Assembly: GCA_965217895.1 (NCBI GenBank)
Contig: CBDCJV010000002.1
Coordinates: forward strand, 416,001 to 480,000
Source of the DNA: Waterburya sp.
GTDB taxonomy: Bacteria > Cyanobacteriota > Cyanobacteriia > Cyanobacteriales > Xenococcaceae
DNA length: 64,000 bases
Direction: 5' to 3'
The translations under genes and the position numbers were made by a program. The notes under the pieces were generated by a model. It was not told where the DNA came from. It ran no database searches and worked only from the letters and a program-made list of their open reading frames with translations. Positions within the stretch are counted from its first letter, which is position 1. Each line of letters begins with the position of its first letter. Positions 1 to 64,000 of this stretch are shown here, piece after piece.

Positions 1-1
1 T

Positions 2-169
2 CAAGGATATGCCAGTCAACTGATTTCGGCGATGTTGGACTGGGGAAAAAGCAACGACGCAAAACAAGCCTATCTTCAGGTAGAAACCGAGAATCAAGCA
101 GGGATAAATCTGTACAATAAACTTGGGTTTACTGAAGTTTATCAGTATTTTTATCGCCTAAAATTATGA
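2..169 (+). CDS. GNAT family acetyltransferase, 3' end (partial)
   Basis: Frame-2 translation QGYASQLISAMLDWG...AYLQVETENQAGINLYNKLGF is a typical GNAT C-terminus. Its TGA overlaps the next ATG (ATGA at 166-169). Confidence 0.8.
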   Translation, partial: QGYASQLISAMLDWGKSNDAKQAYLQVETENQAGINLYNKLGFTEVYQYFYRLKL

Positions 170-375
170 ACGATTTAACAGCACAGTCTCATATCAAGCT
201 AGATCAATTTCTCAAATGGCAAGGAATTGCTCAAACTGGAGGAGAAGCCAAAATTATTATTAAACAGGGACAGGTAGAAGTAAATGGAGAAGAAGAGATT
301 AGAAGAGGACGTAAATTGGTTACTGGCGATCGCGTTACCGTGGCAGGAACAACCCATCGAGTAGAGTTACAGTAA
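166..375 (+). CDS. S4-domain RNA-binding protein (YbcJ/YaaA-like)
   Basis: IKLDQFLKWQGIAQTGGEAK...VNGEEEIRRGRKL signature; 69 aa. Confidence 0.9.
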   Translation: MNDLTAQSHIKLDQFLKWQGIAQTGGEAKIIIKQGQVEVNGEEEIRRGRKLVTGDRVTVAGTTHRVELQ

Positions 376-421
376 GGGCAAACTATCTTCTTCCCAGATT
401 GTTATTAGAAAATTAATTATT

Positions 422-892
422 ATGCTTAAGCAGGAAATAAAGACTCAAGGTATTGCAGCAGGATGTTTACGCCGTGTACATCATATTGCCTTCAATGTTA
501 AAGATATGGAAGCATCAAAGTATTTTTATGGCAAAATTTTAGGACTACACGAACTTAAGGGAGAAGAAGTTCCCTCAACCTTAGTTAAATTAGTTGCAGC
601 AGGAAAAGTAGGCAACTTTAGAACTCCTGACGGTGTAATTCTCGATCTATTTGCCGAACCTGATTTATCACCTCCAGATCCCGATCCAGACAAACAGTTT
701 ACCCGCGCTAATCATCTGGCTTTTGATATCGATCCACAGCTATTTGATGATGCAGTTACAACCCTAAAAAAGCTTCAAATTCCTATTGCTATAGACGTAG
801 TAACTCGTCTTACTGGCAGAGGTTTTTATATTTACGATCCTGACGGATTTATGATCGAAATTCGCTGCGATCCTCAAAAACAAAGCAGTTAA
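422..892 (+). CDS. VOC/glyoxalase family protein
   Basis: VHHIAFNVKD...FY; NHLAF; YIYDPDGFMIEI motifs. Confidence 0.88.
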   Translation: MLKQEIKTQGIAAGCLRRVHHIAFNVKDMEASKYFYGKILGLHELKGEEVPSTLVKLVAAGKVGNFRTPDGVILDLFAEPDLSPPDPDPDKQFTRANHLAFDIDPQLFDDAVTTLKKLQIPIAIDVVTRLTGRGFYIYDPDGFMIEIRCDPQKQSS

Positions 893-915
893 AAAAAACG
901 ACTGCAAAAGCAGTC
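891..915 (-). terminator. Intrinsic terminator between the convergent VOC and RNase D genes
   Basis: GACTGC-AAAA-GCAGTC hairpin (900-915) preceded by an A run, which is a U tract on the minus strand. Confidence 0.55.
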
Positions 916-953
916 ACTAATTATGAAGTATGAATCAACAGTTGATATTTAAA

Positions 954-1586
954 CTATCGATGTTCAAAAACATTTTGATATTGCAATATATCCAAGGTAA
1001 CGAATATGGGAATTGCTTGAAAGCACTGTTGCGCTAATTGATAACGATTTTCTCGTTTTAACATCGTTGTCAGCTTGTCTTTGACATCTAACAGATAGCG
1101 AACATCATTAGCAGCGTAACTATATTGTTCGCCAGAAAGATTCTCTGCATCGCCCCAATCAGAACTTTGAGCTTTTTTATCTAACTCTACTCCCGCTAAC
1201 TCTGTAACCAAACTTTTTAACCCATGACTAGAAGTATAGGTACGAGCTAGCTTACTGGCAATTTTGGTACAGAAAATAGGTGCAGTCTCAATGCCAAAAG
1301 TAACATTAAATTGAGCCACGTCAAAACGAGCATAATGAAAAACTTTAGTAATATCCCATGAAGTCAATAATTTTTGCAAATTAGGAGCGTCGGTTTGTCC
1401 TTTAGCGATGCGAATTGCCGTGACATAACCTTGAGGATCGCATAGCTGCACTAAACACAGGCGATCGCGTCCCAAAACTAAACCCATAGTTTCCGTATCT
1501 ATGGCGATTTCATCAGCAGACATATAGCGAGCTAGAGTGGCTGTATCTAGATCTTCATCACAAACTTGAACGTTTTCTAAAGCCAT
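954..1586 (-). CDS. rnd: Ribonuclease D-like DEDDy 3'-5' exonuclease
   Basis: AIDTET (ExoI), VFHYARFD (ExoII) and YAANDV (ExoIII) motifs. Confidence 0.85.
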   Translation of the reverse strand: MALENVQVCDEDLDTATLARYMSADEIAIDTETMGLVLGRDRLCLVQLCDPQGYVTAIRIAKGQTDAPNLQKLLTSWDITKVFHYARFDVAQFNVTFGIETAPIFCTKIASKLARTYTSSHGLKSLVTELAGVELDKKAQSSDWGDAENLSGEQYSYAANDVRYLLDVKDKLTTMLKRENRYQLAQQCFQAIPIFVTLDILQYQNVFEHR

Positions 1587-1944
1587 ATTTTTAATTTATT
1601 CTCGGATAAAAATTTGAGCGAAGTAGTATTTTCCTAGTTTATTTTTTGCTACTTCAATAACTGTTAAATTATAGTTTCTTACCATGCTTTGTCTAGATTA
1701 AGATACTTGTGGAATTAGGCTATGTCTAAATATTGACAAGTTTTCTGACTGATGTGACGTAAGTTTACTCTGTCTTAAAAGCCGAGTAAAAGTGGATTAG
1801 ATTCAGCATGAAATGGCTTTACCTCAAAACGAACCTAATAATTGTAGAGTTTGGGTGTATGCTTTTCGTTAGGTCACAGATTACTCTATGTTTGTGTAGT
1901 AAACTAATCTGCGATCGTTGGTCAGCGTGAGGAGTAGGGAATTA

Positions 1945-2772
1945 ATGGATTTTCGTCAAAGAGCATTAGAAACTCTAAAACAAACTAGCAGGACTTTTTA
2001 TATTCCTATTGCTCGTTTACCAGGAGAGTTACAGGATGCAGTAGCATCAGCTTATCTTTGTATGCGCGCGATCGATGAAGTTGAAGATACTCCTGACCTT
2101 GACAATCAGACCAAAGCCCAGCTTTTACGCAGTATTAGCCTGAGTTTACAAGAAACAACAGATGTTGATTCTTATCAGCGCATTGGGGCGAATTTAGCCG
2201 CTTATAAGGATGTTCTGCCTGAAGTTAGTCTAAATATTGGAAAATGGGCTAGTCTAGCACCAGAAACAATCGCTCCACGGATTTGTGACGCTACGGCAGC
2301 CATGGCAGATCGGATGGCTTATTGGGCAGAGCAAAACTGGACAATTACTACCGAAGCAGATTTAAACCGCTACACTTTTAGCGTTGCTGGGGCGGTAGGC
2401 TTGTTGTTATCAGATCTTTGGGGTTGGTACGATGGTACTCAAACAAATCGAACTCAGGCGATCGCTTTTGGTCGAGGTTTACAGGCAGTTAATATTGTTC
2501 GTAACCGAGAAGAAGATTCTTTAAGAGGAGTTAGCTTTGTGCCTGAAGGCTGGACTAATGAAGATATTCAAGCTTATGCTCGTCGTCAACTTCAACAGGC
2601 TAGTTTATATATTCAAGCATTGCCGAATAATAGTCCTGCTTTGGATTTTTGTCAGATTCCCTATATTTTAGCTAAAGGTACATTAGAGGCGATCGCTTTA
2701 GGCAAGCCTAAACTAAGTCGTCATGATGTTTTGAATTTGGTTGGTAAGCTAACTAAAATTAAATCTGCTTAA
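1945..2772 (+). CDS. Squalene/phytoene synthase family protein
   Basis: SRTF, AYLCMRAIDEVED, YTFSVAGAVG and GLQAVNIVRN motifs. ATG 1945 follows GGAG; the ORF track starts at 1918. Confidence 0.88.
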   Translation: MDFRQRALETLKQTSRTFYIPIARLPGELQDAVASAYLCMRAIDEVEDTPDLDNQTKAQLLRSISLSLQETTDVDSYQRIGANLAAYKDVLPEVSLNIGKWASLAPETIAPRICDATAAMADRMAYWAEQNWTITTEADLNRYTFSVAGAVGLLLSDLWGWYDGTQTNRTQAIAFGRGLQAVNIVRNREEDSLRGVSFVPEGWTNEDIQAYARRQLQQASLYIQALPNNSPALDFCQIPYILAKGTLEAIALGKPKLSRHDVLNLVGKLTKIKSA

Positions 2773-2786
2773 TTAAATAAATAAAT

Positions 2787-2917
2787 TAGGGGCGAACGGG
2801 GCCCTTCGGATTCGGCAGTTTGCTTATGTCGGTGAAACCGCAAGTCGAGCGTTCCCTTGCGCCTGACGGCGACGCGGGGTCTCGACCCACCGCAACTGCC
2901 TCACTGTTCGCCCTTAC
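2787..2917. repeat. Nested GC-rich palindromic short dispersed repeat (REP/SDR-like)
   Basis: Outer arms TAGGGGCGAACGG / CTGTTCGCCCTTA, inner arms GGCAGTT / AACTGCC, innermost CGCAAG / CTTGCG. Confidence 0.65.
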
Positions 2918-4767
2918 GATGCTGTAAATCCTAAATAACCTCTGGGGGTAATCATCCAGTTGGCATGATTGCGAGTGGTAGTATTGCCAATAATTACGGT
3001 AGTAAGCATATCGATGGGCTGATCTAACATTTTGTCGAGAGTGGTCAAGATAACCTGTTCATCCTGGCGATAAGCACTCTTGACGATCGCCACAGGGGTA
3101 TCGGGCTGACGATGTTGAGCAAATATTGATTGGGCGGTAACGATTTGTTGAGTGCGCTTTAGAGATCGCGGATTATATAAGGCGGTGATAAAATCTCCGC
3201 TAGCTGCTGCGGTTAATCTTGTCTGAATCATCTTCCAGGGGGTCAATAAGTCGCTAAGGCTAATGGCACAAAAATCGTGCATCAAAGGTGCGCCAACTCT
3301 AGAGGCTGCTGACTGTAAAGCCGAAATTCCTGGGTAGATCTTTACTTGAGGTGTTTGACCATTCCAGCCTCCCGTCTGTAATTCTTCTAGTACTAAACCC
3401 GCCATACCATAGATGCCACAGTCTCCAGAAGAAACCACCGCCACAGTTAAACCCCATTGAGCTAGTTCTATAGCTCTTTTGGCTCGTTGTTGCTCTTGGG
3501 TAATAGGCGAAGCTTCCACTATTTGTCCCGAACGCTTTAGAGATTTAATTAGATCGAGATAGAGAGTGTAGCCAATTACCACGTCAGCTTCGGTGATTGC
3601 AGTCTGGGCTGCGGGAGTAATTTGGTCTAAGTTACCTGGCCCAATGCCGACTAGATATAGCTTTCCTGTTCGTCCAATGTATTCAGTGGTAGCTTGAGCG
3701 ATCGCAATTGTCACCGCACCCGATTGAGCATCTGCTTTGAAGATTTGCTTAGATACTAATAGATTTTCGCCTGCTAAAATAGCAGCAGCTTCGGCAACAC
3801 TGGGAGTCCCTACTTCTTGCTGTACAACTTCTGACGGGGTAGGCACATCTACCTGATTTAACTGTTGGGCATCAAAAGTTTTAAAAACTAAATTGCGTCG
3901 CTGACATACTTCGACAATTCCTTTCTCATCAGCTTTAAGATTAATACTGGCAATTCCCGCGATTGCTTCTGGAGCTAAATGATAGGTTCTACAGGTTTCA
4001 TCAATCGCTTGCTCAATTAATTCTCTTGATGTGCCTCTCTCACAACCAATGCCGAGCCATAATACTTTAGGATGCCACTGTACTTTGGGAAAATCTCCTT
4101 GAGGGGCAAACTTTCTTTTAGTTGAACTAATCCAAATTCGCCCTTGAGGCTGAGTTTCTGCTTGAGCGTCGGCAAATCCAAAGCTAAAGGGATGTTTTGC
4201 GGGTAAATGTTCCCGCCAAAGAATCGAGCCAGCCTCTTGAATTACCTGAACTGTCTCTTGTTTAGCGATCGCTGCCATTACTCCTGTCCAATCTCCTTCT
4301 CCTTTACGCCAACCGTAAGTAAAGCCAAAAGTGTCAATTGCTGGTAATGATTGACTATGGGATGCTCCTGTAATAATTGCGGTTGCACCGATTTGAGTAG
4401 CTACTAATTGAGCTAACAAATCTGCTTGACCCTGATGTCCACTACAAAGACTAATTACATAGTCACCTTGGGCATCAATTACTACTACCGCAGGATCTTC
4501 GACCTTACTTTTGAGTAATGGAGCAATTAATCTTACCACCGCACCAGCAGCCAGGCAAAATATAAATGCCTCATGTTCTGTCCAAATAGATGCTAAATGT
4601 TCTTTAAGAGAGCCTTGGTAATGACGAGAATTGCCTTGCTTTTCTATAGAAGCGGGTAGCCATAATTGCAGACTGGTGCTTTGAGATAAAGGTGTTAATA
4701 TCTGTGCTGCTTGAGGATGAGTGGCGATCGCGGCAATAGAAGTAAACTGACTAAAAGAATTGTCCAA
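2914..4767 (-). CDS. cobJ: CbiG-CobJ(CbiH) fusion, precorrin-3B C17-methyltransferase
   Basis: N-terminal CbiG part (DPAVVVID...SGHQGQA; GIGCERG; PSVAEAAA) and C-terminal tetrapyrrole methylase (LVGIGPG; VSSGDCGIYGM; HDFCAISLSDLLTPW). Confidence 0.92.
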   Translation of the reverse strand: MDNSFSQFTSIAAIATHPQAAQILTPLSQSTSLQLWLPASIEKQGNSRHYQGSLKEHLASIWTEHEAFIFCLAAGAVVRLIAPLLKSKVEDPAVVVIDAQGDYVISLCSGHQGQADLLAQLVATQIGATAIITGASHSQSLPAIDTFGFTYGWRKGEGDWTGVMAAIAKQETVQVIQEAGSILWREHLPAKHPFSFGFADAQAETQPQGRIWISSTKRKFAPQGDFPKVQWHPKVLWLGIGCERGTSRELIEQAIDETCRTYHLAPEAIAGIASINLKADEKGIVEVCQRRNLVFKTFDAQQLNQVDVPTPSEVVQQEVGTPSVAEAAAILAGENLLVSKQIFKADAQSGAVTIAIAQATTEYIGRTGKLYLVGIGPGNLDQITPAAQTAITEADVVIGYTLYLDLIKSLKRSGQIVEASPITQEQQRAKRAIELAQWGLTVAVVSSGDCGIYGMAGLVLEELQTGGWNGQTPQVKIYPGISALQSAASRVGAPLMHDFCAISLSDLLTPWKMIQTRLTAAASGDFITALYNPRSLKRTQQIVTAQSIFAQHRQPDTPVAIVKSAYRQDEQVILTTLDKMLDQPIDMLTTVIIGNTTTRNHANWMITPRGYLGFTAS

Positions 4768-4880
4768 GATGCTTTTTTGACTAGAAACGAACAGACATCA
4801 ACAATATAACAGCCTGAACTACTGAGTTTGTTAAAAGTATTAAAAGATATTTTGAGTCATAATCCGTAAAATGAATCAAC

Positions 4881-4911
4881 AAAGAGGATTTCTCAGTGCG
4901 AAGTCCTCTTT
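4881..4911 (-). terminator. Hairpin downstream of the CDF gene
   Basis: AAAGAGGA-TTTCTCAGTGCGAAG-TCCTCTTT inverted repeat. Confidence 0.45.
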
Positions 4912-4931
4912 AAAACAATTATTTGAGATAG

Positions 4932-5861
4932 CTATTCGACGATCGCTTTACGTCTAGCAGAAATTGATTTGGCTTCAATAAAGATGTTTTGAATTTCTGT
5001 GTGTTGCTGACGAATCGCAGTTTCTAGACGTTCAACGGCGATCGCCAATTCTCCTGTCTCTAAATCTTCGGCAAATTCTATTTCTAGGTTGAGCAATATT
5101 TCTTGAGGGCCAAAATGCAGAGTCAAAACTTTAATTACCTTATCTACCGCAGGATCTTCGTTGGTGATTTTCCTGATGCTGGCTACTGTCTCAGCACTTG
5201 CACCTTCGCCAATTAACAAACCTTTGCTTTCAGAAGCCAATAAAATTGATACTCCACATAAAATAACGCCGATTACAATTGAAGCAACCCCATCTAAATA
5301 AATGTTGTCCAGCAGATGTCCACTCAAGACACCCAAAAAAGCAACAAATAAACCAATTAAAGCAGCAGTATCTTCAAATAGGATCGTAAAAACCGTAGGA
5401 TCTTTACTAGCGCGAATTGCTTTCCAGAAGTTGCCTTCATTTTTACTGGCTAAAAATTCTTGTAAAGCCACATTCCAGGAATAGCCCTCAAAAATTACCG
5501 CTAACCCCAATACTACATAATTCCAAAAAGGATTAGTTAGTGGTTCAGGATAGCGAACATGATTTATTCCCTCATAAATCGACATTCCACCACCAATGGC
5601 AAAAATAAACAAGGCAACAATCAACGTCCAGAAATAAAGCTCTTGTCCGTAGCCAAAGGGGTGAGAGTCATCTGCTGGCTTCTTACTAAGGCGAATACCT
5701 AATAACAGCAACAGTTCATTGCCCGTATCAACTACAGAGTGAATCCCTTCAGAGAGCATGGCAGAACTACCTGTAATAGAGGCTGCAATGAATTTGATAA
5801 TGGCGATCGCAAAATTCGCAGCCATTGCTGCATAGATTGTTTTTTTGGTCGAACCAGACAT
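4932..5861 (-). CDS. Cation diffusion facilitator family transporter
   Basis: SSAMLSEGIHSVVD and HPFGYG motifs, six hydrophobic helices, cytoplasmic C-terminal domain. Confidence 0.9.
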   Translation of the reverse strand: MSGSTKKTIYAAMAANFAIAIIKFIAASITGSSAMLSEGIHSVVDTGNELLLLLGIRLSKKPADDSHPFGYGQELYFWTLIVALFIFAIGGGMSIYEGINHVRYPEPLTNPFWNYVVLGLAVIFEGYSWNVALQEFLASKNEGNFWKAIRASKDPTVFTILFEDTAALIGLFVAFLGVLSGHLLDNIYLDGVASIVIGVILCGVSILLASESKGLLIGEGASAETVASIRKITNEDPAVDKVIKVLTLHFGPQEILLNLEIEFAEDLETGELAIAVERLETAIRQQHTEIQNIFIEAKSISARRKAIVE

Positions 5862-6278
5862 TAGATATGTAAATACTTATTTAAGAATAGAGCTTGCAAC
5901 TATCTTAAGTCGAAACCCCACAGGTATTCAGGTATTAATGAGACTTAAACAATTATAAAAGTCTAAATAGGGTAAATAAGACTGAAAAGAAGCGATCGCA
6001 GAAATTCGCTTTTACCGCTTCTAGTTCCTCAAATTTTCTAAATTACAAAATAAATTAGATCGAGTAAACATTGTATTTAGATTAGAAAATTATTGCTATC
6101 AAGAAGAATTTAAGCTAATTTTTTATGATATTTCAAGAAAAAATTTACCATAAAACTAAAAAAGCTTGGTTTTGTTTTAAATCAAGCTATCTAATTTGAC
6201 TAGCTTTTTTGCATCGGCAATTTCTTGAAAAAAGCAAATATAAAACTAAGAAATTAAAAAACTGAGAAACAAAAAGTA

Positions 6279-6344
6279 TTTTTTCTACTTATTTACACCT
6301 TTTTTGTATCAGTAATTAAAGTTTTCTACTTTTTTGGGGATTGA
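6279..6344 (+). promoter_or_regulatory. Duplicated upstream motif, copy 1 (before the PspA-like operon)
   Basis: AGTTTTCTACTTTTTTGGGGATTGA (6320-6344) matches 10414-10438 at 23/25 positions. Confidence 0.45.
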
Positions 6345-6461
6345 TTTTCTAGTAATTAAGTTTATAAGATTAAATAATTAAATCCAAAAGTAAGTAACGC
6401 TAACCTGTTTATTCATTATTTTCTAGTTTCGAGATGCTATCTAAATTGAAAATCCAACCTG

Positions 6462-7166
6462 ATGAAAAAAATTACCTTTAAAAAATTTATCTATTGGTTA
6501 TTAGGAGAAACAGCAGGAAGAACTTTAGTAGGAACTTGGAAATGGGCCTGGGGTCTACCTGTCGAACCTGGAGGCAAAATTGCTCAAAAAGTAGCACAAG
6601 AGTCTTTGCAGTCAATGCAAGAATCAGTTGCACAGCTAACGCAAGGGGTTTCTAAAGTAGTTGCTGGATATAAACTGACACAAGAAAGATATGACAAAAA
6701 ACAAAAAGAATTTCAAGAAGCCGAACAACAAGCAGAACTAGCTTATCGTCGGGGAGATGAAGAAGCAGCCAGGTTATTAATCACCAAAGCGATCGCGATT
6801 GAAAAAATAATGCCTCAGCTAAAGCAACAAGTAGAACAGGCTAAACAAATCGCCACGGCAGCAACAGAAAAACTGAAAAAAGAAAAAGAAAAAATCCAAG
6901 CTTATCAATTGGATATGGCAAATCTGAAAGCCGTATCGGAACTAAATGAAATTATGGCAAATATTCATGGCATTACTACAGAGTTAGATCTAGATTCGGC
7001 GCGATCGCAATTTGAAGAGGCACAAAACAGCATTGACGGAAGATACATCTGGGAAACTACCAAAGCTGAATTAGCAGAAGACGAAACCGAAAAAATACAA
7101 AACAGTATCGACAAGCTATCCCTAGATGAACAAATCAACAGTCGTCTAGAAAAATTTAAACAGTAG
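6462..7166 (+). CDS. PspA/IM30 (ESCRT-III-like) family protein
   Basis: Long coiled coil with AELAYRRGDEEAARLLI motif and a C-terminal INSRLEKFK end; Trp-rich amphipathic N-terminus. Confidence 0.8.
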   Translation: MKKITFKKFIYWLLGETAGRTLVGTWKWAWGLPVEPGGKIAQKVAQESLQSMQESVAQLTQGVSKVVAGYKLTQERYDKKQKEFQEAEQQAELAYRRGDEEAARLLITKAIAIEKIMPQLKQQVEQAKQIATAATEKLKKEKEKIQAYQLDMANLKAVSELNEIMANIHGITTELDLDSARSQFEEAQNSIDGRYIWETTKAELAEDETEKIQNSIDKLSLDEQINSRLEKFKQ

Positions 7167-7198
7167 AAAAAATCGAGTTTACGGAGAATGATTCAGTC

Positions 7199-8026
7199 AT
7201 GAATAATAAATCTAAATCTAGAAAAGCCCCTCCACCAATTGTGTTTATTTTACTGGGCTTAATTATTTTTGGTGGAATCAGTTTAGTCAAGAAAAATCAT
7301 CAGCCAATAAGTAATTTATTGCCATCAATAGATCAATTTCAATCGTTAGAAAAACGCTTTAGTCTCGGAGAATATTTATTAATTCCAGCAAATGCAACTA
7401 ATGAAAAAAAAGAGGGAATTAACGCCTTCGCCGTTCGAGATTACCAAGGTGCAGCCAAACTTTTTCAAGCATCTCTAAAACAATTTCCTAACGATCCAGA
7501 AACGTTAATTTATTTGAATAATGCTACGGTAGCTACTTTAAATCGCGTCAAAATTGCCGTTGTCGCTCCCATCGGTAGCGATTTAAATCTGGCGCAAGAA
7601 ATGCTAAGAGGAGTAGCACAGGCACAAGATAAATTTAATTCTCAAGATGGTAACTTGCAGGTTGAAATTGTCAACGATCAAAACAAACCAGAAATTGCTA
7701 AACAGGTGGCAGCTGTACCCTGGCATATAGAAGGCAATACTAATCCTGACTTTATTCAAGCAGCAAATAGTCTTTGGAAAGGGAAAGTTAACTGGCGTAC
7801 AGCCATGGCTTATGATGCGACTCAAGCATTGATTGCAGGTATTAAAGCTAACCCTAGTCGTCAAGGCATACAGCAAACTTTATCAAAAGCTGACTTTTCA
7901 ATAACTGGTGCGTCAGGAACAATTAAGTTTTTACCTTCAGGCGATCGCAATCAGGCGGTTGATTTAGTCAAAGTTGAAGTCGATTCTAATTCTGAATTTG
8001 GCTATTCTTTTGTGCCTGTAAATTAA
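7199..8026 (+). CDS. Membrane-anchored branched-chain amino-acid-type ligand-binding protein, apparently internally deleted
   Basis: N-terminal TM, NDPETLIYLNNA, IAVVAPIG...EMLRGVAQAQ, then a jump from NDQNKPEIAKQVA directly to AVPWH...VNWRTAMAYDA...GASGTIKF. Confidence 0.7.
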   Translation: MNNKSKSRKAPPPIVFILLGLIIFGGISLVKKNHQPISNLLPSIDQFQSLEKRFSLGEYLLIPANATNEKKEGINAFAVRDYQGAAKLFQASLKQFPNDPETLIYLNNATVATLNRVKIAVVAPIGSDLNLAQEMLRGVAQAQDKFNSQDGNLQVEIVNDQNKPEIAKQVAAVPWHIEGNTNPDFIQAANSLWKGKVNWRTAMAYDATQALIAGIKANPSRQGIQQTLSKADFSITGASGTIKFLPSGDRNQAVDLVKVEVDSNSEFGYSFVPVN

Positions 8027-8180
8027 ATCTAAATTCTTGATTTTTTATCATCAAGACAAAACTCTGCATGCTAGTAATAAAAATAATACTAACATGAAAA
8101 GATGGGATTTAAATATTAATATTGGGTGCTAGGAATCATCCTCACAATTTAGTTTTTGTTACTTTAATGAGTTATTTATT

Positions 8181-8852
8181 ATGGATATAACTATTGTTAT
8201 CGTTTTTATAGTTATCAGTTTAATAGCTTATTACATATTTTGGCGAATTAATAAACGACGACGCGAAGCTTTGCTCAATTGGGCGCAGTCAAATGGCTGG
8301 AGTTACTATGAGCATAAAGATCGCCAAACCTATCGTCGTTATTGTTTCCTCAATCGATTACAGCAAGGCTCAAATCGCTATACGTTCGATATCCTTCATG
8401 GTAGATGGGATGGATATCCAGCAGAAGCATTTAATTTTCATTACTCAACAACAAGTTCAGATTCCAAAGGCAATCGTAGAACTCATCATCATTATTTAGG
8501 AGTAGTTTTAATTCAAATTGAGCTTAATTTTCCAAAGCTACTAATTTATCCAGAGAACTTGTTTCGGAAACTTAGTAATGCTTTGGGCTTTGGTGGAATT
8601 AAGTTTGAATCTGTAGAATTTTCTCGAAGATTTACTGTACGTTGTAACGATAAAAAATTTGCCTATGATTTTTGCAATACTAAAATGATGGATTATTTGC
8701 TAATGGTATCAGATATAGAACTTGAACTAGATGAAAATATAATTGCTCTATATCATGAACGCGGAAAAATTAATCCTGAAAAAATTAACGAGTCTTTAAT
8801 TATACTTTGTCAATTGCGACAATTAATGCCGAAATATTTATTTGAGAATTAA
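8181..8852 (+). CDS. Membrane-anchored protein, DUF3137-like
   Basis: N-terminal TM; IKFESVEFSRRFTV motif; lies directly before lemA. Confidence 0.55.
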   Translation: MDITIVIVFIVISLIAYYIFWRINKRRREALLNWAQSNGWSYYEHKDRQTYRRYCFLNRLQQGSNRYTFDILHGRWDGYPAEAFNFHYSTTSSDSKGNRRTHHHYLGVVLIQIELNFPKLLIYPENLFRKLSNALGFGGIKFESVEFSRRFTVRCNDKKFAYDFCNTKMMDYLLMVSDIELELDENIIALYHERGKINPEKINESLIILCQLRQLMPKYLFEN

Positions 8853-8853
8853 G

Positions 8854-9408
8854 ATGATAATCTACATAATTATAGGAAGCATAATTATCCTTGCTTTAAT
8901 CTTTATCTTTATTCACAATAATCTGGTTTCCGTTAGTAACCAATGTGATGAAGCATTGTCAAATATAGATACTGAATTAAAACGTCGCCACGATCTAATT
9001 CCTAATTTAGTTTCAGTAGTTAAAGGTTATGCTGTTCAGGAACAGTCTTTGCTACAAGAAATAGTCAGACTTAGAGAAATAGCGATTAATAATAGAGGTT
9101 CAGTTACATCACAAGCAGCAAGTGAATCTGCATTACAAAAATCTCTAGAAAATCTATTAGTACGTGTTGAAGCTTATCCCAATCTTAAAGCTAGTCAAAA
9201 TTTTTTAGAATTACAAAGGGAGTTAACTAACACAGAAGATCGTATTCAAGCAGCCTTACGATTTTATAACGGCAACGTTCGAGAGAATAATAATAATATT
9301 AGACAATTTCCATCAAATATAATTGCTAGTTTGTTTAACTTTAGTAGGCGTGAATTTTTTAAGCTTGAAGATATGGCAGCTAAACTTCCACCGACAGTTC
9401 AATTGTAA
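8854..9408 (+). CDS. lemA: LemA family protein
   Basis: N-terminal TM; IDTELKRRHDLIPNLV, EAYPNLKASQNFLELQ and IRQFPSNIIA motifs. Confidence 0.92.
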   Translation: MIIYIIIGSIIILALIFIFIHNNLVSVSNQCDEALSNIDTELKRRHDLIPNLVSVVKGYAVQEQSLLQEIVRLREIAINNRGSVTSQAASESALQKSLENLLVRVEAYPNLKASQNFLELQRELTNTEDRIQAALRFYNGNVRENNNNIRQFPSNIIASLFNFSRREFFKLEDMAAKLPPTVQL

Positions 9409-9515
9409 ATTAGACCTCTTTAATTTAATTGCCGCTATCTACAGCTACGAACTTGGTTTGAACTCAAATTAATAAGTGATCGCTGACAAATTAAATAATT
9501 ATCCATCTAATAACA

Positions 9516-9880
9516 TGACTTTTTAAAAATCTGGCTGCGGTTGTTTAGCTATACTCAAAATAGGAATTGTTTTGATATTTGGAGGACTATATTTATTTAG
9601 TGGTAAAAAATAAACTCCTTTAGAAGAAGCAGAAGTAATTCCACAAGAAGCTATTGCCTCTGGTTATATTTCTACGGATACAGAAGATTGGTTGGAATTT
9701 GAAAAAACTGGCATATCTGAAGGTATTAATAATAATATCGAACAAATAAAAACTAAATTTATTGCCAACTCAGACCTTGTCTATTAAGAAGATATAAAGT
9801 CGTGGTTAGGAATTGGCGCATCTGCTAGTATGCCAAATAAATCTCAGCCTCAAATTGATTTGTTAGTACGGTTTAAATAG
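9516..9880 (+). pseudogene. Remnant of the 5' part of a DUF3352-like gene
   Basis: Broken frames read KSGCGCLAIL..IVLIFGGLYLF / TPLEEAEVIPQEAIASGYISTD..W / EDIKSWLG, with stops; truncated at the IS remnant. Confidence 0.45.
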
Positions 9881-10369
9881 AACTTGTTTAGGGTAAACTT
9901 TCTTTCAGCTTTCAAAATGTCCCGTTTGACGTTTTCAACAGATCGATAAGGGTCAGGGAAGAATTGAGAAAAGCAACGCTGACTTTGCTTTTCTAGATTG
10001 AGAGTTACCTGAATGGCTTTGTGTGGCAACTATAACTAAAGTTGAATCAGAGAGACGACTGAAATATCAGACCCAATTTAGTACTAGATACTATATTTCT
10101 GACCTAACTGAATCGACATTTGAGTTCTATCAAAGGATTCGTGGCTACTGGGGTGTCGAAAATAAAGTTTATTATGTTCGCGATGTTACTTAAGAGGAAG
10201 ATAAGTCGAGAATCCGCATTACAATCTTGCCTCAAATTTCGGCGATCGCCAGAAATTTAGCTCTTAATTTGTACCGAGATTCTGGTTTTTCTAATATGGC
10301 TCAAGCAAAACGTCTTGGCCAATTTAATCTGGATCTTCTTTTTGCTCCTTTTGGAATGAAATAGCCCTG
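9880..10369 (+). mobile_element. ISAs1-family transposase remnant (3' half) with right end
   Basis: Fragments DKGQGRIEK, RYYISDL, RIRGYWGVENKVYYVRDVT*EEDKSRIR and AIARNLALNLYR; ends ATAGCCCTG (reverse complement CAGGGCTAT). Confidence 0.8.
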
Positions 10370-10370
10370 G

Positions 10371-10438
10371 TTTTTTTCTAGTAATTTATACTTTTAAAAC
10401 TCAATTTAGTTGAAGTTCTCTACTTTTTTAGGGATTGA
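10371..10438 (+). promoter_or_regulatory. Duplicated upstream motif, copy 2 (before the TPM pseudogene)
   Basis: AGTTCTCTACTTTTTTAGGGATTGA plus an upstream TTTTTTCTAgtaATTTAtAC block resembling 6279-6299. Confidence 0.45.
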
Positions 10439-10509
10439 AATTAGATCGAGCTATTTCTTATTCTGAATTTGACTTTAGCAAACTAAAAAAATATAGGCAA
10501 GAGTTTAAA

Positions 10510-11199
10510 ATGAAACAACATAATAATCAATTTTTGTTAATTTTCATAATAGTTTTATTAGCCAACTTCATTTTTCCCTTCTCAAACACTCAAGCCATCT
10601 TCATCACCAAAAGAATTTACTACTGAGTTATTTAACTATTGGGGAATAGATAAAGTCGATCAAGATAATAGAGTGCTGTTTTTAATTTCAGTTGGCGACC
10701 GCCGAACGGAAATTGAGATGGGGTATGGAATGACAGAAATTTTACCTGACGAAAAAGTTGATAATATTATCGATACTCAAATTATCCTCCAGTTTAAACA
10801 AAAGCATTTTGACGAAGGAACACTGGCGGGAACTAATGAGTTGATTACTGTAATTAAAGCCTCTGATAAAGCGGCGATCGCCGAGTTGTCTGCAATAATA
10901 AATTATTACCTTATCGTTCTGCTGTTTTTTGTGAGTCGTGTAGACAAAAGATGAAAAAACTCCAGCCGACTCAACTAGAAAATGAATTGAGTATGTCAGA
11001 AAAGATTGATCGCGAAATTAATGGTATTCAATTTGAAGGTTGGAGATGTCTTTACTGTAGTTCTGAGCCTGTTTTAATTAGCTTCAAAAATCGCGCTCTT
11101 AATAATAGACGTGGTAGAAGTAGTAGCAGCAGCAGCAGCAGTAATATTAGTAGTAGCGGTAGCTTTGGTGGCGGAAGTAGTGGTGGCGGTAGTTGGTAA
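10510..11199 (+). pseudogene. TPM (YgcG-like) domain protein, fragmented
   Basis: Signal-like start, FTTELFNYWGIDKVDQDNRVLFLISVGDRRTEIEMGYGM..ILPD and a C-terminal SFGGGSSGGG tail, split over three ORFs. Confidence 0.75.
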
Positions 11200-11433
11200 T
11201 CAAACTAAGTTGACCGCTTTGTTATCAGTTTAATCATCACTAGACGAAGAAATCTTTGAGATTTTAGGGATGCCTTTATACCGCCCGCTTCCGGTTTAGG
11301 AAGCTTGTCTTGGTGCGCGTACATACGCCTAAAGCCTTTGTCTTGCGCCTATTGACGACGCAGGCTTCTACCGCTCCTAGTCTCCCAGTCCCCTACTCAA
11401 ACCTAACCATCCTATAATGATGCAACGCCCAGT

Positions 11434-14400
11434 TTATTTATTGCCTATAGTTAACTGGGTACTAGATTGTTGTTCACGGCGAGTTCCTAAAAACTTGCCT
11501 AGCCAACGCAAAAAGCTATCAACATAGGTAAATAATACAGGTACAACTACCAAAGTCAAAAGAGTAGAAGTGGTAAAACCGCCAATAACGGCGATCGCCA
11601 TTGGACTGCGAACTTCACCATCCGCACCTAGTTCTAGGGCAATGGGCAGCATTCCCGCCACCGTAGAAATTGAGGTCATCAAAATTGGACGTAAGCGCGA
11701 TACCCCAGCAGAAATAACCGCTTTACGCAGAGGTTTGCCTTCTTTGAGTCCTGCTAGGGCAAAGTCTACCAGTAGAATTGCGTTTTTGGTGACTAATCCC
11801 ATTAATAAGACAATGCCGATCAGGGCAAATAGTCCTAGTTCTTTTTGGGTAATTAATAATCCTAGAAGCGCGCCACCAATGGATAAAGGTAATGCCACCA
11901 AAATTGCGAAAGGATAAAGAAAATTATTATACAGCAGTACCAAGATGGCATAAATACATAAGATAGCTAAACCTAATGCCTCGCCAAAACGACCAAAGAT
12001 ATCCCGCATAATTTCTGCGTCTCCCGATGGTTCTTCTTTTACTTCGGGGGGTAAGTTTTTCATGGCAGGTAAAGCGCGAATTTTTGCGATCGCATCGCCC
12101 AAAGCCAGTCCCTGTAGGTTTCCTTCTACCGTCACCTGACGATTACGATTAAACCTTTCGATAGTGGCTGGACTACTTCCCAAGCTAATGGTGGCTACAG
12201 ATTTGAGCGGCACTAATGTCCCATCACGGCTTGGTATACGCAGATTATTGAGCGTCTCTATATCTTGACGTTTGGCAGGGTTTATCTGCACTCTAATCGG
12301 TATCTGGCGATCGCTTAGATTGAATTTCGCTAGGTCAAAATCGCTATTACCAATGGATGCCAAAGAAGCAGTACTGGCGATCGCCTGGACGGAAACTCCT
12401 AGATCTGCTGCCCTACGAGGATCGGGTTGGATAATAACTTCAGGTTCAACTAAGCTAGTACTAGAGGTAACTTCTACCAGTCCTGGTATTTCACGAGCTT
12501 GCTTTTCTAACTCATTAGCGGTTTTGACCAAGATCTCTGGATTGTTGCTGCGTAGAATCAGGGAAACATCTTTATCACTGCCTCCCGCCCCTTGACTCTG
12601 GAAACTGATTCTTGCTCCAGGAATGTTTATAAAGGCTTTTCTCATTTGGTCTTGAAACTCTTGTTGAGAAACTGACCTTTCGGTTTTTGGCAGCAGCTTA
12701 ACCGAGATCGTGGCTTTATCGATCTGATCATCTTGCCCTACCTCAGACAAGACACTTTTGATTACCGATTGCTTTTCTGACAATACTTGCTCTAGCTGTT
12801 TGACCACGGATTCGGTGCTTTCTAGTCTTGAACCAGGAGGTAACTCTACTTGGATAGTACTAAGTCCTGTGTCTCCACTGTCAAATAAGCCTTTAGGTAT
12901 ATAAGGAATTAGCTGCAAACTAGCAAAGAAAAATGCTCCTGCCAAAATTAAAGTGGTGATTCGATTTCTTAAAGCCAAATTAAGTACAAAGCGGTAGGGC
13001 TGAAATTTTGCCCCCGCATTTACGTCTAAATCTTGAGAAGAAGCAAATAAATTTGGTGTTGCCTTGGAAATTACTTCTTTATTCTCTCTACCGTAGGGAG
13101 TGATGTCATAACTCACCGCATTAAAAGCCCGAAAGCGAGGATATTTAAACGCTTGCTTCCTAGGCTTAAGTAGATAAGCACTTAACATTGGGGTAACAGT
13201 ACAGGCTACTAAAGTAGAAAACATGGTAGACACCGCCACCGTTACCCCAAAAGGTTGAAAATACTGCCCTGGAATACCGCCCATAAATGCCACAGGAATA
13301 AACACCGCCACAATAGTTGCAGTGGTAGCGACTACAGCTAAACCAATCTCTCTGGCTGCATCTAAAGCTGCCTGAAAAGGTTGCTTATTCATTTGCAGGT
13401 GGCGATCTATATTCTCGATCATACAGATTGCATCATCCACCAGATTACCAACGGCCAGTGCCAAAGCTAATAAACTCATGCTGTTAAGGGTATAGCCCAG
13501 AGTTTTCATTACCCAAAAGGTAGGAATGATAGACAGGGGTAAAGCTGTGGCGGTAATTAGAGTAACTCGCCAATCTCGCAGGAAGATCCCCACGGTCATT
13601 ACCGTCAGCAAACAGCCCAATACTAGGGCGTTAATTGTTCCTTGATAAGATGCGCGAATCTCATCAGCACGAGTAAAGATTAGCTGTAGCTTAACGTCTT
13701 TGGGAAGAGTGGTTTTTAATTGGGCAACTTCTTTTGTCACCGCTTCTTCTACGGAAACTAAAGTAGTCCCTGAACTACGTTTAACGGCAAAGCCGACTAC
13801 TGGCTGTCCATTAAGAAATGCTTTTTGTCTCGATTCTTCAAAGTTATCGGCAACTTCCCCAAAGTTAGACAGGGGAACAGTATCTCCATTGCCAAGTTCA
13901 ATTGGGTAAGCTTTTAAATCATTAACGGTTTTGGCACTACCTAAAGTACGCACGCTTTGCTCTCTACCGCCAACTTCCGATCGCCCTCCCGATAAATTAA
14001 GATTAAACTGGGCAATCTGCTCATCAATATCCGTGGCGGTAATTCCATAAGCCTGTAATCGTTCGGGGTCAAGATTTACCCTAATTTCTCGATCTACTCC
14101 TCCCAAACGGTCTACTTGTCCTACTCCCTCAACGTTGAGTATTTCGGGAATAATGGTCAGGTCTACTAGGTTACTAACCTCTTCCACCGAACGTTGAGCA
14201 GAAGAAACAGCATAAGTAACCACCGTACCGCCTGTAAACTGTAGCTTGTTTACCCTCGGCTCATCTATATCCTGGGGTAAATCGGGACGAATTTGGGAAA
14301 CAGCATTACGGACTTCATTAACGGCGCGATCGCTATCTACCCCTAAATCAAATTTAATTACGGTACTAGAGCTACCATCGGTAATAGTTGAGCTTAGTTC

Positions 14401-14640
14401 ATCGATCCCATCTAAATTAGCTACCGCGTCCTCAATCTTTTTGGTCACCTGAGTCTCTAATTCTGTTGGACTTACGCCCCTTTGGGTGGCATTGATAGTT
14501 ACAATCGGTACATCAATGTTAGGAGAATCATCAATTCCCAATGCCATAAAGGAAGTAATACCTATAACTCCTAAAATGAGAAATGTAACCACTGTGGGGA
14601 CAGGGTTTTTAATCGACCAAGATGAGAAATGGAAAGACAT
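11434..14640 (-). CDS. RND efflux permease (AcrB/AcrD/AcrF family)
   Basis: 1068 aa; GNLVDDAICMIENI, GLVTKNAILLVD and RLRPILMTS motifs. Confidence 0.95.
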   Translation of the reverse strand: MSFHFSSWSIKNPVPTVVTFLILGVIGITSFMALGIDDSPNIDVPIVTINATQRGVSPTELETQVTKKIEDAVANLDGIDELSSTITDGSSSTVIKFDLGVDSDRAVNEVRNAVSQIRPDLPQDIDEPRVNKLQFTGGTVVTYAVSSAQRSVEEVSNLVDLTIIPEILNVEGVGQVDRLGGVDREIRVNLDPERLQAYGITATDIDEQIAQFNLNLSGGRSEVGGREQSVRTLGSAKTVNDLKAYPIELGNGDTVPLSNFGEVADNFEESRQKAFLNGQPVVGFAVKRSSGTTLVSVEEAVTKEVAQLKTTLPKDVKLQLIFTRADEIRASYQGTINALVLGCLLTVMTVGIFLRDWRVTLITATALPLSIIPTFWVMKTLGYTLNSMSLLALALAVGNLVDDAICMIENIDRHLQMNKQPFQAALDAAREIGLAVVATTATIVAVFIPVAFMGGIPGQYFQPFGVTVAVSTMFSTLVACTVTPMLSAYLLKPRKQAFKYPRFRAFNAVSYDITPYGRENKEVISKATPNLFASSQDLDVNAGAKFQPYRFVLNLALRNRITTLILAGAFFFASLQLIPYIPKGLFDSGDTGLSTIQVELPPGSRLESTESVVKQLEQVLSEKQSVIKSVLSEVGQDDQIDKATISVKLLPKTERSVSQQEFQDQMRKAFINIPGARISFQSQGAGGSDKDVSLILRSNNPEILVKTANELEKQAREIPGLVEVTSSTSLVEPEVIIQPDPRRAADLGVSVQAIASTASLASIGNSDFDLAKFNLSDRQIPIRVQINPAKRQDIETLNNLRIPSRDGTLVPLKSVATISLGSSPATIERFNRNRQVTVEGNLQGLALGDAIAKIRALPAMKNLPPEVKEEPSGDAEIMRDIFGRFGEALGLAILCIYAILVLLYNNFLYPFAILVALPLSIGGALLGLLITQKELGLFALIGIVLLMGLVTKNAILLVDFALAGLKEGKPLRKAVISAGVSRLRPILMTSISTVAGMLPIALELGADGEVRSPMAIAVIGGFTTSTLLTLVVVPVLFTYVDSFLRWLGKFLGTRREQQSSTQLTIGNK

Positions 14641-14696
14641 ACTTTAAAGGATGAAGATTAATACACCATTGTATTTCAGTGTTTCAGGACGTTGAA

Positions 14697-14725
14697 AACA
14701 GTCTCTTATATTTGAAGAGGCTGTT
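14697..14725 (-). terminator. Hairpin between lepA and the RND gene
   Basis: AACAGTCTCTT-ATATTTG-AAGAGGCTGTT inverted repeat. Confidence 0.4.
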
Positions 14726-14799
14726 CTTTTCTATTCCCCTTAATCAGGGAATAATTAAAAAGTGCGATCGCCTTGATTAATTACTTCCTAAATTACAGA

Positions 14800-16611
14800 T
14801 TACTCCTTGCCTAATTTTAAAACTGCCATAAAAGCTTCTTGAGGTACATCTACCGTACCAATAGCTTTCATTCGCTTTTTACCCTTAGCTTGTTTTTGCA
14901 GCAGTTTCTTCTTACGAGAAATATCCCCGCCATAGCATTTAGCTAAAACATCTTTACGTAAAGCAGGAATATGTTCACTGGCAATTATTTTTGCGCCAAT
15001 TGATGCCTGTATAGGCACTTTGAACTGATGGCGAGGAATTAACTCTTTAAGTTTTTCGGTTAATGCTCGACCAACATAATAAGCTTTATCTCGATGAACG
15101 ATAGTTGATAAAGCGTCTACAGGATCTTTGTTTACCAAAATATCCAGCTTGACCAAATGATCGGCGCGATAGCCCAACATTTGATATTCCATGCTGGCAT
15201 AACCCTTGGTTCTTGACTTCATTTGATCGAAAAAGTCGGTAACCACCTCAGCTAAAGGCATCTCATAGACTACACAAGTGCGATTCTGGGCAAAATATTT
15301 CATATCCTTGAATATTCCCCGTCTGGTTTGACATAAATCCATCAAAGTACCGACGTAGTTTTCAGGAGTAATAATTTCTACTTTGATATAGGGTTCTTCA
15401 ATTTTTTCCCGTTTCTGAGGATCTGGTAAGAGGCTGGGATTGTCTATTTCTATTACCTCGCCATCAATGGTAGTAACGCGATAAATTACCGATGGAGCAG
15501 TGGTAATTAGTTCCAAATCATATTCTCGCTCCAGTCTTTCCTGGACAATTTCCATGTGCAGTAGACCTAAGAAACCGCAACGGAAACCAAAACCCATAGC
15601 ACTAGAAGTTTCTGGTTCATAGGAAAGAGCAGCATCATTAAGCTTAAGCTTCTCTAAAGCATCTCTCAAATCAGGATATTGATCCGAGTCTGTGGGAAAC
15701 AAGCCACAAAAAACCATCGGTTTTGCTTCGGTATAGCCAGGCAGAGGTTTGGCTGCCATCTCTTCAACTAGGGTGATGGTATCGCCAACGCGAGCATCTC
15801 CTACCGCTTTAATAGCAGCAGCAAAATAACCTACTTCCCCTGCATGAAGCTCTTCTACTTCTACTTGAGTAGGAGAAAGAACCCCAAGTTCATCAATTAC
15901 ATATTCTTTTTCTGATGCCATCAGGCGAACTAAATCACCTTTTTTGATTTTGCCGTCCATGACACGGAAATAAACTATCACCCCACGATAAGCATCATAG
16001 TAGCTATCAAAAATCAAAGCCCGTAAAGGTTGGTCTATGGTATCTTGTGGTGGTGGTACTTTTTGAACAATCGATTCTAAAATAGCATCGACTCCCAAAC
16101 CAATTTTTGCCGAGGCTTGAATGATATCGGTGCAGTCTAAACCTACTACTTCTTCTATCTCTTCGGCAACTCTTTCTGGTTCTGCACCTGGCAAATCAAT
16201 TTTGTTGAGTACGGGAATGATTTCTAAGTCGTTTTCTAAGGCTAAATAGACGTTGGCTAAAGTTTGTGCTTCGACTCCTTGAGAAGCGTCCACAACTAAT
16301 AACGCTCCTTCACAAGCTGCTAGAGAACGAGATACCTCATAGGTAAAATCTACGTGACCAGGAGTATCAATGAGATTTAAGACATATTTTTGCCCATCTT
16401 TGGCAGTGTAATTCATTCTGGCTGCCTGTAGCTTGATGGTTATTCCTCGCTCTCGTTCTAAATCCATATTGTCGAGAAATTGTTCTTTCATCTGTCTTTG
16501 TGCCACAGTGCCAGTGTTCTGCAACATTCGATCTGCAAGGGTAGACTTTCCATGATCGATATGGGCAATAATTGAAAAGTTACGAATACGAGAGACGGGA
16601 ACGTCAGTCAT
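14800..16611 (-). CDS. lepA: Elongation factor 4 (LepA)
   Basis: [27 protein letters not shown] and C-terminal [19 protein letters not shown]. Confidence 0.99.
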
Positions 16612-16830
16612 AAAAATTTATTAGATTAATAATCTTTAAAAGTTAGTATTGTTATTTATTATAGGTGCGCATTTCTTGCCTGCTAAAATACCAGCAGAAT
16701 CATAACTCTATTGTAATGTTCATTTTTACCTATTTTCCAGTCAGATTACAGATTTACCTAAAGTTAATCTGTTTTGTGCTTAAGTTTTGGTTCAACAGGT
16801 AAAATGAAAATAAACCAATATGCAAAATTT

Positions 16831-17106
16831 ATGAATGATGATTTACCCACATCAGAGCAATCTGATAGTTCCCCATTTGAGCCTAATTCTGCTCGCGAAA
16901 CAACATCTTCAGACAAAATTAGAGTATCTATCGACCTAGATCCAAAAGTTTTAGAGCAGATTAAGCATCTAACTAACAATCCAAATAGAGTAATTGAAAC
17001 AGCTATTAAGCAATGGCTTAATGGGGAAAGAGATGGCGAAACGGATTTAACTCGTACTTTTCAGCGTAATCCCCCTGTCCCACCTCAAGGGGAATGGAAT
17101 GATTGA
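16831..17106 (+). CDS. Small hypothetical protein, ribbon-helix-helix/CopG-like
   Basis: IRVSIDLDPKVLEQIKHLTNNPNRVIETAIKQWL fits a beta-helix-helix pattern. Confidence 0.6.
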   Translation: MNDDLPTSEQSDSSPFEPNSARETTSSDKIRVSIDLDPKVLEQIKHLTNNPNRVIETAIKQWLNGERDGETDLTRTFQRNPPVPPQGEWND

Positions 17107-17232
17107 AGGGATAAAGAATTGTAGTTGCTATAAATAACTTGAGCGAGCTATCAGCACTCTTAGCTTACTCAAGCTTATCGCTACCTTAGATATCTATAGG
17201 TTATAGTTTCAGGATAAAGCTCAATTTTTTCG

Positions 17233-18978
17233 TTGAAGTTTTATTCAAGTCAAAATTTCTTGCCCATGCTCCCAAGATTTGATCCAAAATTCTCTAACAG
17301 TAAGTTTACTATGTCAGCCAATGAGATGAGATGGCAGCAATTGGGAGCAGAATTGGTTTTTACTCAAGATGTTGCAGGTAATTATCTTTCTTTTTGGTGG
17401 GCAAAAGCAGCAGAACATGGATTGAGTAACCAGCTTCTACAAGATTTTAGTAACCATTTTAGTTTAGAAAATCAAATTTTTAGTCCTGTCGATCCCCAAG
17501 CTTATTTGGAGAAAATTCAACGAGTAATTAAACGTCGTTTACCAGAACAATGCTGCTGTCTGTTTCAGTGTGCAGAAACCTCATATTCTTTTGAACTGGT
17601 AATTAGTCCTATACTTCCTTGTGCGGGAAAATCAACAGCAGTTTTGGTGATGGGACATTTGCTGGAGGAAGCAGAAATGTTTTCTTTTGCCCCTGATGAA
17701 GTCCCAGCAGCTATTTATAGCTATCAAAAACTGTTAAATCAGGTTGTTACCCAAATCCGTCGCAGTTTAAATTTAGAAACTATTTATCAACAAACAGTTA
17801 ATAATATAGGCTCAACTTTTGCTGTTAGTCGCTGTCTAATATTGACTAATCAAAATAATCTTACTCAATTATCTGTAGCTGCTGAATATTGTCAGACAGA
17901 ATATAAATCGATTACAGAATATAAAATTGACTGGCGCAAAGAAGTTTATCTACAGCAGGCATTAGAGTCTAACTATCCCCTGACCGTAGACTTTAGGCAA
18001 CAAGATATATTACAGCGCAAATCTTGTTTAGTAATGTCAAGTAATCCTAATGATGAGGAGCGAGTTTTAATCTGTCTGCAACAATGCGATCGCTATCGTC
18101 ATTGGACAACCGCAGAAATGGAAATGTTGAAAGAGATTACTGAACAGGTAGAAGCAGCAGTATCTCTAGCCAAACTTTACCGTGAAGTAGAGCAGGCAAG
18201 CATTCAAGCCGAAGAAGCCAGCCGTCTCAAAAGCGATTTTCTGGCTAATACTTCCCATGAATTACGTACCCCTCTCAACGGCATTATCGGTTTTCTCAAA
18301 TTGCTATTAGAGGGAATGGCGGATAATCCTGAAGAACAGCATGAGTTTATTGAAGAAGCCTATCGGTCTTCTATTCATTTGCTCAATTTAATTAATGACA
18401 TCCTCGATATTGCCAAAATTGAAGCGGGCAAAATGGAGCTGGAGTTAACTGAAGTTGAATTAAAAGAGCTTTTGCAGGATGTAGAAAATTTAATTCATAC
18501 TCAAGCAGAGCAAAAAAAACTCAATTTGCAAATAAAATCTCTTGCTACTCTCACCCCAGTTATTCTTTGCGGTAACTATCAGCGGTTGCTTCAGGTCATG
18601 CTAAATCTAGTAGGTAACGCGATTAAATTTACTAGAGAAGGTGGTGTTGTGATCAGTGCCGAAGTAAATAATAAAAAAGTTGTCTTACATGGTCGAGAAT
18701 TTCCAGGAATGGCTAAAGTTAGCGTTGCTGACACAGGAATTGGAGTCTCTCTAGAAAAGCAAAATAAGCTGTTTGAGAATTTTTATCAGGTAGATGGTTC
18801 TCGTACTAAATCTTATGGTGGAACTGGCTTGGGTTTAGCTATTTCTCAAAAGTTAGTCGAAGCAATGGGGGGTAATATTTCTTTTTATAGTATGGGAGAA
18901 GGCTTAGGATCTACGGTAACTTTTACAGTGCCTCTTAGTCATTTACCCGTAATTAAAACTGCTCAATCGGAAGGATAG
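17233..18978 (+). CDS. GAF sensor histidine kinase
   Basis: GAF (IRRSLNLETIYQQTV...LQQCDRYRHW), H-box FLANTSHELRTPL, N-box NLVGNAIKFT, G-boxes DTGIG and GGTGLGL. The true start may be 17266 or 17311. Confidence 0.9.
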   Translation: MKFYSSQNFLPMLPRFDPKFSNSKFTMSANEMRWQQLGAELVFTQDVAGNYLSFWWAKAAEHGLSNQLLQDFSNHFSLENQIFSPVDPQAYLEKIQRVIKRRLPEQCCCLFQCAETSYSFELVISPILPCAGKSTAVLVMGHLLEEAEMFSFAPDEVPAAIYSYQKLLNQVVTQIRRSLNLETIYQQTVNNIGSTFAVSRCLILTNQNNLTQLSVAAEYCQTEYKSITEYKIDWRKEVYLQQALESNYPLTVDFRQQDILQRKSCLVMSSNPNDEERVLICLQQCDRYRHWTTAEMEMLKEITEQVEAAVSLAKLYREVEQASIQAEEASRLKSDFLANTSHELRTPLNGIIGFLKLLLEGMADNPEEQHEFIEEAYRSSIHLLNLINDILDIAKIEAGKMELELTEVELKELLQDVENLIHTQAEQKKLNLQIKSLATLTPVILCGNYQRLLQVMLNLVGNAIKFTREGGVVISAEVNNKKVVLHGREFPGMAKVSVADTGIGVSLEKQNKLFENFYQVDGSRTKSYGGTGLGLAISQKLVEAMGGNISFYSMGEGLGSTVTFTVPLSHLPVIKTAQSEG

Positions 18979-19011
18979 TTTCTAGCTTTTCTTTTTCGTT
19001 TCTTGATTTAA

Positions 19012-19098
19012 TAGACTTCCTGCATAAATATTTTTTTAGATATTTTTGATTGCCGATCTCTGACCTAACCAAGATTTATGATTTGTGCAAGAGGTCTA
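19012..19098. mobile_element. MITE-like element with imperfect terminal inverted repeats
   Basis: Left end TAGACTTCCTGCATAAAT versus right end (reverse complement) TAGACCTCTTGCACAAAT, 15/18 match. Confidence 0.6.
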
Positions 19099-19121
19099 AT
19101 TCAGGCAACAACACCATAGCA

Positions 19122-20454
19122 TCATAGAAAACGAGATAGCAATTGATGAATTAGTCTGAAAAATGCTGTTATAGCGATCGCCCCAGCAGCAGACATGGCA
19201 GCCATAACAAGTACCGATTGGACACCTAACGCGCCTTGAAAAGCTGGAACGAAATAAATCAATGCCACTGTAATGCTGGCGAAAATCAGTAGGTCAATTT
19301 TTTCAATAATGCGACGGTTGAGGGCAAAAATAAAGCCTCCCATCACCATACCAAAAATACCCAAACTAACGCCTGAAACCGAAAAAGCACTGGTCAAACC
19401 TATATAAAACAAAGCTCCTTCAAAACCTGTAAAAGCTGCACTACCTAAAACTTCTACTAGAGAAAAGTTGCGTTTATTTCTTTGGATTGGTGGAGATGAA
19501 TTAACCGTCAAAACAGTCAACGCTTCTGATGCTGATTGAAAACGTTGGGCAGGAGTTGGCAATAGCATTTTGTTAAAAGTGTCAACTAAATTATCGCTAA
19601 TTTTAGGAGCATAATTTTGCCATTTCCAACTGTAATTAAATAAATCGTAGAGTTCTTCTGCGGGCTTTCCTGTCAAAAGAACAATACAGGTAACTGCCAA
19701 CGCATAGATATCTGTAGAAGGGTATACTTGCGAGCCAGATATTTGTTCTGGAAGCGCAAAAATTATTGAATAGATGCCTGTAGATTTTTGTTGCTTACCT
19801 CCTCCTGCTGCTATTTGTTTTACAGTCCCAAAATCTAGAAGATATAGTTTCCCTTCTTGGTTACGCATGATATTAGAAGGCTTGATATCCCGATGAATGG
19901 TGTTGTGATCGTGAATGAACTGTAATACCTTGAGAATTTCTGTCAAAACTTCAGTAACTTTTGCCTCGCTAAATTTTCCTTTTTTTTCTAGTTCGGTTTC
20001 TAGATTATCCCCATCAATAAATTCTTGAGCTAGATAAAAATACTGTTCTGAGCCAGTACCGCGAGAATTATGGACTATAGTATAGGTGTGAAAAAAGCAT
20101 ATAAATCGGGAATTTGACTATGTTTTCGCCCCAATTCTTCTAAAACTACTGCTTCTCTCTCAAATAAGTTTTGGGCGGTCGCCAATTCTTGAGCATCAAG
20201 ATTCCTAGAAGGTTGAAATAGTTTGATCGCACACTGAGGCATTTTTGGCTTATAGCGATCGCGTGCTAGAAATGCTGCTCCAAAACCCCTTAACCAAGTA
20301 GTTTAGAAGGAATATAGCGATCGGCTAAAAGTAAAGGCATACCGCAGGTAGAACAGTACCTTTGCTGCACAGTTCTAATTTTGGCTTCGTTGTCTAAATC
20401 TCCAAATGAATTAAGGGGGTTGGGACAACCAGGACGAGTACAAATGATTTCCAT
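19122..20454 (-). pseudogene. Ser/Thr protein kinase with Cys4 prefix and C-terminal TM helices, disrupted
   Basis: MEIICTRPGCP...YCSTCG...RYIPSKLLG*, then a frameshift in the GxGGFG loop (about 20290) and a second near 20075; HRDIKPSN and DFG survive in ORF 19122-19946. Confidence 0.85.
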
Positions 20455-20608
20455 ACAATTTCATCTCGTGTAAATTACATTCTGCCACTTTTTAAAAATC
20501 AGCCAAAAACAGTGCTGGCTGTGCCAGTAATAATAATTACTGCCGTAAGCGGCTATGAGCTTATTGTCCTCTTGTTATTTCTATAATTGCGATCGCTCAA
20601 ATTCTAAT

Positions 20609-21583
20609 CTACCTTATCTCAATAGTGTGTTTATATAAAGTATCTAAAGTTTTAAACTCTTCTCTAGTAGCAAACATCGGCAATATTTCTTTACTAAATG
20701 CTTCTGCTGCCTTAGAACAATAACGATTAGGATTAACAATTACTGCTAAAGTACGCCCGATATCAACCTCTTTTATTTTGGCTTGGTGTAAAACTCCCAT
20801 TTCTAGCTCTTTCTCAATTGCCGTAGTGGAAACAAAAGCTGAACCTAAGCCCGACTGGACGGCATTTTTTATGGCTTCGATAGAATTTAACTCCATCTCA
20901 ATTTTGAGTCGTTTGGGGTCAATTCCATAACGGGTAAGTACCTGATCGATCACCTTGCGAATCGTGGATTGAGAATCTAGGCTAATAAAGTTGAGCTTAT
21001 ACAGGTCTTCTTTGTAAATCGCTGCTTCTTGAGCCAAAATGTGAGAGGGAGGCAAAATCAAAGCAAATTCGTCATCTGCATAAGGAATAACGTTTAATAC
21101 TTCTCGTAATTCTGTGGGTACTTCTCCACCAATAATTGCCAAATCTACCTGACCATTAGCTACCGCCCAGGAAGTGCGACGGGTAGAATGCACCTGAAGC
21201 TGTACCGAAACATCAGAATATTTTTGGCGAAACAATCCAATCATGCGCGGGATCAAATATGTACCCGTAGTCTGAGATGCGCCGACAATTAAAGTACCAC
21301 CCTGAAGGTTTTGTAAATCTTCAATTGCTCGACAGGTTTCTTGACACAAAGATATTACTCGTTCTCCGTAGCTAAGTAACAAATGTCCTGCCTCGGTCAA
21401 CTGCGCTCTGCGTCCACCACGATCAAATAAAGGTACATTTAACTGTTTCTCTAAGTTTTGTACTTGAAGACTGACAGCAGGTTGAGAAACATAAAGACTG
21501 TCAGCAGCCCGCTTAAAGCTTCCCTCAGTAGAGATTGCCTTGAGTATACGGAGTTGATCTAAGGTAAAAGGAATATCTGACAT
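20609..21583 (-). CDS. rbcR: LysR regulator RbcR/Ycf30
   Basis: [17 protein letters not shown]...[20 protein letters not shown], characteristic of Ycf30. Confidence 0.88.
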
Positions 21584-21774
21584 AAAATTCCAGTAACGAT
21601 TTTGTTAAAATTTTTTGGCAATGAGTGTCTTATTTAAACGTATTATTAATAGTGCTGAACCTTTAATAATTTTCATGTTCTTATATCTGCACAGTAGCAT
21701 GAGCGGAGTAGCTAATTAGTTTTTAATTATTGCTACTATCGCTATTGATAAATAATACCTATATAATTATCTCT

Positions 21775-22491
21775 ATGTTTAACATTAGCTGGCTGACAAC
21801 AAGCCACTTGATTATGGTAGCTTTACTATTGGGTTTTGCGATCGCCCATAGTGGTTTGGCTGCTTTACGTCCTTGGGCTGAGAGTAAAATTGGTGCTAGG
21901 CTTTATCGAGTATTTTTTGCTTTGGTTAGTATTCCTTTTGCCACCATTTTAATCATCTATTTCTTTAATCATCGCTATGACGGGCTGCAATTATGGCACG
22001 TACAGGGAATACCAGGAGTTCAGTCTACGGTGTGGATACTGTCTTTTATTTCTTTTTTGTTCCTTTATCCTGCTACTTTTAACCTCCTCGAAATTGCTGC
22101 CGTCCAAAAGCCTCAAGTGTATCTATTTGAAACAGGAATCATTCGCATCACTCGCCATCCGCAGATGGTAGGACAGGTAATTTGGTGTGTGGCACATACA
22201 CTGTGGTTAGGAACAACTTTTACTATCGTCACATCCATCGGCTTAATTGCCCATCATCTATTTGCAGTGTGGCATGGCGATCGCCGTTTAGCAAAGAGAT
22301 ATGGGAAAGCTTTTGAGGTAGTAAAAGCCAGAACTTCGGTAATTCCTTTTTTAGCAGTAATTGATGGTCGTCAAGCTCTCAAGTGGCAAGAATTCCTCCG
22401 CCCTGCTTATGTAGGAGTTACGGCTTTTGTACTGCTGGTTTGGTGGGGACATCCCTGGCTGATGCAGGTAACTTCTAGGGCTTATTGGTAA
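21775..22491 (+). CDS. NnrU-family membrane protein, 15-cis-zeta-carotene isomerase (Z-ISO)
   Basis: HSGLAALR, FFNHRYDG, GIIRITRHPQMVGQ and WHGDRRL motifs. ORF track starts at 21730. Confidence 0.85.
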   Translation: MFNISWLTTSHLIMVALLLGFAIAHSGLAALRPWAESKIGARLYRVFFALVSIPFATILIIYFFNHRYDGLQLWHVQGIPGVQSTVWILSFISFLFLYPATFNLLEIAAVQKPQVYLFETGIIRITRHPQMVGQVIWCVAHTLWLGTTFTIVTSIGLIAHHLFAVWHGDRRLAKRYGKAFEVVKARTSVIPFLAVIDGRQALKWQEFLRPAYVGVTAFVLLVWWGHPWLMQVTSRAYW

Positions 22492-22616
22492 TATTATTAA
22501 AAATATTATTCAAATAATTTTAAAAAATTTTCTTTCTTGGCTTTTCAGGCGATCCCAATTAGATGTAGCATAGCTCAAAGTAGATCGAGTCAACTATTAA
22601 AAACCTTTATAAACTT

Positions 22617-22955
22617 ATGCCATCCGTAGTTAATGAAACCAATTTTCAACAAGAGGTTTTAGAGGCTTCACATCCTGTTTTGGTACATTTTTGGACTCCT
22701 TGGTGTGGTTTGTGCAAGTTAATCAAGCCGATGCTAGAAACAATTCAGGGAGACAGTGAGGAAGTAATTAAATTAGTTGCTATTAACGCTGACGAAAATT
22801 TTAAATTAGCCAATTTCTATCGCCTGAAAAGCTTGCCGACTATTATGCTATTTGATAATGGTGAATTAGTAGAGCAGTTAGATGGCTTTAACAGTCGCGA
22901 TCGCCTTCGCCTTGCTTTAGAAAGAATGATGAACAACACATTATCTCTTTCTTAG
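22617..22955 (+). CDS. trxC: Atypical thioredoxin (TrxC type)
   Basis: WCGLC active site in a thioredoxin fold. Confidence 0.8.
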   Translation: MPSVVNETNFQQEVLEASHPVLVHFWTPWCGLCKLIKPMLETIQGDSEEVIKLVAINADENFKLANFYRLKSLPTIMLFDNGELVEQLDGFNSRDRLRLALERMMNNTLSLS

Positions 22956-22966
22956 ATATATATAAG

Positions 22967-23383
22967 TTAATTAAATAACTCAAAGACCTGACGGCAAAAT
23001 AGCTTAAGCTGTTGTTCGGCATCTTCTGCTGGCTGGCATTGACCAACACATTCCCAACTATCCACCGTCGAAAATTTCCAGGCTTCACCAAGATAACTAA
23101 AGCCACTGGTTTCGATGCCAATAAACTTTTCCTTCTCTTCAGTGGGATCTTTGTAAAAGCGAATCTGAACTAAAATGCTGTTGCTTTGATAACGTCTACT
23201 CCAGCCAGGAAAATGAAACCCGATATCAATCGAGTCAGGATCGACTAGTTCTAAAGTGTCAGGATCATTTGTCCAAGGTTTGAGATCGGCTTTGGCATCA
23301 GGAAACTGTGTCTTAAACAAAGTAACTACAGAGGCAATTTTTGTCGTAATGTTTAAACCTTTAGCTCTTTCCGATGCGTTCAT
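22967..23383 (-). CDS. Conserved cyanobacterial-type hypothetical protein
   Basis: 138-aa ORF with DLKPW..DPDT...DPDSIDIGFHFPG. Confidence 0.7.
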   Translation of the reverse strand: MNASERAKGLNITTKIASVVTLFKTQFPDAKADLKPWTNDPDTLELVDPDSIDIGFHFPGWSRRYQSNSILVQIRFYKDPTEEKEKFIGIETSGFSYLGEAWKFSTVDSWECVGQCQPAEDAEQQLKLFCRQVFELFN

Positions 23384-23702
23384 GCTTAACCTTTTCTGAT
23401 TGATCTTTATTTAATATTTAAACACTGTTTATCTATTAAGATCGGCTCTTGCGAGGTCTTATAGATATCCTCAAATTATAGAGGTTAGCAATTAGGCTTT
23501 TTACTCCCATATTGTATTCATCATTAAGATGAACAAGCGTAATCTTCCCTCTCTTTTTTTCCACAAGCCTCGTGCTTAAAAAGCGTAAAATTACGCAACT
23601 ATTAATATTCTGTCTAAATTTTTAGTTAAATAATTGCCAAAACAGGAACTTATCTCCTAGAAATCAACTCCAGTTAAGTAGCAATCTTTTTGGTACTAGT
23701 AT

Positions 23703-24221
23703 TTGTTCTTGATTATGCTAAATGCTGACTTTAGTTCATCTAAATTAAATAAAATATTTATTCGTATTGTAAGCAGTAGTCTACTAGCCACTATTAGTCT
23801 AATAGGTGGCGTTGCTCCTGAAATATCTAGGAGTCATGAAAACGATAAAGGATGGCGATCGCTTTCTATCTCTTTTTCTAATCAGGCATCTGCTCAACAA
23901 TTCACCCCTGAAGAAACAACAAACTATGCTAAAGCAGGATATCAGGTAGAGTTACTTAGAAGACAAGTCTACAAAGAAATTAAAACTAAAATTAACCAGC
24001 CACCACCAAACATAGCTTGTGACCAAGAAGAAACCTTGACAAATTTGAATCCGAGTATACGTCAAATTGCCGATCGCTATTGCAATCAATCTCAGCAAAT
24101 TGTGCAACAGAACAATCTCAGCATTAATCGCTTTAATGAGTTAAAAACTTATTACGATCGCCAAGGAGATTTTTATCAACAGGTGCAAAACATTTTGCTG
24201 AAGCTGCAAAACCAAAACTAA
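23703..24221 (+). CDS. Exported protein, DUF4168-like
   Basis: Signal-like N-terminus; YCNQSQQIVQQNNLSINRFNEL. Confidence 0.65.
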   Translation: MFLIMLNADFSSSKLNKIFIRIVSSSLLATISLIGGVAPEISRSHENDKGWRSLSISFSNQASAQQFTPEETTNYAKAGYQVELLRRQVYKEIKTKINQPPPNIACDQEETLTNLNPSIRQIADRYCNQSQQIVQQNNLSINRFNELKTYYDRQGDFYQQVQNILLKLQNQN

Positions 24222-24332
24222 CCCTCCCAGCCTCTGATAATACTAGTTTTAAAAGGTAGTTTAAAGGCTTAGAGCATATAGCTTAAAGCTTAGAGCTACC
24301 CCAACTTTTAATCAACTCAGCTAAAACTGACC

Positions 24333-25658
24333 TTAGAGTAGAGCGGTTGCTCTCTCTGCCAAACTCGATCGCTCTCCTTTGGTTAAAGTAATATGACCAG
24401 CTAGAGGTTCATGTTTAAATCTTTCAACAACATAGGTTAGCCCATTGCTAGCAGCATCAATATAAGGATTATCAATCTGATCGGGGTCGCCAGTTAAAAC
24501 TACTTTAGTTCCTTCTCCTGCGCGAGTAATAATAGTTTTTACCTCATGGGGAGTCAGGTTTTGAGCTTCGTCAATAATTAAAAACTGCTGGGGAATAGTG
24601 CGTCCACGAATATAGGTTAAAGGTTCGATCTGCAAGATGCCCATTTCAATCAATTCTTCGTGTCCTCTGCGCCAATGTCCAGCCTTGACAGCGGTTTCTT
24701 GTGTACCAAATATGAGATCAAAATTATCGTAAAGAGGCTGCATCCAGGGAGTAAGCTTTTCGTTGATGTCTCCAGGCAGAAAGCCAATATCTTTTCCCAT
24801 GGGTACTACTGGACGAGAGATCAGCAAACGAGTATAGAGTTTTTCGTCGGCGACCTTTTGTAGACCTGCGGCGATCGCCAGTAAAGTTTTGCCTGTTCCT
24901 GCTTTGCCTACTAGAGTAACTAGCTTAATCGAATCCTGTAAGAGTAAATTTAGGGCAAATCTTTGTTCTCGGTTGCGGGGTTGAATCCGCGATACCCCAA
25001 GCTTAGGTAAAGCAGCTAAATGAATAATCTTATTACTTTTGCCTTCTATCATTCCTAATGCTGTGTGGGAAGGATTGGTATTATCTACTAAGGTAATGTC
25101 TTGATTGGGCAAAAATTCTCCTGTCAAAGTAATTGAGCCAGCTTGAAAAAATTCACCAATTTGTTCTGAATTGACTAGCACTTCAGTACTACCAGTATAA
25201 AGCTCATCTACATCTACTTTGTCGGTTTCATAGTCTTCCGCATTTAGCCCTAAAGCATCGGCTTTAATCCGTAGATTTGTATCTTTGCTGACTACTATTA
25301 CAGGACATTGACACCTTTGTTTACACTGCATCCCCACTGCCAGAATAGAATTATCCGCAACACCGCCATCCAATTCAGGGGGTAATTCTTTGAGAGTATG
25401 GCGATCGCTTAATGCCACTCGTAAAGTTCCTCCGTTGCTTAATTTTACTCCTGTAGTTAGATGACCCTGCTGGCGCAAATTATCTAAAGTACGAGATACT
25501 TCTCTAGCATTACGACCAGTCATTTCTGGCTGTTTTTTAAAGCGATCTAATTCTTCGATAACGGCGATCGGTAACACTATTTCGTTATCTTCAAAACGCA
25601 AAATAGCCGTGGGATCGTGAAGTATGACATTAGTATCTACAACAAAAATTTTTTTCAT
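24333..25658 (-). CDS. PIN-PhoH (PhoH2-type) protein
   Basis: PIN part VVDTNVILHDP and SKDTNLRIKA; PhoH part GKAGTGKT, IRGRTI and IIDEAQN. Confidence 0.9.
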   Translation of the reverse strand: MKKIFVVDTNVILHDPTAILRFEDNEIVLPIAVIEELDRFKKQPEMTGRNAREVSRTLDNLRQQGHLTTGVKLSNGGTLRVALSDRHTLKELPPELDGGVADNSILAVGMQCKQRCQCPVIVVSKDTNLRIKADALGLNAEDYETDKVDVDELYTGSTEVLVNSEQIGEFFQAGSITLTGEFLPNQDITLVDNTNPSHTALGMIEGKSNKIIHLAALPKLGVSRIQPRNREQRFALNLLLQDSIKLVTLVGKAGTGKTLLAIAAGLQKVADEKLYTRLLISRPVVPMGKDIGFLPGDINEKLTPWMQPLYDNFDLIFGTQETAVKAGHWRRGHEELIEMGILQIEPLTYIRGRTIPQQFLIIDEAQNLTPHEVKTIITRAGEGTKVVLTGDPDQIDNPYIDAASNGLTYVVERFKHEPLAGHITLTKGERSSLAERATALL

Positions 25659-25850
25659 TCATTACATGAACTTATTTAATAATCCTCCAATGTTCATCAT
25701 TATTACATTAAGAGAGGAAGCAGACAGTTTGTTAGTGGAGGGGAGCATAAATAAAGTAACCGTTAAATAAGCTGTCAAAGCCTATAAATCAATACTTATT
25801 ACTCCCTGCGGGCGGGTATCCCTTGGTTACTTACGCGCAGCGGTACTAGT

Positions 25851-27185
25851 CTAGTGAACCGCTTTGTGAAGATTGTCTTTTTGCCACTGTAAACCAATTA
25901 GCATGGCGGTAAACAGCATATAGCCAGGTTCTTCCATTTGCGTAAAAATTAGACCAACAGCAAAAACAACTAACATAAAAAACTTTGATAATTCGTTGGA
26001 ACAGAGATTATGCCAGACGATAAAAGCTAAATACAAATATGAACCCAGTCCTACCAATCCCAAATCTCCCCAAATACCAGCCCAGCTAAAAAAAGGATGA
26101 TATAAAGTAGATTCCAAAGCAATCCAATTTTGATAATAGGCGTTCCAAGCATCTGTGGTTGCAGGGTGGGCTGTAGCGTGTAAAGGAACAAATATAATCG
26201 AGTAATCTTTGAGAAACCAGCCTGCTAGCCTACCAAAAGTATGACCTGGACCAAGACCAAAAAACCAGTTTAAGACAGATTTATAGTAAGAAATGGCAAT
26301 TCTAAAGGGTGCAGTTTTGATTTCTCTAGCTGCTCCACCAGGGCCCCATTCACTAAACTTATCCATTCCATTTTTAAACGCACTAAATGCCTCTACATTT
26401 TCTACACACCAAGAGAAAATAATTAGGAGAATAATTAAGGCGAATAAATAGCTTAAAGTTTTTCGCAGATCTTTTAAATTTATAAAAGTTAAAATAATAA
26501 AAGCTAGTCCACAACAGATGAGTATTTGTTTGGAGTCAGAAATTATTAACTGAACAAAAGCAACTCCCAACCAAGTCAATCGAAACCAAAGAGGCGCTTT
26601 TTTGTAAAAAAACAAATAATATAAGCCAAATTTTATCGAAACAGATGTAGAAACATAGTTACCGGCTCCTGATACAAAAAAAACTCCCTGGGCACCATCG
26701 GTTCCATCAAAACCGTCTGCATAAAGATAGCCAGAATCAATTAATGGTTTTTGAATTAAAGCTAACACCATATTAATTGAAGCAGATACAAACAGAAATC
26801 GTTGAAAATATTCAATTTTGGCTAACGATAAAGGTATAGAGACTATTGCCAAAAGCAGCATAAAAGGCTCTGCAAGTAAAATATAATCTACAACTACATT
26901 AATGACACCAGCCTCATTTACCAATCCACTAATAATAACTACTATCAAAAAAATAAATAGACCGACGACGAGCTTTTGAGAAATAATAATATGCTTGGGA
27001 ATTTTAACTTTTGTATGAGTTAAAGCAATAAACAAAGTAAATGGAACAGTAATAAAGTGAAGAAAATTTATTACTGAGGGAAACCCTATTGCTGCCAGCA
27101 GACGGGGATAGAAAGCAGTGGCAAAAGATAATAAAATAAGCGTTGATATTGCCAGAGAGCTTTTCTGTTTTTTAGAAGTAAGCAT
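25851..27185 (-). CDS. Multi-TM polysaccharide polymerase/ligase-like protein (Wzy-like)
   Basis: About 10-11 hydrophobic segments and a late loop with FGLGPG; last gene of a glycosyltransferase run. Confidence 0.55.
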   Translation of the reverse strand: MLTSKKQKSSLAISTLILLSFATAFYPRLLAAIGFPSVINFLHFITVPFTLFIALTHTKVKIPKHIIISQKLVVGLFIFLIVVIISGLVNEAGVINVVVDYILLAEPFMLLLAIVSIPLSLAKIEYFQRFLFVSASINMVLALIQKPLIDSGYLYADGFDGTDGAQGVFFVSGAGNYVSTSVSIKFGLYYLFFYKKAPLWFRLTWLGVAFVQLIISDSKQILICCGLAFIILTFINLKDLRKTLSYLFALIILLIIFSWCVENVEAFSAFKNGMDKFSEWGPGGAAREIKTAPFRIAISYYKSVLNWFFGLGPGHTFGRLAGWFLKDYSIIFVPLHATAHPATTDAWNAYYQNWIALESTLYHPFFSWAGIWGDLGLVGLGSYLYLAFIVWHNLCSNELSKFFMLVVFAVGLIFTQMEEPGYMLFTAMLIGLQWQKDNLHKAVH

Positions 27186-27209
27186 AATACATTTTTAAGA
27201 TTATTTTAT

Positions 27210-28139
27210 TCATAATCTCTGCATATAAAAAGAATAACCACTCGGTTCAAAGTGTTGATATTTACAAATAGAATTATAAGCTTCAATTATAAGGGTTGAT
27301 TTTTTCATTAAATAATAAATTGGCATTTCTACGGTAAATGCTGTGTTGAATCGCAGGAAATTTTCCAAATAATATTGCTCATTCCAAAATCTTTTTTCAT
27401 TTACATACCAGTCCAAAGGATAATGGTAGGGAGAGCAAATATCATGTATATGTACGTAAACTCCTCGACCTATATTGGGATATATTTCTTCAAATAAATA
27501 TTCTACGTCGCTGCCAAATTTATAAACGTGGCTAGAATCAACAAATAATAAATCTGATTCTTTGAGATTAGAAAATAAACTTAAAGATACATCTTGTAGA
27601 CCTATAGGCATCGCTTCTAAATCGATCCCTTCTATTATTCTATTTTGAAAATCAAAGCGATTATAAGGATCTATCGAAACAAAGTTAGTTTTAATTCCAG
27701 TTGCTTTGTAGTTATCTTCCAAAGCAGCTAAGGAGATACTAGTAGAGACTCCTTGTCCTACTTCAACCAGGGACTTTGGTTGAATCTCGCGCAAGAAGCA
27801 GTATAAAAAGATAGCGTCAAGTCCTCTAAAATAGTAGTTGATTTCTTGATATCCATATTTGCTGGCAGATTCAAAAAATTCACCTCCCCACCTTTTTAAT
27901 AGCTGCACCATCTTTTGTTCAGCGCGTTCAAAGTTGAAATTAATTTGGTGACAAGACCGCGGTTTGTCTTGATAGTTTTTGGCAATTTCTTTTGTATTGG
28001 GAATTGGTTCATAGAAATGATCGCCTAATACATGAAATCCCAAACTTTCTAGAGATGTAAAAAATTTGCGACTAAGATAACGTTGAATGGCATTTTTTTC
28101 GTTTAAAGCTTTGTATATTTTTTCTTTTGAAAGGTTCAT
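27210..28139 (-). CDS. Class I SAM methyltransferase (Methyltransf_24-like)
   Basis: VEVGQGVST, LFVDSSH, HIHDI and WNEQYYL motifs. Confidence 0.8.
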   Translation of the reverse strand: MNLSKEKIYKALNEKNAIQRYLSRKFFTSLESLGFHVLGDHFYEPIPNTKEIAKNYQDKPRSCHQINFNFERAEQKMVQLLKRWGGEFFESASKYGYQEINYYFRGLDAIFLYCFLREIQPKSLVEVGQGVSTSISLAALEDNYKATGIKTNFVSIDPYNRFDFQNRIIEGIDLEAMPIGLQDVSLSLFSNLKESDLLFVDSSHVYKFGSDVEYLFEEIYPNIGRGVYVHIHDICSPYHYPLDWYVNEKRFWNEQYYLENFLRFNTAFTVEMPIYYLMKKSTLIIEAYNSICKYQHFEPSGYSFYMQRL

Positions 28140-28234
28140 AATTAAATTTTCTCAAAACAACTTTTGAACAAATTTTTTGTTTGTAAATACAGTTAAAAGC
28201 TATGAAACTCAAGCTAAAATGAAACTTATATGGT

Positions 28235-30160
28235 TTACTTTTTACTCTGATGAGTTGGTGAACGATAAAGCTCCATAGTGAACAACTCAGGAGAAGCCAT
28301 TAATTCTTGTTTTTGACCATTGTGAATTTCAAGTGTCTGTAGTCGTCTAGCTTTGCCTAATGCCCAAGCATATTGTACATATGAGGCCGATAAAGAAGAA
28401 TTTTTGGTAATAAAATAAGGTACGGTTGGTTGATATTCATCAGAACCAAAGTGATCGCGGAAAAAACCACCTAGAATTTCGGTTTGTCCTTGATTTTCAG
28501 TAATAACATGAATTGCAGGTGCTTCGGTTTTCATGCCTAACACCCATAATTTTGCACCATTGTTGATCCCATAAGTAACTTGAGGGTCTGATTGTCCTGG
28601 AGTAAAAGGATTATTTTCGGGATTCCATTGTCGCAGCCAAGCAGAACCTTTACCCTTTAATTGCACTTCACCGAGCCATTCATCAACATAAATCTTTCCT
28701 GACCAATCATCAGTTGTGCTAATTTTACCACGAACTATGCTTTCTGAATACTTCACATATACTAAGCGATTGGTCGCTACTTCTATGCCATTAGATTGAC
28801 GAGGCCAAGTAGATAACTTTAAGCTTTCAATTTCGAGTGAATCTTTAGTTTTACCTGTTAAACGCAACATAGCTCGATCGCCAAAGCGATCGAGCATAAA
28901 ATCAGGCACGATGATATTTCCATCGGCATTTTTGTGAGCTATAATTCGCTTTACGGTTGCCGGGACTTCGATGGTATCGGCAATTTTATAGGTGACGTTA
29001 CCTGGAAAAAAGATCGTTTTAGCACCCGAATTCATGGCATTTTGTATTGCCTGAGTATCGTCTTCTTGGGAACTATCAGGAATCAGCCAATTTGTAGCTG
29101 GTTCTAAATAGGGTGCAGGAGGCTGTTCGATTGTTAATTTTAGATGTCCCTGTTGGCTTGGAGGTACAACTTTAGAAAAACTACTCCATTGCTCATCTAT
29201 TTGCTGGCGATCGCTCAATTTACCTTTTTCTTTGAGGGCAGCAGCATAATTACCATCGGTTTGGATTTGGCGTAAATAATAAGGACTATCTGCTTCAATT
29301 GCGGCTATGCCAGGAGGCATATCTGACAGACCATTCAAACGGGCATTAATCAAAATTAAATGAGCCAGGGGATCGGAATTGCTGTGGATGGCAGGGACTC
29401 TATTTTCGCTGGTCAGACCTTCAATAGAAACGGGCTGATTGTTTTCTAATCCAACTATATTTTGTTGTTTCAAACTGATGTTATAAAAGACAGCATTAGA
29501 AGGTTCGCTAGGAGTTTTAATACCAGTATCAAAGCCTTCTACTGTTAGGTTGGCGATCGTACCTGGTCCAAATTCTGTTTCTGATAAATCTAGCCCTATA
29601 GTGCCAGCCAGATCTTCAGATTTGATAACAACGTTGTCGATCGCTCCATTATTATGAGTACTGTATTGGATTCCAATTGCCTTGGTGTTTCCTTTGCCAG
29701 TATCAACAGTTAGATCTCTTATATAAACACCAAATGTCTGGTTGTTGTTGTACATACTGCGTAGTACAGGTTTAGGAGCTTGTGAAAATGCCATACTTGC
29801 GTCTTTTAAACGAATAATTGTTTTGTTTTTAGCTGCTCCTTGAATTGTTTTTAATCGACCTATTTGAATTGTATCGCTGACCAAATAAGTTCCTTGAGGA
29901 AAATAAACTACCTGATAATCTCGACTGGTAGAATCGATCGCTTTTTGCAGGGCAAGAGTATCATCAGTGATCCCGTCACCTTTTGCTCCAAAATCTTTGA
30001 CATTTATCAAATCGCTACTGGCGGGAAATTCTATTTCACTATTTGCTAAAGCTGGTTGAATTGTCTGCATAATTTTGATCCAAGCAAACTTAGCCAGAAA
30101 AATTATCAATATACTTAATAAAAACCAGGCTATTATTTTTTTCGATTTGGCTAAAGACAT
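28235..30160 (-). CDS. Membrane-anchored beta-helix glycanase (pectate-lyase-3/GH55-like)
   Basis: NVKDFGAKGDGITDDTLALQKAI..VYFPQGTY and a second DDTQAIQNAM..IFFPG repeat; N-terminal TM. Confidence 0.75.
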   Translation of the reverse strand: MSLAKSKKIIAWFLLSILIIFLAKFAWIKIMQTIQPALANSEIEFPASSDLINVKDFGAKGDGITDDTLALQKAIDSTSRDYQVVYFPQGTYLVSDTIQIGRLKTIQGAAKNKTIIRLKDASMAFSQAPKPVLRSMYNNNQTFGVYIRDLTVDTGKGNTKAIGIQYSTHNNGAIDNVVIKSEDLAGTIGLDLSETEFGPGTIANLTVEGFDTGIKTPSEPSNAVFYNISLKQQNIVGLENNQPVSIEGLTSENRVPAIHSNSDPLAHLILINARLNGLSDMPPGIAAIEADSPYYLRQIQTDGNYAAALKEKGKLSDRQQIDEQWSSFSKVVPPSQQGHLKLTIEQPPAPYLEPATNWLIPDSSQEDDTQAIQNAMNSGAKTIFFPGNVTYKIADTIEVPATVKRIIAHKNADGNIIVPDFMLDRFGDRAMLRLTGKTKDSLEIESLKLSTWPRQSNGIEVATNRLVYVKYSESIVRGKISTTDDWSGKIYVDEWLGEVQLKGKGSAWLRQWNPENNPFTPGQSDPQVTYGINNGAKLWVLGMKTEAPAIHVITENQGQTEILGGFFRDHFGSDEYQPTVPYFITKNSSLSASYVQYAWALGKARRLQTLEIHNGQKQELMASPELFTMELYRSPTHQSKK

Positions 30161-30171
30161 TAATTACCTCC

Positions 30172-31269
30172 TTAAACACCAAACATATATTTAGCAATTA
30201 ATTTTTGTCTGTTTAACTGAGCTACAATCCACCAGCTAAAGGCAAAAGTCAGCCCAGAATAAACTAGCATTGATGCAATCGAAACTTGTTCTGTCAAGTT
30301 TGGTAAGACTTGAGCAATAATTATTTCAATAAAACTTTTAACTAAAGGATGGATTAAATAAATACCAAAAGAACAAGCTCCTAAATTGATTATTAAGACA
30401 TCTTCTTTAATTTTTCCTGATATGGCTATAGCAAATAATAACAGAGAATAAGCCACGATAATTTCTATTAACGCTTCAGAAAAAAAGTTTTTAGCAATAA
30501 CGTTTGCCACCATAAAAACTAGAATGAACAAAATAATTGTCGTTGTTTTATTAATAATCCGATTGGATACGTTAGCAAGCCAGTAATTTATACACATTGC
30601 TACTAATAAATATGGCAAGCATCTTAAAATCCAGGCTAATTCTACCAAAATAAATCTGGCAACTGCATAATTTGCTTTGTGAGCAGAAAATAGAGCTAAA
30701 ATTTCTGGGAAGGCAATATCAGAACCTAAAATAAATGAATTATTGCTAACCAGCATTAAATGATATAGTACGATGCTCGCTATCGATAAAACAACTAACC
30801 ATTTGATATTTATATTTTTAGACTTCAGATATTTTCCTAAAAACAAGACACAATAACCTGTAAATAATAAAGGAATAAAATATAGATGATATGAAATACC
30901 TCCAAAAAAAATAATTGCCAAAGGATCTTGTAAAAGACTTTTAATAGTTTCGGTTTGATTGGTTGCCGAAAAAATAACTATTTTAGAAATCAAGTAAAGT
31001 AGACTCCAGACTGTATAAGGTATTAATATACGTTCAATTCTAGATAACCAAAATTGCTGAGAAATATTTATCTTTGGTTTGCAAGTTGTAAAATAAAAAG
31101 ATGTTGCTAAAAAAAAAGGCACAGCAAAGTAAAAAAAATGTCTAAATTCTGCTGCTAATGGCTCTACGGGAATTCCCCAAGTTTCATCTCCAGAATGAAC
31201 TAAGATTACCGCGTAAGAAGCTATACCTCGACATAAATCAATTCCTAATAGCCTTCGTTTTGTTTTCAT
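30172..31269 (-). CDS. Acyltransferase-3 (OafA-like) membrane O-acyltransferase
   Basis: GIDLCRGIA..VILVH, AVPFF, RILIPY and SFGIYLIH motifs. Confidence 0.85.
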   Translation of the reverse strand: MKTKRRLLGIDLCRGIASYAVILVHSGDETWGIPVEPLAAEFRHFFYFAVPFFLATSFYFTTCKPKINISQQFWLSRIERILIPYTVWSLLYLISKIVIFSATNQTETIKSLLQDPLAIIFFGGISYHLYFIPLLFTGYCVLFLGKYLKSKNINIKWLVVLSIASIVLYHLMLVSNNSFILGSDIAFPEILALFSAHKANYAVARFILVELAWILRCLPYLLVAMCINYWLANVSNRIINKTTTIILFILVFMVANVIAKNFFSEALIEIIVAYSLLLFAIAISGKIKEDVLIINLGACSFGIYLIHPLVKSFIEIIIAQVLPNLTEQVSIASMLVYSGLTFAFSWWIVAQLNRQKLIAKYMFGV

Positions 31270-31280
31270 AAATAAAATTA

Positions 31281-32405
31281 TTAAATTAATTGAGCATAAA
31301 AATCAATATATTGCTGGGCTATTTTTGATTTACTAAAACGATAATTATTTAAATTATTATCTGGATTAGATTGATTTAAAGTACTGGCGATCGCCTTAGA
31401 TAAATTTGCAACAGAATCTCCTTCTAACTGAAAATATGTGCAATTATTAGCACCAATTTCACGAAAAATAGGAATATCAGTACAAACTACTTTAGAAGCA
31501 AAATAAATAGCTTCGGCTAAGGGCAAACAAAATCCTTCAGTAGATGATGAAATAGCAAACAGTTTGCAGTTTTGATATAGCCAAGTTAAGCTACTATCGT
31601 TAATTGATGATTCTAACAATACTAATTCTTGCAAGGCAAAATGATCGATTAAATTATGAAGCTTTTCCGTTTCTGGCCCTGTAGCACCAATAATAATTAG
31701 TTTAGTTTGGGCTGTTATCTGACTACTATTTCTGAGCTTAACATAGGCTTTAATCAGCAGATCTAAATTTTTGTTTTGCCGATGCTGTCCTACACACAGC
31801 AAAAAAGAGTCAATATACTTTAAATCAATATTTTTGGGAATAGCTGGGGTAACTTGAGAAAAATCTACGCAATTGTAAATTACAGTGGTAGGTTTTTGCG
31901 AACTAATTTTTGGTAAGTATCGATCTAAATTTTTTAAAGTAATTTGCGAAACACAACTTAGACCATCACTATTTTCAATACATTGCTTGAGAAACCAACG
32001 ATTAAACCAAACATTAGGATAACCAAAGTTTTCTGGACATTCGTAGGGATAAAAATCATGAATAGTAGTCACTACAGGACAAGAAAATAAAGATCGCCAA
32101 AAGGGAATCGGAAATGATAAATGAACCAAATCGGGACATAGGTGATTTGTTAGTTTGGCTAATCCCCACACAAACCAAATATTTCGCGATAAAGAACTAT
32201 TTTTAAGCTCGATGCTGACTAGATCGATCTTGGGTGAATCTAATACAAAAGATGTTTTGAAATAATCTAGTTGCCATGCTCCAATGACGAGAGTTATCTT
32301 ATCTACTTCGTTGGTATTGGCAAGACACTGTGCCAAATTGACGGCGTGTCTGCAAACTCCAGTGGGCTTAATTGGTCTATGCAATGCAGCAATTAAAATG
32401 TGCAT
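31281..32405 (-). CDS. GT4 glycosyltransferase
   Basis: TIHD, KNLDLLIKA and EGFCLPLAEA motifs. Confidence 0.88.
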   Translation of the reverse strand: MHILIAALHRPIKPTGVCRHAVNLAQCLANTNEVDKITLVIGAWQLDYFKTSFVLDSPKIDLVSIELKNSSLSRNIWFVWGLAKLTNHLCPDLVHLSFPIPFWRSLFSCPVVTTIHDFYPYECPENFGYPNVWFNRWFLKQCIENSDGLSCVSQITLKNLDRYLPKISSQKPTTVIYNCVDFSQVTPAIPKNIDLKYIDSFLLCVGQHRQNKNLDLLIKAYVKLRNSSQITAQTKLIIIGATGPETEKLHNLIDHFALQELVLLESSINDSSLTWLYQNCKLFAISSSTEGFCLPLAEAIYFASKVVCTDIPIFREIGANNCTYFQLEGDSVANLSKAIASTLNQSNPDNNLNNYRFSKSKIAQQYIDFYAQLI

Positions 32406-32407
32406 TT

Positions 32408-33634
32408 TTATCGCTCGACAATTTGTTGATAAGTTTGACAGAGTTGTTTACCTTTAGCTTGCCAGCTATATAGTTCTTTAACTCGTTGTTGTCCCGCCTG
32501 TCCCATTTGTCTGCAAAGTTTAGGATTCTGCCCTAACTCAATCATGACTTTCGCCATAGCATTAATAGATTCTTCGGGATCTTTGGCTAACACCTTAAAA
32601 CCAGTCTCTGAGGTAATTTGTTCGGCGGGCCCGCCCAAGTCAAGACAAATAACTGGTCTTCCTGCTGCCATTGCCTCTAAACAAACTCCTCCTCCCGAAT
32701 CGTGAAGGCTTGGATGTACCAACACCGAGCATTGTCCCAACTTGAGGATAACCTCATCTCTAGGTAGCAATCCTAAAAATTTAACTCGATCGCCAATTCC
32801 TAAATCTAACGCTAAAGATTGAAGTCTTTTCATCTCTTCCCCTTCTCCCACAATCCAGTATTCCGCATCAAGCAAATTAGCTAAAGCAAAAGCTCGCAGA
32901 CCCAAATGAATGCCTTTCCAGTGCAGCAAGCGGGCAATGCTAATAAATCTAACTGGAGTCGCATTGATAGAAGAACATTGTGCAAGCCGTTCGATCTCTA
33001 GATTGGATAAAGCGATCGCCGAAAAGATTTTAACGGATTTAGCTCCCATCTTGCTAACTCGCTTGGCGGTGTCTTTGGTAACTGCATAGGCGATCGCACT
33101 TTTTTGAGCAGTTATGCGAGCAAAAGGATCTCGCTCTCCCAACCAACGGGCTAAAGAGCGCAGAGTTTCGTAAACTTTGTTTTTAAAGCCAAAATCCTGC
33201 CAAAAAGTCTGAGGATAAACTTCTCCTCCTCCTAATGGTCCCCAAACAAAAGGAACGGGCAATAAAGCCAGAAAACTAGGACTAGAGTACTTAACAAAAG
33301 TAACATGATGAATAATGTCGAAGTCAATATCACTACCTAGTTTTTTAGCCACGAAATAAGCTTGTATTTGCCAGAGATAATAATGAATTTGCATTGCCCC
33401 TGATTGCCCCCAACGAAGACTATTTTGCCAGAAAGGTAAGGTAAAGTAGATAAATTTTAAATTAGGAATAGGATTTTGTTCTAATTCAGCTTCAATCGCC
33501 TCACGGCTTTCATCTGGTCGAGTCAAGACCCATACTTGATGCTGTTTAGCGACTTCACGAGCTATATTCCAACCTACTCCCCGTTCAGAGCCTTTACCTG
33601 GTTCGCAAGAATACGCAGATATAAGTACTTTCAT
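32408..33634 (-). CDS. GT4 glycosyltransferase
   Basis: SAYSCEPGKGSE, RLLHWKG and DSGGGVCLEAMAAG motifs. Confidence 0.88.
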   Translation of the reverse strand: MKVLISAYSCEPGKGSERGVGWNIAREVAKQHQVWVLTRPDESREAIEAELEQNPIPNLKFIYFTLPFWQNSLRWGQSGAMQIHYYLWQIQAYFVAKKLGSDIDFDIIHHVTFVKYSSPSFLALLPVPFVWGPLGGGEVYPQTFWQDFGFKNKVYETLRSLARWLGERDPFARITAQKSAIAYAVTKDTAKRVSKMGAKSVKIFSAIALSNLEIERLAQCSSINATPVRFISIARLLHWKGIHLGLRAFALANLLDAEYWIVGEGEEMKRLQSLALDLGIGDRVKFLGLLPRDEVILKLGQCSVLVHPSLHDSGGGVCLEAMAAGRPVICLDLGGPAEQITSETGFKVLAKDPEESINAMAKVMIELGQNPKLCRQMGQAGQQRVKELYSWQAKGKQLCQTYQQIVER

Positions 33635-34785
33635 GTTGTTTGCTTGAACAACTTTTCATAAACTAAGGCTGTTTGTTGAGCAGTGTTTTGCCAAGTAAAC
33701 TCACTTACTCTTTTTAATCCTCGATCGATTAAGTTTTGGCGGTAGTTAGAATCTTGTTGCAGTTTACCAATAGCTGCTGAGATTCCTTCAATATCTAAGG
33801 GATCGAGAGAAATAGCTGCATCGCCAACTACTTCTGGCAGAGAAGAAACATTAGAAGTAACTACGGGCGTTCCACAAGCCATCGCCTCTAAAATTGTCAA
33901 ACCAAATCCTTCATACAGAGAAGGAGCTAACAATAAATCGGCTGCGTTATACAACTCGATCAGAGTTTCTCGATCGGGATATCCGAGGCAAGTTATCTGT
34001 GATTCGAGTTGGCGATCGCTGATATAGGCTTGTTGTTCGGCGGTAAAGTCACTGCCAACTTTCCATAAACGAACGGGTAGTCCCTTTTTCATTAAAGTTT
34101 CTAAAACCTTCAAAATAGTAAAAATATTTTTACGCTGATGAGTTGAGCCGACATTAAGCAGACAGATTTCCTCTGAAGAGGCTGTATATTGGTGTTTTCT
34201 TGCCAAGATGCGATCGCTCTTTATGACCCGAAATTGGGCATCAACTCCATTGGGTATTGTCGTCACCTTGTCGCTACTTGTATTCAACATGGATACAACA
34301 TCTTTTTTTGTATTACTTGATACAGAAATAATACAATCTGCTAATTTCATTCCTCCTACTGAATAACGCCACGATGCCATACTCAAGGCTGGTAAACGAG
34401 ATTGATCTTTCAAAATCTCAGGATAGACGTATTGAACTAAGTCATGACAAGTGATCGCAATGGGCTTACCTAGTTTGGTCAACCAACGAGCAATATGTCC
34501 ATCTGTGTGGTCAATAATGTGGAATAAGTCTGCTTTTGTGCGACTAACAGCCAGAGGATATCGCCAAAAACGCTCGTAGTACTTGCGTACAGGATTGCCA
34601 GAATGCCATGAGTTTTCAGGATCGGTACTCCAGGGTTGAGGCGCGACTTCTATAATCTCCCAATGAGGACGAACGGTTTTCAACCCAGCGATTACATTAT
34701 CGGCGTAGACATCCATGCTCAAAGCATTGCCTCTTTCTCTACGAGCGATCGCAATTCGCTTGACTGACTTTTTTTCTTGATGCAA
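33631..34785 (-). CDS. GT4 glycosyltransferase (mannosyltransferase-like)
   Basis: RKNI and PSLYEGFGLTILEAMACG motifs. Confidence 0.9.
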   Translation of the reverse strand: MHQEKKSVKRIAIARRERGNALSMDVYADNVIAGLKTVRPHWEIIEVAPQPWSTDPENSWHSGNPVRKYYERFWRYPLAVSRTKADLFHIIDHTDGHIARWLTKLGKPIAITCHDLVQYVYPEILKDQSRLPALSMASWRYSVGGMKLADCIISVSSNTKKDVVSMLNTSSDKVTTIPNGVDAQFRVIKSDRILARKHQYTASSEEICLLNVGSTHQRKNIFTILKVLETLMKKGLPVRLWKVGSDFTAEQQAYISDRQLESQITCLGYPDRETLIELYNAADLLLAPSLYEGFGLTILEAMACGTPVVTSNVSSLPEVVGDAAISLDPLDIEGISAAIGKLQQDSNYRQNLIDRGLKRVSEFTWQNTAQQTALVYEKLFKQTT

Positions 34786-35293
34786 AGATTTTTTCCTTAA
34801 TTTTTTTAAAATGATATTTTATACTGCTCGCTAAAACTATTTATAATACTATTAGTCATATTTATTAATAGATATAGGTCAACTCCTGACTACATTTAGC
34901 ATTTATAGGTTTAGAAGTAGGCCTAAACCTCTCCTACTTTCTCCTTTAAAAAAGAGGCTTAAAACCAGAATGTTCAATGTTATCTCGCCTGACGCAACAA
35001 ATGGGAAAAAGATGTAAGGCTAAGATCCGCAACTAAGAACTAAAAAGCAATAAATATTAAAAAAAAATGATTACTTTTGCATAATCTCTGCCGAGCGGAC
35101 GTAATATTATCTGGCGAAGTCAAAATTATAGATTACCTCTAATTCATAATTACTTCATATATTTCTATTTCATATTTTCTAAAATTATCATACAATAACT
35201 AGGTTACATCAATGCTACTCTTTAACTATTAAATTTAAGCACAAGCAAAATCTTTGTTTATAAAAAACAATTTAAAATATTAGGTTTCTTCTT

Positions 35294-37441
35294 ATGAATA
35301 CAAATTATCCTTCTAAAGTCGCTGATATTGCTCAAAATGCTCAATTACATGAGCTGTATGAAGTAGATGAAGGAGGGATGAACTTAGGTGCGCTTAAAGA
35401 AATCCTGTGGAGGCAATTGCCCTTAATTGCTAGTGTTACAGCAGTTGTATCGTCTTTAGCTTTTGTACAGGCCATGAATCGTACTCCTAATTATCAAGCT
35501 AGTTTTGAAATTCTCTCCGAACCAGTAACCATTGAGACTAAAGTAAGTTCTTCTGGTTCTCAGTCAAGAGAAACAACTGAAGCAATAACGTCAGTAAAAT
35601 TAGATGACGTACAAATAAAAACTCTAAAAAGCCCTAGGATAATTGATTCTGTTGTCGAGCAACTGCAACCAGCCCATCCTGATATTAATTATGCTTCGAT
35701 TGTCAGTACTTTAGATCTTAAAACTACTAACGAAGAAGAAACTGTTTTAGAAGTTGCCTACAAGCATCCTGACAGTAAACTTGTTAAAGATGTCTTAGAT
35801 ACTTTGGCAACAGTTTATTTAGATTATAGTTTGCAAAGACGGCAGTCTGGCGTGAGCCGAGGTCTAGAATTTTTGGATCAGCAAATTCCCATATTACAAG
35901 CAAAAGTTGACCAGCTCAATTTGCAAATACAACAAATAAGACAAAAACATAATTTTATCAAACCAGAAATTCAAGGACAAAACTTATCAGTGAGACTTGA
36001 AAATCTGACGCAAGAGCAACTACTCAATAAATCACAATTAAATAAAGCAAGATGGAATGCCAGCGTTGTTCAAAAAGAAGTGGCACAAGAACCAACCAAA
36101 GCCACTACAGCAATGCAGTCTGGTACAGATCGCTACAACAAATTATTAGAGGATTTGCGAGGAGTAGATCGTCAAATAGCTAACAAATCGACAGTTTTTA
36201 CCAACGATAGTGCCGAATTACAAGTTTTGTTTGATGAAAAAAAAGCAATTCTCTCTTTAATTAATCGAGAAGGAACAGTTGTCGAACAAAAACTAGCTGA
36301 TCAAATTTCTGCTCTAGAAGAGCAAAATAAAGCTATCGACCGAGACATAATAGATCTCAAACAAGAAATTAAGGATTGGTCGGGAGTTACTCAAGACTAC
36401 GATGATATTCAGAGGCAAATAACTATTACCGTCAAACAGCTTAATGAACTTTTAGTTCAAAGAGAATCTTTAAAAATCGAGTCCGCTCAAAAAGAAGCTC
36501 CTTGGAGATTGTTGACCGCCGTAGGAGATCCGCAAACTGATTCGGCGAGTAAAGTTAATTTCGTTATTTTAGGTACGCTTTTAGGTTTATTGGTAAGTAT
36601 AGGTCTGGCGATCGCTTTAGATAAATATCAAAATATTGTCCATACCTCATCTCAGGTTAAACGAGTTACCAATCTGCCAATACTAGGAATGATTCCCTTT
36701 GATCGATCTTCGACAAAATTATCCCTAGAACAAGAAATGAGCTTATTAATGGAGTCAGATAAATCGCCAATCCAAGTATACAAGGAAAATTCTGCTTTAT
36801 CTAACATTCTAACTTTATCAATCGAACCTTTTCGCTTTTTTGGTGCCAATTTAGGTTTATTTGAAGCAAATAGTACGCTTCGTTCTTTCATAATTACCTC
36901 TGCTATGCCTGGAGAAGGAAAGTCCACTGTAGCACTCAATCTAGCAAAAACCGCCGCCATAATGGGTAAGCGAGTTTTGCTTGTAGATACGGATATGCGG
37001 AGCATTAGCAGAATTAGCACGAGTATTCCTTTAGCTAACAGCTTCGGTTTGACAGATCTGGTTTTAAAACCAAATTTGAATTTGCGTGATGTCGTTCAAA
37101 AATCTTTCTTAGAAGAAAATTTATTTATTCTTTCTAGTGGTAGTCAAGCTATGACTACCGACCCAGGAAAATTATTTGTATCAACAAAAATTACAGAGGT
37201 AATGAAAACAGCCGAACAAAATTTTGATTTAGTTATTTATGATGTATCTTCTGTTGTTGACTATGCAGATGTTAGTTTGTTGGCTACAAAAACTGATGGT
37301 GTTGTTTTAGTGACAGGATTAGGTAAGTTGCAAAACACAAATTTAAAAGAGGCTATGAACCGATTGAATGTATCTAACATTCCCGTTCTTGGCATAGTCG
37401 TCAATCAATTGCTGAGGCGAAACAGCAAGAGTGCAGTTTAG
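35294..37441 (+). CDS. wzc: Polysaccharide co-polymerase/BY-kinase (Wzc/GumC family)
   Basis: Two TMs flanking a coiled coil; Walker A GEGKST, A' LLVDTD and B VIYD. Confidence 0.85.
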   Translation: MNTNYPSKVADIAQNAQLHELYEVDEGGMNLGALKEILWRQLPLIASVTAVVSSLAFVQAMNRTPNYQASFEILSEPVTIETKVSSSGSQSRETTEAITSVKLDDVQIKTLKSPRIIDSVVEQLQPAHPDINYASIVSTLDLKTTNEEETVLEVAYKHPDSKLVKDVLDTLATVYLDYSLQRRQSGVSRGLEFLDQQIPILQAKVDQLNLQIQQIRQKHNFIKPEIQGQNLSVRLENLTQEQLLNKSQLNKARWNASVVQKEVAQEPTKATTAMQSGTDRYNKLLEDLRGVDRQIANKSTVFTNDSAELQVLFDEKKAILSLINREGTVVEQKLADQISALEEQNKAIDRDIIDLKQEIKDWSGVTQDYDDIQRQITITVKQLNELLVQRESLKIESAQKEAPWRLLTAVGDPQTDSASKVNFVILGTLLGLLVSIGLAIALDKYQNIVHTSSQVKRVTNLPILGMIPFDRSSTKLSLEQEMSLLMESDKSPIQVYKENSALSNILTLSIEPFRFFGANLGLFEANSTLRSFIITSAMPGEGKSTVALNLAKTAAIMGKRVLLVDTDMRSISRISTSIPLANSFGLTDLVLKPNLNLRDVVQKSFLEENLFILSSGSQAMTTDPGKLFVSTKITEVMKTAEQNFDLVIYDVSSVVDYADVSLLATKTDGVVLVTGLGKLQNTNLKEAMNRLNVSNIPVLGIVVNQLLRRNSKSAV

Positions 37442-38009
37442 TAATTTTCTTAATAAGGCGATCGCAAAGATCGTTAACTTTGATTGAGAAAAGCAGAATT
37501 AATAATTCTCAAATGAACATAGATTTAGCAATAAATGCTTATTTTTTTCAACAGTGGAGAAATTTTAAACTCTATTTTAATGTCCTTAAACATTAAAATA
37601 GGGAAAAAAGAATATAGATTTCTTAGATGTGCGTATTTTTGTTATTTAGATTTGATAAGCTTATTGACATTGGTAACTGAGTTCTGTATTATCCTTATAA
37701 TAATTGATTTTTTTAGCTTAAAATCTAAAAAAATGCGATTAAAAACATTTAGAGATTTGAGAAATCCTCAGAAGAGAAAATTGGCTTAACTGTTATTGGC
37801 GATCGCCTTGCTTTTTTATTAAGTTGATATCACTCTCAAATGAACTAAAAAGCAGAATGCGATTGAGCGACACTTCTTTTTAAATAAAAAAACCCAATCT
37901 CAAACTATCTTTAACACGATTTATTTCTTTAAACCGTCTTGAAATTATTTTTAGACAGCTTTTTATTTGGAGAATACATTTAAATCGAATTAAATTACAT
38001 CTATATAAA

Positions 38010-39215
38010 ATGCAATTTTCAATACCAACTAAATACCTATTAAACACCCCAATAACTTGTCTTACTTTTGAAGAACAAATTATGTTGATGCTTCGATGGG
38101 CAAAAACAAAAGAAAGTAAAACTATTTGTTTGGCTAATGTTCATATGCTGATGGAAGCGTACTGGGATAGAAATTTTGCTGGGGTTCTAGAAACAGCAGA
38201 TATGGTAACTCCCGATGGAATGCCTTTGGTTTGGATGTTACAAAAACTAGGAATATACAACCAAAATCGAGTAGCAGGATTAGATGTCTTTATGAACCTC
38301 TGTGAACTAGCTCAACAATGTCAAATTGGAGTTTATTGTGTTGGCTCACAGCCTGAAGTGTTAGGCAAAATGAAGTATAGGCTAGAAGAGGAATATCCAG
38401 TATTACAAATCGCTGGGATGGAAACTTTACCGCAGATTACTATTGAAGAAATTGTCGAGGATGTAGACTATCCTTTAATCGATCGCATTAATCAAAGTGG
38501 TGCGGGAATAGTTTTTGTCTGTCTTGGATGTCCCAAACAAGAAATTTGGATGAACCAACACCAAGGAAAAATTAATGCGATCATGGTTGGTGTTGGGGCA
38601 GTTTTTTCCATGTATGCAGGTTTAAATCCACGAGCTCCCTATTGGCTTCAAAGAGCAGGGCTAGAATGGCTGTATCGCTTGCTTCAAGAACCTCGAAGGC
38701 TCTGGTATCGTTACGGTAAAACTATTCCTCCTTTTTTATACTTGGCAGTTCGACAATTACTGATTTCTTATCAAGATAATCTTGAACGAGTTCGTCGGAG
38801 TTTTGTTGATGGAAACATGGTAGTCGATATTACTGGTTTGAATAATTCACCAATTTTACTTGGTGAAATTTTGGTAAGACAGAGTTTGTTGACGCAAGAA
38901 CTATTAGACAAAGTTTTATTAGAGCAAGCACAAAACTCTTCTTTAAAACTTGGCGAAATTTTAGTTAAAAAAGACCTAATTTCTGTCGCTCAACTTCGGT
39001 ACTATCTCAAAAATCAAAGAATCAGGCTGGGAGAAATATTGGTGGAGCAAAAAGTGATTACTTTGGCAAAAATTAATGCAATTATTAGGCTTCAAAAGCG
39101 TAAAGACAAAAAACTTGGCGAAATCTTAGTCGAGCTGAACATGGTGTCCAAAAAGCAAATAGAAATGGCTCTTATGGAACAATACTGGCGACGAAAAGGT
39201 TTGTGGCTTAGATAA
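38010..39215 (+). CDS. WecB/TagA/CpsF (GT26) glycosyltransferase with C-terminal MshEN-like repeats
   Basis: PDGMPLVW, CLGCPKQE, GLEWLYRLLQEPRRLW; then four (L/K/R)LGEILV repeats. Confidence 0.88.
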   Translation: MQFSIPTKYLLNTPITCLTFEEQIMLMLRWAKTKESKTICLANVHMLMEAYWDRNFAGVLETADMVTPDGMPLVWMLQKLGIYNQNRVAGLDVFMNLCELAQQCQIGVYCVGSQPEVLGKMKYRLEEEYPVLQIAGMETLPQITIEEIVEDVDYPLIDRINQSGAGIVFVCLGCPKQEIWMNQHQGKINAIMVGVGAVFSMYAGLNPRAPYWLQRAGLEWLYRLLQEPRRLWYRYGKTIPPFLYLAVRQLLISYQDNLERVRRSFVDGNMVVDITGLNNSPILLGEILVRQSLLTQELLDKVLLEQAQNSSLKLGEILVKKDLISVAQLRYYLKNQRIRLGEILVEQKVITLAKINAIIRLQKRKDKKLGEILVELNMVSKKQIEMALMEQYWRRKGLWLR

Positions 39216-39297
39216 AGTAAATAAAAAGTTTCTATGAAAGTAGATCGATTTTTATATTAATAGCTTACGATTCAAGTTAAGTTTTAAACATAAAAAT

Positions 39298-42200
39298 ATG
39301 GCAACCTCTTATAATCAGCAAAATTCACTAACAGAGAAAGAGCAATATCGTCTGTTATTAGAGTGGTCAAGAAATAAAGTTAATTATCCTCAACAAAAAT
39401 CTATTCATCAGCTATTTGCAGAACAGGTAATAAAAACACCTGCTAAAACTGCTGTTATTTTGCCTGAAAATGAATCAATAAAAACTAATCAAATTAATTA
39501 TCAAGAACTCGATCGCCGAGCAAATATTCTAGCAAATATTTTACAAAGGCAAAATGTGCAGCCAGGTACAGCGATCGCCTTAATGATGAATAGATCCCTA
39601 GAATTAATCGTCGCAATTCTGGGCATCCTCAAAGCAGGGGGAGTTTATGTTCCTTTAGCTCCATCTTATCCACAAGAACGTTTGGCGTGGATGTTAGAAG
39701 ATTCGCGATCGCCCATTATTCTGACTCAATCGGCTCTGGTTACTAGTCTCCCTGCTCACGATGCAGAAATTATCTGTTTAGATCGAGACTGGGGTAAAGA
39801 TCTAGAATTAGATACTTGCTTACCATCAATTGAAGTAGATTCTCATAGCCTTGCCTATATCAATTATACATCTGGCTCTACAGGCAAACCAAAAGGAGTG
39901 GCCGTTCCTCATCGTGGCGTAGTCAGATTGGTAATTGGAAGCGACTTTACTCCCTTAGACGGTAACCAAACTCTATTACAGCTTGCTCCCATTTCCTTTG
40001 ATGCTGCTACTTTTGAGATTTGGGGCGCATTACTTCATGGAGGCTGTTGTGTATTATATCCAGATAACGGACTGCCCGATCCCCAGACTTTAAGTAGAGT
40101 AATTAAAGACTACAATGTAACTACTATTTGGCTGACCGCTGCTTTATTTAATACCCTAATTACCGAAGCCCCAGAATGTTTGCAAGGGGTTAAAGAAATA
40201 CTAACGGGTGGCGAAGCTTTGTCAGTAGCTCATATAAAAAGGGCGCAACAACTACTGCCAAATACCCAGTTAATTAACGGTTATGGGCCAACCGAAAATA
40301 CTACCTTTACCTGTTGCTATCGTCTTCCCAACCCTTTAGAAGATAACGTAACCTCAATTCCGATTGGCAAAGCGATCGCCAATACTGAAGTTTATATTTT
40401 AGATACTAAATTACAACCAGTACCCATAGGCGAAGCAGGAGAACTATATATCGGCGGGGATGGATTGGCAAGAGGTTATCTTAATCGTCCTGATTTAACG
40501 GCAGAAAAATTTATTCCTCATCCTTTTAAAGAAGATAATACAGCAAGATTGTATAGGACGGGAGATGAAGTACGCTATTTAGCAGATGGCAATATCGAAT
40601 TTATTGGGCGTTTAGATAATCAAGTTAAGCTTAGAGGTTATCGAATCGAACTAAGTGAAATTGAAATAGCTTTAACTCAACACGATACTATCTTAGATGC
40701 GGTAGTTGTATGTCGAGAAGACAATCGAGGTAATAAGTATTTAGCTGCATACATTACATTCCAAACTAACCAGAAAATAAACGTTGAGCAATTAAAAGAT
40801 TACCTACACTTTAAGCTACCAGACTACATGGTGCCTACCAGCATTATGGTAATCCAGAAAATTCCGCTAACGGTCAATGGCAAGGTAGATCGTCAAGCTT
40901 TACCAATTCCCAATCAAGAAATATTCAGTCAGAGATTACAAATTCCCCAAACAGAAATAGAAAAAAATCTCGCTCGAATTTGGTGTGAAGTTTTAGGTTT
41001 AGAACAAGTCGGTATTGAAGATAATTTTTTCGATCTAGGTGGTACATCTTTATTAGGATTACAATTAATTACGCGAATCCAAAAAAGCTTTGCCATAGAG
41101 TTACGTGCAGTCAAGCTTTATCAATATCCTAATATTTACAAGTTAGCTCAATATTTAGTTGAAAAAGCTAATCAACGATCAACTCAACTTAAAACACAGC
41201 AAAATAAATCAACTAGTCTTTCCGCAGGAATTGCTATTGTTGGCATGGTAGGCAGATTTCCTGGTGCAGGTAGTGTAGATCAGTTTTGGGATAATCTTTG
41301 TCAGGGTGTTGAATCAAATACTTGGTTTACGGATGAACAAATCGATCCCAGTGTCGATCGAGAATTACTGGCCGATCCTAACTATATCCGCGCCAGAGGC
41401 ATTATTGAAGGTGCAGAATTATTTGATGCCAGCTTTTTCAACATTTCTCCGAGGGAAGCTGAAGTTATGGATCCCCAAGCCAGAGTATTTTTAGAGCTTG
41501 CTTATGAAGCCCTAGAAAATGCGGGGTATACAGCCGAATCTTTTGCGGGCAAAATTGGACTATATGCAGGATCGGGGCAAAATACTTATTTTGAAAATCA
41601 TCTTTGCGGCAGAAAAGAAATAATTGATCGCCTGGGTGCTTTCCAGACAATGTTAGCTAATGAAAAAGACTTCGTTACTACCCGTATCTCTTACAAATTA
41701 AACCTTACTGGACCGAGTATTAGTATCAACACTGCTTGCTCTACTTCATTAGTAGCCATCATCCAAGCTTTTCAAGGATTAAAAGCTCGTCAATGCGACA
41801 TGGCATTGGCAGGAGGAGTTTCGATTGGCACGCCTCAAAATCGAGGTTATTTATATCAAGAAGGAGGAATGCTTTCTCCAGATGGACGTTGCCGTCCCTT
41901 TGACGCTAATGGTAGCGGTACTTTGTTTAATAACGGGGCGGGCATTGTCGTCTTGAAAAGAGTTGAAGATGCCCTAGAAGATGGCGATCGCATCTATGCA
42001 GTAATTCGTGGTGTGGGCATGAATAATGATGGTGCGGATAAAGTTAGTTTTACTGCACCGAGCGTCAACGGACAAATGAATGCCATTTTAGAAGCGCAGC
42101 TTAATGCGGGTATTAATCCAGAAACCATTGATTATATTGAAACTCACGGTACGGCTACTCATCTAGGCGATCCGATCGAACTAGAGGCATTAACCCAAGC

Positions 42201-45200
42201 ATTTGGGACTCAAACTGATGCTAAACAATTTTGCGCGATCGGTTCGGTAAAAAGTAATGTGGGGCATCTAGTGGCAGCAGCAGGAGTTACAGGGGTGATT
42301 AAAACAGCTTTAGCTCTTTTTAACCAGAAAATTCCCCCTAGCCTTAATTTTGAATCTCCCAACCCTGAAATCGATTTCACTAATAGTCCTTTTTATGTCA
42401 ACAATCAGCTAGTTGACTGGGAAAAGAAACAAAACCGCCGTCGCGCTGGGGTTAGTTCTTTTGGAGTTGGTGGTACTAACGCTCACATTATTTTGGAAGA
42501 AGCACCTCTGGAAAGTCAAAAGTCAAACGTTAAAAGTCAAAAGGAATTTTGGCAATTACTGTTTATTTCGGCTAAAACTGAAGCTGCACTTCAGCAAAAA
42601 ACCGCACAGCTTCAAACCCATCTGCAACAACACCCCGATCTTAATTTGGCAGATGTGGCATATACCCTACAACGGGGTAGACAGACATTTAACTATCGGC
42701 GGTTTGTTGTCTGTCAGCAACAAGAAGCGGTAACTGCACTCGAAACCCTACCCCCAACTCAGGCTATTACTCGCTATACAGAAAAACGCAATCCCGAAGT
42801 AGTTTTTATGTTTCCTGGTCAAGGTTCGCAGTATGTAAATATGGGAGCTAACCTTTATCGAGATGAACCCTTATTTCGTAATATAGTTGATCGCTGCGCT
42901 CAAATTCTGCAACCACTTCTAGATCTAGACTTACGAGAAATTCTGTATCCTCAAGAACAGAATGAGGCATCGGCAGCCCTACTCAAACAGACAATTTATA
43001 CTCAGCCAGCCCTGTTTACGATTGAATATGCCCTAGCGCAACTGTGGCTGAGTTGGGGAATTAAGCCTGTAGCCACAATCGGGCATAGTATTGGTGAGTT
43101 TGTTTCGGCTTGTTTGGCAGGCGTGTTTTCTTTAGAAGATGCCCTCAAGCTAGTGGCAACTAGAGCTAAAATGATGTGGTCGTTACCACCAGGGGCAATG
43201 CTTTCGGTACGTCTTCGGGCTGCGGAAGTAGAACCATTGCTGACTCCAGAATTAGCGATTGCAGCAGTTAATGGACCATTTCTATGTGTAGTCTCAGGAG
43301 CAAACGAAGCAATTGCCAAACTACAGCAAGAATTAGAGGCTAAAGAGATTGTTTGCAAACTCCTGCACACCTCCCATGCTTTTCATTCGCCAATGATGGA
43401 TGCGATCGTCGAACCATTTGCCGAGGTGGTTCGCACACTTAAGCTCTTTCCTCCTCAGATTCCCTTTGTTTCTAGCGTTACTGCCGATTGGATTACCGAG
43501 TCTCAGGCAACCGATCCCAGCTATTGGGCAAATCATTTAAGAGCAACCGTTAGGTTCGCAGAAGGTATACAAACTCTTTGGCAACAGCCAGAACGAGTGT
43601 TGCTAGAAGTTGGACCTCGTACCACTGCTGCTACCTTAGCCCGTCAACAGGCAAAAGATTTAAAGCAACAAATTGCTATTTCTTCTTTGGGTAGCAAAGC
43701 CAAAGATGACTCAGAATGGGCAGCACTTTTACAGGCTTTGGGGCAACTATGGTTAGCGGGTGTACCTATCGACTGGCAAAGTTTTTATACCAATCAAAAA
43801 CGCGATCGCCTGCCCTTACCAACCTATCCATTTGAACGGCAACGCTATTGGATCGAGCCGCTACCAGCGATCGCCAGTAGCGATGATTCTAGTCCAACAG
43901 CAATTATCTCTAGAGAAAATTCAGTTTCTATTCCCATATCAAAAGAATCAAATATTATTATGTCTAATTCCCGTAAGCAACGTTTGATCCCAATTTTAAA
44001 AGAAGTTCTAGAAGCAACCTCTGGTTTAGAACTAGCTAGTGTAGACGAGTCGATTACTTTTTTGGAGATGGGCTTAGATTCCCTGTCTTTAACTCAAGTT
44101 GCGATCGCTTTAAAGAAAAAGTTCAAAGTAAAAATTGCTTTCCGCAACTTGCTAGAAGACTATCCCAATTTAGATACTCTAGCAGCATTTTTGGATACAA
44201 CCTTACCAGCAGATGCTTTTCCTGCCCCCGAAACAGTTGCCGAGCAACCCGTTTCATCTACGCCAGTGTCAACTATGAATACATCTTTTGAATCAACTAA
44301 CAGCAATGGTAAAGGTAACTATGAACTCAAACCACAGCTAATTGCCAACTCTGAAACATCAAGTGGAATTGAAGCGGTGGTTGCTCAACAGTTACAGATC
44401 ATGAATCAGCAGCTAGAGCTTCTGCGTCAAGGAGGAGTCAGCGTCACACCTTCAACTGTTCCTCAGCAGCCAACCACTACACAACCTAGTATTTCTCCAT
44501 CCCCTGCTGCGCCTGCGGTTAAAACCACTTCTGAGCCAGCTAAACCGCCAAAAATGCACGGGCCTGGAGCCAAAATTAAAAAATCTCAAGACACTACCTT
44601 AAGCTCAGAACAACAGCAGGCAATCGATCGCTTGATCGATCGCTACACAAAGCGCACTCAAGAATCTAAACGTCAAACTCAAGAACATCGTCCCTACCTA
44701 TCAGATCCGCGCACAGTTTCTGGTTTTAGTCCTCTTTTAAAAGAGATGGTTTACCCGATTGTCACAGATCGCTCTGCTGGTTCTCGCCTCTGGGATGTCG
44801 ATGGTAACGAATATATCGATCTAACCAATGGTTTTGGCTTAAATTTCTTCGGTTGGTCGCCAGAATTTGTCAAACAAGCCGTGATCGCTCAAATGGACAA
44901 GGGAATTGAAATAGGGCCTCAATCTCCTTTAGCAGGCAAAGTTGCCAAAATGGTGAGCGAATTTACAGGCATGGAACGGGTGGCATTTTGTAATACGGGT
45001 TCAGAAGCAGTAATGGCAGCTTTGCGTCTGGCTCGTACCGTTACTGGACGTAACACGGTAGCTATCTTTAACGGTGGTTATCACGGCACCTTTGATGAGG
45101 TTATCGTTCGCAGTGGTGCTAACCTCAAATCCTTACCTGCTGCCCCAGGGATTATGTCTTCGATGTTTGAAAATATTTTAGTGCTAGATTACGGCACACG

Positions 45201-46095
45201 AGAATCTCTGGAGATTTTACGTAATCAAGCCGATGACCTAGCAGCAATCATGGTAGAACCCGTGCAGAGTCGCAAACCAGGATTGCAGCCAGTAGAATTT
45301 TTACGGGATGTACGAGAGTTAACCGAAAAGTCAGAAACAGCATTTATTTTTGATGAGGTAGTAACAGGATTCCGCGTTCATCCTGGTGGCGCGCAGGCTT
45401 ACTTTAATATTCGAGCCGACTTGGCAACTTACGGAAAAGTAGTTGGTGGTGGCATACCCATTGGGATTTTGGCAGGAAAAGCCGAGTACATGGATGCCCT
45501 GGATGGAGGCTTCTGGAAGTTTGGCGACAATTCCATTCCTGAAGTGGGTGTCACCTTCTTTGCTGGTACTTTTGTCCGTCACCCCATGGCGTTAGCAGCA
45601 GCGGAGGCGGTGTTGTTAAAACTCAAAGAAGGCGGGGCAGATCTGCAACAATCTCTGAGCGTCAAGGTTGAGAAGTTTGTCAAACACCTCAGACAACATT
45701 TTGCTCACGTCGGCGCACCCATTAATATTGACTATTTTAGTTCCTTCTTCTATGTTACCTATCCTGATGAAGTAACCTATGGCGGTTTGCTGTTTTATTT
45801 GTTGCGCTCAAAAGGAGTTCATATTTGGGAATATCGTCCTTGTTTCTTGACTCTGGCACACACAGATGAAGATATTGAGTTTGTAATCAGGGCATTTAAA
45901 GATAGCGTGGCTGAATTACAAGGGATGGGATTATTGCCTGGGAAAACCGTTGAAACTAACGGCAACGGCAAAAGCGATCGCAATTTTCCGCCTCAACCAG
46001 GTGCGCGTTTGGGTAAAGATCCTCAAGGTAATCCTGCTTGGTATATTCCTGATCTAGAACGCCCTGGTAAGTATTTACAAGTTGGAGGTGTTTGA
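39298..46095 (+). CDS. Hybrid NRPS/PKS: A-T-KS-AT-ACP-aminotransferase
   Basis: A (YTSGSTGKPKG, NGYGPTE), T (FFDLGGTSL), KS (TACSTS, HGTAT, GHL), AT (GHSIG, HAFH), ACP (MGLDSL), class-III PLP aminotransferase (FDEVVTGFR, YGKVVGGG). Confidence 0.93.
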   Translation: MATSYNQQNSLTEKEQYRLLLEWSRNKVNYPQQKSIHQLFAEQVIKTPAKTAVILPENESIKTNQINYQELDRRANILANILQRQNVQPGTAIALMMNRSLELIVAILGILKAGGVYVPLAPSYPQERLAWMLEDSRSPIILTQSALVTSLPAHDAEIICLDRDWGKDLELDTCLPSIEVDSHSLAYINYTSGSTGKPKGVAVPHRGVVRLVIGSDFTPLDGNQTLLQLAPISFDAATFEIWGALLHGGCCVLYPDNGLPDPQTLSRVIKDYNVTTIWLTAALFNTLITEAPECLQGVKEILTGGEALSVAHIKRAQQLLPNTQLINGYGPTENTTFTCCYRLPNPLEDNVTSIPIGKAIANTEVYILDTKLQPVPIGEAGELYIGGDGLARGYLNRPDLTAEKFIPHPFKEDNTARLYRTGDEVRYLADGNIEFIGRLDNQVKLRGYRIELSEIEIALTQHDTILDAVVVCREDNRGNKYLAAYITFQTNQKINVEQLKDYLHFKLPDYMVPTSIMVIQKIPLTVNGKVDRQALPIPNQEIFSQRLQIPQTEIEKNLARIWCEVLGLEQVGIEDNFFDLGGTSLLGLQLITRIQKSFAIELRAVKLYQYPNIYKLAQYLVEKANQRSTQLKTQQNKSTSLSAGIAIVGMVGRFPGAGSVDQFWDNLCQGVESNTWFTDEQIDPSVDRELLADPNYIRARGIIEGAELFDASFFNISPREAEVMDPQARVFLELAYEALENAGYTAESFAGKIGLYAGSGQNTYFENHLCGRKEIIDRLGAFQTMLANEKDFVTTRISYKLNLTGPSISINTACSTSLVAIIQAFQGLKARQCDMALAGGVSIGTPQNRGYLYQEGGMLSPDGRCRPFDANGSGTLFNNGAGIVVLKRVEDALEDGDRIYAVIRGVGMNNDGADKVSFTAPSVNGQMNAILEAQLNAGINPETIDYIETHGTATHLGDPIELEALTQAFGTQTDAKQFCAIGSVKSNVGHLVAAAGVTGVIKTALALFNQKIPPSLNFESPNPEIDFTNSPFYVNNQLVDWEKKQNRRRAGVSSFGVGGTNAHIILEEAPLESQKSNVKSQKEFWQLLFISAKTEAALQQKTAQLQTHLQQHPDLNLADVAYTLQRGRQTFNYRRFVVCQQQEAVTALETLPPTQAITRYTEKRNPEVVFMFPGQGSQYVNMGANLYRDEPLFRNIVDRCAQILQPLLDLDLREILYPQEQNEASAALLKQTIYTQPALFTIEYALAQLWLSWGIKPVATIGHSIGEFVSACLAGVFSLEDALKLVATRAKMMWSLPPGAMLSVRLRAAEVEPLLTPELAIAAVNGPFLCVVSGANEAIAKLQQELEAKEIVCKLLHTSHAFHSPMMDAIVEPFAEVVRTLKLFPPQIPFVSSVTADWITESQATDPSYWANHLRATVRFAEGIQTLWQQPERVLLEVGPRTTAATLARQQAKDLKQQIAISSLGSKAKDDSEWAALLQALGQLWLAGVPIDWQSFYTNQKRDRLPLPTYPFERQRYWIEPLPAIASSDDSSPTAIISRENSVSIPISKESNIIMSNSRKQRLIPILKEVLEATSGLELASVDESITFLEMGLDSLSLTQVAIALKKKFKVKIAFRNLLEDYPNLDTLAAFLDTTLPADAFPAPETVAEQPVSSTPVSTMNTSFESTNSNGKGNYELKPQLIANSETSSGIEAVVAQQLQIMNQQLELLRQGGVSVTPSTVPQQPTTTQPSISPSPAAPAVKTTSEPAKPPKMHGPGAKIKKSQDTTLSSEQQQAIDRLIDRYTKRTQESKRQTQEHRPYLSDPRTVSGFSPLLKEMVYPIVTDRSAGSRLWDVDGNEYIDLTNGFGLNFFGWSPEFVKQAVIAQMDKGIEIGPQSPLAGKVAKMVSEFTGMERVAFCNTGSEAVMAALRLARTVTGRNTVAIFNGGYHGTFDEVIVRSGANLKSLPAAPGIMSSMFENILVLDYGTRESLEILRNQADDLAAIMVEPVQSRKPGLQPVEFLRDVRELTEKSETAFIFDEVVTGFRVHPGGAQAYFNIRADLATYGKVVGGGIPIGILAGKAEYMDALDGGFWKFGDNSIPEVGVTFFAGTFVRHPMALAAAEAVLLKLKEGGADLQQSLSVKVEKFVKHLRQHFAHVGAPINIDYFSSFFYVTYPDEVTYGGLLFYLLRSKGVHIWEYRPCFLTLAHTDEDIEFVIRAFKDSVAELQGMGLLPGKTVETNGNGKSDRNFPPQPGARLGKDPQGNPAWYIPDLERPGKYLQVGGV
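42512..42543 (+). repeat. Heptamer tandem repeat (STRR-like) inside the PKS coding sequence
   Basis: AAAGTCA AAAGTCA AACGTTA AAAGTCA AAAG. Confidence 0.65.
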
Positions 46096-46175
46096 TGGAA
46101 GTAAAAGTTTAAAACTATTCCGCTGCATTTTTTTGTTCCAAGGCACTTTTTAAAATATCAAACTTTTTACTTTTT

Positions 46176-47138
46176 ATGTCTTTAGTATTTAGTAATTCAG
46201 TACCTAAGCCAGCTTTACCAAATCAGATCGTCAACAAGAATTCCCAAGACTTCCGCGATAAATTCAACCAAAAATCTTTTGAGTTCTCCCATAATTTGAC
46301 AGGGCATCCTTTATTTGAGATTCCTCGCTTGCTTGAGTTGGCAAATACCATTGCACTCAAATACGATCTTAATAAGGTAGTCTGTTTATCAAGTAACATA
46401 ACACCATCTCAAAAATGGTCAGATATGACTCGTAGTGAGCAAGTATCTGAGGCGATTTCTCACATTGAAGAATCTGGTTCATTAATCTTGATCAAAAGTG
46501 CCAATCTCGATCCAGACTATAAATTTCTAATGAAGCAGATTTTAGTCGAACTGGAAGAACTTACAGGCGTTCCCCTGCAAAAAGAGATTACCTGGGCAGA
46601 AGCATATATATTTATCTCTTCTCCCAATTCAATAACTCCTTATCATATTGACCACGAATCAAATTTCCTGTTTCAAATTAAAGGTGAAAAAGATGTTCAT
46701 CTGTTTGACCAGTCAGATCGTTCAATTCTCACCGAAAGAGAAATCGAAGAATATTTTGCTGGTGATTTGCAAGCAGCTACTTACAAAGAAGAAAATCAAA
46801 ATAAAGCGAATACATACCATTTGATTCCAGGTACAGCGGTTCATCATCCATCTTTAGCCCCACACTGGCTCAAAAATAAAGATCGCGCTTCTGTTTCTTT
46901 AAGTATCAACTTCTGTCTGCGCTCGGTGGATCTCAATGCCAGAGTTTATCAAACCAACCATTTCTTAAGAAAGTTGGGTTGGAATCCAACTCCGCCTCAG
47001 TCTTCGATAATTAAGGATCGAGTCAAAATGATGGCGATGGGCGTTTTTGCGAAAAGTAAACCAGATATTAAGGATGACGTGACTTTTTCTGGCGTTACGC
47101 GCTTTAAAGAATTATCAAAAAAACTATTAAAAAAATAA
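46176..47138 (+). CDS. Cupin/JmjC-like Fe(II)/2-oxoglutarate oxygenase
   Basis: TPYHIDHESNFLFQIKGEK...PSLAPHW gives an HxD...H facial triad. Confidence 0.75.
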   Translation: MSLVFSNSVPKPALPNQIVNKNSQDFRDKFNQKSFEFSHNLTGHPLFEIPRLLELANTIALKYDLNKVVCLSSNITPSQKWSDMTRSEQVSEAISHIEESGSLILIKSANLDPDYKFLMKQILVELEELTGVPLQKEITWAEAYIFISSPNSITPYHIDHESNFLFQIKGEKDVHLFDQSDRSILTEREIEEYFAGDLQAATYKEENQNKANTYHLIPGTAVHHPSLAPHWLKNKDRASVSLSINFCLRSVDLNARVYQTNHFLRKLGWNPTPPQSSIIKDRVKMMAMGVFAKSKPDIKDDVTFSGVTRFKELSKKLLKK

Positions 47139-47144
47139 ATTACG

Positions 47145-48026
47145 ATGAAAGAAAATTCCTATAAAGGTTCTAAACAAATTTTACGTGAATTAGTAGTTAG
47201 TTTACCAGTTATCTCCGATTACTATCTTTACCACTGGGTATTTCCGAGAGCTAGTGCCAGTTGCCGAGAAGTTTTCTCATCTTTTGCCGAAGCAAGAAAG
47301 GCAATACCCAATCGGGTTTCAGTCGGCTACAACCAACCCTTGTTTTATAACGAATCTCCCCAAGAAAATATCAAAAATATGGAGATGATTGGCACCCTAA
47401 ACAAGCCCATAGATTATCCAGTGCTGGTATGGCTTCGAGAAGCATTTACTGATAGCTCTACTGTGTTTGATTTGGGAGGAAATACTGGTTTTGGTTATTA
47501 TGGCTTCCAAAAATTTATTCCCTTTCCTTCTAAACTGGAGTGGAAAGTCTGCGATCTGCCAGAAGCAGTAAAAGCTGGTAGTGAAATTTTGAAGTGTATT
47601 GACAGCCCTGGATTATCTTATACCACTAATACCGAAGACGCAGAAGGAGCAGATATCTATATTACCTGTGGCACTCTTCAGTATATGGAGCCTTCTTTAG
47701 AAGAATTACTAGGGCAGCTTACTGCCTTACCTCGTCATCTAATCATTCACCATGTCCCTTTCTACGATGGAGAAGAATACTTTACCTTTCAAAACTTACT
47801 AGAGTCTTACGTCCCCTATAAAATTCAAAATCGCGATCGCTTTATTAACTCCCTGACTAATCTTGGTTACGAACTTATTGACAGTTGGCAAGTAGATCGC
47901 ACTTGTCGCATTCCTTTTCATCCAGAACTTTTTGTCGAAGCTTATCACGGCTTTTATTTAAAACTTAAAACAGTAACGACATCGGCTCAAGCAGAGCCGT
48001 TTTTATCTCAATCAGCACATTACTAA
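47145..48026 (+). CDS. Putative SAM methyltransferase (TIGR04325-like)
   Basis: VFDLGGNTGFGYY, WKVCDLPEAV and GTLQY motifs. Confidence 0.75.
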   Translation: MKENSYKGSKQILRELVVSLPVISDYYLYHWVFPRASASCREVFSSFAEARKAIPNRVSVGYNQPLFYNESPQENIKNMEMIGTLNKPIDYPVLVWLREAFTDSSTVFDLGGNTGFGYYGFQKFIPFPSKLEWKVCDLPEAVKAGSEILKCIDSPGLSYTTNTEDAEGADIYITCGTLQYMEPSLEELLGQLTALPRHLIIHHVPFYDGEEYFTFQNLLESYVPYKIQNRDRFINSLTNLGYELIDSWQVDRTCRIPFHPELFVEAYHGFYLKLKTVTTSAQAEPFLSQSAHY

Positions 48027-48072
48027 AAATTGAAGCTGCACTTAAAAAAGATTTTTTAAAATTTAAATACCC

Positions 48073-51000
48073 ATGAATTCATTACCTGTAGACCTACAAA
48101 ATACAGCTACTGCTGTTGATTTCGATCCGTTTGCTGATGGAGATATACAACTGACTGCTCAGGCAACCGAAGCCCAAAGAGAGATCTGGGCATCTGTGAG
48201 AATGGGCGATGATGCCAACCGTGCTTATAACGAATCAGTCGAGTTGAGCTTGAAAGGAGAACTAAATCTTGAGGCACTGCAAACCTCATGGCAAAAAGTG
48301 GTCGAGCGACACGAATCTCTACGGACTACGATTAGTCCTGATGGTAACAATCTTTGTATTAGCACTTCGCCGATTTTTAAAGTATTGCCAATCGATCTGT
48401 CCCAATTGAGTCTGGAAGAGCAAGAGGCAAAAATTGTCAAATTCAAACAGCAAGCAGTCACTCAAACCTTCGACTTAGAACATGGACCTCTATTGCGAGT
48501 AGAGTTGCTAAAGCTAAATCATCACCAACACCACCTAATTTTGACTGCCCATCATATTATCTGTGATGGTTGGTCTTGGGCAGTAATAGTTACTGAGTTG
48601 GGTAAAATATATTCGGCATTAAAACAAGGAACTACAGCAGAACTAGAGCAAAGCGATCGCTTTAGTGATTATGCTCTAATGCTGGAAGAGAGCGCAAATG
48701 ATCCAGAAACCATTGCCACAGAAGAATACTGGGTACAACAATTTTCTGGTTCTGTTCCTACGGTAGATTTTCCCACAGATCGTCCCCGTCCACCCCTGCG
48801 AACCTTTAATTCTCAGCGCGAAGATTGGCAAATTTCTGAAACTTTAGTTACTGCCATCAAGCAACTAGGAACTAAGTTTGGCTGTAGTTTTATGACTACT
48901 CTGTTGTCTGGTTTCGAAGTTTTTCTCTATCGTTTAACTGGTCAAGAAGACTTAGTTGTGGGTATTTCCGCAGCAGGACAGGCAGCAACAGGTAATTATA
49001 ATTTAGTAGGACATTGTGTTAATTTACTGCCACTGCGTACTCAGATAGATTCTCAAGAGTCATTCAGCGATTACCTTAAAAAGCGTAAGACAACTGTTTT
49101 GGATGCTTATGATCGCCAACAATTTACTTTTGGTAGTTTACTGCAAAAACTAGCTTTACCTCGCGATCCTAGCCGTATTCCTTTAGTGCCGATTATTTTT
49201 AATATCGACCAAGGTTTAGATACTAACACTTTAAATTTTGACAGTTTGGAAGTTGAATTCTTTTCCAATCCTCGTGCTTATGAAAACTTTGAAATATTTA
49301 TCAATGCCACTGAGTTGCGAGGCAAACTGACTTTAGAGTGTCAATATAATACAAATTTATTTGATCGCGAAACTATTTGTCGTCGTTTGGCAGAATTTGA
49401 AACTTTATTAACTAGTATTGTTGCTAACCCCGATGAAATGATTGCCACTATTGGTCTACTGCCAAAAGCAGAACGGCAATTACTAGAACGGTGGAATCAA
49501 ACAGAAACAGACTATCCTCAAAACTTATGTATCCATCAATTAGTAGAAGCTCAAGTAGCCAAAAATCCTGACGCGATCGCAGTTGTTTTTGAAGAGCGGC
49601 AAATTACTTATCAAGAACTTAATCAACGAGCCAATAAGTTAGCTGCTTACTTGGTTAGTTTAGGAGTAAAACCAGAGGTTAAGGTAGGAATTTGTATAGA
49701 GCGATCGCTTGAAATGGTAGTTGGGTTGCTAGGTATACTCAAAGCAGGAGGAGCTTATGTTCCCATCGATCCTGCTTATCCTTCAGACAGAATTGCTTTT
49801 TTACTAGAAGATGCTCAAGTTACCGTTTTAGTTACTCAAGAATCTTTAAAATCTGGTCTACCAAAATATACAGCCAAAGTTGTTTGTTTAGATTCCGATT
49901 GGGAGACTATTAATAACACTAAAGCAATTAGTTCTATTGACATTAAACCCGATAATTTAGCCTACGTTATTTATACTTCTGGTTCTACAGGTAAACCCAA
50001 AGGAGTTTTAATTCCTCATTCTAATGCTGTCAATCTCTTACACAGCATTCAACAAAAACCAGGTTTGACAGCAGAAGATGTTTTGCTAGCGGTTACAACT
50101 ATTGCTTTTGATATTGCCCTATCAGAAATTTTCTTACCCCTATCTGTAGGCGCAAAGTTAGTCTTAGTTAGCCAGCAGGTTGCTGCCGATGGAGTTCAGT
50201 TGCTTGAGACACTAAATCTAAATACTTCTGGGGCAACCTTTATGCAGCCTACCCCGATTACTTGGCGATTATTGCTAGAGGCTGGTTGGCAGGGAAATTC
50301 AAACCTGAAAATGATTTCGACTGGGGAAGCATTACCTAGAGAGCTAGCTAATCGGTTATTGCCAATGGGGACAGAGCTTTGGAATCTTTATGGTCCTACA
50401 GAGATCACTATTTGGGCAACTAGCTGTCAAGTTAAAGAAGGCAACAAAAACATCAATATTGGATACCCTATCGCCAATACTCAAACATACATTTTAGATG
50501 CCAACTTACAGCCTGTTCCCATTGGTGTACCAGGAGAACTGCATATCGGTGGAGCGGGTGTGGCAAGAGGATATTTAAATCGTCCTGAACTCACCCAAGA
50601 AAAATTTATTGCCAATCCTTTTAGTCTAGATACTCAAAGTAGATTGTATAAAACTGGTGACTTAGCCAGATTCTTGCCCGATGGACAGATTGAGTGTTTG
50701 GGTAGGATTGACTACCAAGTAAAAGTGCGCGGCTTCCGCATCGAATTGGGAGAAATTGAAGCGATAATGGCTGAATATCCAATAGTAAAAGAAGCTGTGG
50801 CGATCGCACGAGAAGATTCGCCAGGAGAAAAATTATTGGTAGGCTATTTTGTTGCCAATACAGATGATAAAGATGCTGACGAGCATATCCCCGAACTACG
50901 TCTTTTCCTCAAAGAGAGATTGCCCGACTATATGGTGCCGACGCAATTTATGGCGTTGGATGCTATGCCACTCACGCCCAATGGCAAAGTTGATCGCAAG

Positions 51001-51345
51001 GCATTACCAAAACCCGATAATTATCGAGCGGCTCTAGCAGCTAATTATGTAGCTCCTCGTAATGAACTAGAATCACAAGTAGCTGAAATTTGGGCTGAAG
51101 TCCTTGAGGTAGAGCGAGTGGGGATTTATGATAATTTCTTTGAACTGGGTGGTTACTCCCTCTTGGCGATTCAAATTGTTTCTCGTTTACGACAAAGTTT
51201 ACAGATTGAAATTCTCTTACCCAATTTATTTGAATTACCTACCGTAGCTGATTTGGCTACCCGCATTTCGGCTTTACGTTGGGCTGCTCAAAGCCAATTA
51301 TCTAGTGAAGAAGTAGATGAAGATTACGAAGAGGGAGAATTATGA
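48073..51345 (+). CDS. NRPS module C-A-T
   Basis: C HHIICDG; A YTSGSTGKPKG and NLYGPTE; T FFELGGYSL; acidic tail DEDYEEGEL. Confidence 0.93.
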   Translation: MNSLPVDLQNTATAVDFDPFADGDIQLTAQATEAQREIWASVRMGDDANRAYNESVELSLKGELNLEALQTSWQKVVERHESLRTTISPDGNNLCISTSPIFKVLPIDLSQLSLEEQEAKIVKFKQQAVTQTFDLEHGPLLRVELLKLNHHQHHLILTAHHIICDGWSWAVIVTELGKIYSALKQGTTAELEQSDRFSDYALMLEESANDPETIATEEYWVQQFSGSVPTVDFPTDRPRPPLRTFNSQREDWQISETLVTAIKQLGTKFGCSFMTTLLSGFEVFLYRLTGQEDLVVGISAAGQAATGNYNLVGHCVNLLPLRTQIDSQESFSDYLKKRKTTVLDAYDRQQFTFGSLLQKLALPRDPSRIPLVPIIFNIDQGLDTNTLNFDSLEVEFFSNPRAYENFEIFINATELRGKLTLECQYNTNLFDRETICRRLAEFETLLTSIVANPDEMIATIGLLPKAERQLLERWNQTETDYPQNLCIHQLVEAQVAKNPDAIAVVFEERQITYQELNQRANKLAAYLVSLGVKPEVKVGICIERSLEMVVGLLGILKAGGAYVPIDPAYPSDRIAFLLEDAQVTVLVTQESLKSGLPKYTAKVVCLDSDWETINNTKAISSIDIKPDNLAYVIYTSGSTGKPKGVLIPHSNAVNLLHSIQQKPGLTAEDVLLAVTTIAFDIALSEIFLPLSVGAKLVLVSQQVAADGVQLLETLNLNTSGATFMQPTPITWRLLLEAGWQGNSNLKMISTGEALPRELANRLLPMGTELWNLYGPTEITIWATSCQVKEGNKNINIGYPIANTQTYILDANLQPVPIGVPGELHIGGAGVARGYLNRPELTQEKFIANPFSLDTQSRLYKTGDLARFLPDGQIECLGRIDYQVKVRGFRIELGEIEAIMAEYPIVKEAVAIAREDSPGEKLLVGYFVANTDDKDADEHIPELRLFLKERLPDYMVPTQFMALDAMPLTPNGKVDRKALPKPDNYRAALAANYVAPRNELESQVAEIWAEVLEVERVGIYDNFFELGGYSLLAIQIVSRLRQSLQIEILLPNLFELPTVADLATRISALRWAAQSQLSSEEVDEDYEEGEL

Positions 51346-54209
51346 AACCTACTACGGAAAACATCGACCAGTTATTGCTCGAACTTAGTCAAAGAAAAAT
51401 TAAATTGTGGCTAGAAGGCGATCGCCTGCGTTACAAAGCTCCTAAAGATGCTTTGACTCCAGAACTTTTGTCTCAGGTAAAAGAACATAAAGCAAATATC
51501 ATTGCTTTTCTACAATCAGCCGCTGATATCACCAGTACTCAGCTACCAACCATTGTAAAAATTGACCGTGATGCTCAGCTATCTCTTTCTTTTGCTCAAC
51601 AAAGACTTTGGTTTCTCCATCAGTTTGAACCTGAAAGTTCTTCTAACAATATGCCTGTGGTAGTACAAATTACAGGTTTACTAGATATTAATGTTTTAGA
51701 GCGCAGTATTTCTGAAGTAGTCGCTCGTCACGAAGTACTTAGAACCACCTTTCCATCTAAACAAGGAAAACCCCAACTAGTAATTGCTCCTGCTCAACCT
51801 TTTAACTTAGCGTTAATCGATCTGCGAGACTTATCAAAAGATGAGCGAGATGCTAAGGCTTTTCGTCTGGCTACTGAAGAAGCTCATAAACCCTTTGATT
51901 TAGCCAATGAATCAATGTTACGAGTTAAGCTATTTCGTTTACAGGATGACGAACATCTCTTGCTTTGGAATTTACACTGTATCGTCTGTGATGGAGCGTC
52001 TTCTGATGTCTTTTATCAAGACTTGACCGCAATTTATACTGCTTTTGTGGCAGGCAAACCCTCCCCTTTACCAAAACTAACGATTCAGTATGTAGATTTT
52101 GCTCATTGGCAACGTCAATGGTTGCAAGGGGAGGTTCTAGCAGCATCTCAACTTAGCTACTGGAAGCAACAATTAGATAATTTACCTCCTGCTTTAAAAT
52201 TACCGTTTGATCGCCCTCATCCCAAGGGTGTTCTAACCTATAAAGGCGATCGCGCAGCTTTAATGCTGCCCAAAACTCTCAACACCGAGCTAGATCGGCT
52301 TAGTCAAAAACTAGGTGCTACCTTATTTATGACTTTGCTAACGGTATTTGAGATTTTACTCTACCGCTATTGCCAACAAGAAGATATCTTGCTCAGTTTT
52401 GCTAGTGCTGGCAGGGGACAAGTAGAAACTGAGCGACTAATTGGTTTTTTCTCCAATACTCTGATGCTTCGTACTAATTTGACAGACAAGCTCACTTTTA
52501 AAGAAGCATTGGCAAGAGTCCGTCAAGCTTCCTTAGAAGCGATCGCCCATCAAGATCTCCCTTTTGAAAGGCTAGTTGAGGAACTTCGACCCAATACTAG
52601 ACAAGAGCGATCGCCTTTATTTCAGATAAAGTTTGCCTTAAATCCTCCTTGGTCTGAAGGTAGAGGTATGGCATCTGTAAAACTGCCAGATGTAACTTTT
52701 ACCTCTTTATTCGGCTATATCTATCACGGCAAAACCAAATACGATCTTACTTTGGTCATGCGAGAACAAGATGAAGGTTTGGGCATGGTTTTTGACTATA
52801 ATGCCGATATTTTCAATGCCAGCACTATCGAAAAAATGTTGGAGCATTTCCACAATCTACTTAAAGGCGTAGTTAACGATCCAGATTGTTGTCTTCAAGA
52901 TTTGCCAATGCTTGCTTTAGGAGAAGAATTGCCTCAAAGCTGCCTTGATTTCTTTGAGCCAGAGGATATGGAGATTCAGACCTCAACTCAAACAAGTTCC
53001 GAGATTTTGGACAATATCGAATCCAAATTGAGGAGAATTTGGCAAGATGTTTTAGGAATTGATCTGATCGGCATTCGAGATAACTTTTTTGAATTGGGAG
53101 GCAACTCTTTATTAGCTGTAAAAACCTTTGCCCAGATTGAAGAAAAAATCGGTAAAGTTTTGCCTCTATCAATCTTACTCAAAGCTCCTACTATTCAAGA
53201 GCTTGCCACTGTTATACGACAAGAAAAAATATCTCAAGACTGGTTGCCTCTAGTCGAAATCCAGCCCCAAGGTTCTAAACCGCCTTTATTCTGCATTCAT
53301 GGAGGTGGTTTTAATGTGTTGGTTTATCGCGATTTAGCTATTAAACTTGGTTCAGATTATCCAGTCTATGGCTTACAGGCTAGAGGACTTAAAAGCGATC
53401 GAGCTTGGCTAGATCAAATTGAGACAATTGCCCAAGACTATATTCGAGAGATTCAAAAGGTTCAACCTGAAGGTCCTTATTTTTTGGCAGGACTATCCAA
53501 TGGAGGCAATATTGCTCTAGAAATGGCTCAACAACTTAAAGATAAAGGATATCAAGTAGGTCTACTAGCCATGTTTGATAGTCAAGGTCCAGAAGGAATC
53601 GAGCTGCTACCTCTGACTCCTCGATTTTTATCTTCGCTTTATTACCTGCTGCGATATAGCAGTTTTCGTTGGCTGCTCAAAACAGTGCGATCGGATTTTT
53701 CTTTATTAAAAACAATTAAACAAAAAGCAGAAAAAATAACCAACTCAAATCCGACTAATTCAGTTGAAAAAGTTTCATCTGCCCAAAAATCTAAAGCTTT
53801 AACTACCAAATTTTCAGAACCCAAAAATAATTTCCTAGTAGACTGGATGAACAAATTTAGTGCATACGTTTTAGAGCGATCGCCCTGGGCGTTTTTTAGT
53901 CCTTCTGCTCAATTAAAAAATAGCTCGGATTCAATCTCCCAAAATTTAATAGCGTTAGAAAAATTTTATCAACAAGTCCATCAAAGCTATCAACCTAAGC
54001 CCTACTCTGGAAAGATAGTGCTGTTTATGGCGCAAGAATGCCCTCCAGGTTACCGACGAGATGCCCAATTAGGCTGGGGTAAAATTGCTCGCGAAGGAGT
54101 TGAAAATTACCAAATTCCAGGACATCATCTTTCTTTGATGCAGTCACCTGTTTTAGCAAACAGAATGAGAGACTGTATAGATAGCATCACTGTAGCTGAA
54201 ACCAGATAA
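51342..54209 (+). CDS. NRPS termination protein: TubC_N docking-C(atypical)-T-TE, no A domain
   Basis: KIKLWLEGDRLRYKAPKDAL; LSFAQQRLWFL...HCIVCDG; FFELGGNSL; TE FCIHGGG, GLSNG and IPGHH. Confidence 0.9.
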   Translation: MKPTTENIDQLLLELSQRKIKLWLEGDRLRYKAPKDALTPELLSQVKEHKANIIAFLQSAADITSTQLPTIVKIDRDAQLSLSFAQQRLWFLHQFEPESSSNNMPVVVQITGLLDINVLERSISEVVARHEVLRTTFPSKQGKPQLVIAPAQPFNLALIDLRDLSKDERDAKAFRLATEEAHKPFDLANESMLRVKLFRLQDDEHLLLWNLHCIVCDGASSDVFYQDLTAIYTAFVAGKPSPLPKLTIQYVDFAHWQRQWLQGEVLAASQLSYWKQQLDNLPPALKLPFDRPHPKGVLTYKGDRAALMLPKTLNTELDRLSQKLGATLFMTLLTVFEILLYRYCQQEDILLSFASAGRGQVETERLIGFFSNTLMLRTNLTDKLTFKEALARVRQASLEAIAHQDLPFERLVEELRPNTRQERSPLFQIKFALNPPWSEGRGMASVKLPDVTFTSLFGYIYHGKTKYDLTLVMREQDEGLGMVFDYNADIFNASTIEKMLEHFHNLLKGVVNDPDCCLQDLPMLALGEELPQSCLDFFEPEDMEIQTSTQTSSEILDNIESKLRRIWQDVLGIDLIGIRDNFFELGGNSLLAVKTFAQIEEKIGKVLPLSILLKAPTIQELATVIRQEKISQDWLPLVEIQPQGSKPPLFCIHGGGFNVLVYRDLAIKLGSDYPVYGLQARGLKSDRAWLDQIETIAQDYIREIQKVQPEGPYFLAGLSNGGNIALEMAQQLKDKGYQVGLLAMFDSQGPEGIELLPLTPRFLSSLYYLLRYSSFRWLLKTVRSDFSLLKTIKQKAEKITNSNPTNSVEKVSSAQKSKALTTKFSEPKNNFLVDWMNKFSAYVLERSPWAFFSPSAQLKNSSDSISQNLIALEKFYQQVHQSYQPKPYSGKIVLFMAQECPPGYRRDAQLGWGKIAREGVENYQIPGHHLSLMQSPVLANRMRDCIDSITVAETR

Positions 54210-54211
54210 TT

Positions 54212-55579
54212 ATGTTTAAAAATCAACAAAGTTATAAGTTTAGCTTTTTCTTGATACCTTTTGCTTTGATTTTGTTGTATTTGGGCTGGAAAAAATGGCT
54301 AGTAACTGTTCCCAAACCACTACCCGAACAAACTGCTTTGGCGATAAAAAGCAGTCTCAATGGAGGTTCTTATTACGAAATATCTACCTCTGCGGCCAAA
54401 AAAGAAAGCTATTTATCGGCAGATTACCGAATTTGGATTCCCGATGGAGTTAAAAAAATTCGAGGTCTGATCGTCAAACAGCATGGATGCGGTGATGATG
54501 CTGCTGCTACGGGACTAAATCATGCTAACGATCTTCAATGGCAAGCCTTGGCATTGAAACATCAGTTTGCACTTATGGGTACTAGACTGCCGACCGATTA
54601 TCCTACGTGTACGGACAAAGCTATTGCTAACCGAGCTGCTGAAGGTTCTTTTTTAAAAGCGATTAGCATATTAGCACAAAAAAGCGATCGCCAGGAGCTA
54701 AACACAGTGCCTTGGGTAATGTGGGGACATTCTGGTGGAGCAGATTGGGGAACTCAAATGCTCAGACACTACCCCGAACGAACTATTGCTGTAATTAATG
54801 TGCGGTGTGGGGGAATTTCATTAACCTCAGGAAATTCAGAAATACTAAACCTAGATTCAAATTCACAATCAACTTCCCCTTTACTCAAAGTCCCAGTTTT
54901 CTGGTTTATAGGAGATAAAGACCCCTTTGAAAAAGAGTGTAAAAAATTACCCCAGAAAATTTTTTACAAGTTTAGAAAAGCAAACGCACTATGGGCATTG
55001 GCAGTACAGCCCAATGCTGCTCATGAGACTGGGGACAGCAGACTATTGGCTATTCCTTATGTAGATAAGATTATAAGCGCGCGAGTTACAAAAGACAGTA
55101 ACCAACTGCTCCCAATCGATAAAACTCAAGAATGGTTTGGCGATCCTACTACTCATGAAATTGCTCCCATCAACAAGTTTGAGGGCAATCCGCTAAAAGC
55201 AGCTTGGCTTCCTAACGAAGAAACGGCTCGTAAATGGCAAGAATACGTGACTACTGGCAAAATTTCTCCAACTAGCAAACCTAATGTACCAACTAATGTA
55301 ACTGTTACTAGTATTAGTGCTACAGAAAAGGTAATTAAGTGGAATTTTACTCCCGATTTAGAAAATGGCCTGCCATCTTTTCGTATCTATCGCCATAATT
55401 CGCTCATTCAAACTCTCGAAGGACAAAAGCATAATTTTGGCGATGCTCCAGAACCTGCAAATGTTACCTTAGAATTTCGAGATCCAAAAGCTGCTCCAGA
55501 TTCTACTTATACTGTGGCAGCTTTTAATCAATTGGGAGAAAGCGTTTCTGCACCAGCAACATACACCAAAAAACCATAA
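54212..55579 (+). CDS. Membrane-anchored/exported alpha/beta hydrolase with FN3-like C-terminus
   Basis: N-terminal TM; WGHSGG nucleophile elbow, GDKD, AAHE; C-terminal PTNVTV...YTVAAFNQLGES. Confidence 0.7.
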   Translation: MFKNQQSYKFSFFLIPFALILLYLGWKKWLVTVPKPLPEQTALAIKSSLNGGSYYEISTSAAKKESYLSADYRIWIPDGVKKIRGLIVKQHGCGDDAAATGLNHANDLQWQALALKHQFALMGTRLPTDYPTCTDKAIANRAAEGSFLKAISILAQKSDRQELNTVPWVMWGHSGGADWGTQMLRHYPERTIAVINVRCGGISLTSGNSEILNLDSNSQSTSPLLKVPVFWFIGDKDPFEKECKKLPQKIFYKFRKANALWALAVQPNAAHETGDSRLLAIPYVDKIISARVTKDSNQLLPIDKTQEWFGDPTTHEIAPINKFEGNPLKAAWLPNEETARKWQEYVTTGKISPTSKPNVPTNVTVTSISATEKVIKWNFTPDLENGLPSFRIYRHNSLIQTLEGQKHNFGDAPEPANVTLEFRDPKAAPDSTYTVAAFNQLGESVSAPATYTKKP

Positions 55580-55667
55580 TTATTGGAGGTTGATGTTTGC
55601 TATAAAATATCTTTATCAAGCCAGATTTATTGAACGCGATCAACAAAAAAATTATTTTATTTAATCA

Positions 55668-57470
55668 ATGCAATATATACGTAGATTTTTATATTTAAAT
55701 AAAGGCAAAGAAAAAAGCCTTTTCTTGATGACTTTGCTATTTTTGTTGATTTCATCCTTGGAAATGCTGGGAACTGGATTGATTGGACCATTTATTAATT
55801 TAGCTCTCAATCCAAATTCAATTCAACAAAGTAAATGGCTAAGTTCAGTCTTTGACTGGTTTAATTTTGCTACTAATAGTCAATTTTTGCTCTTGTTTGG
55901 AGCTTTTGTAATAGTTGTCTTTTATTTAAAATCATATTTAAGCTTTAATGCCCAAAAATCTGTTTTTAAATTTGGATTTAATCAACAAGGAGAGCTATCT
56001 TCTAAATTAATGCGTGCTTATTTGGCAGCTCCTTATACCTTTCACCTGAATAGAAACAGTGCCGATTTAATCCAAAATATTGTTAACGAAACAGAACGAT
56101 TTAGCAATGGGTTTATGATGCCATTGCTAACTTGTTTTTCTAATATTATAGTTATTGTCGCCCTGGTTTCGTTACTAATAGCAACAGATATAATGGCTGT
56201 AGTAATTATTGCAGGAATTGCCATAATTTCTGTGGCATTATTTTATAGTTTTAAAGATAAAATTGGTCGTTGGGGAGAAGAAGGTTCTGAATCTCGCACC
56301 GAAATGATTCGTCTTATTAATCACAGTTTAGGAGGATTGAAAGAAACTAAAGTTATCGGTTGCGAATCTTATTTTGAAAAGAAAATGCAGGTTCAAATTA
56401 CAAAATTTGCCACAAGTATTAGTTCTGCATTGATTTTTTCTAATTTACCTCGTTATGTGGTGGAAGCCTTTTTAATTACTTTTTTAATTGGTTTTACTTT
56501 ATTATTTATCACAATTAATCGCGGAAATACCCAAAATTTAAGCTCAGTATTGGGTATTTTTGCTCTGGCTTCGATTCGTCTACTGCCAGCAGCAGGAAAT
56601 TTAATTTCTGCTATCAACGGTCTTAAATATCATGCTTATACGGTCGATAAACTTTATTTAGATTTACAAGAAGTTAAAACGGTATCTCCACTAAACAATT
56701 TGAAATCTCAATCTAATCAGATTAAAGTCTTAACTAAAAAAAACGGCGATCGCTTGACAATACCTTTTGACGATCGCATTACTTTAGAGAAGATTAGTTA
56801 TACATATCCCAATGCTGATAAAAGTTCTCTTCAAGAAATTTCTTTGGCAATCGAAAAAGGCAAGTCGATTGGTTTAATTGGTAAATCTGGGGCAGGTAAA
56901 ACAACTTTAGTTGATGTAATTCTCGGACTTTTGACACCTCAACAAGGAAACATCAAAGTTGATGGTGTTTCTATATACAATGACATAAGTTCCTGGCGCA
57001 ATTTAATTGGCTATGTTCCCCAATCAATTTTCTTAACAGATGATACTTTAGAAAGAAATATCGCTTTTGGTGTTGATGACGAATCGATCGATTTTGCCAG
57101 ATTAGACAAAGCGATCGCCGCAGCCCAGCTAAACGAACTGGTCGAAAGCCTACCCCAAGGGCTACAAACTATGGTTGGCGAACGCGGTGTGATGATATCT
57201 GGAGGACAACGCCAGCGAGTTGGTATTGCCCGCGCCCTTTATCACGAACGAGAAGTTTTAGTGTTTGATGAAGCGACAGCAGCATTAGATAACGAAACGG
57301 AAAGTCTTGTTACCGAAGCAATCAAATCTTTAAGTGGTAAAAAAACGATGATTATTATTGCTCACCGTTTATCAACGCTGAAGCATTGCGATCGTATTTA
57401 TATGCTCGAACAAGGACAAATTGTTAAGTCGGGTAGCTATCAAAAGATAGTATTGGGAATCCAAAAATAA
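55668..57470 (+). CDS. ABC exporter, fused TMD-NBD (HepA/PglK-like)
   Basis: GKSGAGKT, ISGGQRQR, VFDEAT and IAHRLST motifs; long extracellular loop after TM1. Confidence 0.88.
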   Translation: MQYIRRFLYLNKGKEKSLFLMTLLFLLISSLEMLGTGLIGPFINLALNPNSIQQSKWLSSVFDWFNFATNSQFLLLFGAFVIVVFYLKSYLSFNAQKSVFKFGFNQQGELSSKLMRAYLAAPYTFHLNRNSADLIQNIVNETERFSNGFMMPLLTCFSNIIVIVALVSLLIATDIMAVVIIAGIAIISVALFYSFKDKIGRWGEEGSESRTEMIRLINHSLGGLKETKVIGCESYFEKKMQVQITKFATSISSALIFSNLPRYVVEAFLITFLIGFTLLFITINRGNTQNLSSVLGIFALASIRLLPAAGNLISAINGLKYHAYTVDKLYLDLQEVKTVSPLNNLKSQSNQIKVLTKKNGDRLTIPFDDRITLEKISYTYPNADKSSLQEISLAIEKGKSIGLIGKSGAGKTTLVDVILGLLTPQQGNIKVDGVSIYNDISSWRNLIGYVPQSIFLTDDTLERNIAFGVDDESIDFARLDKAIAAAQLNELVESLPQGLQTMVGERGVMISGGQRQRVGIARALYHEREVLVFDEATAALDNETESLVTEAIKSLSGKKTMIIIAHRLSTLKHCDRIYMLEQGQIVKSGSYQKIVLGIQK

Positions 57471-57485
57471 CCATCATTACTTTAA

Positions 57486-58403
57486 ATGCTTCAAACTCCT
57501 GTAGTTTTAATCATCTTTAATCGACCCAAAAATACTCAAAAAGTATGGGAAATAATTCGTCAAGTAAAACCAGCAAAATTACTGGTAATTGCTGATGGAT
57601 CTCGTGCAGATCGCGCCGACGACATAGAAAAATGTGCTGCCACTCGTGCCGTCATTGACCTAGTTGATTGGGATTGTGAAGTCCTGAAAAATTATTCGGA
57701 TGTTAATTTGGGATGTGGATTGCGAATATCTTCAGGGCTTGATTGGGTGTTTGAACAAGTGGAGTCAGCAATTATTTTGGAAGATGATTGTTTGCCTCAC
57801 CCTGATTTTTTTTCTTTTTGCCAAGAATTGCTGACAAAATACAGAGATGATTTAAGAATCATGCACATTTCAGGTAACTATCTTTTACATAAATATAATA
57901 AGTCTCCACCCAAATACAGTTATTATTTTTCACGCTATCCTCTGATTTGGGGTTGGGCTACATGGCGTAGAGCTTGGCAGCACTATGACTTTAGCATGAG
58001 TTGTTTACCAGAAATTTTAGATGATGGTTGGTTTGATAGTTTTCTAAATAGAAGAGAAAAATATGTTTGGACAAGAAATTTTGTAGGTTGTTACCAACAA
58101 GCTTATACATGGGACTATCAATGGTTTTTTTCCTGCTGGATTCAAAGCGGGCTGGCAATTATGCCTAATGTAAATTTGGTTTCCAATATCGGTTTTGCTG
58201 CTGATGCTACCCATACTCAGGATTTAAAATCACCGTGGGCTAATTTGCCTAGCGAAGCTATGAGTTTTCCTTTAGAACATCCACCTTTTACCATTCGAGA
58301 TGCGGAGGCGGATCGATATCTGCAAAATAATCTCTTCGATTTTAGTAAATTGGAAATATTGAAAACCAAACTACAAAAAATTCTTAACTCTAAAAATATT
58401 TAA
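57486..58403 (+). CDS. GT-A fold glycosyltransferase (GT2-like)
   Basis: IIFNRP, IILEDDC, IWGWATWRRAW and NLVSNIGF motifs. Confidence 0.8.
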   Translation: MLQTPVVLIIFNRPKNTQKVWEIIRQVKPAKLLVIADGSRADRADDIEKCAATRAVIDLVDWDCEVLKNYSDVNLGCGLRISSGLDWVFEQVESAIILEDDCLPHPDFFSFCQELLTKYRDDLRIMHISGNYLLHKYNKSPPKYSYYFSRYPLIWGWATWRRAWQHYDFSMSCLPEILDDGWFDSFLNRREKYVWTRNFVGCYQQAYTWDYQWFFSCWIQSGLAIMPNVNLVSNIGFAADATHTQDLKSPWANLPSEAMSFPLEHPPFTIRDAEADRYLQNNLFDFSKLEILKTKLQKILNSKNI

Positions 58404-58415
58404 ATAATTAGTTTT

Positions 58416-59669
58416 ATGAAAGTCTTACATTTAAGTGCTTTCGATCTGGCTGGTGGGGCTGCACGAGCAGCTTATCGAATTCATCAGGGTATGCTTAATA
58501 TGGGCATCGATTCACAATTGTTAGTTCAACACCAACAAAGTAACGATCGCACCGTTGCCACTGCTGAACCTAAAGTATATGCCAAATTGCGATCGCTGGC
58601 AGATTCTATTCCCATTAATTTTTATCCCCATCGCCAACAAATGTTCTCGCCCCAGTGGTGTCCCGATGCTTTACCTAAAAGCGTCGCTCGATTTGCGCCC
58701 GATATTATCAATTTTAATTGGGTTTGTAACGGTTTTGTCCCCGTAGAAGCTCTATTGAAGTTCAAACAGCCTTTGGTCTGGACGCTACAGGATATGTGGG
58801 CGTTTACAGGAGGATGTCACTACACCCTAGGCTGCGATCGCTATCAAGACTGTTGCGGTAATTGTCCACAACTCCAAAGCGATCGCGATCGCGATTTATC
58901 TCGTTGGGTATGGCAGCGCAAACACAAAGCTTGGCAAAATCTTAACCTTACTATTGTGACTCCTAGTTCTTGGATGGCTAAATGCGCTCGTTCTTCTTCT
59001 TTATTTAGAGAATTGGCGATCGAGATTATTCCCTTTGGCTTGGATATAGCTAAATTTGCTCCCTATGACTCACAACAAGCCAGAAAAGAATTAAATTTAC
59101 CTCAAAAGAAACAGCTAGTTCTTTTTGGTGCTATTGATGCTACAGGAGATACTCGCAAAGGTTCTCACCTGCTTCAGCAAGCTCTAAAACAACTGAGTCA
59201 GTCCTCACGACAAGAACAGATTGAACTGGTTATTTTTGGGGCTTCTCAACCAGAAAAACCGCTAGATTTTGGTTTCCCAGTCCATTACTTAGGACATTTA
59301 GACGATGCTCAGCTTAGGTTAGCTTATTCAGCAGCCGATGTGATGGTAGCCCCTTCTTTACAAGAAGCCTTTGGACAAACCGCCTCCGAGTCTTTGGCTT
59401 GCGGTACTCCTATCGTCGTGTTTGAGCATACTGGGTTGGCAGATATAGTCGATCGCGATCGCAATGGTTATATTGCCGAGTATGGAGATATTGAAGATTT
59501 AGCCAGAGGTATTGCTTGGGTAATTGAAGACAAAGAACGTCATCAACAACTTCGTTACTATGCTCGTAAAAAAGCAGAACAAGAGTATGCCGAATCAGTT
59601 CAAGCATCACGCTACCTGTCTCTTTTTGAGCAGATTGTGGCAAAGCAAAAAGCAACCTCTTTAAGTTAA
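58416..59669 (+). CDS. GT4 glycosyltransferase (WcaC-like)
   Basis: GGAARAAYR, DMWAFTGGCHY and EAFGQTASESLACGTP motifs. Confidence 0.88.
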   Translation: MKVLHLSAFDLAGGAARAAYRIHQGMLNMGIDSQLLVQHQQSNDRTVATAEPKVYAKLRSLADSIPINFYPHRQQMFSPQWCPDALPKSVARFAPDIINFNWVCNGFVPVEALLKFKQPLVWTLQDMWAFTGGCHYTLGCDRYQDCCGNCPQLQSDRDRDLSRWVWQRKHKAWQNLNLTIVTPSSWMAKCARSSSLFRELAIEIIPFGLDIAKFAPYDSQQARKELNLPQKKQLVLFGAIDATGDTRKGSHLLQQALKQLSQSSRQEQIELVIFGASQPEKPLDFGFPVHYLGHLDDAQLRLAYSAADVMVAPSLQEAFGQTASESLACGTPIVVFEHTGLADIVDRDRNGYIAEYGDIEDLARGIAWVIEDKERHQQLRYYARKKAEQEYAESVQASRYLSLFEQIVAKQKATSLS

Positions 59670-59678
59670 GCAGTAAAT

Positions 59679-60926
59679 ATGGAAATACAAACTCTTCAAA
59701 CAAACAAGAGTGATCGTCGATTAATGCTGTTCGATCTTGCTCTGGGTGGTCATCATGGCAACTATATCAGGTATCTAGTTGACTATTGGTGCGAACAAAA
59801 TTTATCTGGAAGTTTGGATATTGTTGTACTACCACAATTTTTAGACGTTCATGGCGACGTAGTAGAAACTATTGCTCAATCTAATCATCCAAAAATCAAA
59901 TTAATCCCTATCACTGAGGTAGAAGTAGAAACTTTAAATTCTCGGAAAACAGGATTGAGTCGAGTTGTTCGCAATTTTCAAGAGTGGGACTTGTATTGTC
60001 GGTATGCCAGTCTATTACAAGCGACTCAAAGTCTAATCATGTACTTAGATACCTGCGAAATCCCTTTGTTTGTGGGTAAATCTTCACCCTGTCCCTTTTC
60101 GGGAATTTACTTTCGACCAACCTTTCACTATCGTTATTTTCAAGGTTATCAGTGGTCTGGGAAAGAGCAACTACAAAATACTAGAGAAAAATTAACCCTC
60201 TCACGAATTTTGCAGCACTCTAAACTTAAAACGCTTTTTTGTTTAGATCCTTTTGCCATTAAACATATCGAGCAGTTTTCTAGTCGCGCAAAAGTTGTTT
60301 ATCTACCCGATCCAGTAGAAATAGATGGTAATGATAATCCTCATGTTGAAAGTATTCAAACAAATTTAGGGATTGAACCTCATAGACAAGTATTTTTGCT
60401 CTTTGGGGCTTTGGACGGGCGTAAGGGCATTTATCAACTATTAGATGCTGTAGCTCTTTTACCCGACGAACTCTGTCAAAAATTATGTTTATTGCTAGTA
60501 GGAGGTACTAATTCTGTCGAACAAAGCCAAATTGAAGCTCAAGTAAAGACTATTTGTCAACATAAACCAGTGCAAATAATTCAACGTTATCAATTTATTC
60601 CTGAAGCAGATGTGACAGCTTATTTTCAACTGGCAGATTTGGTACTTGCTCCTTATCAAAAACACGCAGGCATGAGCGGTATTTTGTTACTTGCTGCTGC
60701 TGCGGGCAAACCCGTCTTAAGTTCTAATTATGGACTAATGGGAGAAATGGTAAGAAGCTATAAACTTGGTTATGCGATCGATTCCACCATATCAAATGAG
60801 ATTGCTAAAGGACTAACTCACTGTTTGTTGTCTTATGATAGCTTAGGCGATCGCGTAAAAATGAAGGAATTTTGTCAACAGCACTCAGTAAAACATTACA
60901 CCCGTCTAATTTTTGATCTTGTTTAA
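59679..60926 (+). CDS. GT4-like glycosyltransferase
   Basis: GGHH, FGALDGRKG and PYQKHAGMSGILLLAAAAGKPV motifs. Confidence 0.82.
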   Translation: MEIQTLQTNKSDRRLMLFDLALGGHHGNYIRYLVDYWCEQNLSGSLDIVVLPQFLDVHGDVVETIAQSNHPKIKLIPITEVEVETLNSRKTGLSRVVRNFQEWDLYCRYASLLQATQSLIMYLDTCEIPLFVGKSSPCPFSGIYFRPTFHYRYFQGYQWSGKEQLQNTREKLTLSRILQHSKLKTLFCLDPFAIKHIEQFSSRAKVVYLPDPVEIDGNDNPHVESIQTNLGIEPHRQVFLLFGALDGRKGIYQLLDAVALLPDELCQKLCLLLVGGTNSVEQSQIEAQVKTICQHKPVQIIQRYQFIPEADVTAYFQLADLVLAPYQKHAGMSGILLLAAAAGKPVLSSNYGLMGEMVRSYKLGYAIDSTISNEIAKGLTHCLLSYDSLGDRVKMKEFCQQHSVKHYTRLIFDLV

Positions 60927-61193
60927 AATCATGAAAGATAAAAAATAATCTTTCTCATAAGACCATTAAGTATTTTATAGTATTATTTTATGTGTCACTT
61001 AATGTAATATGTTTATTAAACTTGGTATTGTGTAAATAGTCCAAACTCTTATTTTTTCTAATTTAAAGTAAATATACTAAAAATTAAAGCCATGTTTAAA
61101 AACTATTAATACGCTAGCTATATTTCGCTCAAATAAAATATATGAACATTTATCAAGCAAAATTTACCCCAACTTATTTTAAGAAATATATTA

Positions 61194-62198
61194 ATGTCTG
61201 AATCCATGCGCCTCGCCTTTATTATGTGTACCGAAGGTGGACAACTAGAGCAAGAATCATTGTTGATGGTTGAAAGTCTGCGCCGCTTTGGCGGCGACTT
61301 AAAAGATACTCCTGTTTACAGCTTTCAAGTCAGAGATAAAAATGATGTCTCTACTCCCACTTTAAAAGCATTAGAATCTTTTAGAGTCGAACATCAAAAA
61401 GTTGTTCTCAATCACAAATATCCCGATTATCCTTTAGCTAATAAGCCCTTACTGTGTGCTTATGCCGAACAAAACATCGATGCAGAAATTTTAGTATTTC
61501 TAGATAGCGATTTGGTTTTTTTCTCTGAACCCAAAGAATTTCTGCTGACTGCTGAATACGATGTTGGCATTCGTCCAGAACACGAAAAAATGATCGGTTC
61601 TGAAGGTAAAAACGATCCTAATGATGAATATTGGCAACATCTTTATCAACTAGCTGGTGTTGGAGATAAAGAAATGTTTGTCACCACTACAGTTGATCGG
61701 CAAAAAATTCGGGCTTTTTGGAATTCGGGAGTAGTTGCTGTTAGAAGAAGTGCTGGTATTTTTACCGCCTGGCGAGAAACTTTTCTCAAACTGCTTGAAG
61801 AAGGTTCGATGATTGATAGTAAAAATTTTTATTATGAACAATCAGCCTTATCAGCAACTATTTGTGCCAAAACAAATAAAATATGGCAATTTTCTCCAAA
61901 CTATAACTATCCAATTCACTCTCACAATCCAATTATCGAATCCCAGAGGATGAAAAACTTTAAAGATATCGTTTGTATTCACGATCATCTCTTTAGAAGC
62001 CGTAAAGAATGGTATCGAGAAAGAACTTGGGTGAAAACTCTCAAAAGATTGAAAAATTTTGATAAAAATTCCTCTGAATATCGATGGCTTTATAAGTATT
62101 TACAAGAACATAATTCGCCACCAAATGTTATGCAAAGCTTATTAGAATTTGTTTTGTTTCTACCAGGTATTCAATGGATACTTCCTTATCAAAGATAA
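61194..62198 (+). CDS. GT-A fold (GT8-like) glycosyltransferase
   Basis: VFLDSD (DxD), FWNSGVV, EQSALS and YNYP motifs. Confidence 0.65.
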   Translation: MSESMRLAFIMCTEGGQLEQESLLMVESLRRFGGDLKDTPVYSFQVRDKNDVSTPTLKALESFRVEHQKVVLNHKYPDYPLANKPLLCAYAEQNIDAEILVFLDSDLVFFSEPKEFLLTAEYDVGIRPEHEKMIGSEGKNDPNDEYWQHLYQLAGVGDKEMFVTTTVDRQKIRAFWNSGVVAVRRSAGIFTAWRETFLKLLEEGSMIDSKNFYYEQSALSATICAKTNKIWQFSPNYNYPIHSHNPIIESQRMKNFKDIVCIHDHLFRSRKEWYRERTWVKTLKRLKNFDKNSSEYRWLYKYLQEHNSPPNVMQSLLEFVLFLPGIQWILPYQR

Positions 62199-62239
62199 CT
62201 AACATGAGGAATTTATAAACTTTGAATAAACCAAAAAAA

Positions 62240-62582
62240 ATGACCCAAGCACGTCAAGCACGTGTTGCCTGGCTGCCTCCTGCCATGGGAACAGGTGGAA
62301 TTTCCTTTTCAGCATATTCTCAGTGAGTTTACCCAAGAATTTCCTGAAACAATCGTCTATACGGGACAATGGCCTGGTTATGCTGCTGGATTTGAAAATA
62401 GTTTTCCAGTTCGAGAAGTTGGTGCAACTAAATTTATCGAGTTGGTAAAAACTGCTCAAGGTTGTAATCTGGGATTTTCTTACGTTTCTCCTAGTATTAT
62501 CGGGCATTTAATTAAATTCAAACCAGACGTTGTTTTTGCTAATACTTTTACCGTCTGGACGACAGTGGCTATTACCTTATAA
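62240..62582 (+). pseudogene. Truncated, frameshifted 5' fragment of a GT4-like gene (paralog of the gene at 63681)
   Basis: MTQARQARVAWLPPAMGTGGISF, an extra T near 62309, then QHILSEF...TVAITL* and an A run. Confidence 0.8.
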
Positions 62583-62607
62583 AAAAAATTAATTTAAAAA
62601 TATTCAT

Positions 62608-63669
62608 ATGCAAATAGCTTTTATTAGTCGTTATCGTACAGAAATCATGGGTATTGCCATTTTAGGGATTCTTTTATTTCATTCAACGCAAATAAATTTT
62701 GGCAATACATTTCCTTTATTCTTATTTAATTACATTAGAATAATTGGTTATAGTGGTGTAGATATATTTTTTTTCGTGTCTGGATTTGGGTTAGTTTTTG
62801 GATGGTTACAAAGAACAAATGAAGTTTTTAAGTTTTATAAAAAAAGGCTTCTAAGAATTTTGCCTGCTTATTGGACTACTCTATTTTTTTATTTAATTAT
62901 TCATCTTACGTATTTCAAGGATTTTAAGATAAAAGGATTTATTGGAGATCTATTAGGGCTTGGTTTTCTGACTTCGCATAGCTACAATTACTGGTTTATT
63001 CCTTCAATTATTGTATGTTACTTAATATTTCCTTGTATTATTTTTTTACTAAATAGAAATATTATTAAACAAAAGTTTATTAGTAATTTCTGGTATACAT
63101 TGCTTTTTTCAAGTACTTTACCTTTATTTTTGTGTTTGGGTGCAATTCTAACTAATAAATATCAATTACTCATTTTTTTGAGTCGTTTACCCAGTTTTAT
63201 TTTAGGCGTAATAGTTGCCTTTTTATATTACCAAAAAAAATACGAACTAAAATTAAATTTATTGACAATAAATTTAATTTTGATTTTGGGTTTTATTGCT
63301 CTATTTATAATTAATTTTTATGTAAACAATGAACTAAAATGGCACTACGGCTTGTTATGGTATCCATTAATATTTTTGACGTTTCCTTTATGTTTGGTTT
63401 TGGCATTTTTTTGCAGTTACATCGACAAAAATTTTGTTTTATTAAAAAATAGTTTATTTTTTTGTGGTAAATATAGTCTTGAGATTTACTTGATACATAT
63501 GTTAGTTTTTGATTTTTACGACGACTTACATACTTTCATTAGTTCTTTTGATTTGCTAGCGATGTTCAATCAAGGAAACATTTTAGTTTATGAAATTCTT
63601 ATTAGTATCTCATTACTATTATCATTTTTTCTCAAAAAATTTACCAGTTTTCTTAATATACCAATTTAG
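62608..63669 (+). CDS. Acyltransferase-3 membrane O-acyltransferase
   Basis: IMGIAILGILLFH, GVDIFFFVSGFGL, KRLLRILPAY and SLEIYLIH motifs. Confidence 0.88.
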   Translation: MQIAFISRYRTEIMGIAILGILLFHSTQINFGNTFPLFLFNYIRIIGYSGVDIFFFVSGFGLVFGWLQRTNEVFKFYKKRLLRILPAYWTTLFFYLIIHLTYFKDFKIKGFIGDLLGLGFLTSHSYNYWFIPSIIVCYLIFPCIIFLLNRNIIKQKFISNFWYTLLFSSTLPLFLCLGAILTNKYQLLIFLSRLPSFILGVIVAFLYYQKKYELKLNLLTINLILILGFIALFIINFYVNNELKWHYGLLWYPLIFLTFPLCLVLAFFCSYIDKNFVLLKNSLFFCGKYSLEIYLIHMLVFDFYDDLHTFISSFDLLAMFNQGNILVYEILISISLLLSFFLKKFTSFLNIPI

Positions 63670-63680
63670 GAGTTTATTAT

Positions 63681-64000
63681 ATGTCGTTCGAGCTAACGAA
63701 AAATAATCGCATTGCTTGGTTATTACCAGCAATGGGAACTGGGGGAATATCGTTTCAACATATTATTGCCGAATTCGTTCGAGAATTTCCTGAAACAATC
63801 GTCTATACGGGACAATGGCCTGGCTATGCTGCTGGATTTGAAAATAGTTTTCCAGTTCGAGAAGTTGGTGCGACTAAATTTATCGAGTTGGCAAAAACTG
63901 CTCAAGGTTATAATCTAGGATTTTCTTACGCTTCTCCTAGTATTATTGGGCATTTAATTAAATTCAAACCAGACGTTGTTTTTGCTAACGCTTTTACCAT
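63681..64000 (+). CDS. GT4-like glycosyltransferase, 5' part (runs off the window)
   Basis: AGGAG then ATG 63681; open frame MSFELTKNNRIAWLLPAMGTGGISFQH...FKPDVVFANAFT. Confidence 0.75.
   Translation, partial: MSFELTKNNRIAWLLPAMGTGGISFQHIIAEFVREFPETIVYTGQWPGYAAGFENSFPVREVGATKFIELAKTAQGYNLGFSYASPSIIGHLIKFKPDVVFANAFT

Follow-up and report, generated by a model that had tools for sequence, protein, structure and literature searches.

Gene content of the locus

The window, a stretch of 64,000 nucleotides from Waterburya sp. (genome G000), carries 22 genes in the region 25851-64000, as determined by ORF calling and searches with Pfam and NCBIfam models (Table 1). Genes for an A-T-KS-AT-ACP-AMT protein (the PKS), a cupin, a methyltransferase, a C-A-T module, a C-T-TE module and a hydrolase form a single tight run, all on the plus strand. 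ORF calling places them 80 bp (PKS-cupin), 6 bp (cupin-methyltransferase), 46 bp (methyltransferase-C-A-T), -4 bp (C-A-T-terminal module, an overlap) and 2 bp (terminal module-hydrolase) apart, with 82 bp between WecG and PKS and 88 bp between hydrolase and ABC gene. Upstream of the run lie the genes for a Wzc-like protein and for WecG with a c-di-GMP domain; downstream are those for a PglK-like ABC exporter, five likely glycosyltransferases (GTs) and an acyltransferase-3 (AT3). A divergent left arm (25851-34785) encodes three GT4 enzymes, an Acyl_transf_3 protein, a methyltransferase and a pectate-lyase-like beta-helix protein. The locus ends ~840 bp past the window edge, within a 387-aa GT4 gene, as read from the same genome.

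A first-pass annotation of this DNA had described a very short NRPS/PKS line (two A domains, one ketide) on one strand of a surface-polysaccharide locus, with short gaps and one overlap, wzc and a WecB-type GT upstream, and an ABC exporter and GTs downstream. ORF, Pfam and NCBIfam analysis bears out this layout: all named parts are in place, the gaps range from -4 to 88 bp, and the line has two A domains and one KS. Pfam detected no initiating transferase, Wzx or Wza within the window, and no dedicated peptide-to-sugar transfer domain was identified among the locus proteins; both points count against the glycan model set out below.

Table 1. Features of the locus, with positions in the window.
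Feature	Position	Strand	Basis
Polytopic membrane protein, 444 aa, candidate Wzy-like polymerase/ligase	25851..27185	-	hydrophobic segments
Methyltransf_24 methyltransferase (MT24) of locus frame	27210..28139	-	PF13578, 37.5 bits
Pectate-lyase-like beta-helix protein	28235..30160	-	PF12708, E 7.8e-33
Acyltransferase-3 (AT3a), membrane O-acyltransferase	30172..31269	-	PF01757, 82 bits
Three GT4 glycosyltransferases	31281-32405, 32408-33634, 33631-34785	-	PF00534/PF13439
Wzc-like polysaccharide co-polymerase, P-loop domain	35294..37441	+	PF02706 + AAA_31
WecG/TagA (GT26) with C-terminal c-di-GMP-binding MshE-type domain	38010..39215	+	PF03808, E 6.7e-58
Hybrid NRPS/PKS, A(Val-type)-T-KS-AT(malonyl-type)-ACP-aminotransferase, 2265 aa	39298..46095	+	Pfam, NCBIfam
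Cupin_8 (JmjC-like) protein	46176..47138	+	PF13621, 38.4 bits
TIGR04325-family methyltransferase	47145..48026	+	TIGR04325, 198 bits vs cut-off 80
NRPS module C-A-T	48073..51345	+	Pfam
Terminal module TubC-dock-C-T-TE, without A domain	51342..54209	+	Pfam
Membrane-anchored alpha/beta-hydrolase with C-terminal beta-sandwich domain	54212..55579	+	AF2 model, Foldseek
Fused TMD-NBD ABC exporter, nearest PglK/HepA/MsbA models	55668..57470	+	NCBIfam
Four likely glycosyltransferases: 305-aa GT-A-like, two GT4, 334-aa GT-A/GT8-like	57486..62198	+	
GT4d, GT4e	58416-59669, 59679-60926	+	Pfam
Acyltransferase-3 (AT3b)	62608..63669	+	PF01757, 97 bits
Start of last GT4 gene (387 aa)	63681..64000	+	own-genome read

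The NRPS/PKS cassette

The first A domain (A1) has a Val-type code, DAFWLGGTFK, and scores 448 bits against the amino-acid adenylation model TIGR01733 (cut-off 317), which rules out a fatty-acyl ligase. The PKS retains the Cys and both His of the KS as well as the AT motifs GHSIG and HAFH, and is 66% identical to a Pseudanabaena homologue (G308) whose cluster has been described as an orphan (PMC11356792). The Cupin_8 protein, a predicted Fe/2-oxoglutarate hydroxylase, weakly matches a putative asparaginyl hydroxylase in the PDB (E 0.0066) and has orthologues within the cassettes of G308, G402, G457, G306 and G260. Cassettes of Chamaesiphon (70%), G290 (52%) and G460 (48%) contain orthologues of the TIGR04325 methyltransferase; G457 has no methyltransferase at this cassette position and carries a GT8 gene between PKS and cupin. 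The C-A-T module has a canonical C-domain motif (HHIICDG), and its A2 code, DISFITLIWK, differs among relatives and was assigned no substrate.

In the terminal module there is no A domain, and H-C-IVCDG stands in place of the C-domain motif HHxxxDG. Loss of the A domain and of the second His could mark a decaying remnant that yields no product in the window genome, and the relative G449 indeed holds a broken cassette copy with a split C-A-T gene. We consider decay very improbable, because no other protein of the locus is as well conserved as the terminal module (95% identity to its G457 counterpart), and because the same peculiarities recur elsewhere: the A-less form in G457 and, by length and alignment, in G419, G439, G290 and G212, and the odd C motif in G401a, G308 and G260, whereas G180 and G306 have Ser or Arg in place of the Cys. 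Moreover, all six cassette ORFs are open, with intact KS, AT, T and TE motifs. Judged by these ORFs and motifs and by the conservation between G000 and G457, the function of the cassette appears to be kept.

A conserved glycan frame with a variable slot

The proteins flanking the cassette resemble components of glycan assembly systems. The 444-aa membrane protein, previously called ‘Wzy-like’, is polytopic, with about 9-10 hydrophobic segments, but the Wzy name has no Pfam match behind it even at E<=1; homologues occur in G457 (90%) and in both frame loci of the congener G101 described below. The beta-helix protein, whose single hydrophobic segment lies near the N-terminus (residues 9-27), is likely a glycan lyase or epimerase. 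The Wzc-like protein, with the Walker A motif GEGKST, scores 107.3 bits against TIGR01007 (cut-off 108.05); a C-terminal tyrosine cluster was looked for and is absent. The C-terminal domain of WecG matches the MshE-type c-di-GMP-binding model NF053729 (83.4 bits, cut-off 38) and contains four LGEILV-type repeats. Regulatory input is therefore visible in the locus, contrary to the earlier statement that no regulator could be seen. WecG lies directly 5' of the PKS in G457, G419 and G460.

The ABC exporter scores 312 bits against PglK (equivalog cut-off 1000) and 280 bits against the HepA family, both below cut-off, and shares 65% identity with its Chamaesiphon and G419 counterparts. The 305-aa and 334-aa proteins have no Pfam match; the leads come from ESM-Atlas only, at 0.98-0.99 to GT2 or nucleotide-diphospho-sugar transferase clusters, with one GT8 cluster at 0.96. 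GT4d, GT4e and the 334-aa protein adjoin the cassette in Chamaesiphon (70, 55 and 67%), G419 and G457, and the last GT4 shares 58% identity with a Chamaesiphon GT4 (PF00534, E 1.5e-37).

G101 has no match to the AMT region at E<=1e-150 or to the hydrolase query at E<=1e-10. It holds two loci with the same frame as the window: WecG-cdG, which heads both, followed by a variable cassette, ABC and GTs. Identities to the window are 53-59% for WecG-cdG (full length), 52-55% for ABC, 44-46% for the membrane protein, 49-52% for AT3a and 59-66% for the left-arm GT4 enzymes (GT4c 60-61%, GT4b 65-66%). MT24 (67%) is present in one of the two loci, and in the frames the position of the beta-helix protein is taken by beta-helix proteins of 641-642 aa. 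GT4d has only weak GT4-family matches there (23-34%), and GT4e and the 334-aa protein have none. The first G101 cassette encodes hexapeptide acyltransferases, a GFO/MocA oxidoreductase, two DegT aminotransferases, an epimerase/dehydratase, methyltransferases and GTs, genes of nucleotide-sugar amination and N-acylation; the second encodes a 1318-aa CBM6/CBM35/malectin protein. By this comparison, the NRPS/PKS set of the window occupies exactly the slot that varies between these loci, within a glycan-locus frame that is conserved and includes the ABC exporter.

Homologous cassettes in other genomes

Homologous cassettes are not usually found apart from glycan genes; the first-pass annotation had named such separation as contrary to the glycan reading. 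Among 13 assessable arrangements, eight have GT or undecaprenyl-phosphate-pathway genes in the cassette or no more than 10 kb away, two have an AT3 gene in the core and no other glycan gene, and three have no glycan genes, two of these with a Pro-type, not a Val-type, starter code. At least one GT gene within 10 kb is not rare in cyanobacteria (a rough estimate is 25-40% per 30-kb flank), so the 8/13 count alone is weak, and common ancestry makes several of the surveyed lineages non-independent. The weight rests instead on the slot replacement, on a co-inherited block, on interleaved rare genes and on GT2 fusions.

The block is found at locus L014 of a Chamaesiphon metagenome-assembled genome (MAG) in several contigs, with orthologues of the PKS (78% over the part held), methyltransferase (70%), C-A-T (53%), terminal module (56%), hydrolase (49%), ABC (65%), GT4d (70%), GT4e (55%) and 334-aa protein (67%), together with further GT4 genes and two AT3 genes. 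Orthologues of the opposite-strand arm of the window, including GT4c (56%), lie there on the cassette strand. Cassette, ABC gene and GT genes travel together. In G290 the cassette is fully embedded among glycan genes, in the order Bac_transf, UDP-glucose dehydrogenase, PKS, methyltransferase, AT3, NRPS genes, Wzy_C, Wzx, GT2, GT4 and WecG, with the dehydrogenase gene overlapping the PKS start by 8 bp.

GT8 genes lie between PKS and NRPS genes in four genomes. The sole GT8 gene of G457 directly follows the PKS, both GT8 genes of G419 are within the locus, and one of three in G308 is inside the cassette. G290, G306, G260 and G180 have 3-6 AT3 genes per genome, one of which is inside the NRPS core in each. 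Rough chance values for such GT8/AT3 placement are 0.003-0.015 per genome; co-location of NRPS/PKS and glycan genes exceeds chance. In a second Chamaesiphon cluster a GT2 domain is fused N-terminally to a synthetase. Of the 120 best-matching protein clusters listed, 12 have a GT2-synthetase fusion; among solved structures, the domain comes closest to GT2 enzymes of the polysaccharide type, chondroitin synthase and PglI among them.

Polysaccharide loci are recombination hot spots, and adjacency would carry no functional meaning if a mobile NRPS/PKS island had landed in a hypervariable one. The sporadic distribution (AMT region in 8/61 family genomes and 4/38 other genomes of the genus, hydrolase in 2/401 sampled genomes of the phylum) and the phage-like and transposase genes beside some cassette copies fit this explanation. 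We nevertheless give it little credence, since the association recurs with other gene orders and GT families in Pseudanabaena, Chamaesiphon (twice), G290, the G306/G059 genus and three genera of the window's family. The rare GT8 and AT3 genes between synthetase genes, the GT2::synthetase fusions and the junction gaps of just 82 and 88 bp likewise argue against it.

The anchored hydrolase and the possible fate of the predicted peptide

The hydrolase has no Pfam match. GHSGG, QHGCG, H271 and the Asp are invariant across nine homologues, and its AF2 model (pLDDT 79.4, pTM 0.80) gives Foldseek matches to esterases at E about 1e-8, which suggests an esterase D/CE1/cutinase-like fold. Acyl-handling proteins accompany all 11 arrangements with a Val-type or near-Val starter code, as an anchored esterase-fold protein in seven and a core AT3 in four; near-Val G401b has a PAF-AH-like hydrolase beside the cassette. 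AT3a has orthologues in Chamaesiphon L014/L032 (43-56%), and AT3b in G419 (62%).

The cassette might also be a self-contained small-molecule cluster whose product, a short secreted peptide, is never attached to a polymer. This peptide might undergo hydroxylation, followed by methylation or by glycosylation through the cluster's own GT8, with extracellular maturation by the anchored hydrolase. The cassette would then sit where it does because regulation or export is shared, or because a lipid-linked sugar unit serves purely as a vehicle, as proposed for carenaemin. GT genes in natural-product clusters commonly glycosylate free metabolites, and membrane-anchored periplasmic hydrolases mature some NRPS products, as in ClbP-type prodrug activation. 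In the congener G439, PKS, C-A-T, C-T-TE and hydrolase genes lie among housekeeping genes only, so the cassette can exist outside a glycan locus; G260 has a cNMP-ABC and HlyD exporter beside the cassette and no GT nearby, and G180 has no GT near it, an arrangement that fits a secreted peptide. A small secreted, possibly glycosylated peptide is therefore possible. In Collimonas, a PKS/NRPS core is proposed to be linked to a sugar unit of the Wzy pathway, and the conjugate to be released as a diffusible compound (PMC8313283).

We regard a secreted peptide as rather unlikely, although clearly ahead of mobility or decay. The ABC gene is shared with the NRPS-free G101 loci, the synthetase-fused GT2 resembles polysaccharide-type enzymes, not natural-product GT1, and Wzx, Wzy, Bac_transf and WecG genes are interleaved with NRPS genes in G290. 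The hydrolase fold is that of esterase D/CE1 and not a peptidase fold, and its Bacteroidota homologues are located in SusC/SusD polysaccharide-utilisation loci. The first-pass annotation had also allowed for a match to a characterised free metabolite; no such name appears among the best 120 protein clusters listed, and no match was found in the literature searched.

Proposed model

We propose, with a probability of roughly 0.58, that the NRPS/PKS genes are likely a working part of the surface-glycan locus and that the predicted peptide would be joined covalently to sugars made by the neighbouring GTs. The earlier proposal of a glycan substituent gains support from the slot, the travelling block and the GT2 fusions; that the peptide is transferred to the glycan and bound to it covalently is our inference. 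From knowledge of the families, A1 would load a Val-type amino acid, KS and AT would add one malonate, and the aminotransferase domain would convert the 3-keto group to an amine. C-A-T would add a second residue and the A-less C-T-TE module would finish and off-load the chain, with hydroxylation by the cupin and methylation by the methyltransferase. The predicted product is a short, amino-rich, valine-derived 3,4-diamino-acyl peptide, and the outcome would be a peptide-decorated exopolysaccharide or oligosaccharide. Peptide decoration of this kind on a sugar chain is not described in the literature searched.

Two routes to the glycan can be envisaged. The TE may off-load the chain onto a lipid-linked repeat unit in the cytoplasm, which the PglK-like ABC exporter would flip. 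Alternatively, the chain may cross the membrane by way of an AT3, the anchored esterase-fold protein, or both. Polymerisation of the product would fall to the Wzy-like and Wzc-like proteins, and c-di-GMP may act through the WecG fusion. Known AT3 proteins take their acyl groups from acyl-CoA and not from carrier-protein thioesters (PMC9558356), a point against the model. The second route would resemble the membrane crossing of the Dlt and OatA systems.

Organization of the locus

A mechanical ORF list with Pfam and NCBIfam searches confirms the gene map of the first-pass annotation, which had placed three NRPS/PKS genes, a cupin, a methyltransferase and a hydrolase on one strand between genes for glycan assembly and export. 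Housekeeping genes (PhoH, thioredoxin, LysR, LepA, AcrB) lie to the left of position 25851.

Features of the glycan locus and its NRPS/PKS cassette, in window coordinates
Feature	Position	Strand	Remarks
Left arm: three GT4, acyltransferase-3, methyltransferase, pectate-lyase-like beta-helix protein, polytopic membrane protein	25851-34785	divergent	
Wzc-like co-polymerase	from 35294	+	Wzz domain, P-loop
WecG/TagA (GT26) with C-terminal MshE-type c-di-GMP domain	38010-39215	+	568-bp gap after the Wzc-like gene
A-T-KS-AT-ACP-AMT (PKS)	39298-46095	+	2265 aa
Cupin_8	after PKS	+	Pfam
TIGR04325 methyltransferase	after Cupin_8	+	NCBIfam
C-A-T	after methyltransferase	+	Pfam
TubC-dock-C-T-TE, without A domain	after C-A-T	+	Pfam
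Hydrolase	after terminal module	+	455 aa
PglK/HepA-like ABC exporter	after hydrolase	+	NCBIfam
305-aa and 334-aa proteins	right of ABC	+	ESM Atlas neighbours are GT-A-type glycosyltransferase clusters (leads only)
Two GT4 genes and acyltransferase-3	right of ABC	+	
Last GT4	extends ~840 bp beyond window end	+	

The co-polymerase has a Walker A motif (GEGKST) and scores 107.3 bits against TIGR01007 (cut-off 108.05). Its last 30 residues contain no tyrosine, and because the C-terminal tyrosine cluster of the Wzc BY-kinases (PCP-2a) is thus missing, we label it only ‘Wzc-like’. The next gene is assigned by its profile matches to GT26 (PF03808, 195.6 bits) with an MshE-type domain (NF053729, 83.4 bits in two stretches, cut-off 38; four LGEILV-type repeats) that is predicted to bind c-di-GMP. 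From this fusion gene to the ABC exporter the gaps are, in order, 82, 80, 6, 46, -4, 2 and 88 bp. The exporter resembles PglK and HepA exporters but stays below equivalog level (PglK, 312 bits against a cut-off of 1000; HepA family, 280 against 725). Both acyltransferase-3 (AT3) proteins belong to PF01757 (82.4 and 97.1 bits, cut-off 31) and have 9-10 hydrophobic segments. Pfam at E ≤ 1 assigned no family to the polytopic membrane protein (444 aa), the 305-aa and 334-aa proteins or the hydrolase.

WecG-type enzymes use a WecA/TagO product. Among window ORFs of at least 100 aa there is no initiating transferase of PF02397 or PF00953; seven PF02397 genes are located elsewhere in the genome. The window also has no match to Polysacc_synt or Wzy_C, whose places are occupied by the PglK-like exporter and the polytopic membrane protein; the related cassette of genome G290 has both families.

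Promoter and terminator scans gave counts as in shuffled controls (42 versus 47.7, 21 versus 16.4, 34 versus 33.9 and 7 versus 7.1), and no conclusion is drawn from them; the best promoter-like site is at 37664-37692, in the gap between the Wzc-like and WecG genes. Scans of the whole window found no Rfam family and no tRNA. Two observations concern the region outside the locus. A stretch of about 2 kb (9408-11434) has no ORF of at least 100 aa and no Rfam or tRNA match, and a 274-aa ORF at 19122-19946 aligns with the protein-kinase profile in its C-terminal portion alone (positions 104-252 of 263), perhaps because a Ser/Thr kinase gene has been shortened here or its start mis-called.

Assembly line and predicted product

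All synthetase domains score above their Pfam cut-offs, with TIGR01733 matches of 448 and 461 bits, as in a modular hybrid of NRPS and type I PKS. Motifs are found in the KS (TACSTS, HGTAT and NVGH, with the catalytic Cys and both His residues), AT (GHSIG, HAFH), C (HHIICDG), T (GGxS) and TE (GLSNGG and PGHH, with Ser and His, respectively) domains. The 10-residue codes of the A domains were read at positions of GrsA numbering, checked against conserved anchors, and assigned by a code table. The code of the first A domain (A1), DAFWLGGTFK, which we take to be of the Val type, is kept with F or L at the third position in 12 of 15 aligned homologous first modules. The AT motifs are presumably those of a malonyl type. 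A Val-type A1, one malonate and transamination at C3 lead to the prediction of a 3,4-diamino-5-methylhexanoyl unit that is passed to C-A-T. As the starter is an amino acid, judging from the TIGR01733-type A domain and its code, the predicted unit would be a vicinal 3,4-diamine, and a substituent with these two free amines would be cationic.

Other kinds of assembly line were considered. FAAL-type lipoinitiation was rejected, because the first A domain is of the amino-acid adenylation type (TIGR01733 above cut-off) and not a fatty-acyl ligase; Pfam detected neither a FAAL nor a starter C domain within the window, and thus no acyl starter of the iturin/mycosubtilin type. A heterocyst-glycolipid-type PKS island was likewise rejected, on account of the NRPS modules and the AMT domain. 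The PDB match of A1 to linear gramicidin synthase was also discarded, since its 717 bits are the sum over two A domains (343 + 373 bits) and carry no information on A1 specificity.

The code of the second A domain (A2, in C-A-T), DISFITLIWK, is left unassigned, and the codes found there in relatives are highly variable (Val-, Pro-, Thr- or Lys-like). Within the genus the first-module code is constant, and next to DISFITLIWK in the window's genome the second-module codes are DILFIGFIWK in the congener G457 and DFWIIGMVHK in the congener G439, a difference that may reflect strain-level diversification of the peptide.

The terminal module has two oddities, the absence of an A domain and a C motif that reads H-C-IVCDG instead of HHxxxDG, and these would be the features to cite if the line were a dead remnant. 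They do not resemble decay, because the odd motif is found in five other lineages, A-less terminal modules recur in G457, G419, G439, G290 and G212, and the module is 95% identical between the window's genome and G457, the highest value of all proteins of the locus. We consider a dead remnant highly improbable. Our guess is that the terminal T domain is loaded in trans by A2.

A conserved frame with an exchangeable cassette

Queries with the AMT region (E ≤ 1e-150) and the hydrolase (E ≤ 1e-10) found no match in G101 and G288, two genomes of the same genus. G101 has two loci with the window's frame of glycan genes (L077-L080; G101:C74 and G101:C8). Their order is (Wzc), the WecG-c-di-GMP fusion (53-59%, full length), a variable cassette and the ABC exporter (52-55%), followed by GTs, the 444-aa membrane protein (44-46%), a GT4, AT3 (49-52%), homologues of the left-arm genes GT4c (60-61%) and GT4b (65-66%), and a beta-helix protein; MT24 (67%) is present in one of the two. 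In one locus the cassette is a classic amino-sugar set of two hexapeptide acyltransferases, a GFO/MocA oxidoreductase, two DegT aminotransferases, an epimerase/dehydratase, methyltransferases, a GT2-methyltransferase fusion and a GT4. In the other locus, a CBM6/CBM35/malectin/GSDH protein of 1318 aa takes its place.

The window has its NRPS/PKS set, together with the hydrolase, in exactly the slot between the WecG fusion and the ABC exporter. As the exporter gene is part of both G101 frames, which are free of NRPS genes, it is assigned to the glycan frame and not to the peptide line. By these gene orders, the genus has a modular polysaccharide locus with a fixed frame and an exchangeable cassette between the WecG fusion and the ABC exporter. 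The GT26-MshE-type fusion, full length at the head of both G101 frames, is found also in G457, G419 and G460, and its retention points to a possible control of the second sugar-transfer step by c-di-GMP. The window's genome has the frame once, with no second copy. Synteny around PhoH is lost in G288, where PhoH itself is the sole match within 120 kb of the window's genome, and no clean insertion site can be defined from this comparison.

Related cassettes in other genomes

The AMT region is present in 8 of 61 genomes of the window's taxonomic family, and over 100 of the best 120 protein clusters listed reach 58% identity or more to the synthetase of the window. The evidence is comparative throughout; ORFs of the other genomes were called mechanically and named from Pfam, and several of the lineages compared are related. 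G457 repeats the window's locus, with a GT8 gene between PKS and cupin and no methyltransferase. In G419 the order is WecG-c-di-GMP fusion, PKS, GT8, C-A-T, FkbM methyltransferase, C-T-TE, hydrolase, ABC exporter, a second GT8 and many GTs, and in G460 the fusion lies immediately upstream of the PKS. A GT8 gene also separates PKS and cupin in Pseudanabaena (G308 and a MAG).

A fragmented Chamaesiphon MAG (L014/L032) has the PKS (78% in the AMT part), the methyltransferase (70%), C-A-T (53%), the terminal module (56%, here with an A domain), the hydrolase (49%) and the ABC exporter (65%), together with three genes found right of the exporter in the window, GT4d (70%), GT4e (55%) and the 334-aa protein (67%). 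Further GT4 genes and two AT3 genes, which include orthologues of the window's opposite-strand GT4c and AT3a, precede housekeeping genes. In a second cluster of this MAG (L030, G401:C123), the A-T-KS-AT-ACP-AMT synthetase begins with a fused GT2 domain. Upstream of it is a Bac_transf initiating transferase in divergent orientation, and the C-A-T-TE gene is followed by a GT4. Such fusions make up 12 of the best 120 protein clusters listed, from 7653 matches in all (P0102-P0113, ~2560-2670 aa, one labelled Chamaesiphon); the fused GT2 has its best matches among solved structures in polysaccharide enzymes of the GT2 family, chondroitin synthase and PglI among them. We know of no described NRPS with an N-terminal GT2 fusion.

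The line of G290 is embedded in a complete Wzx/Wzy locus, in the order NTP_transferase and PGM/PMM fusion (nucleotidyltransferase/phosphomannomutase-type), Bac_transf, UDP-glucose dehydrogenase (8-bp overlap with the PKS start), PKS, methyltransferase, AT3, three NRPS genes, Wzy_C, Polysacc_synt, GT2, GT4 and WecG. In G306 and G059, which are of one genus, the A-T module is a separate gene, AT3 lies between cupin and C-A-T, and Bac_transf, WecG, Wzc-like, hexapeptide transferase, GT2 and GT4 genes are found downstream of the TE gene. One further copy (L089, G449:C26) looks broken: the contig ends within the PKS, and C-A-T is split into pieces of 619 and 125 aa that are separated by four small ORFs.

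Association with glycan genes

We tallied 13 assessable arrangements, with near-identical pairs counted once and the broken G449 copy, G437 and 11 AMT matches of sampled genera (G368, G372, G152, G234, G378, G148, G252, G356, G324, G336, G340) left out. GT or Und-P-pathway genes are located within the cassette or at most 10 kb away in 8 of the 13, two have only an AT3 gene in the core (G260, G180), and three have no glycan genes (G439, G212, G005). G212 and G005 differ in gene order, and their first-module code is of the Pro type; with Val-type or near-Val (G401b, one of the G401 arrangements) starters only, a restriction chosen after seeing the data, the counts become 8, 2 and 1 of 11. The tally alone is weak, because at least one GT gene near any 40-kb stretch is not rare.

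Rarer genes are more informative. The single GT8 gene of G457 follows the PKS, both GT8 genes of G419 are in the locus, and one of three in G308 is in the cassette; the window's genome has none. G290, G306, G260 and G180 have 3-6 AT3 genes per genome, one of them inside the NRPS core in each case, and two of the four AT3 genes of the window's genome are in the locus. G290 and G306 have two WecG genes each, one at most 15 kb from the line, and one of the five in the window's genome abuts the PKS. The probabilities of such placements per genome are 0.003-0.015 (GT8, AT3) and 0.013-0.044 (WecG), on an assumption of independence that shared ancestry violates. The weight of the association is carried by these placements and not by the tally, and the real argument is that the linkages persist where proteins are only 50-70% identical, gene orders are shuffled and the GT families differ. 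We consider it improbable that the adjacency has no meaning and merely reflects a hot spot of recombination. The cassette might also direct the synthesis of a secreted, possibly glycosylated small peptide that has only regulation or export in common with the glycan genes. G439, G260 and G180 favour this explanation, and the assignment of the exporter to the glycan frame weighs on the other side; we regard it as rather unlikely.

A membrane-anchored hydrolase

The AF2 model of the hydrolase (pLDDT 79.4, pTM 0.80) shows one hydrophobic helix at the N-terminus, then an alpha/beta-hydrolase core and, C-terminally, a beta-sandwich. Foldseek matches of the model (E ~1e-8, probability 1.00, TM 0.45-0.61 normalised to the target) comprise esterase D/S-formylglutathione hydrolases, cutinases, PETases, a CE1 feruloyl esterase and PHB depolymerases, and the protein is accordingly assigned to the esterase D/CE1/cutinase fold. 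GHSGG, QHGCG, His271 and the Asp residues are invariant in nine homologues.

The family is rare: it was found in 2 of the 401 genomes sampled from the phylum and at nine loci of the species-representative collection. Homologues from Runella (L009) and Arenibacter (L012), 38-40% identical, belong to SusC/SusD loci that also hold GH141-like, beta-helix, sulfatase and esterase (BD-FAE) genes; L010 (an Alphaproteobacteria MAG) and L011 and L013 (Runella or Arenibacter) also carry homologues, the neighbours being annotated for L009 and L012 only. The SusC/SusD homologues may be enzymes for removing an acyl group of the same kind from the glycans of algae or cyanobacteria. The fold, the invariant residues and the SusC/SusD context fit a predicted enzyme that acts on acylated polysaccharide. 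In Pseudanabaena sp. SR411 (L007) a homologue of 48% identity adjoins a PF00953 (WecA/MraY-type) transferase gene, with no NRPS genes in the 14 kb examined.

Proposed role of the cassette

We hypothesize, with a probability of about 0.58, that the cassette is a substituent module of the glycan locus and that its product becomes covalently bound to a sugar. In a cytoplasmic route, the TE, which has its Ser and His, would off-load the chain onto a sugar hydroxyl or amine of a lipid-linked unit made by WecG and the GTs. Off-loading onto sugars has precedents in the Pks13 TE and PapA-type enzymes. The PglK-like exporter would then flip the peptide-bearing lipid-linked unit. A similar peptide-on-lipid-linked-sugar route is proposed for carenaemin in the available text of PMC8313283.

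Alternatively, a Dlt- or OatA-like transfer would take place across the membrane. Among the 11 arrangements with Val-type or near-Val (G401b) starters, 7 have an anchored esterase-fold protein and 4 have AT3 in the core, and G401b has an adjacent PAF-AH-like hydrolase. Against this route, the AT3 donors shown so far are acyl-CoAs, as far as the available text of PMC9558356 goes. A hydroxyl installed by the cupin might be capped by a methyl group in the window and by a sugar in G457, as suggested by the position of the GT8 gene of G457, beside the cupin, where the window has the methyltransferase.

Tentatively, we extend the proposal to a widespread and so far unrecognised decoration of cyanobacterial surface polysaccharides. 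The mini NRPS/PKS line would be a serotype cassette of a c-di-GMP-controlled glycan locus and furnish the repeat unit with a cationic vicinal-diamino-acyl peptide derived from valine. An AT3 protein or an anchored esterase-fold transferase would hand it over at the membrane, in a multi-module counterpart of teichoic-acid D-alanylation, and the second residue would vary between strains like an antigenic determinant.

Cyanobacterial sheaths and exopolysaccharides (EPS) have often been reported to contain peptide or amino-acid moieties of unexplained origin. If the cassette supplies such a substituent, it would link nonribosomal peptide synthesis with lipid-linked glycan assembly, explain an orphan cluster family and open EPS charge, adhesion, metal binding and resistance to grazing or phages to genetic study. 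Pipelines that file these loci as ‘orphan toxin-like BGCs’ might then misplace surface-structure genes. The frame-plus-cassette layout offers natural controls, with the same frame and different cassettes in G457, G419 and G101.

Comparison with known systems

Modular synthetases and lipid-linked glycan loci are both established kinds of system, and it is their coupling that is proposed here and can be tested. Among the titles and abstracts listed from the limited paper collection searched, none places an NRPS/PKS line in a cyanobacterial polysaccharide locus or in the variable region of an O-antigen or capsule locus.

The closest described relative is the orphan NRPS/PKS cluster of Pseudanabaena galeata CCNP1313, found also in Pseudanabaena sp. 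SR411, lw0831 and BC1403, for which a Val starter and a beta-amino unit were predicted and which is treated as a free-metabolite cluster in the available text of PMC11356792. It is of one gene family with the window's cassette, the lw0831 synthetase having 66% identity over 2309 aligned positions, and has the same A-T-KS-AT-ACP-AMT, C-A-T, dock-C-(A)-T-TE logic. It differs from the window by a partial C domain at the N-terminus, by the A domain of its last module and by a GT8 that follows the PKS, and it lacks the frame of Wzc, WecG and ABC genes. The succession of KS-AT-ACP, class-III aminotransferase and C domain is also that of mycosubtilin/iturin (MycA), microcystin (McyE) and nodularin (NdaF) synthetases, in which the C domain accepts the beta-amino-acyl chain (see also the available text of PMC11356792). 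However, those lines use fatty-acyl or phenyl-derived starters and make cyclic lipopeptides or toxins, whereas the window's line has an amino-acid starter and only two or three modules. The AMT regions of other cyanobacterial PKS genes found with the AMT query are only 42-54% identical to the window's.

In Collimonas arenae Cal35, carenaemin requires both a PKS/NRPS core and a Wzy-dependent oligosaccharide pathway, and its authors hypothesise that the peptide is joined to the lipid-linked sugar before flipping (PMC8313283, available text). There, the genes form two separate loci of a betaproteobacterium with unrelated synthetases, while those of the window are interleaved in one locus.

The mycobacterial GPL locus likewise combines an NRPS with glycosyltransferases, methyltransferases and an Acyl_transf_3 protein (Atf1) for a surface glycoconjugate. 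Its product is a lipopeptide with GT1-type glycosylation and MmpL export, whereas the window has no lipid-loading domain, has GT4, GT26 and GT-A types of lipid-linked pathways, and encodes Wzc-like and PglK-like proteins.

The Dlt system (DltA/DltC/DltB/DltD) D-alanylates teichoic acids and thereby places a cationic group on a surface glycopolymer. In it, the aminoacyl group passes from an adenylation enzyme and a carrier to a membrane acyltransferase and to an esterase-fold protein anchored outside the cytoplasm; the analogy to the window lies only in the way it works. Pfam found no MBOAT (DltB) and no SGNH (DltD) family in the window, which has AT3-family membrane proteins and an esterase D/CE1-like anchored protein instead, and a product of a multi-module NRPS/PKS line would serve as donor. 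The DltA matches in the window are generic A-domain matches far below the level of stand-alone DltA in NCBIfam. We reject membership of the Dlt family and keep a possible likeness in mechanism.

The variable regions known from O-antigen and capsule loci hold nucleotide-sugar and transferase genes. The window and G101 share with these loci a conserved assembly and export frame around a swappable cassette that sets the sugar or substituent.
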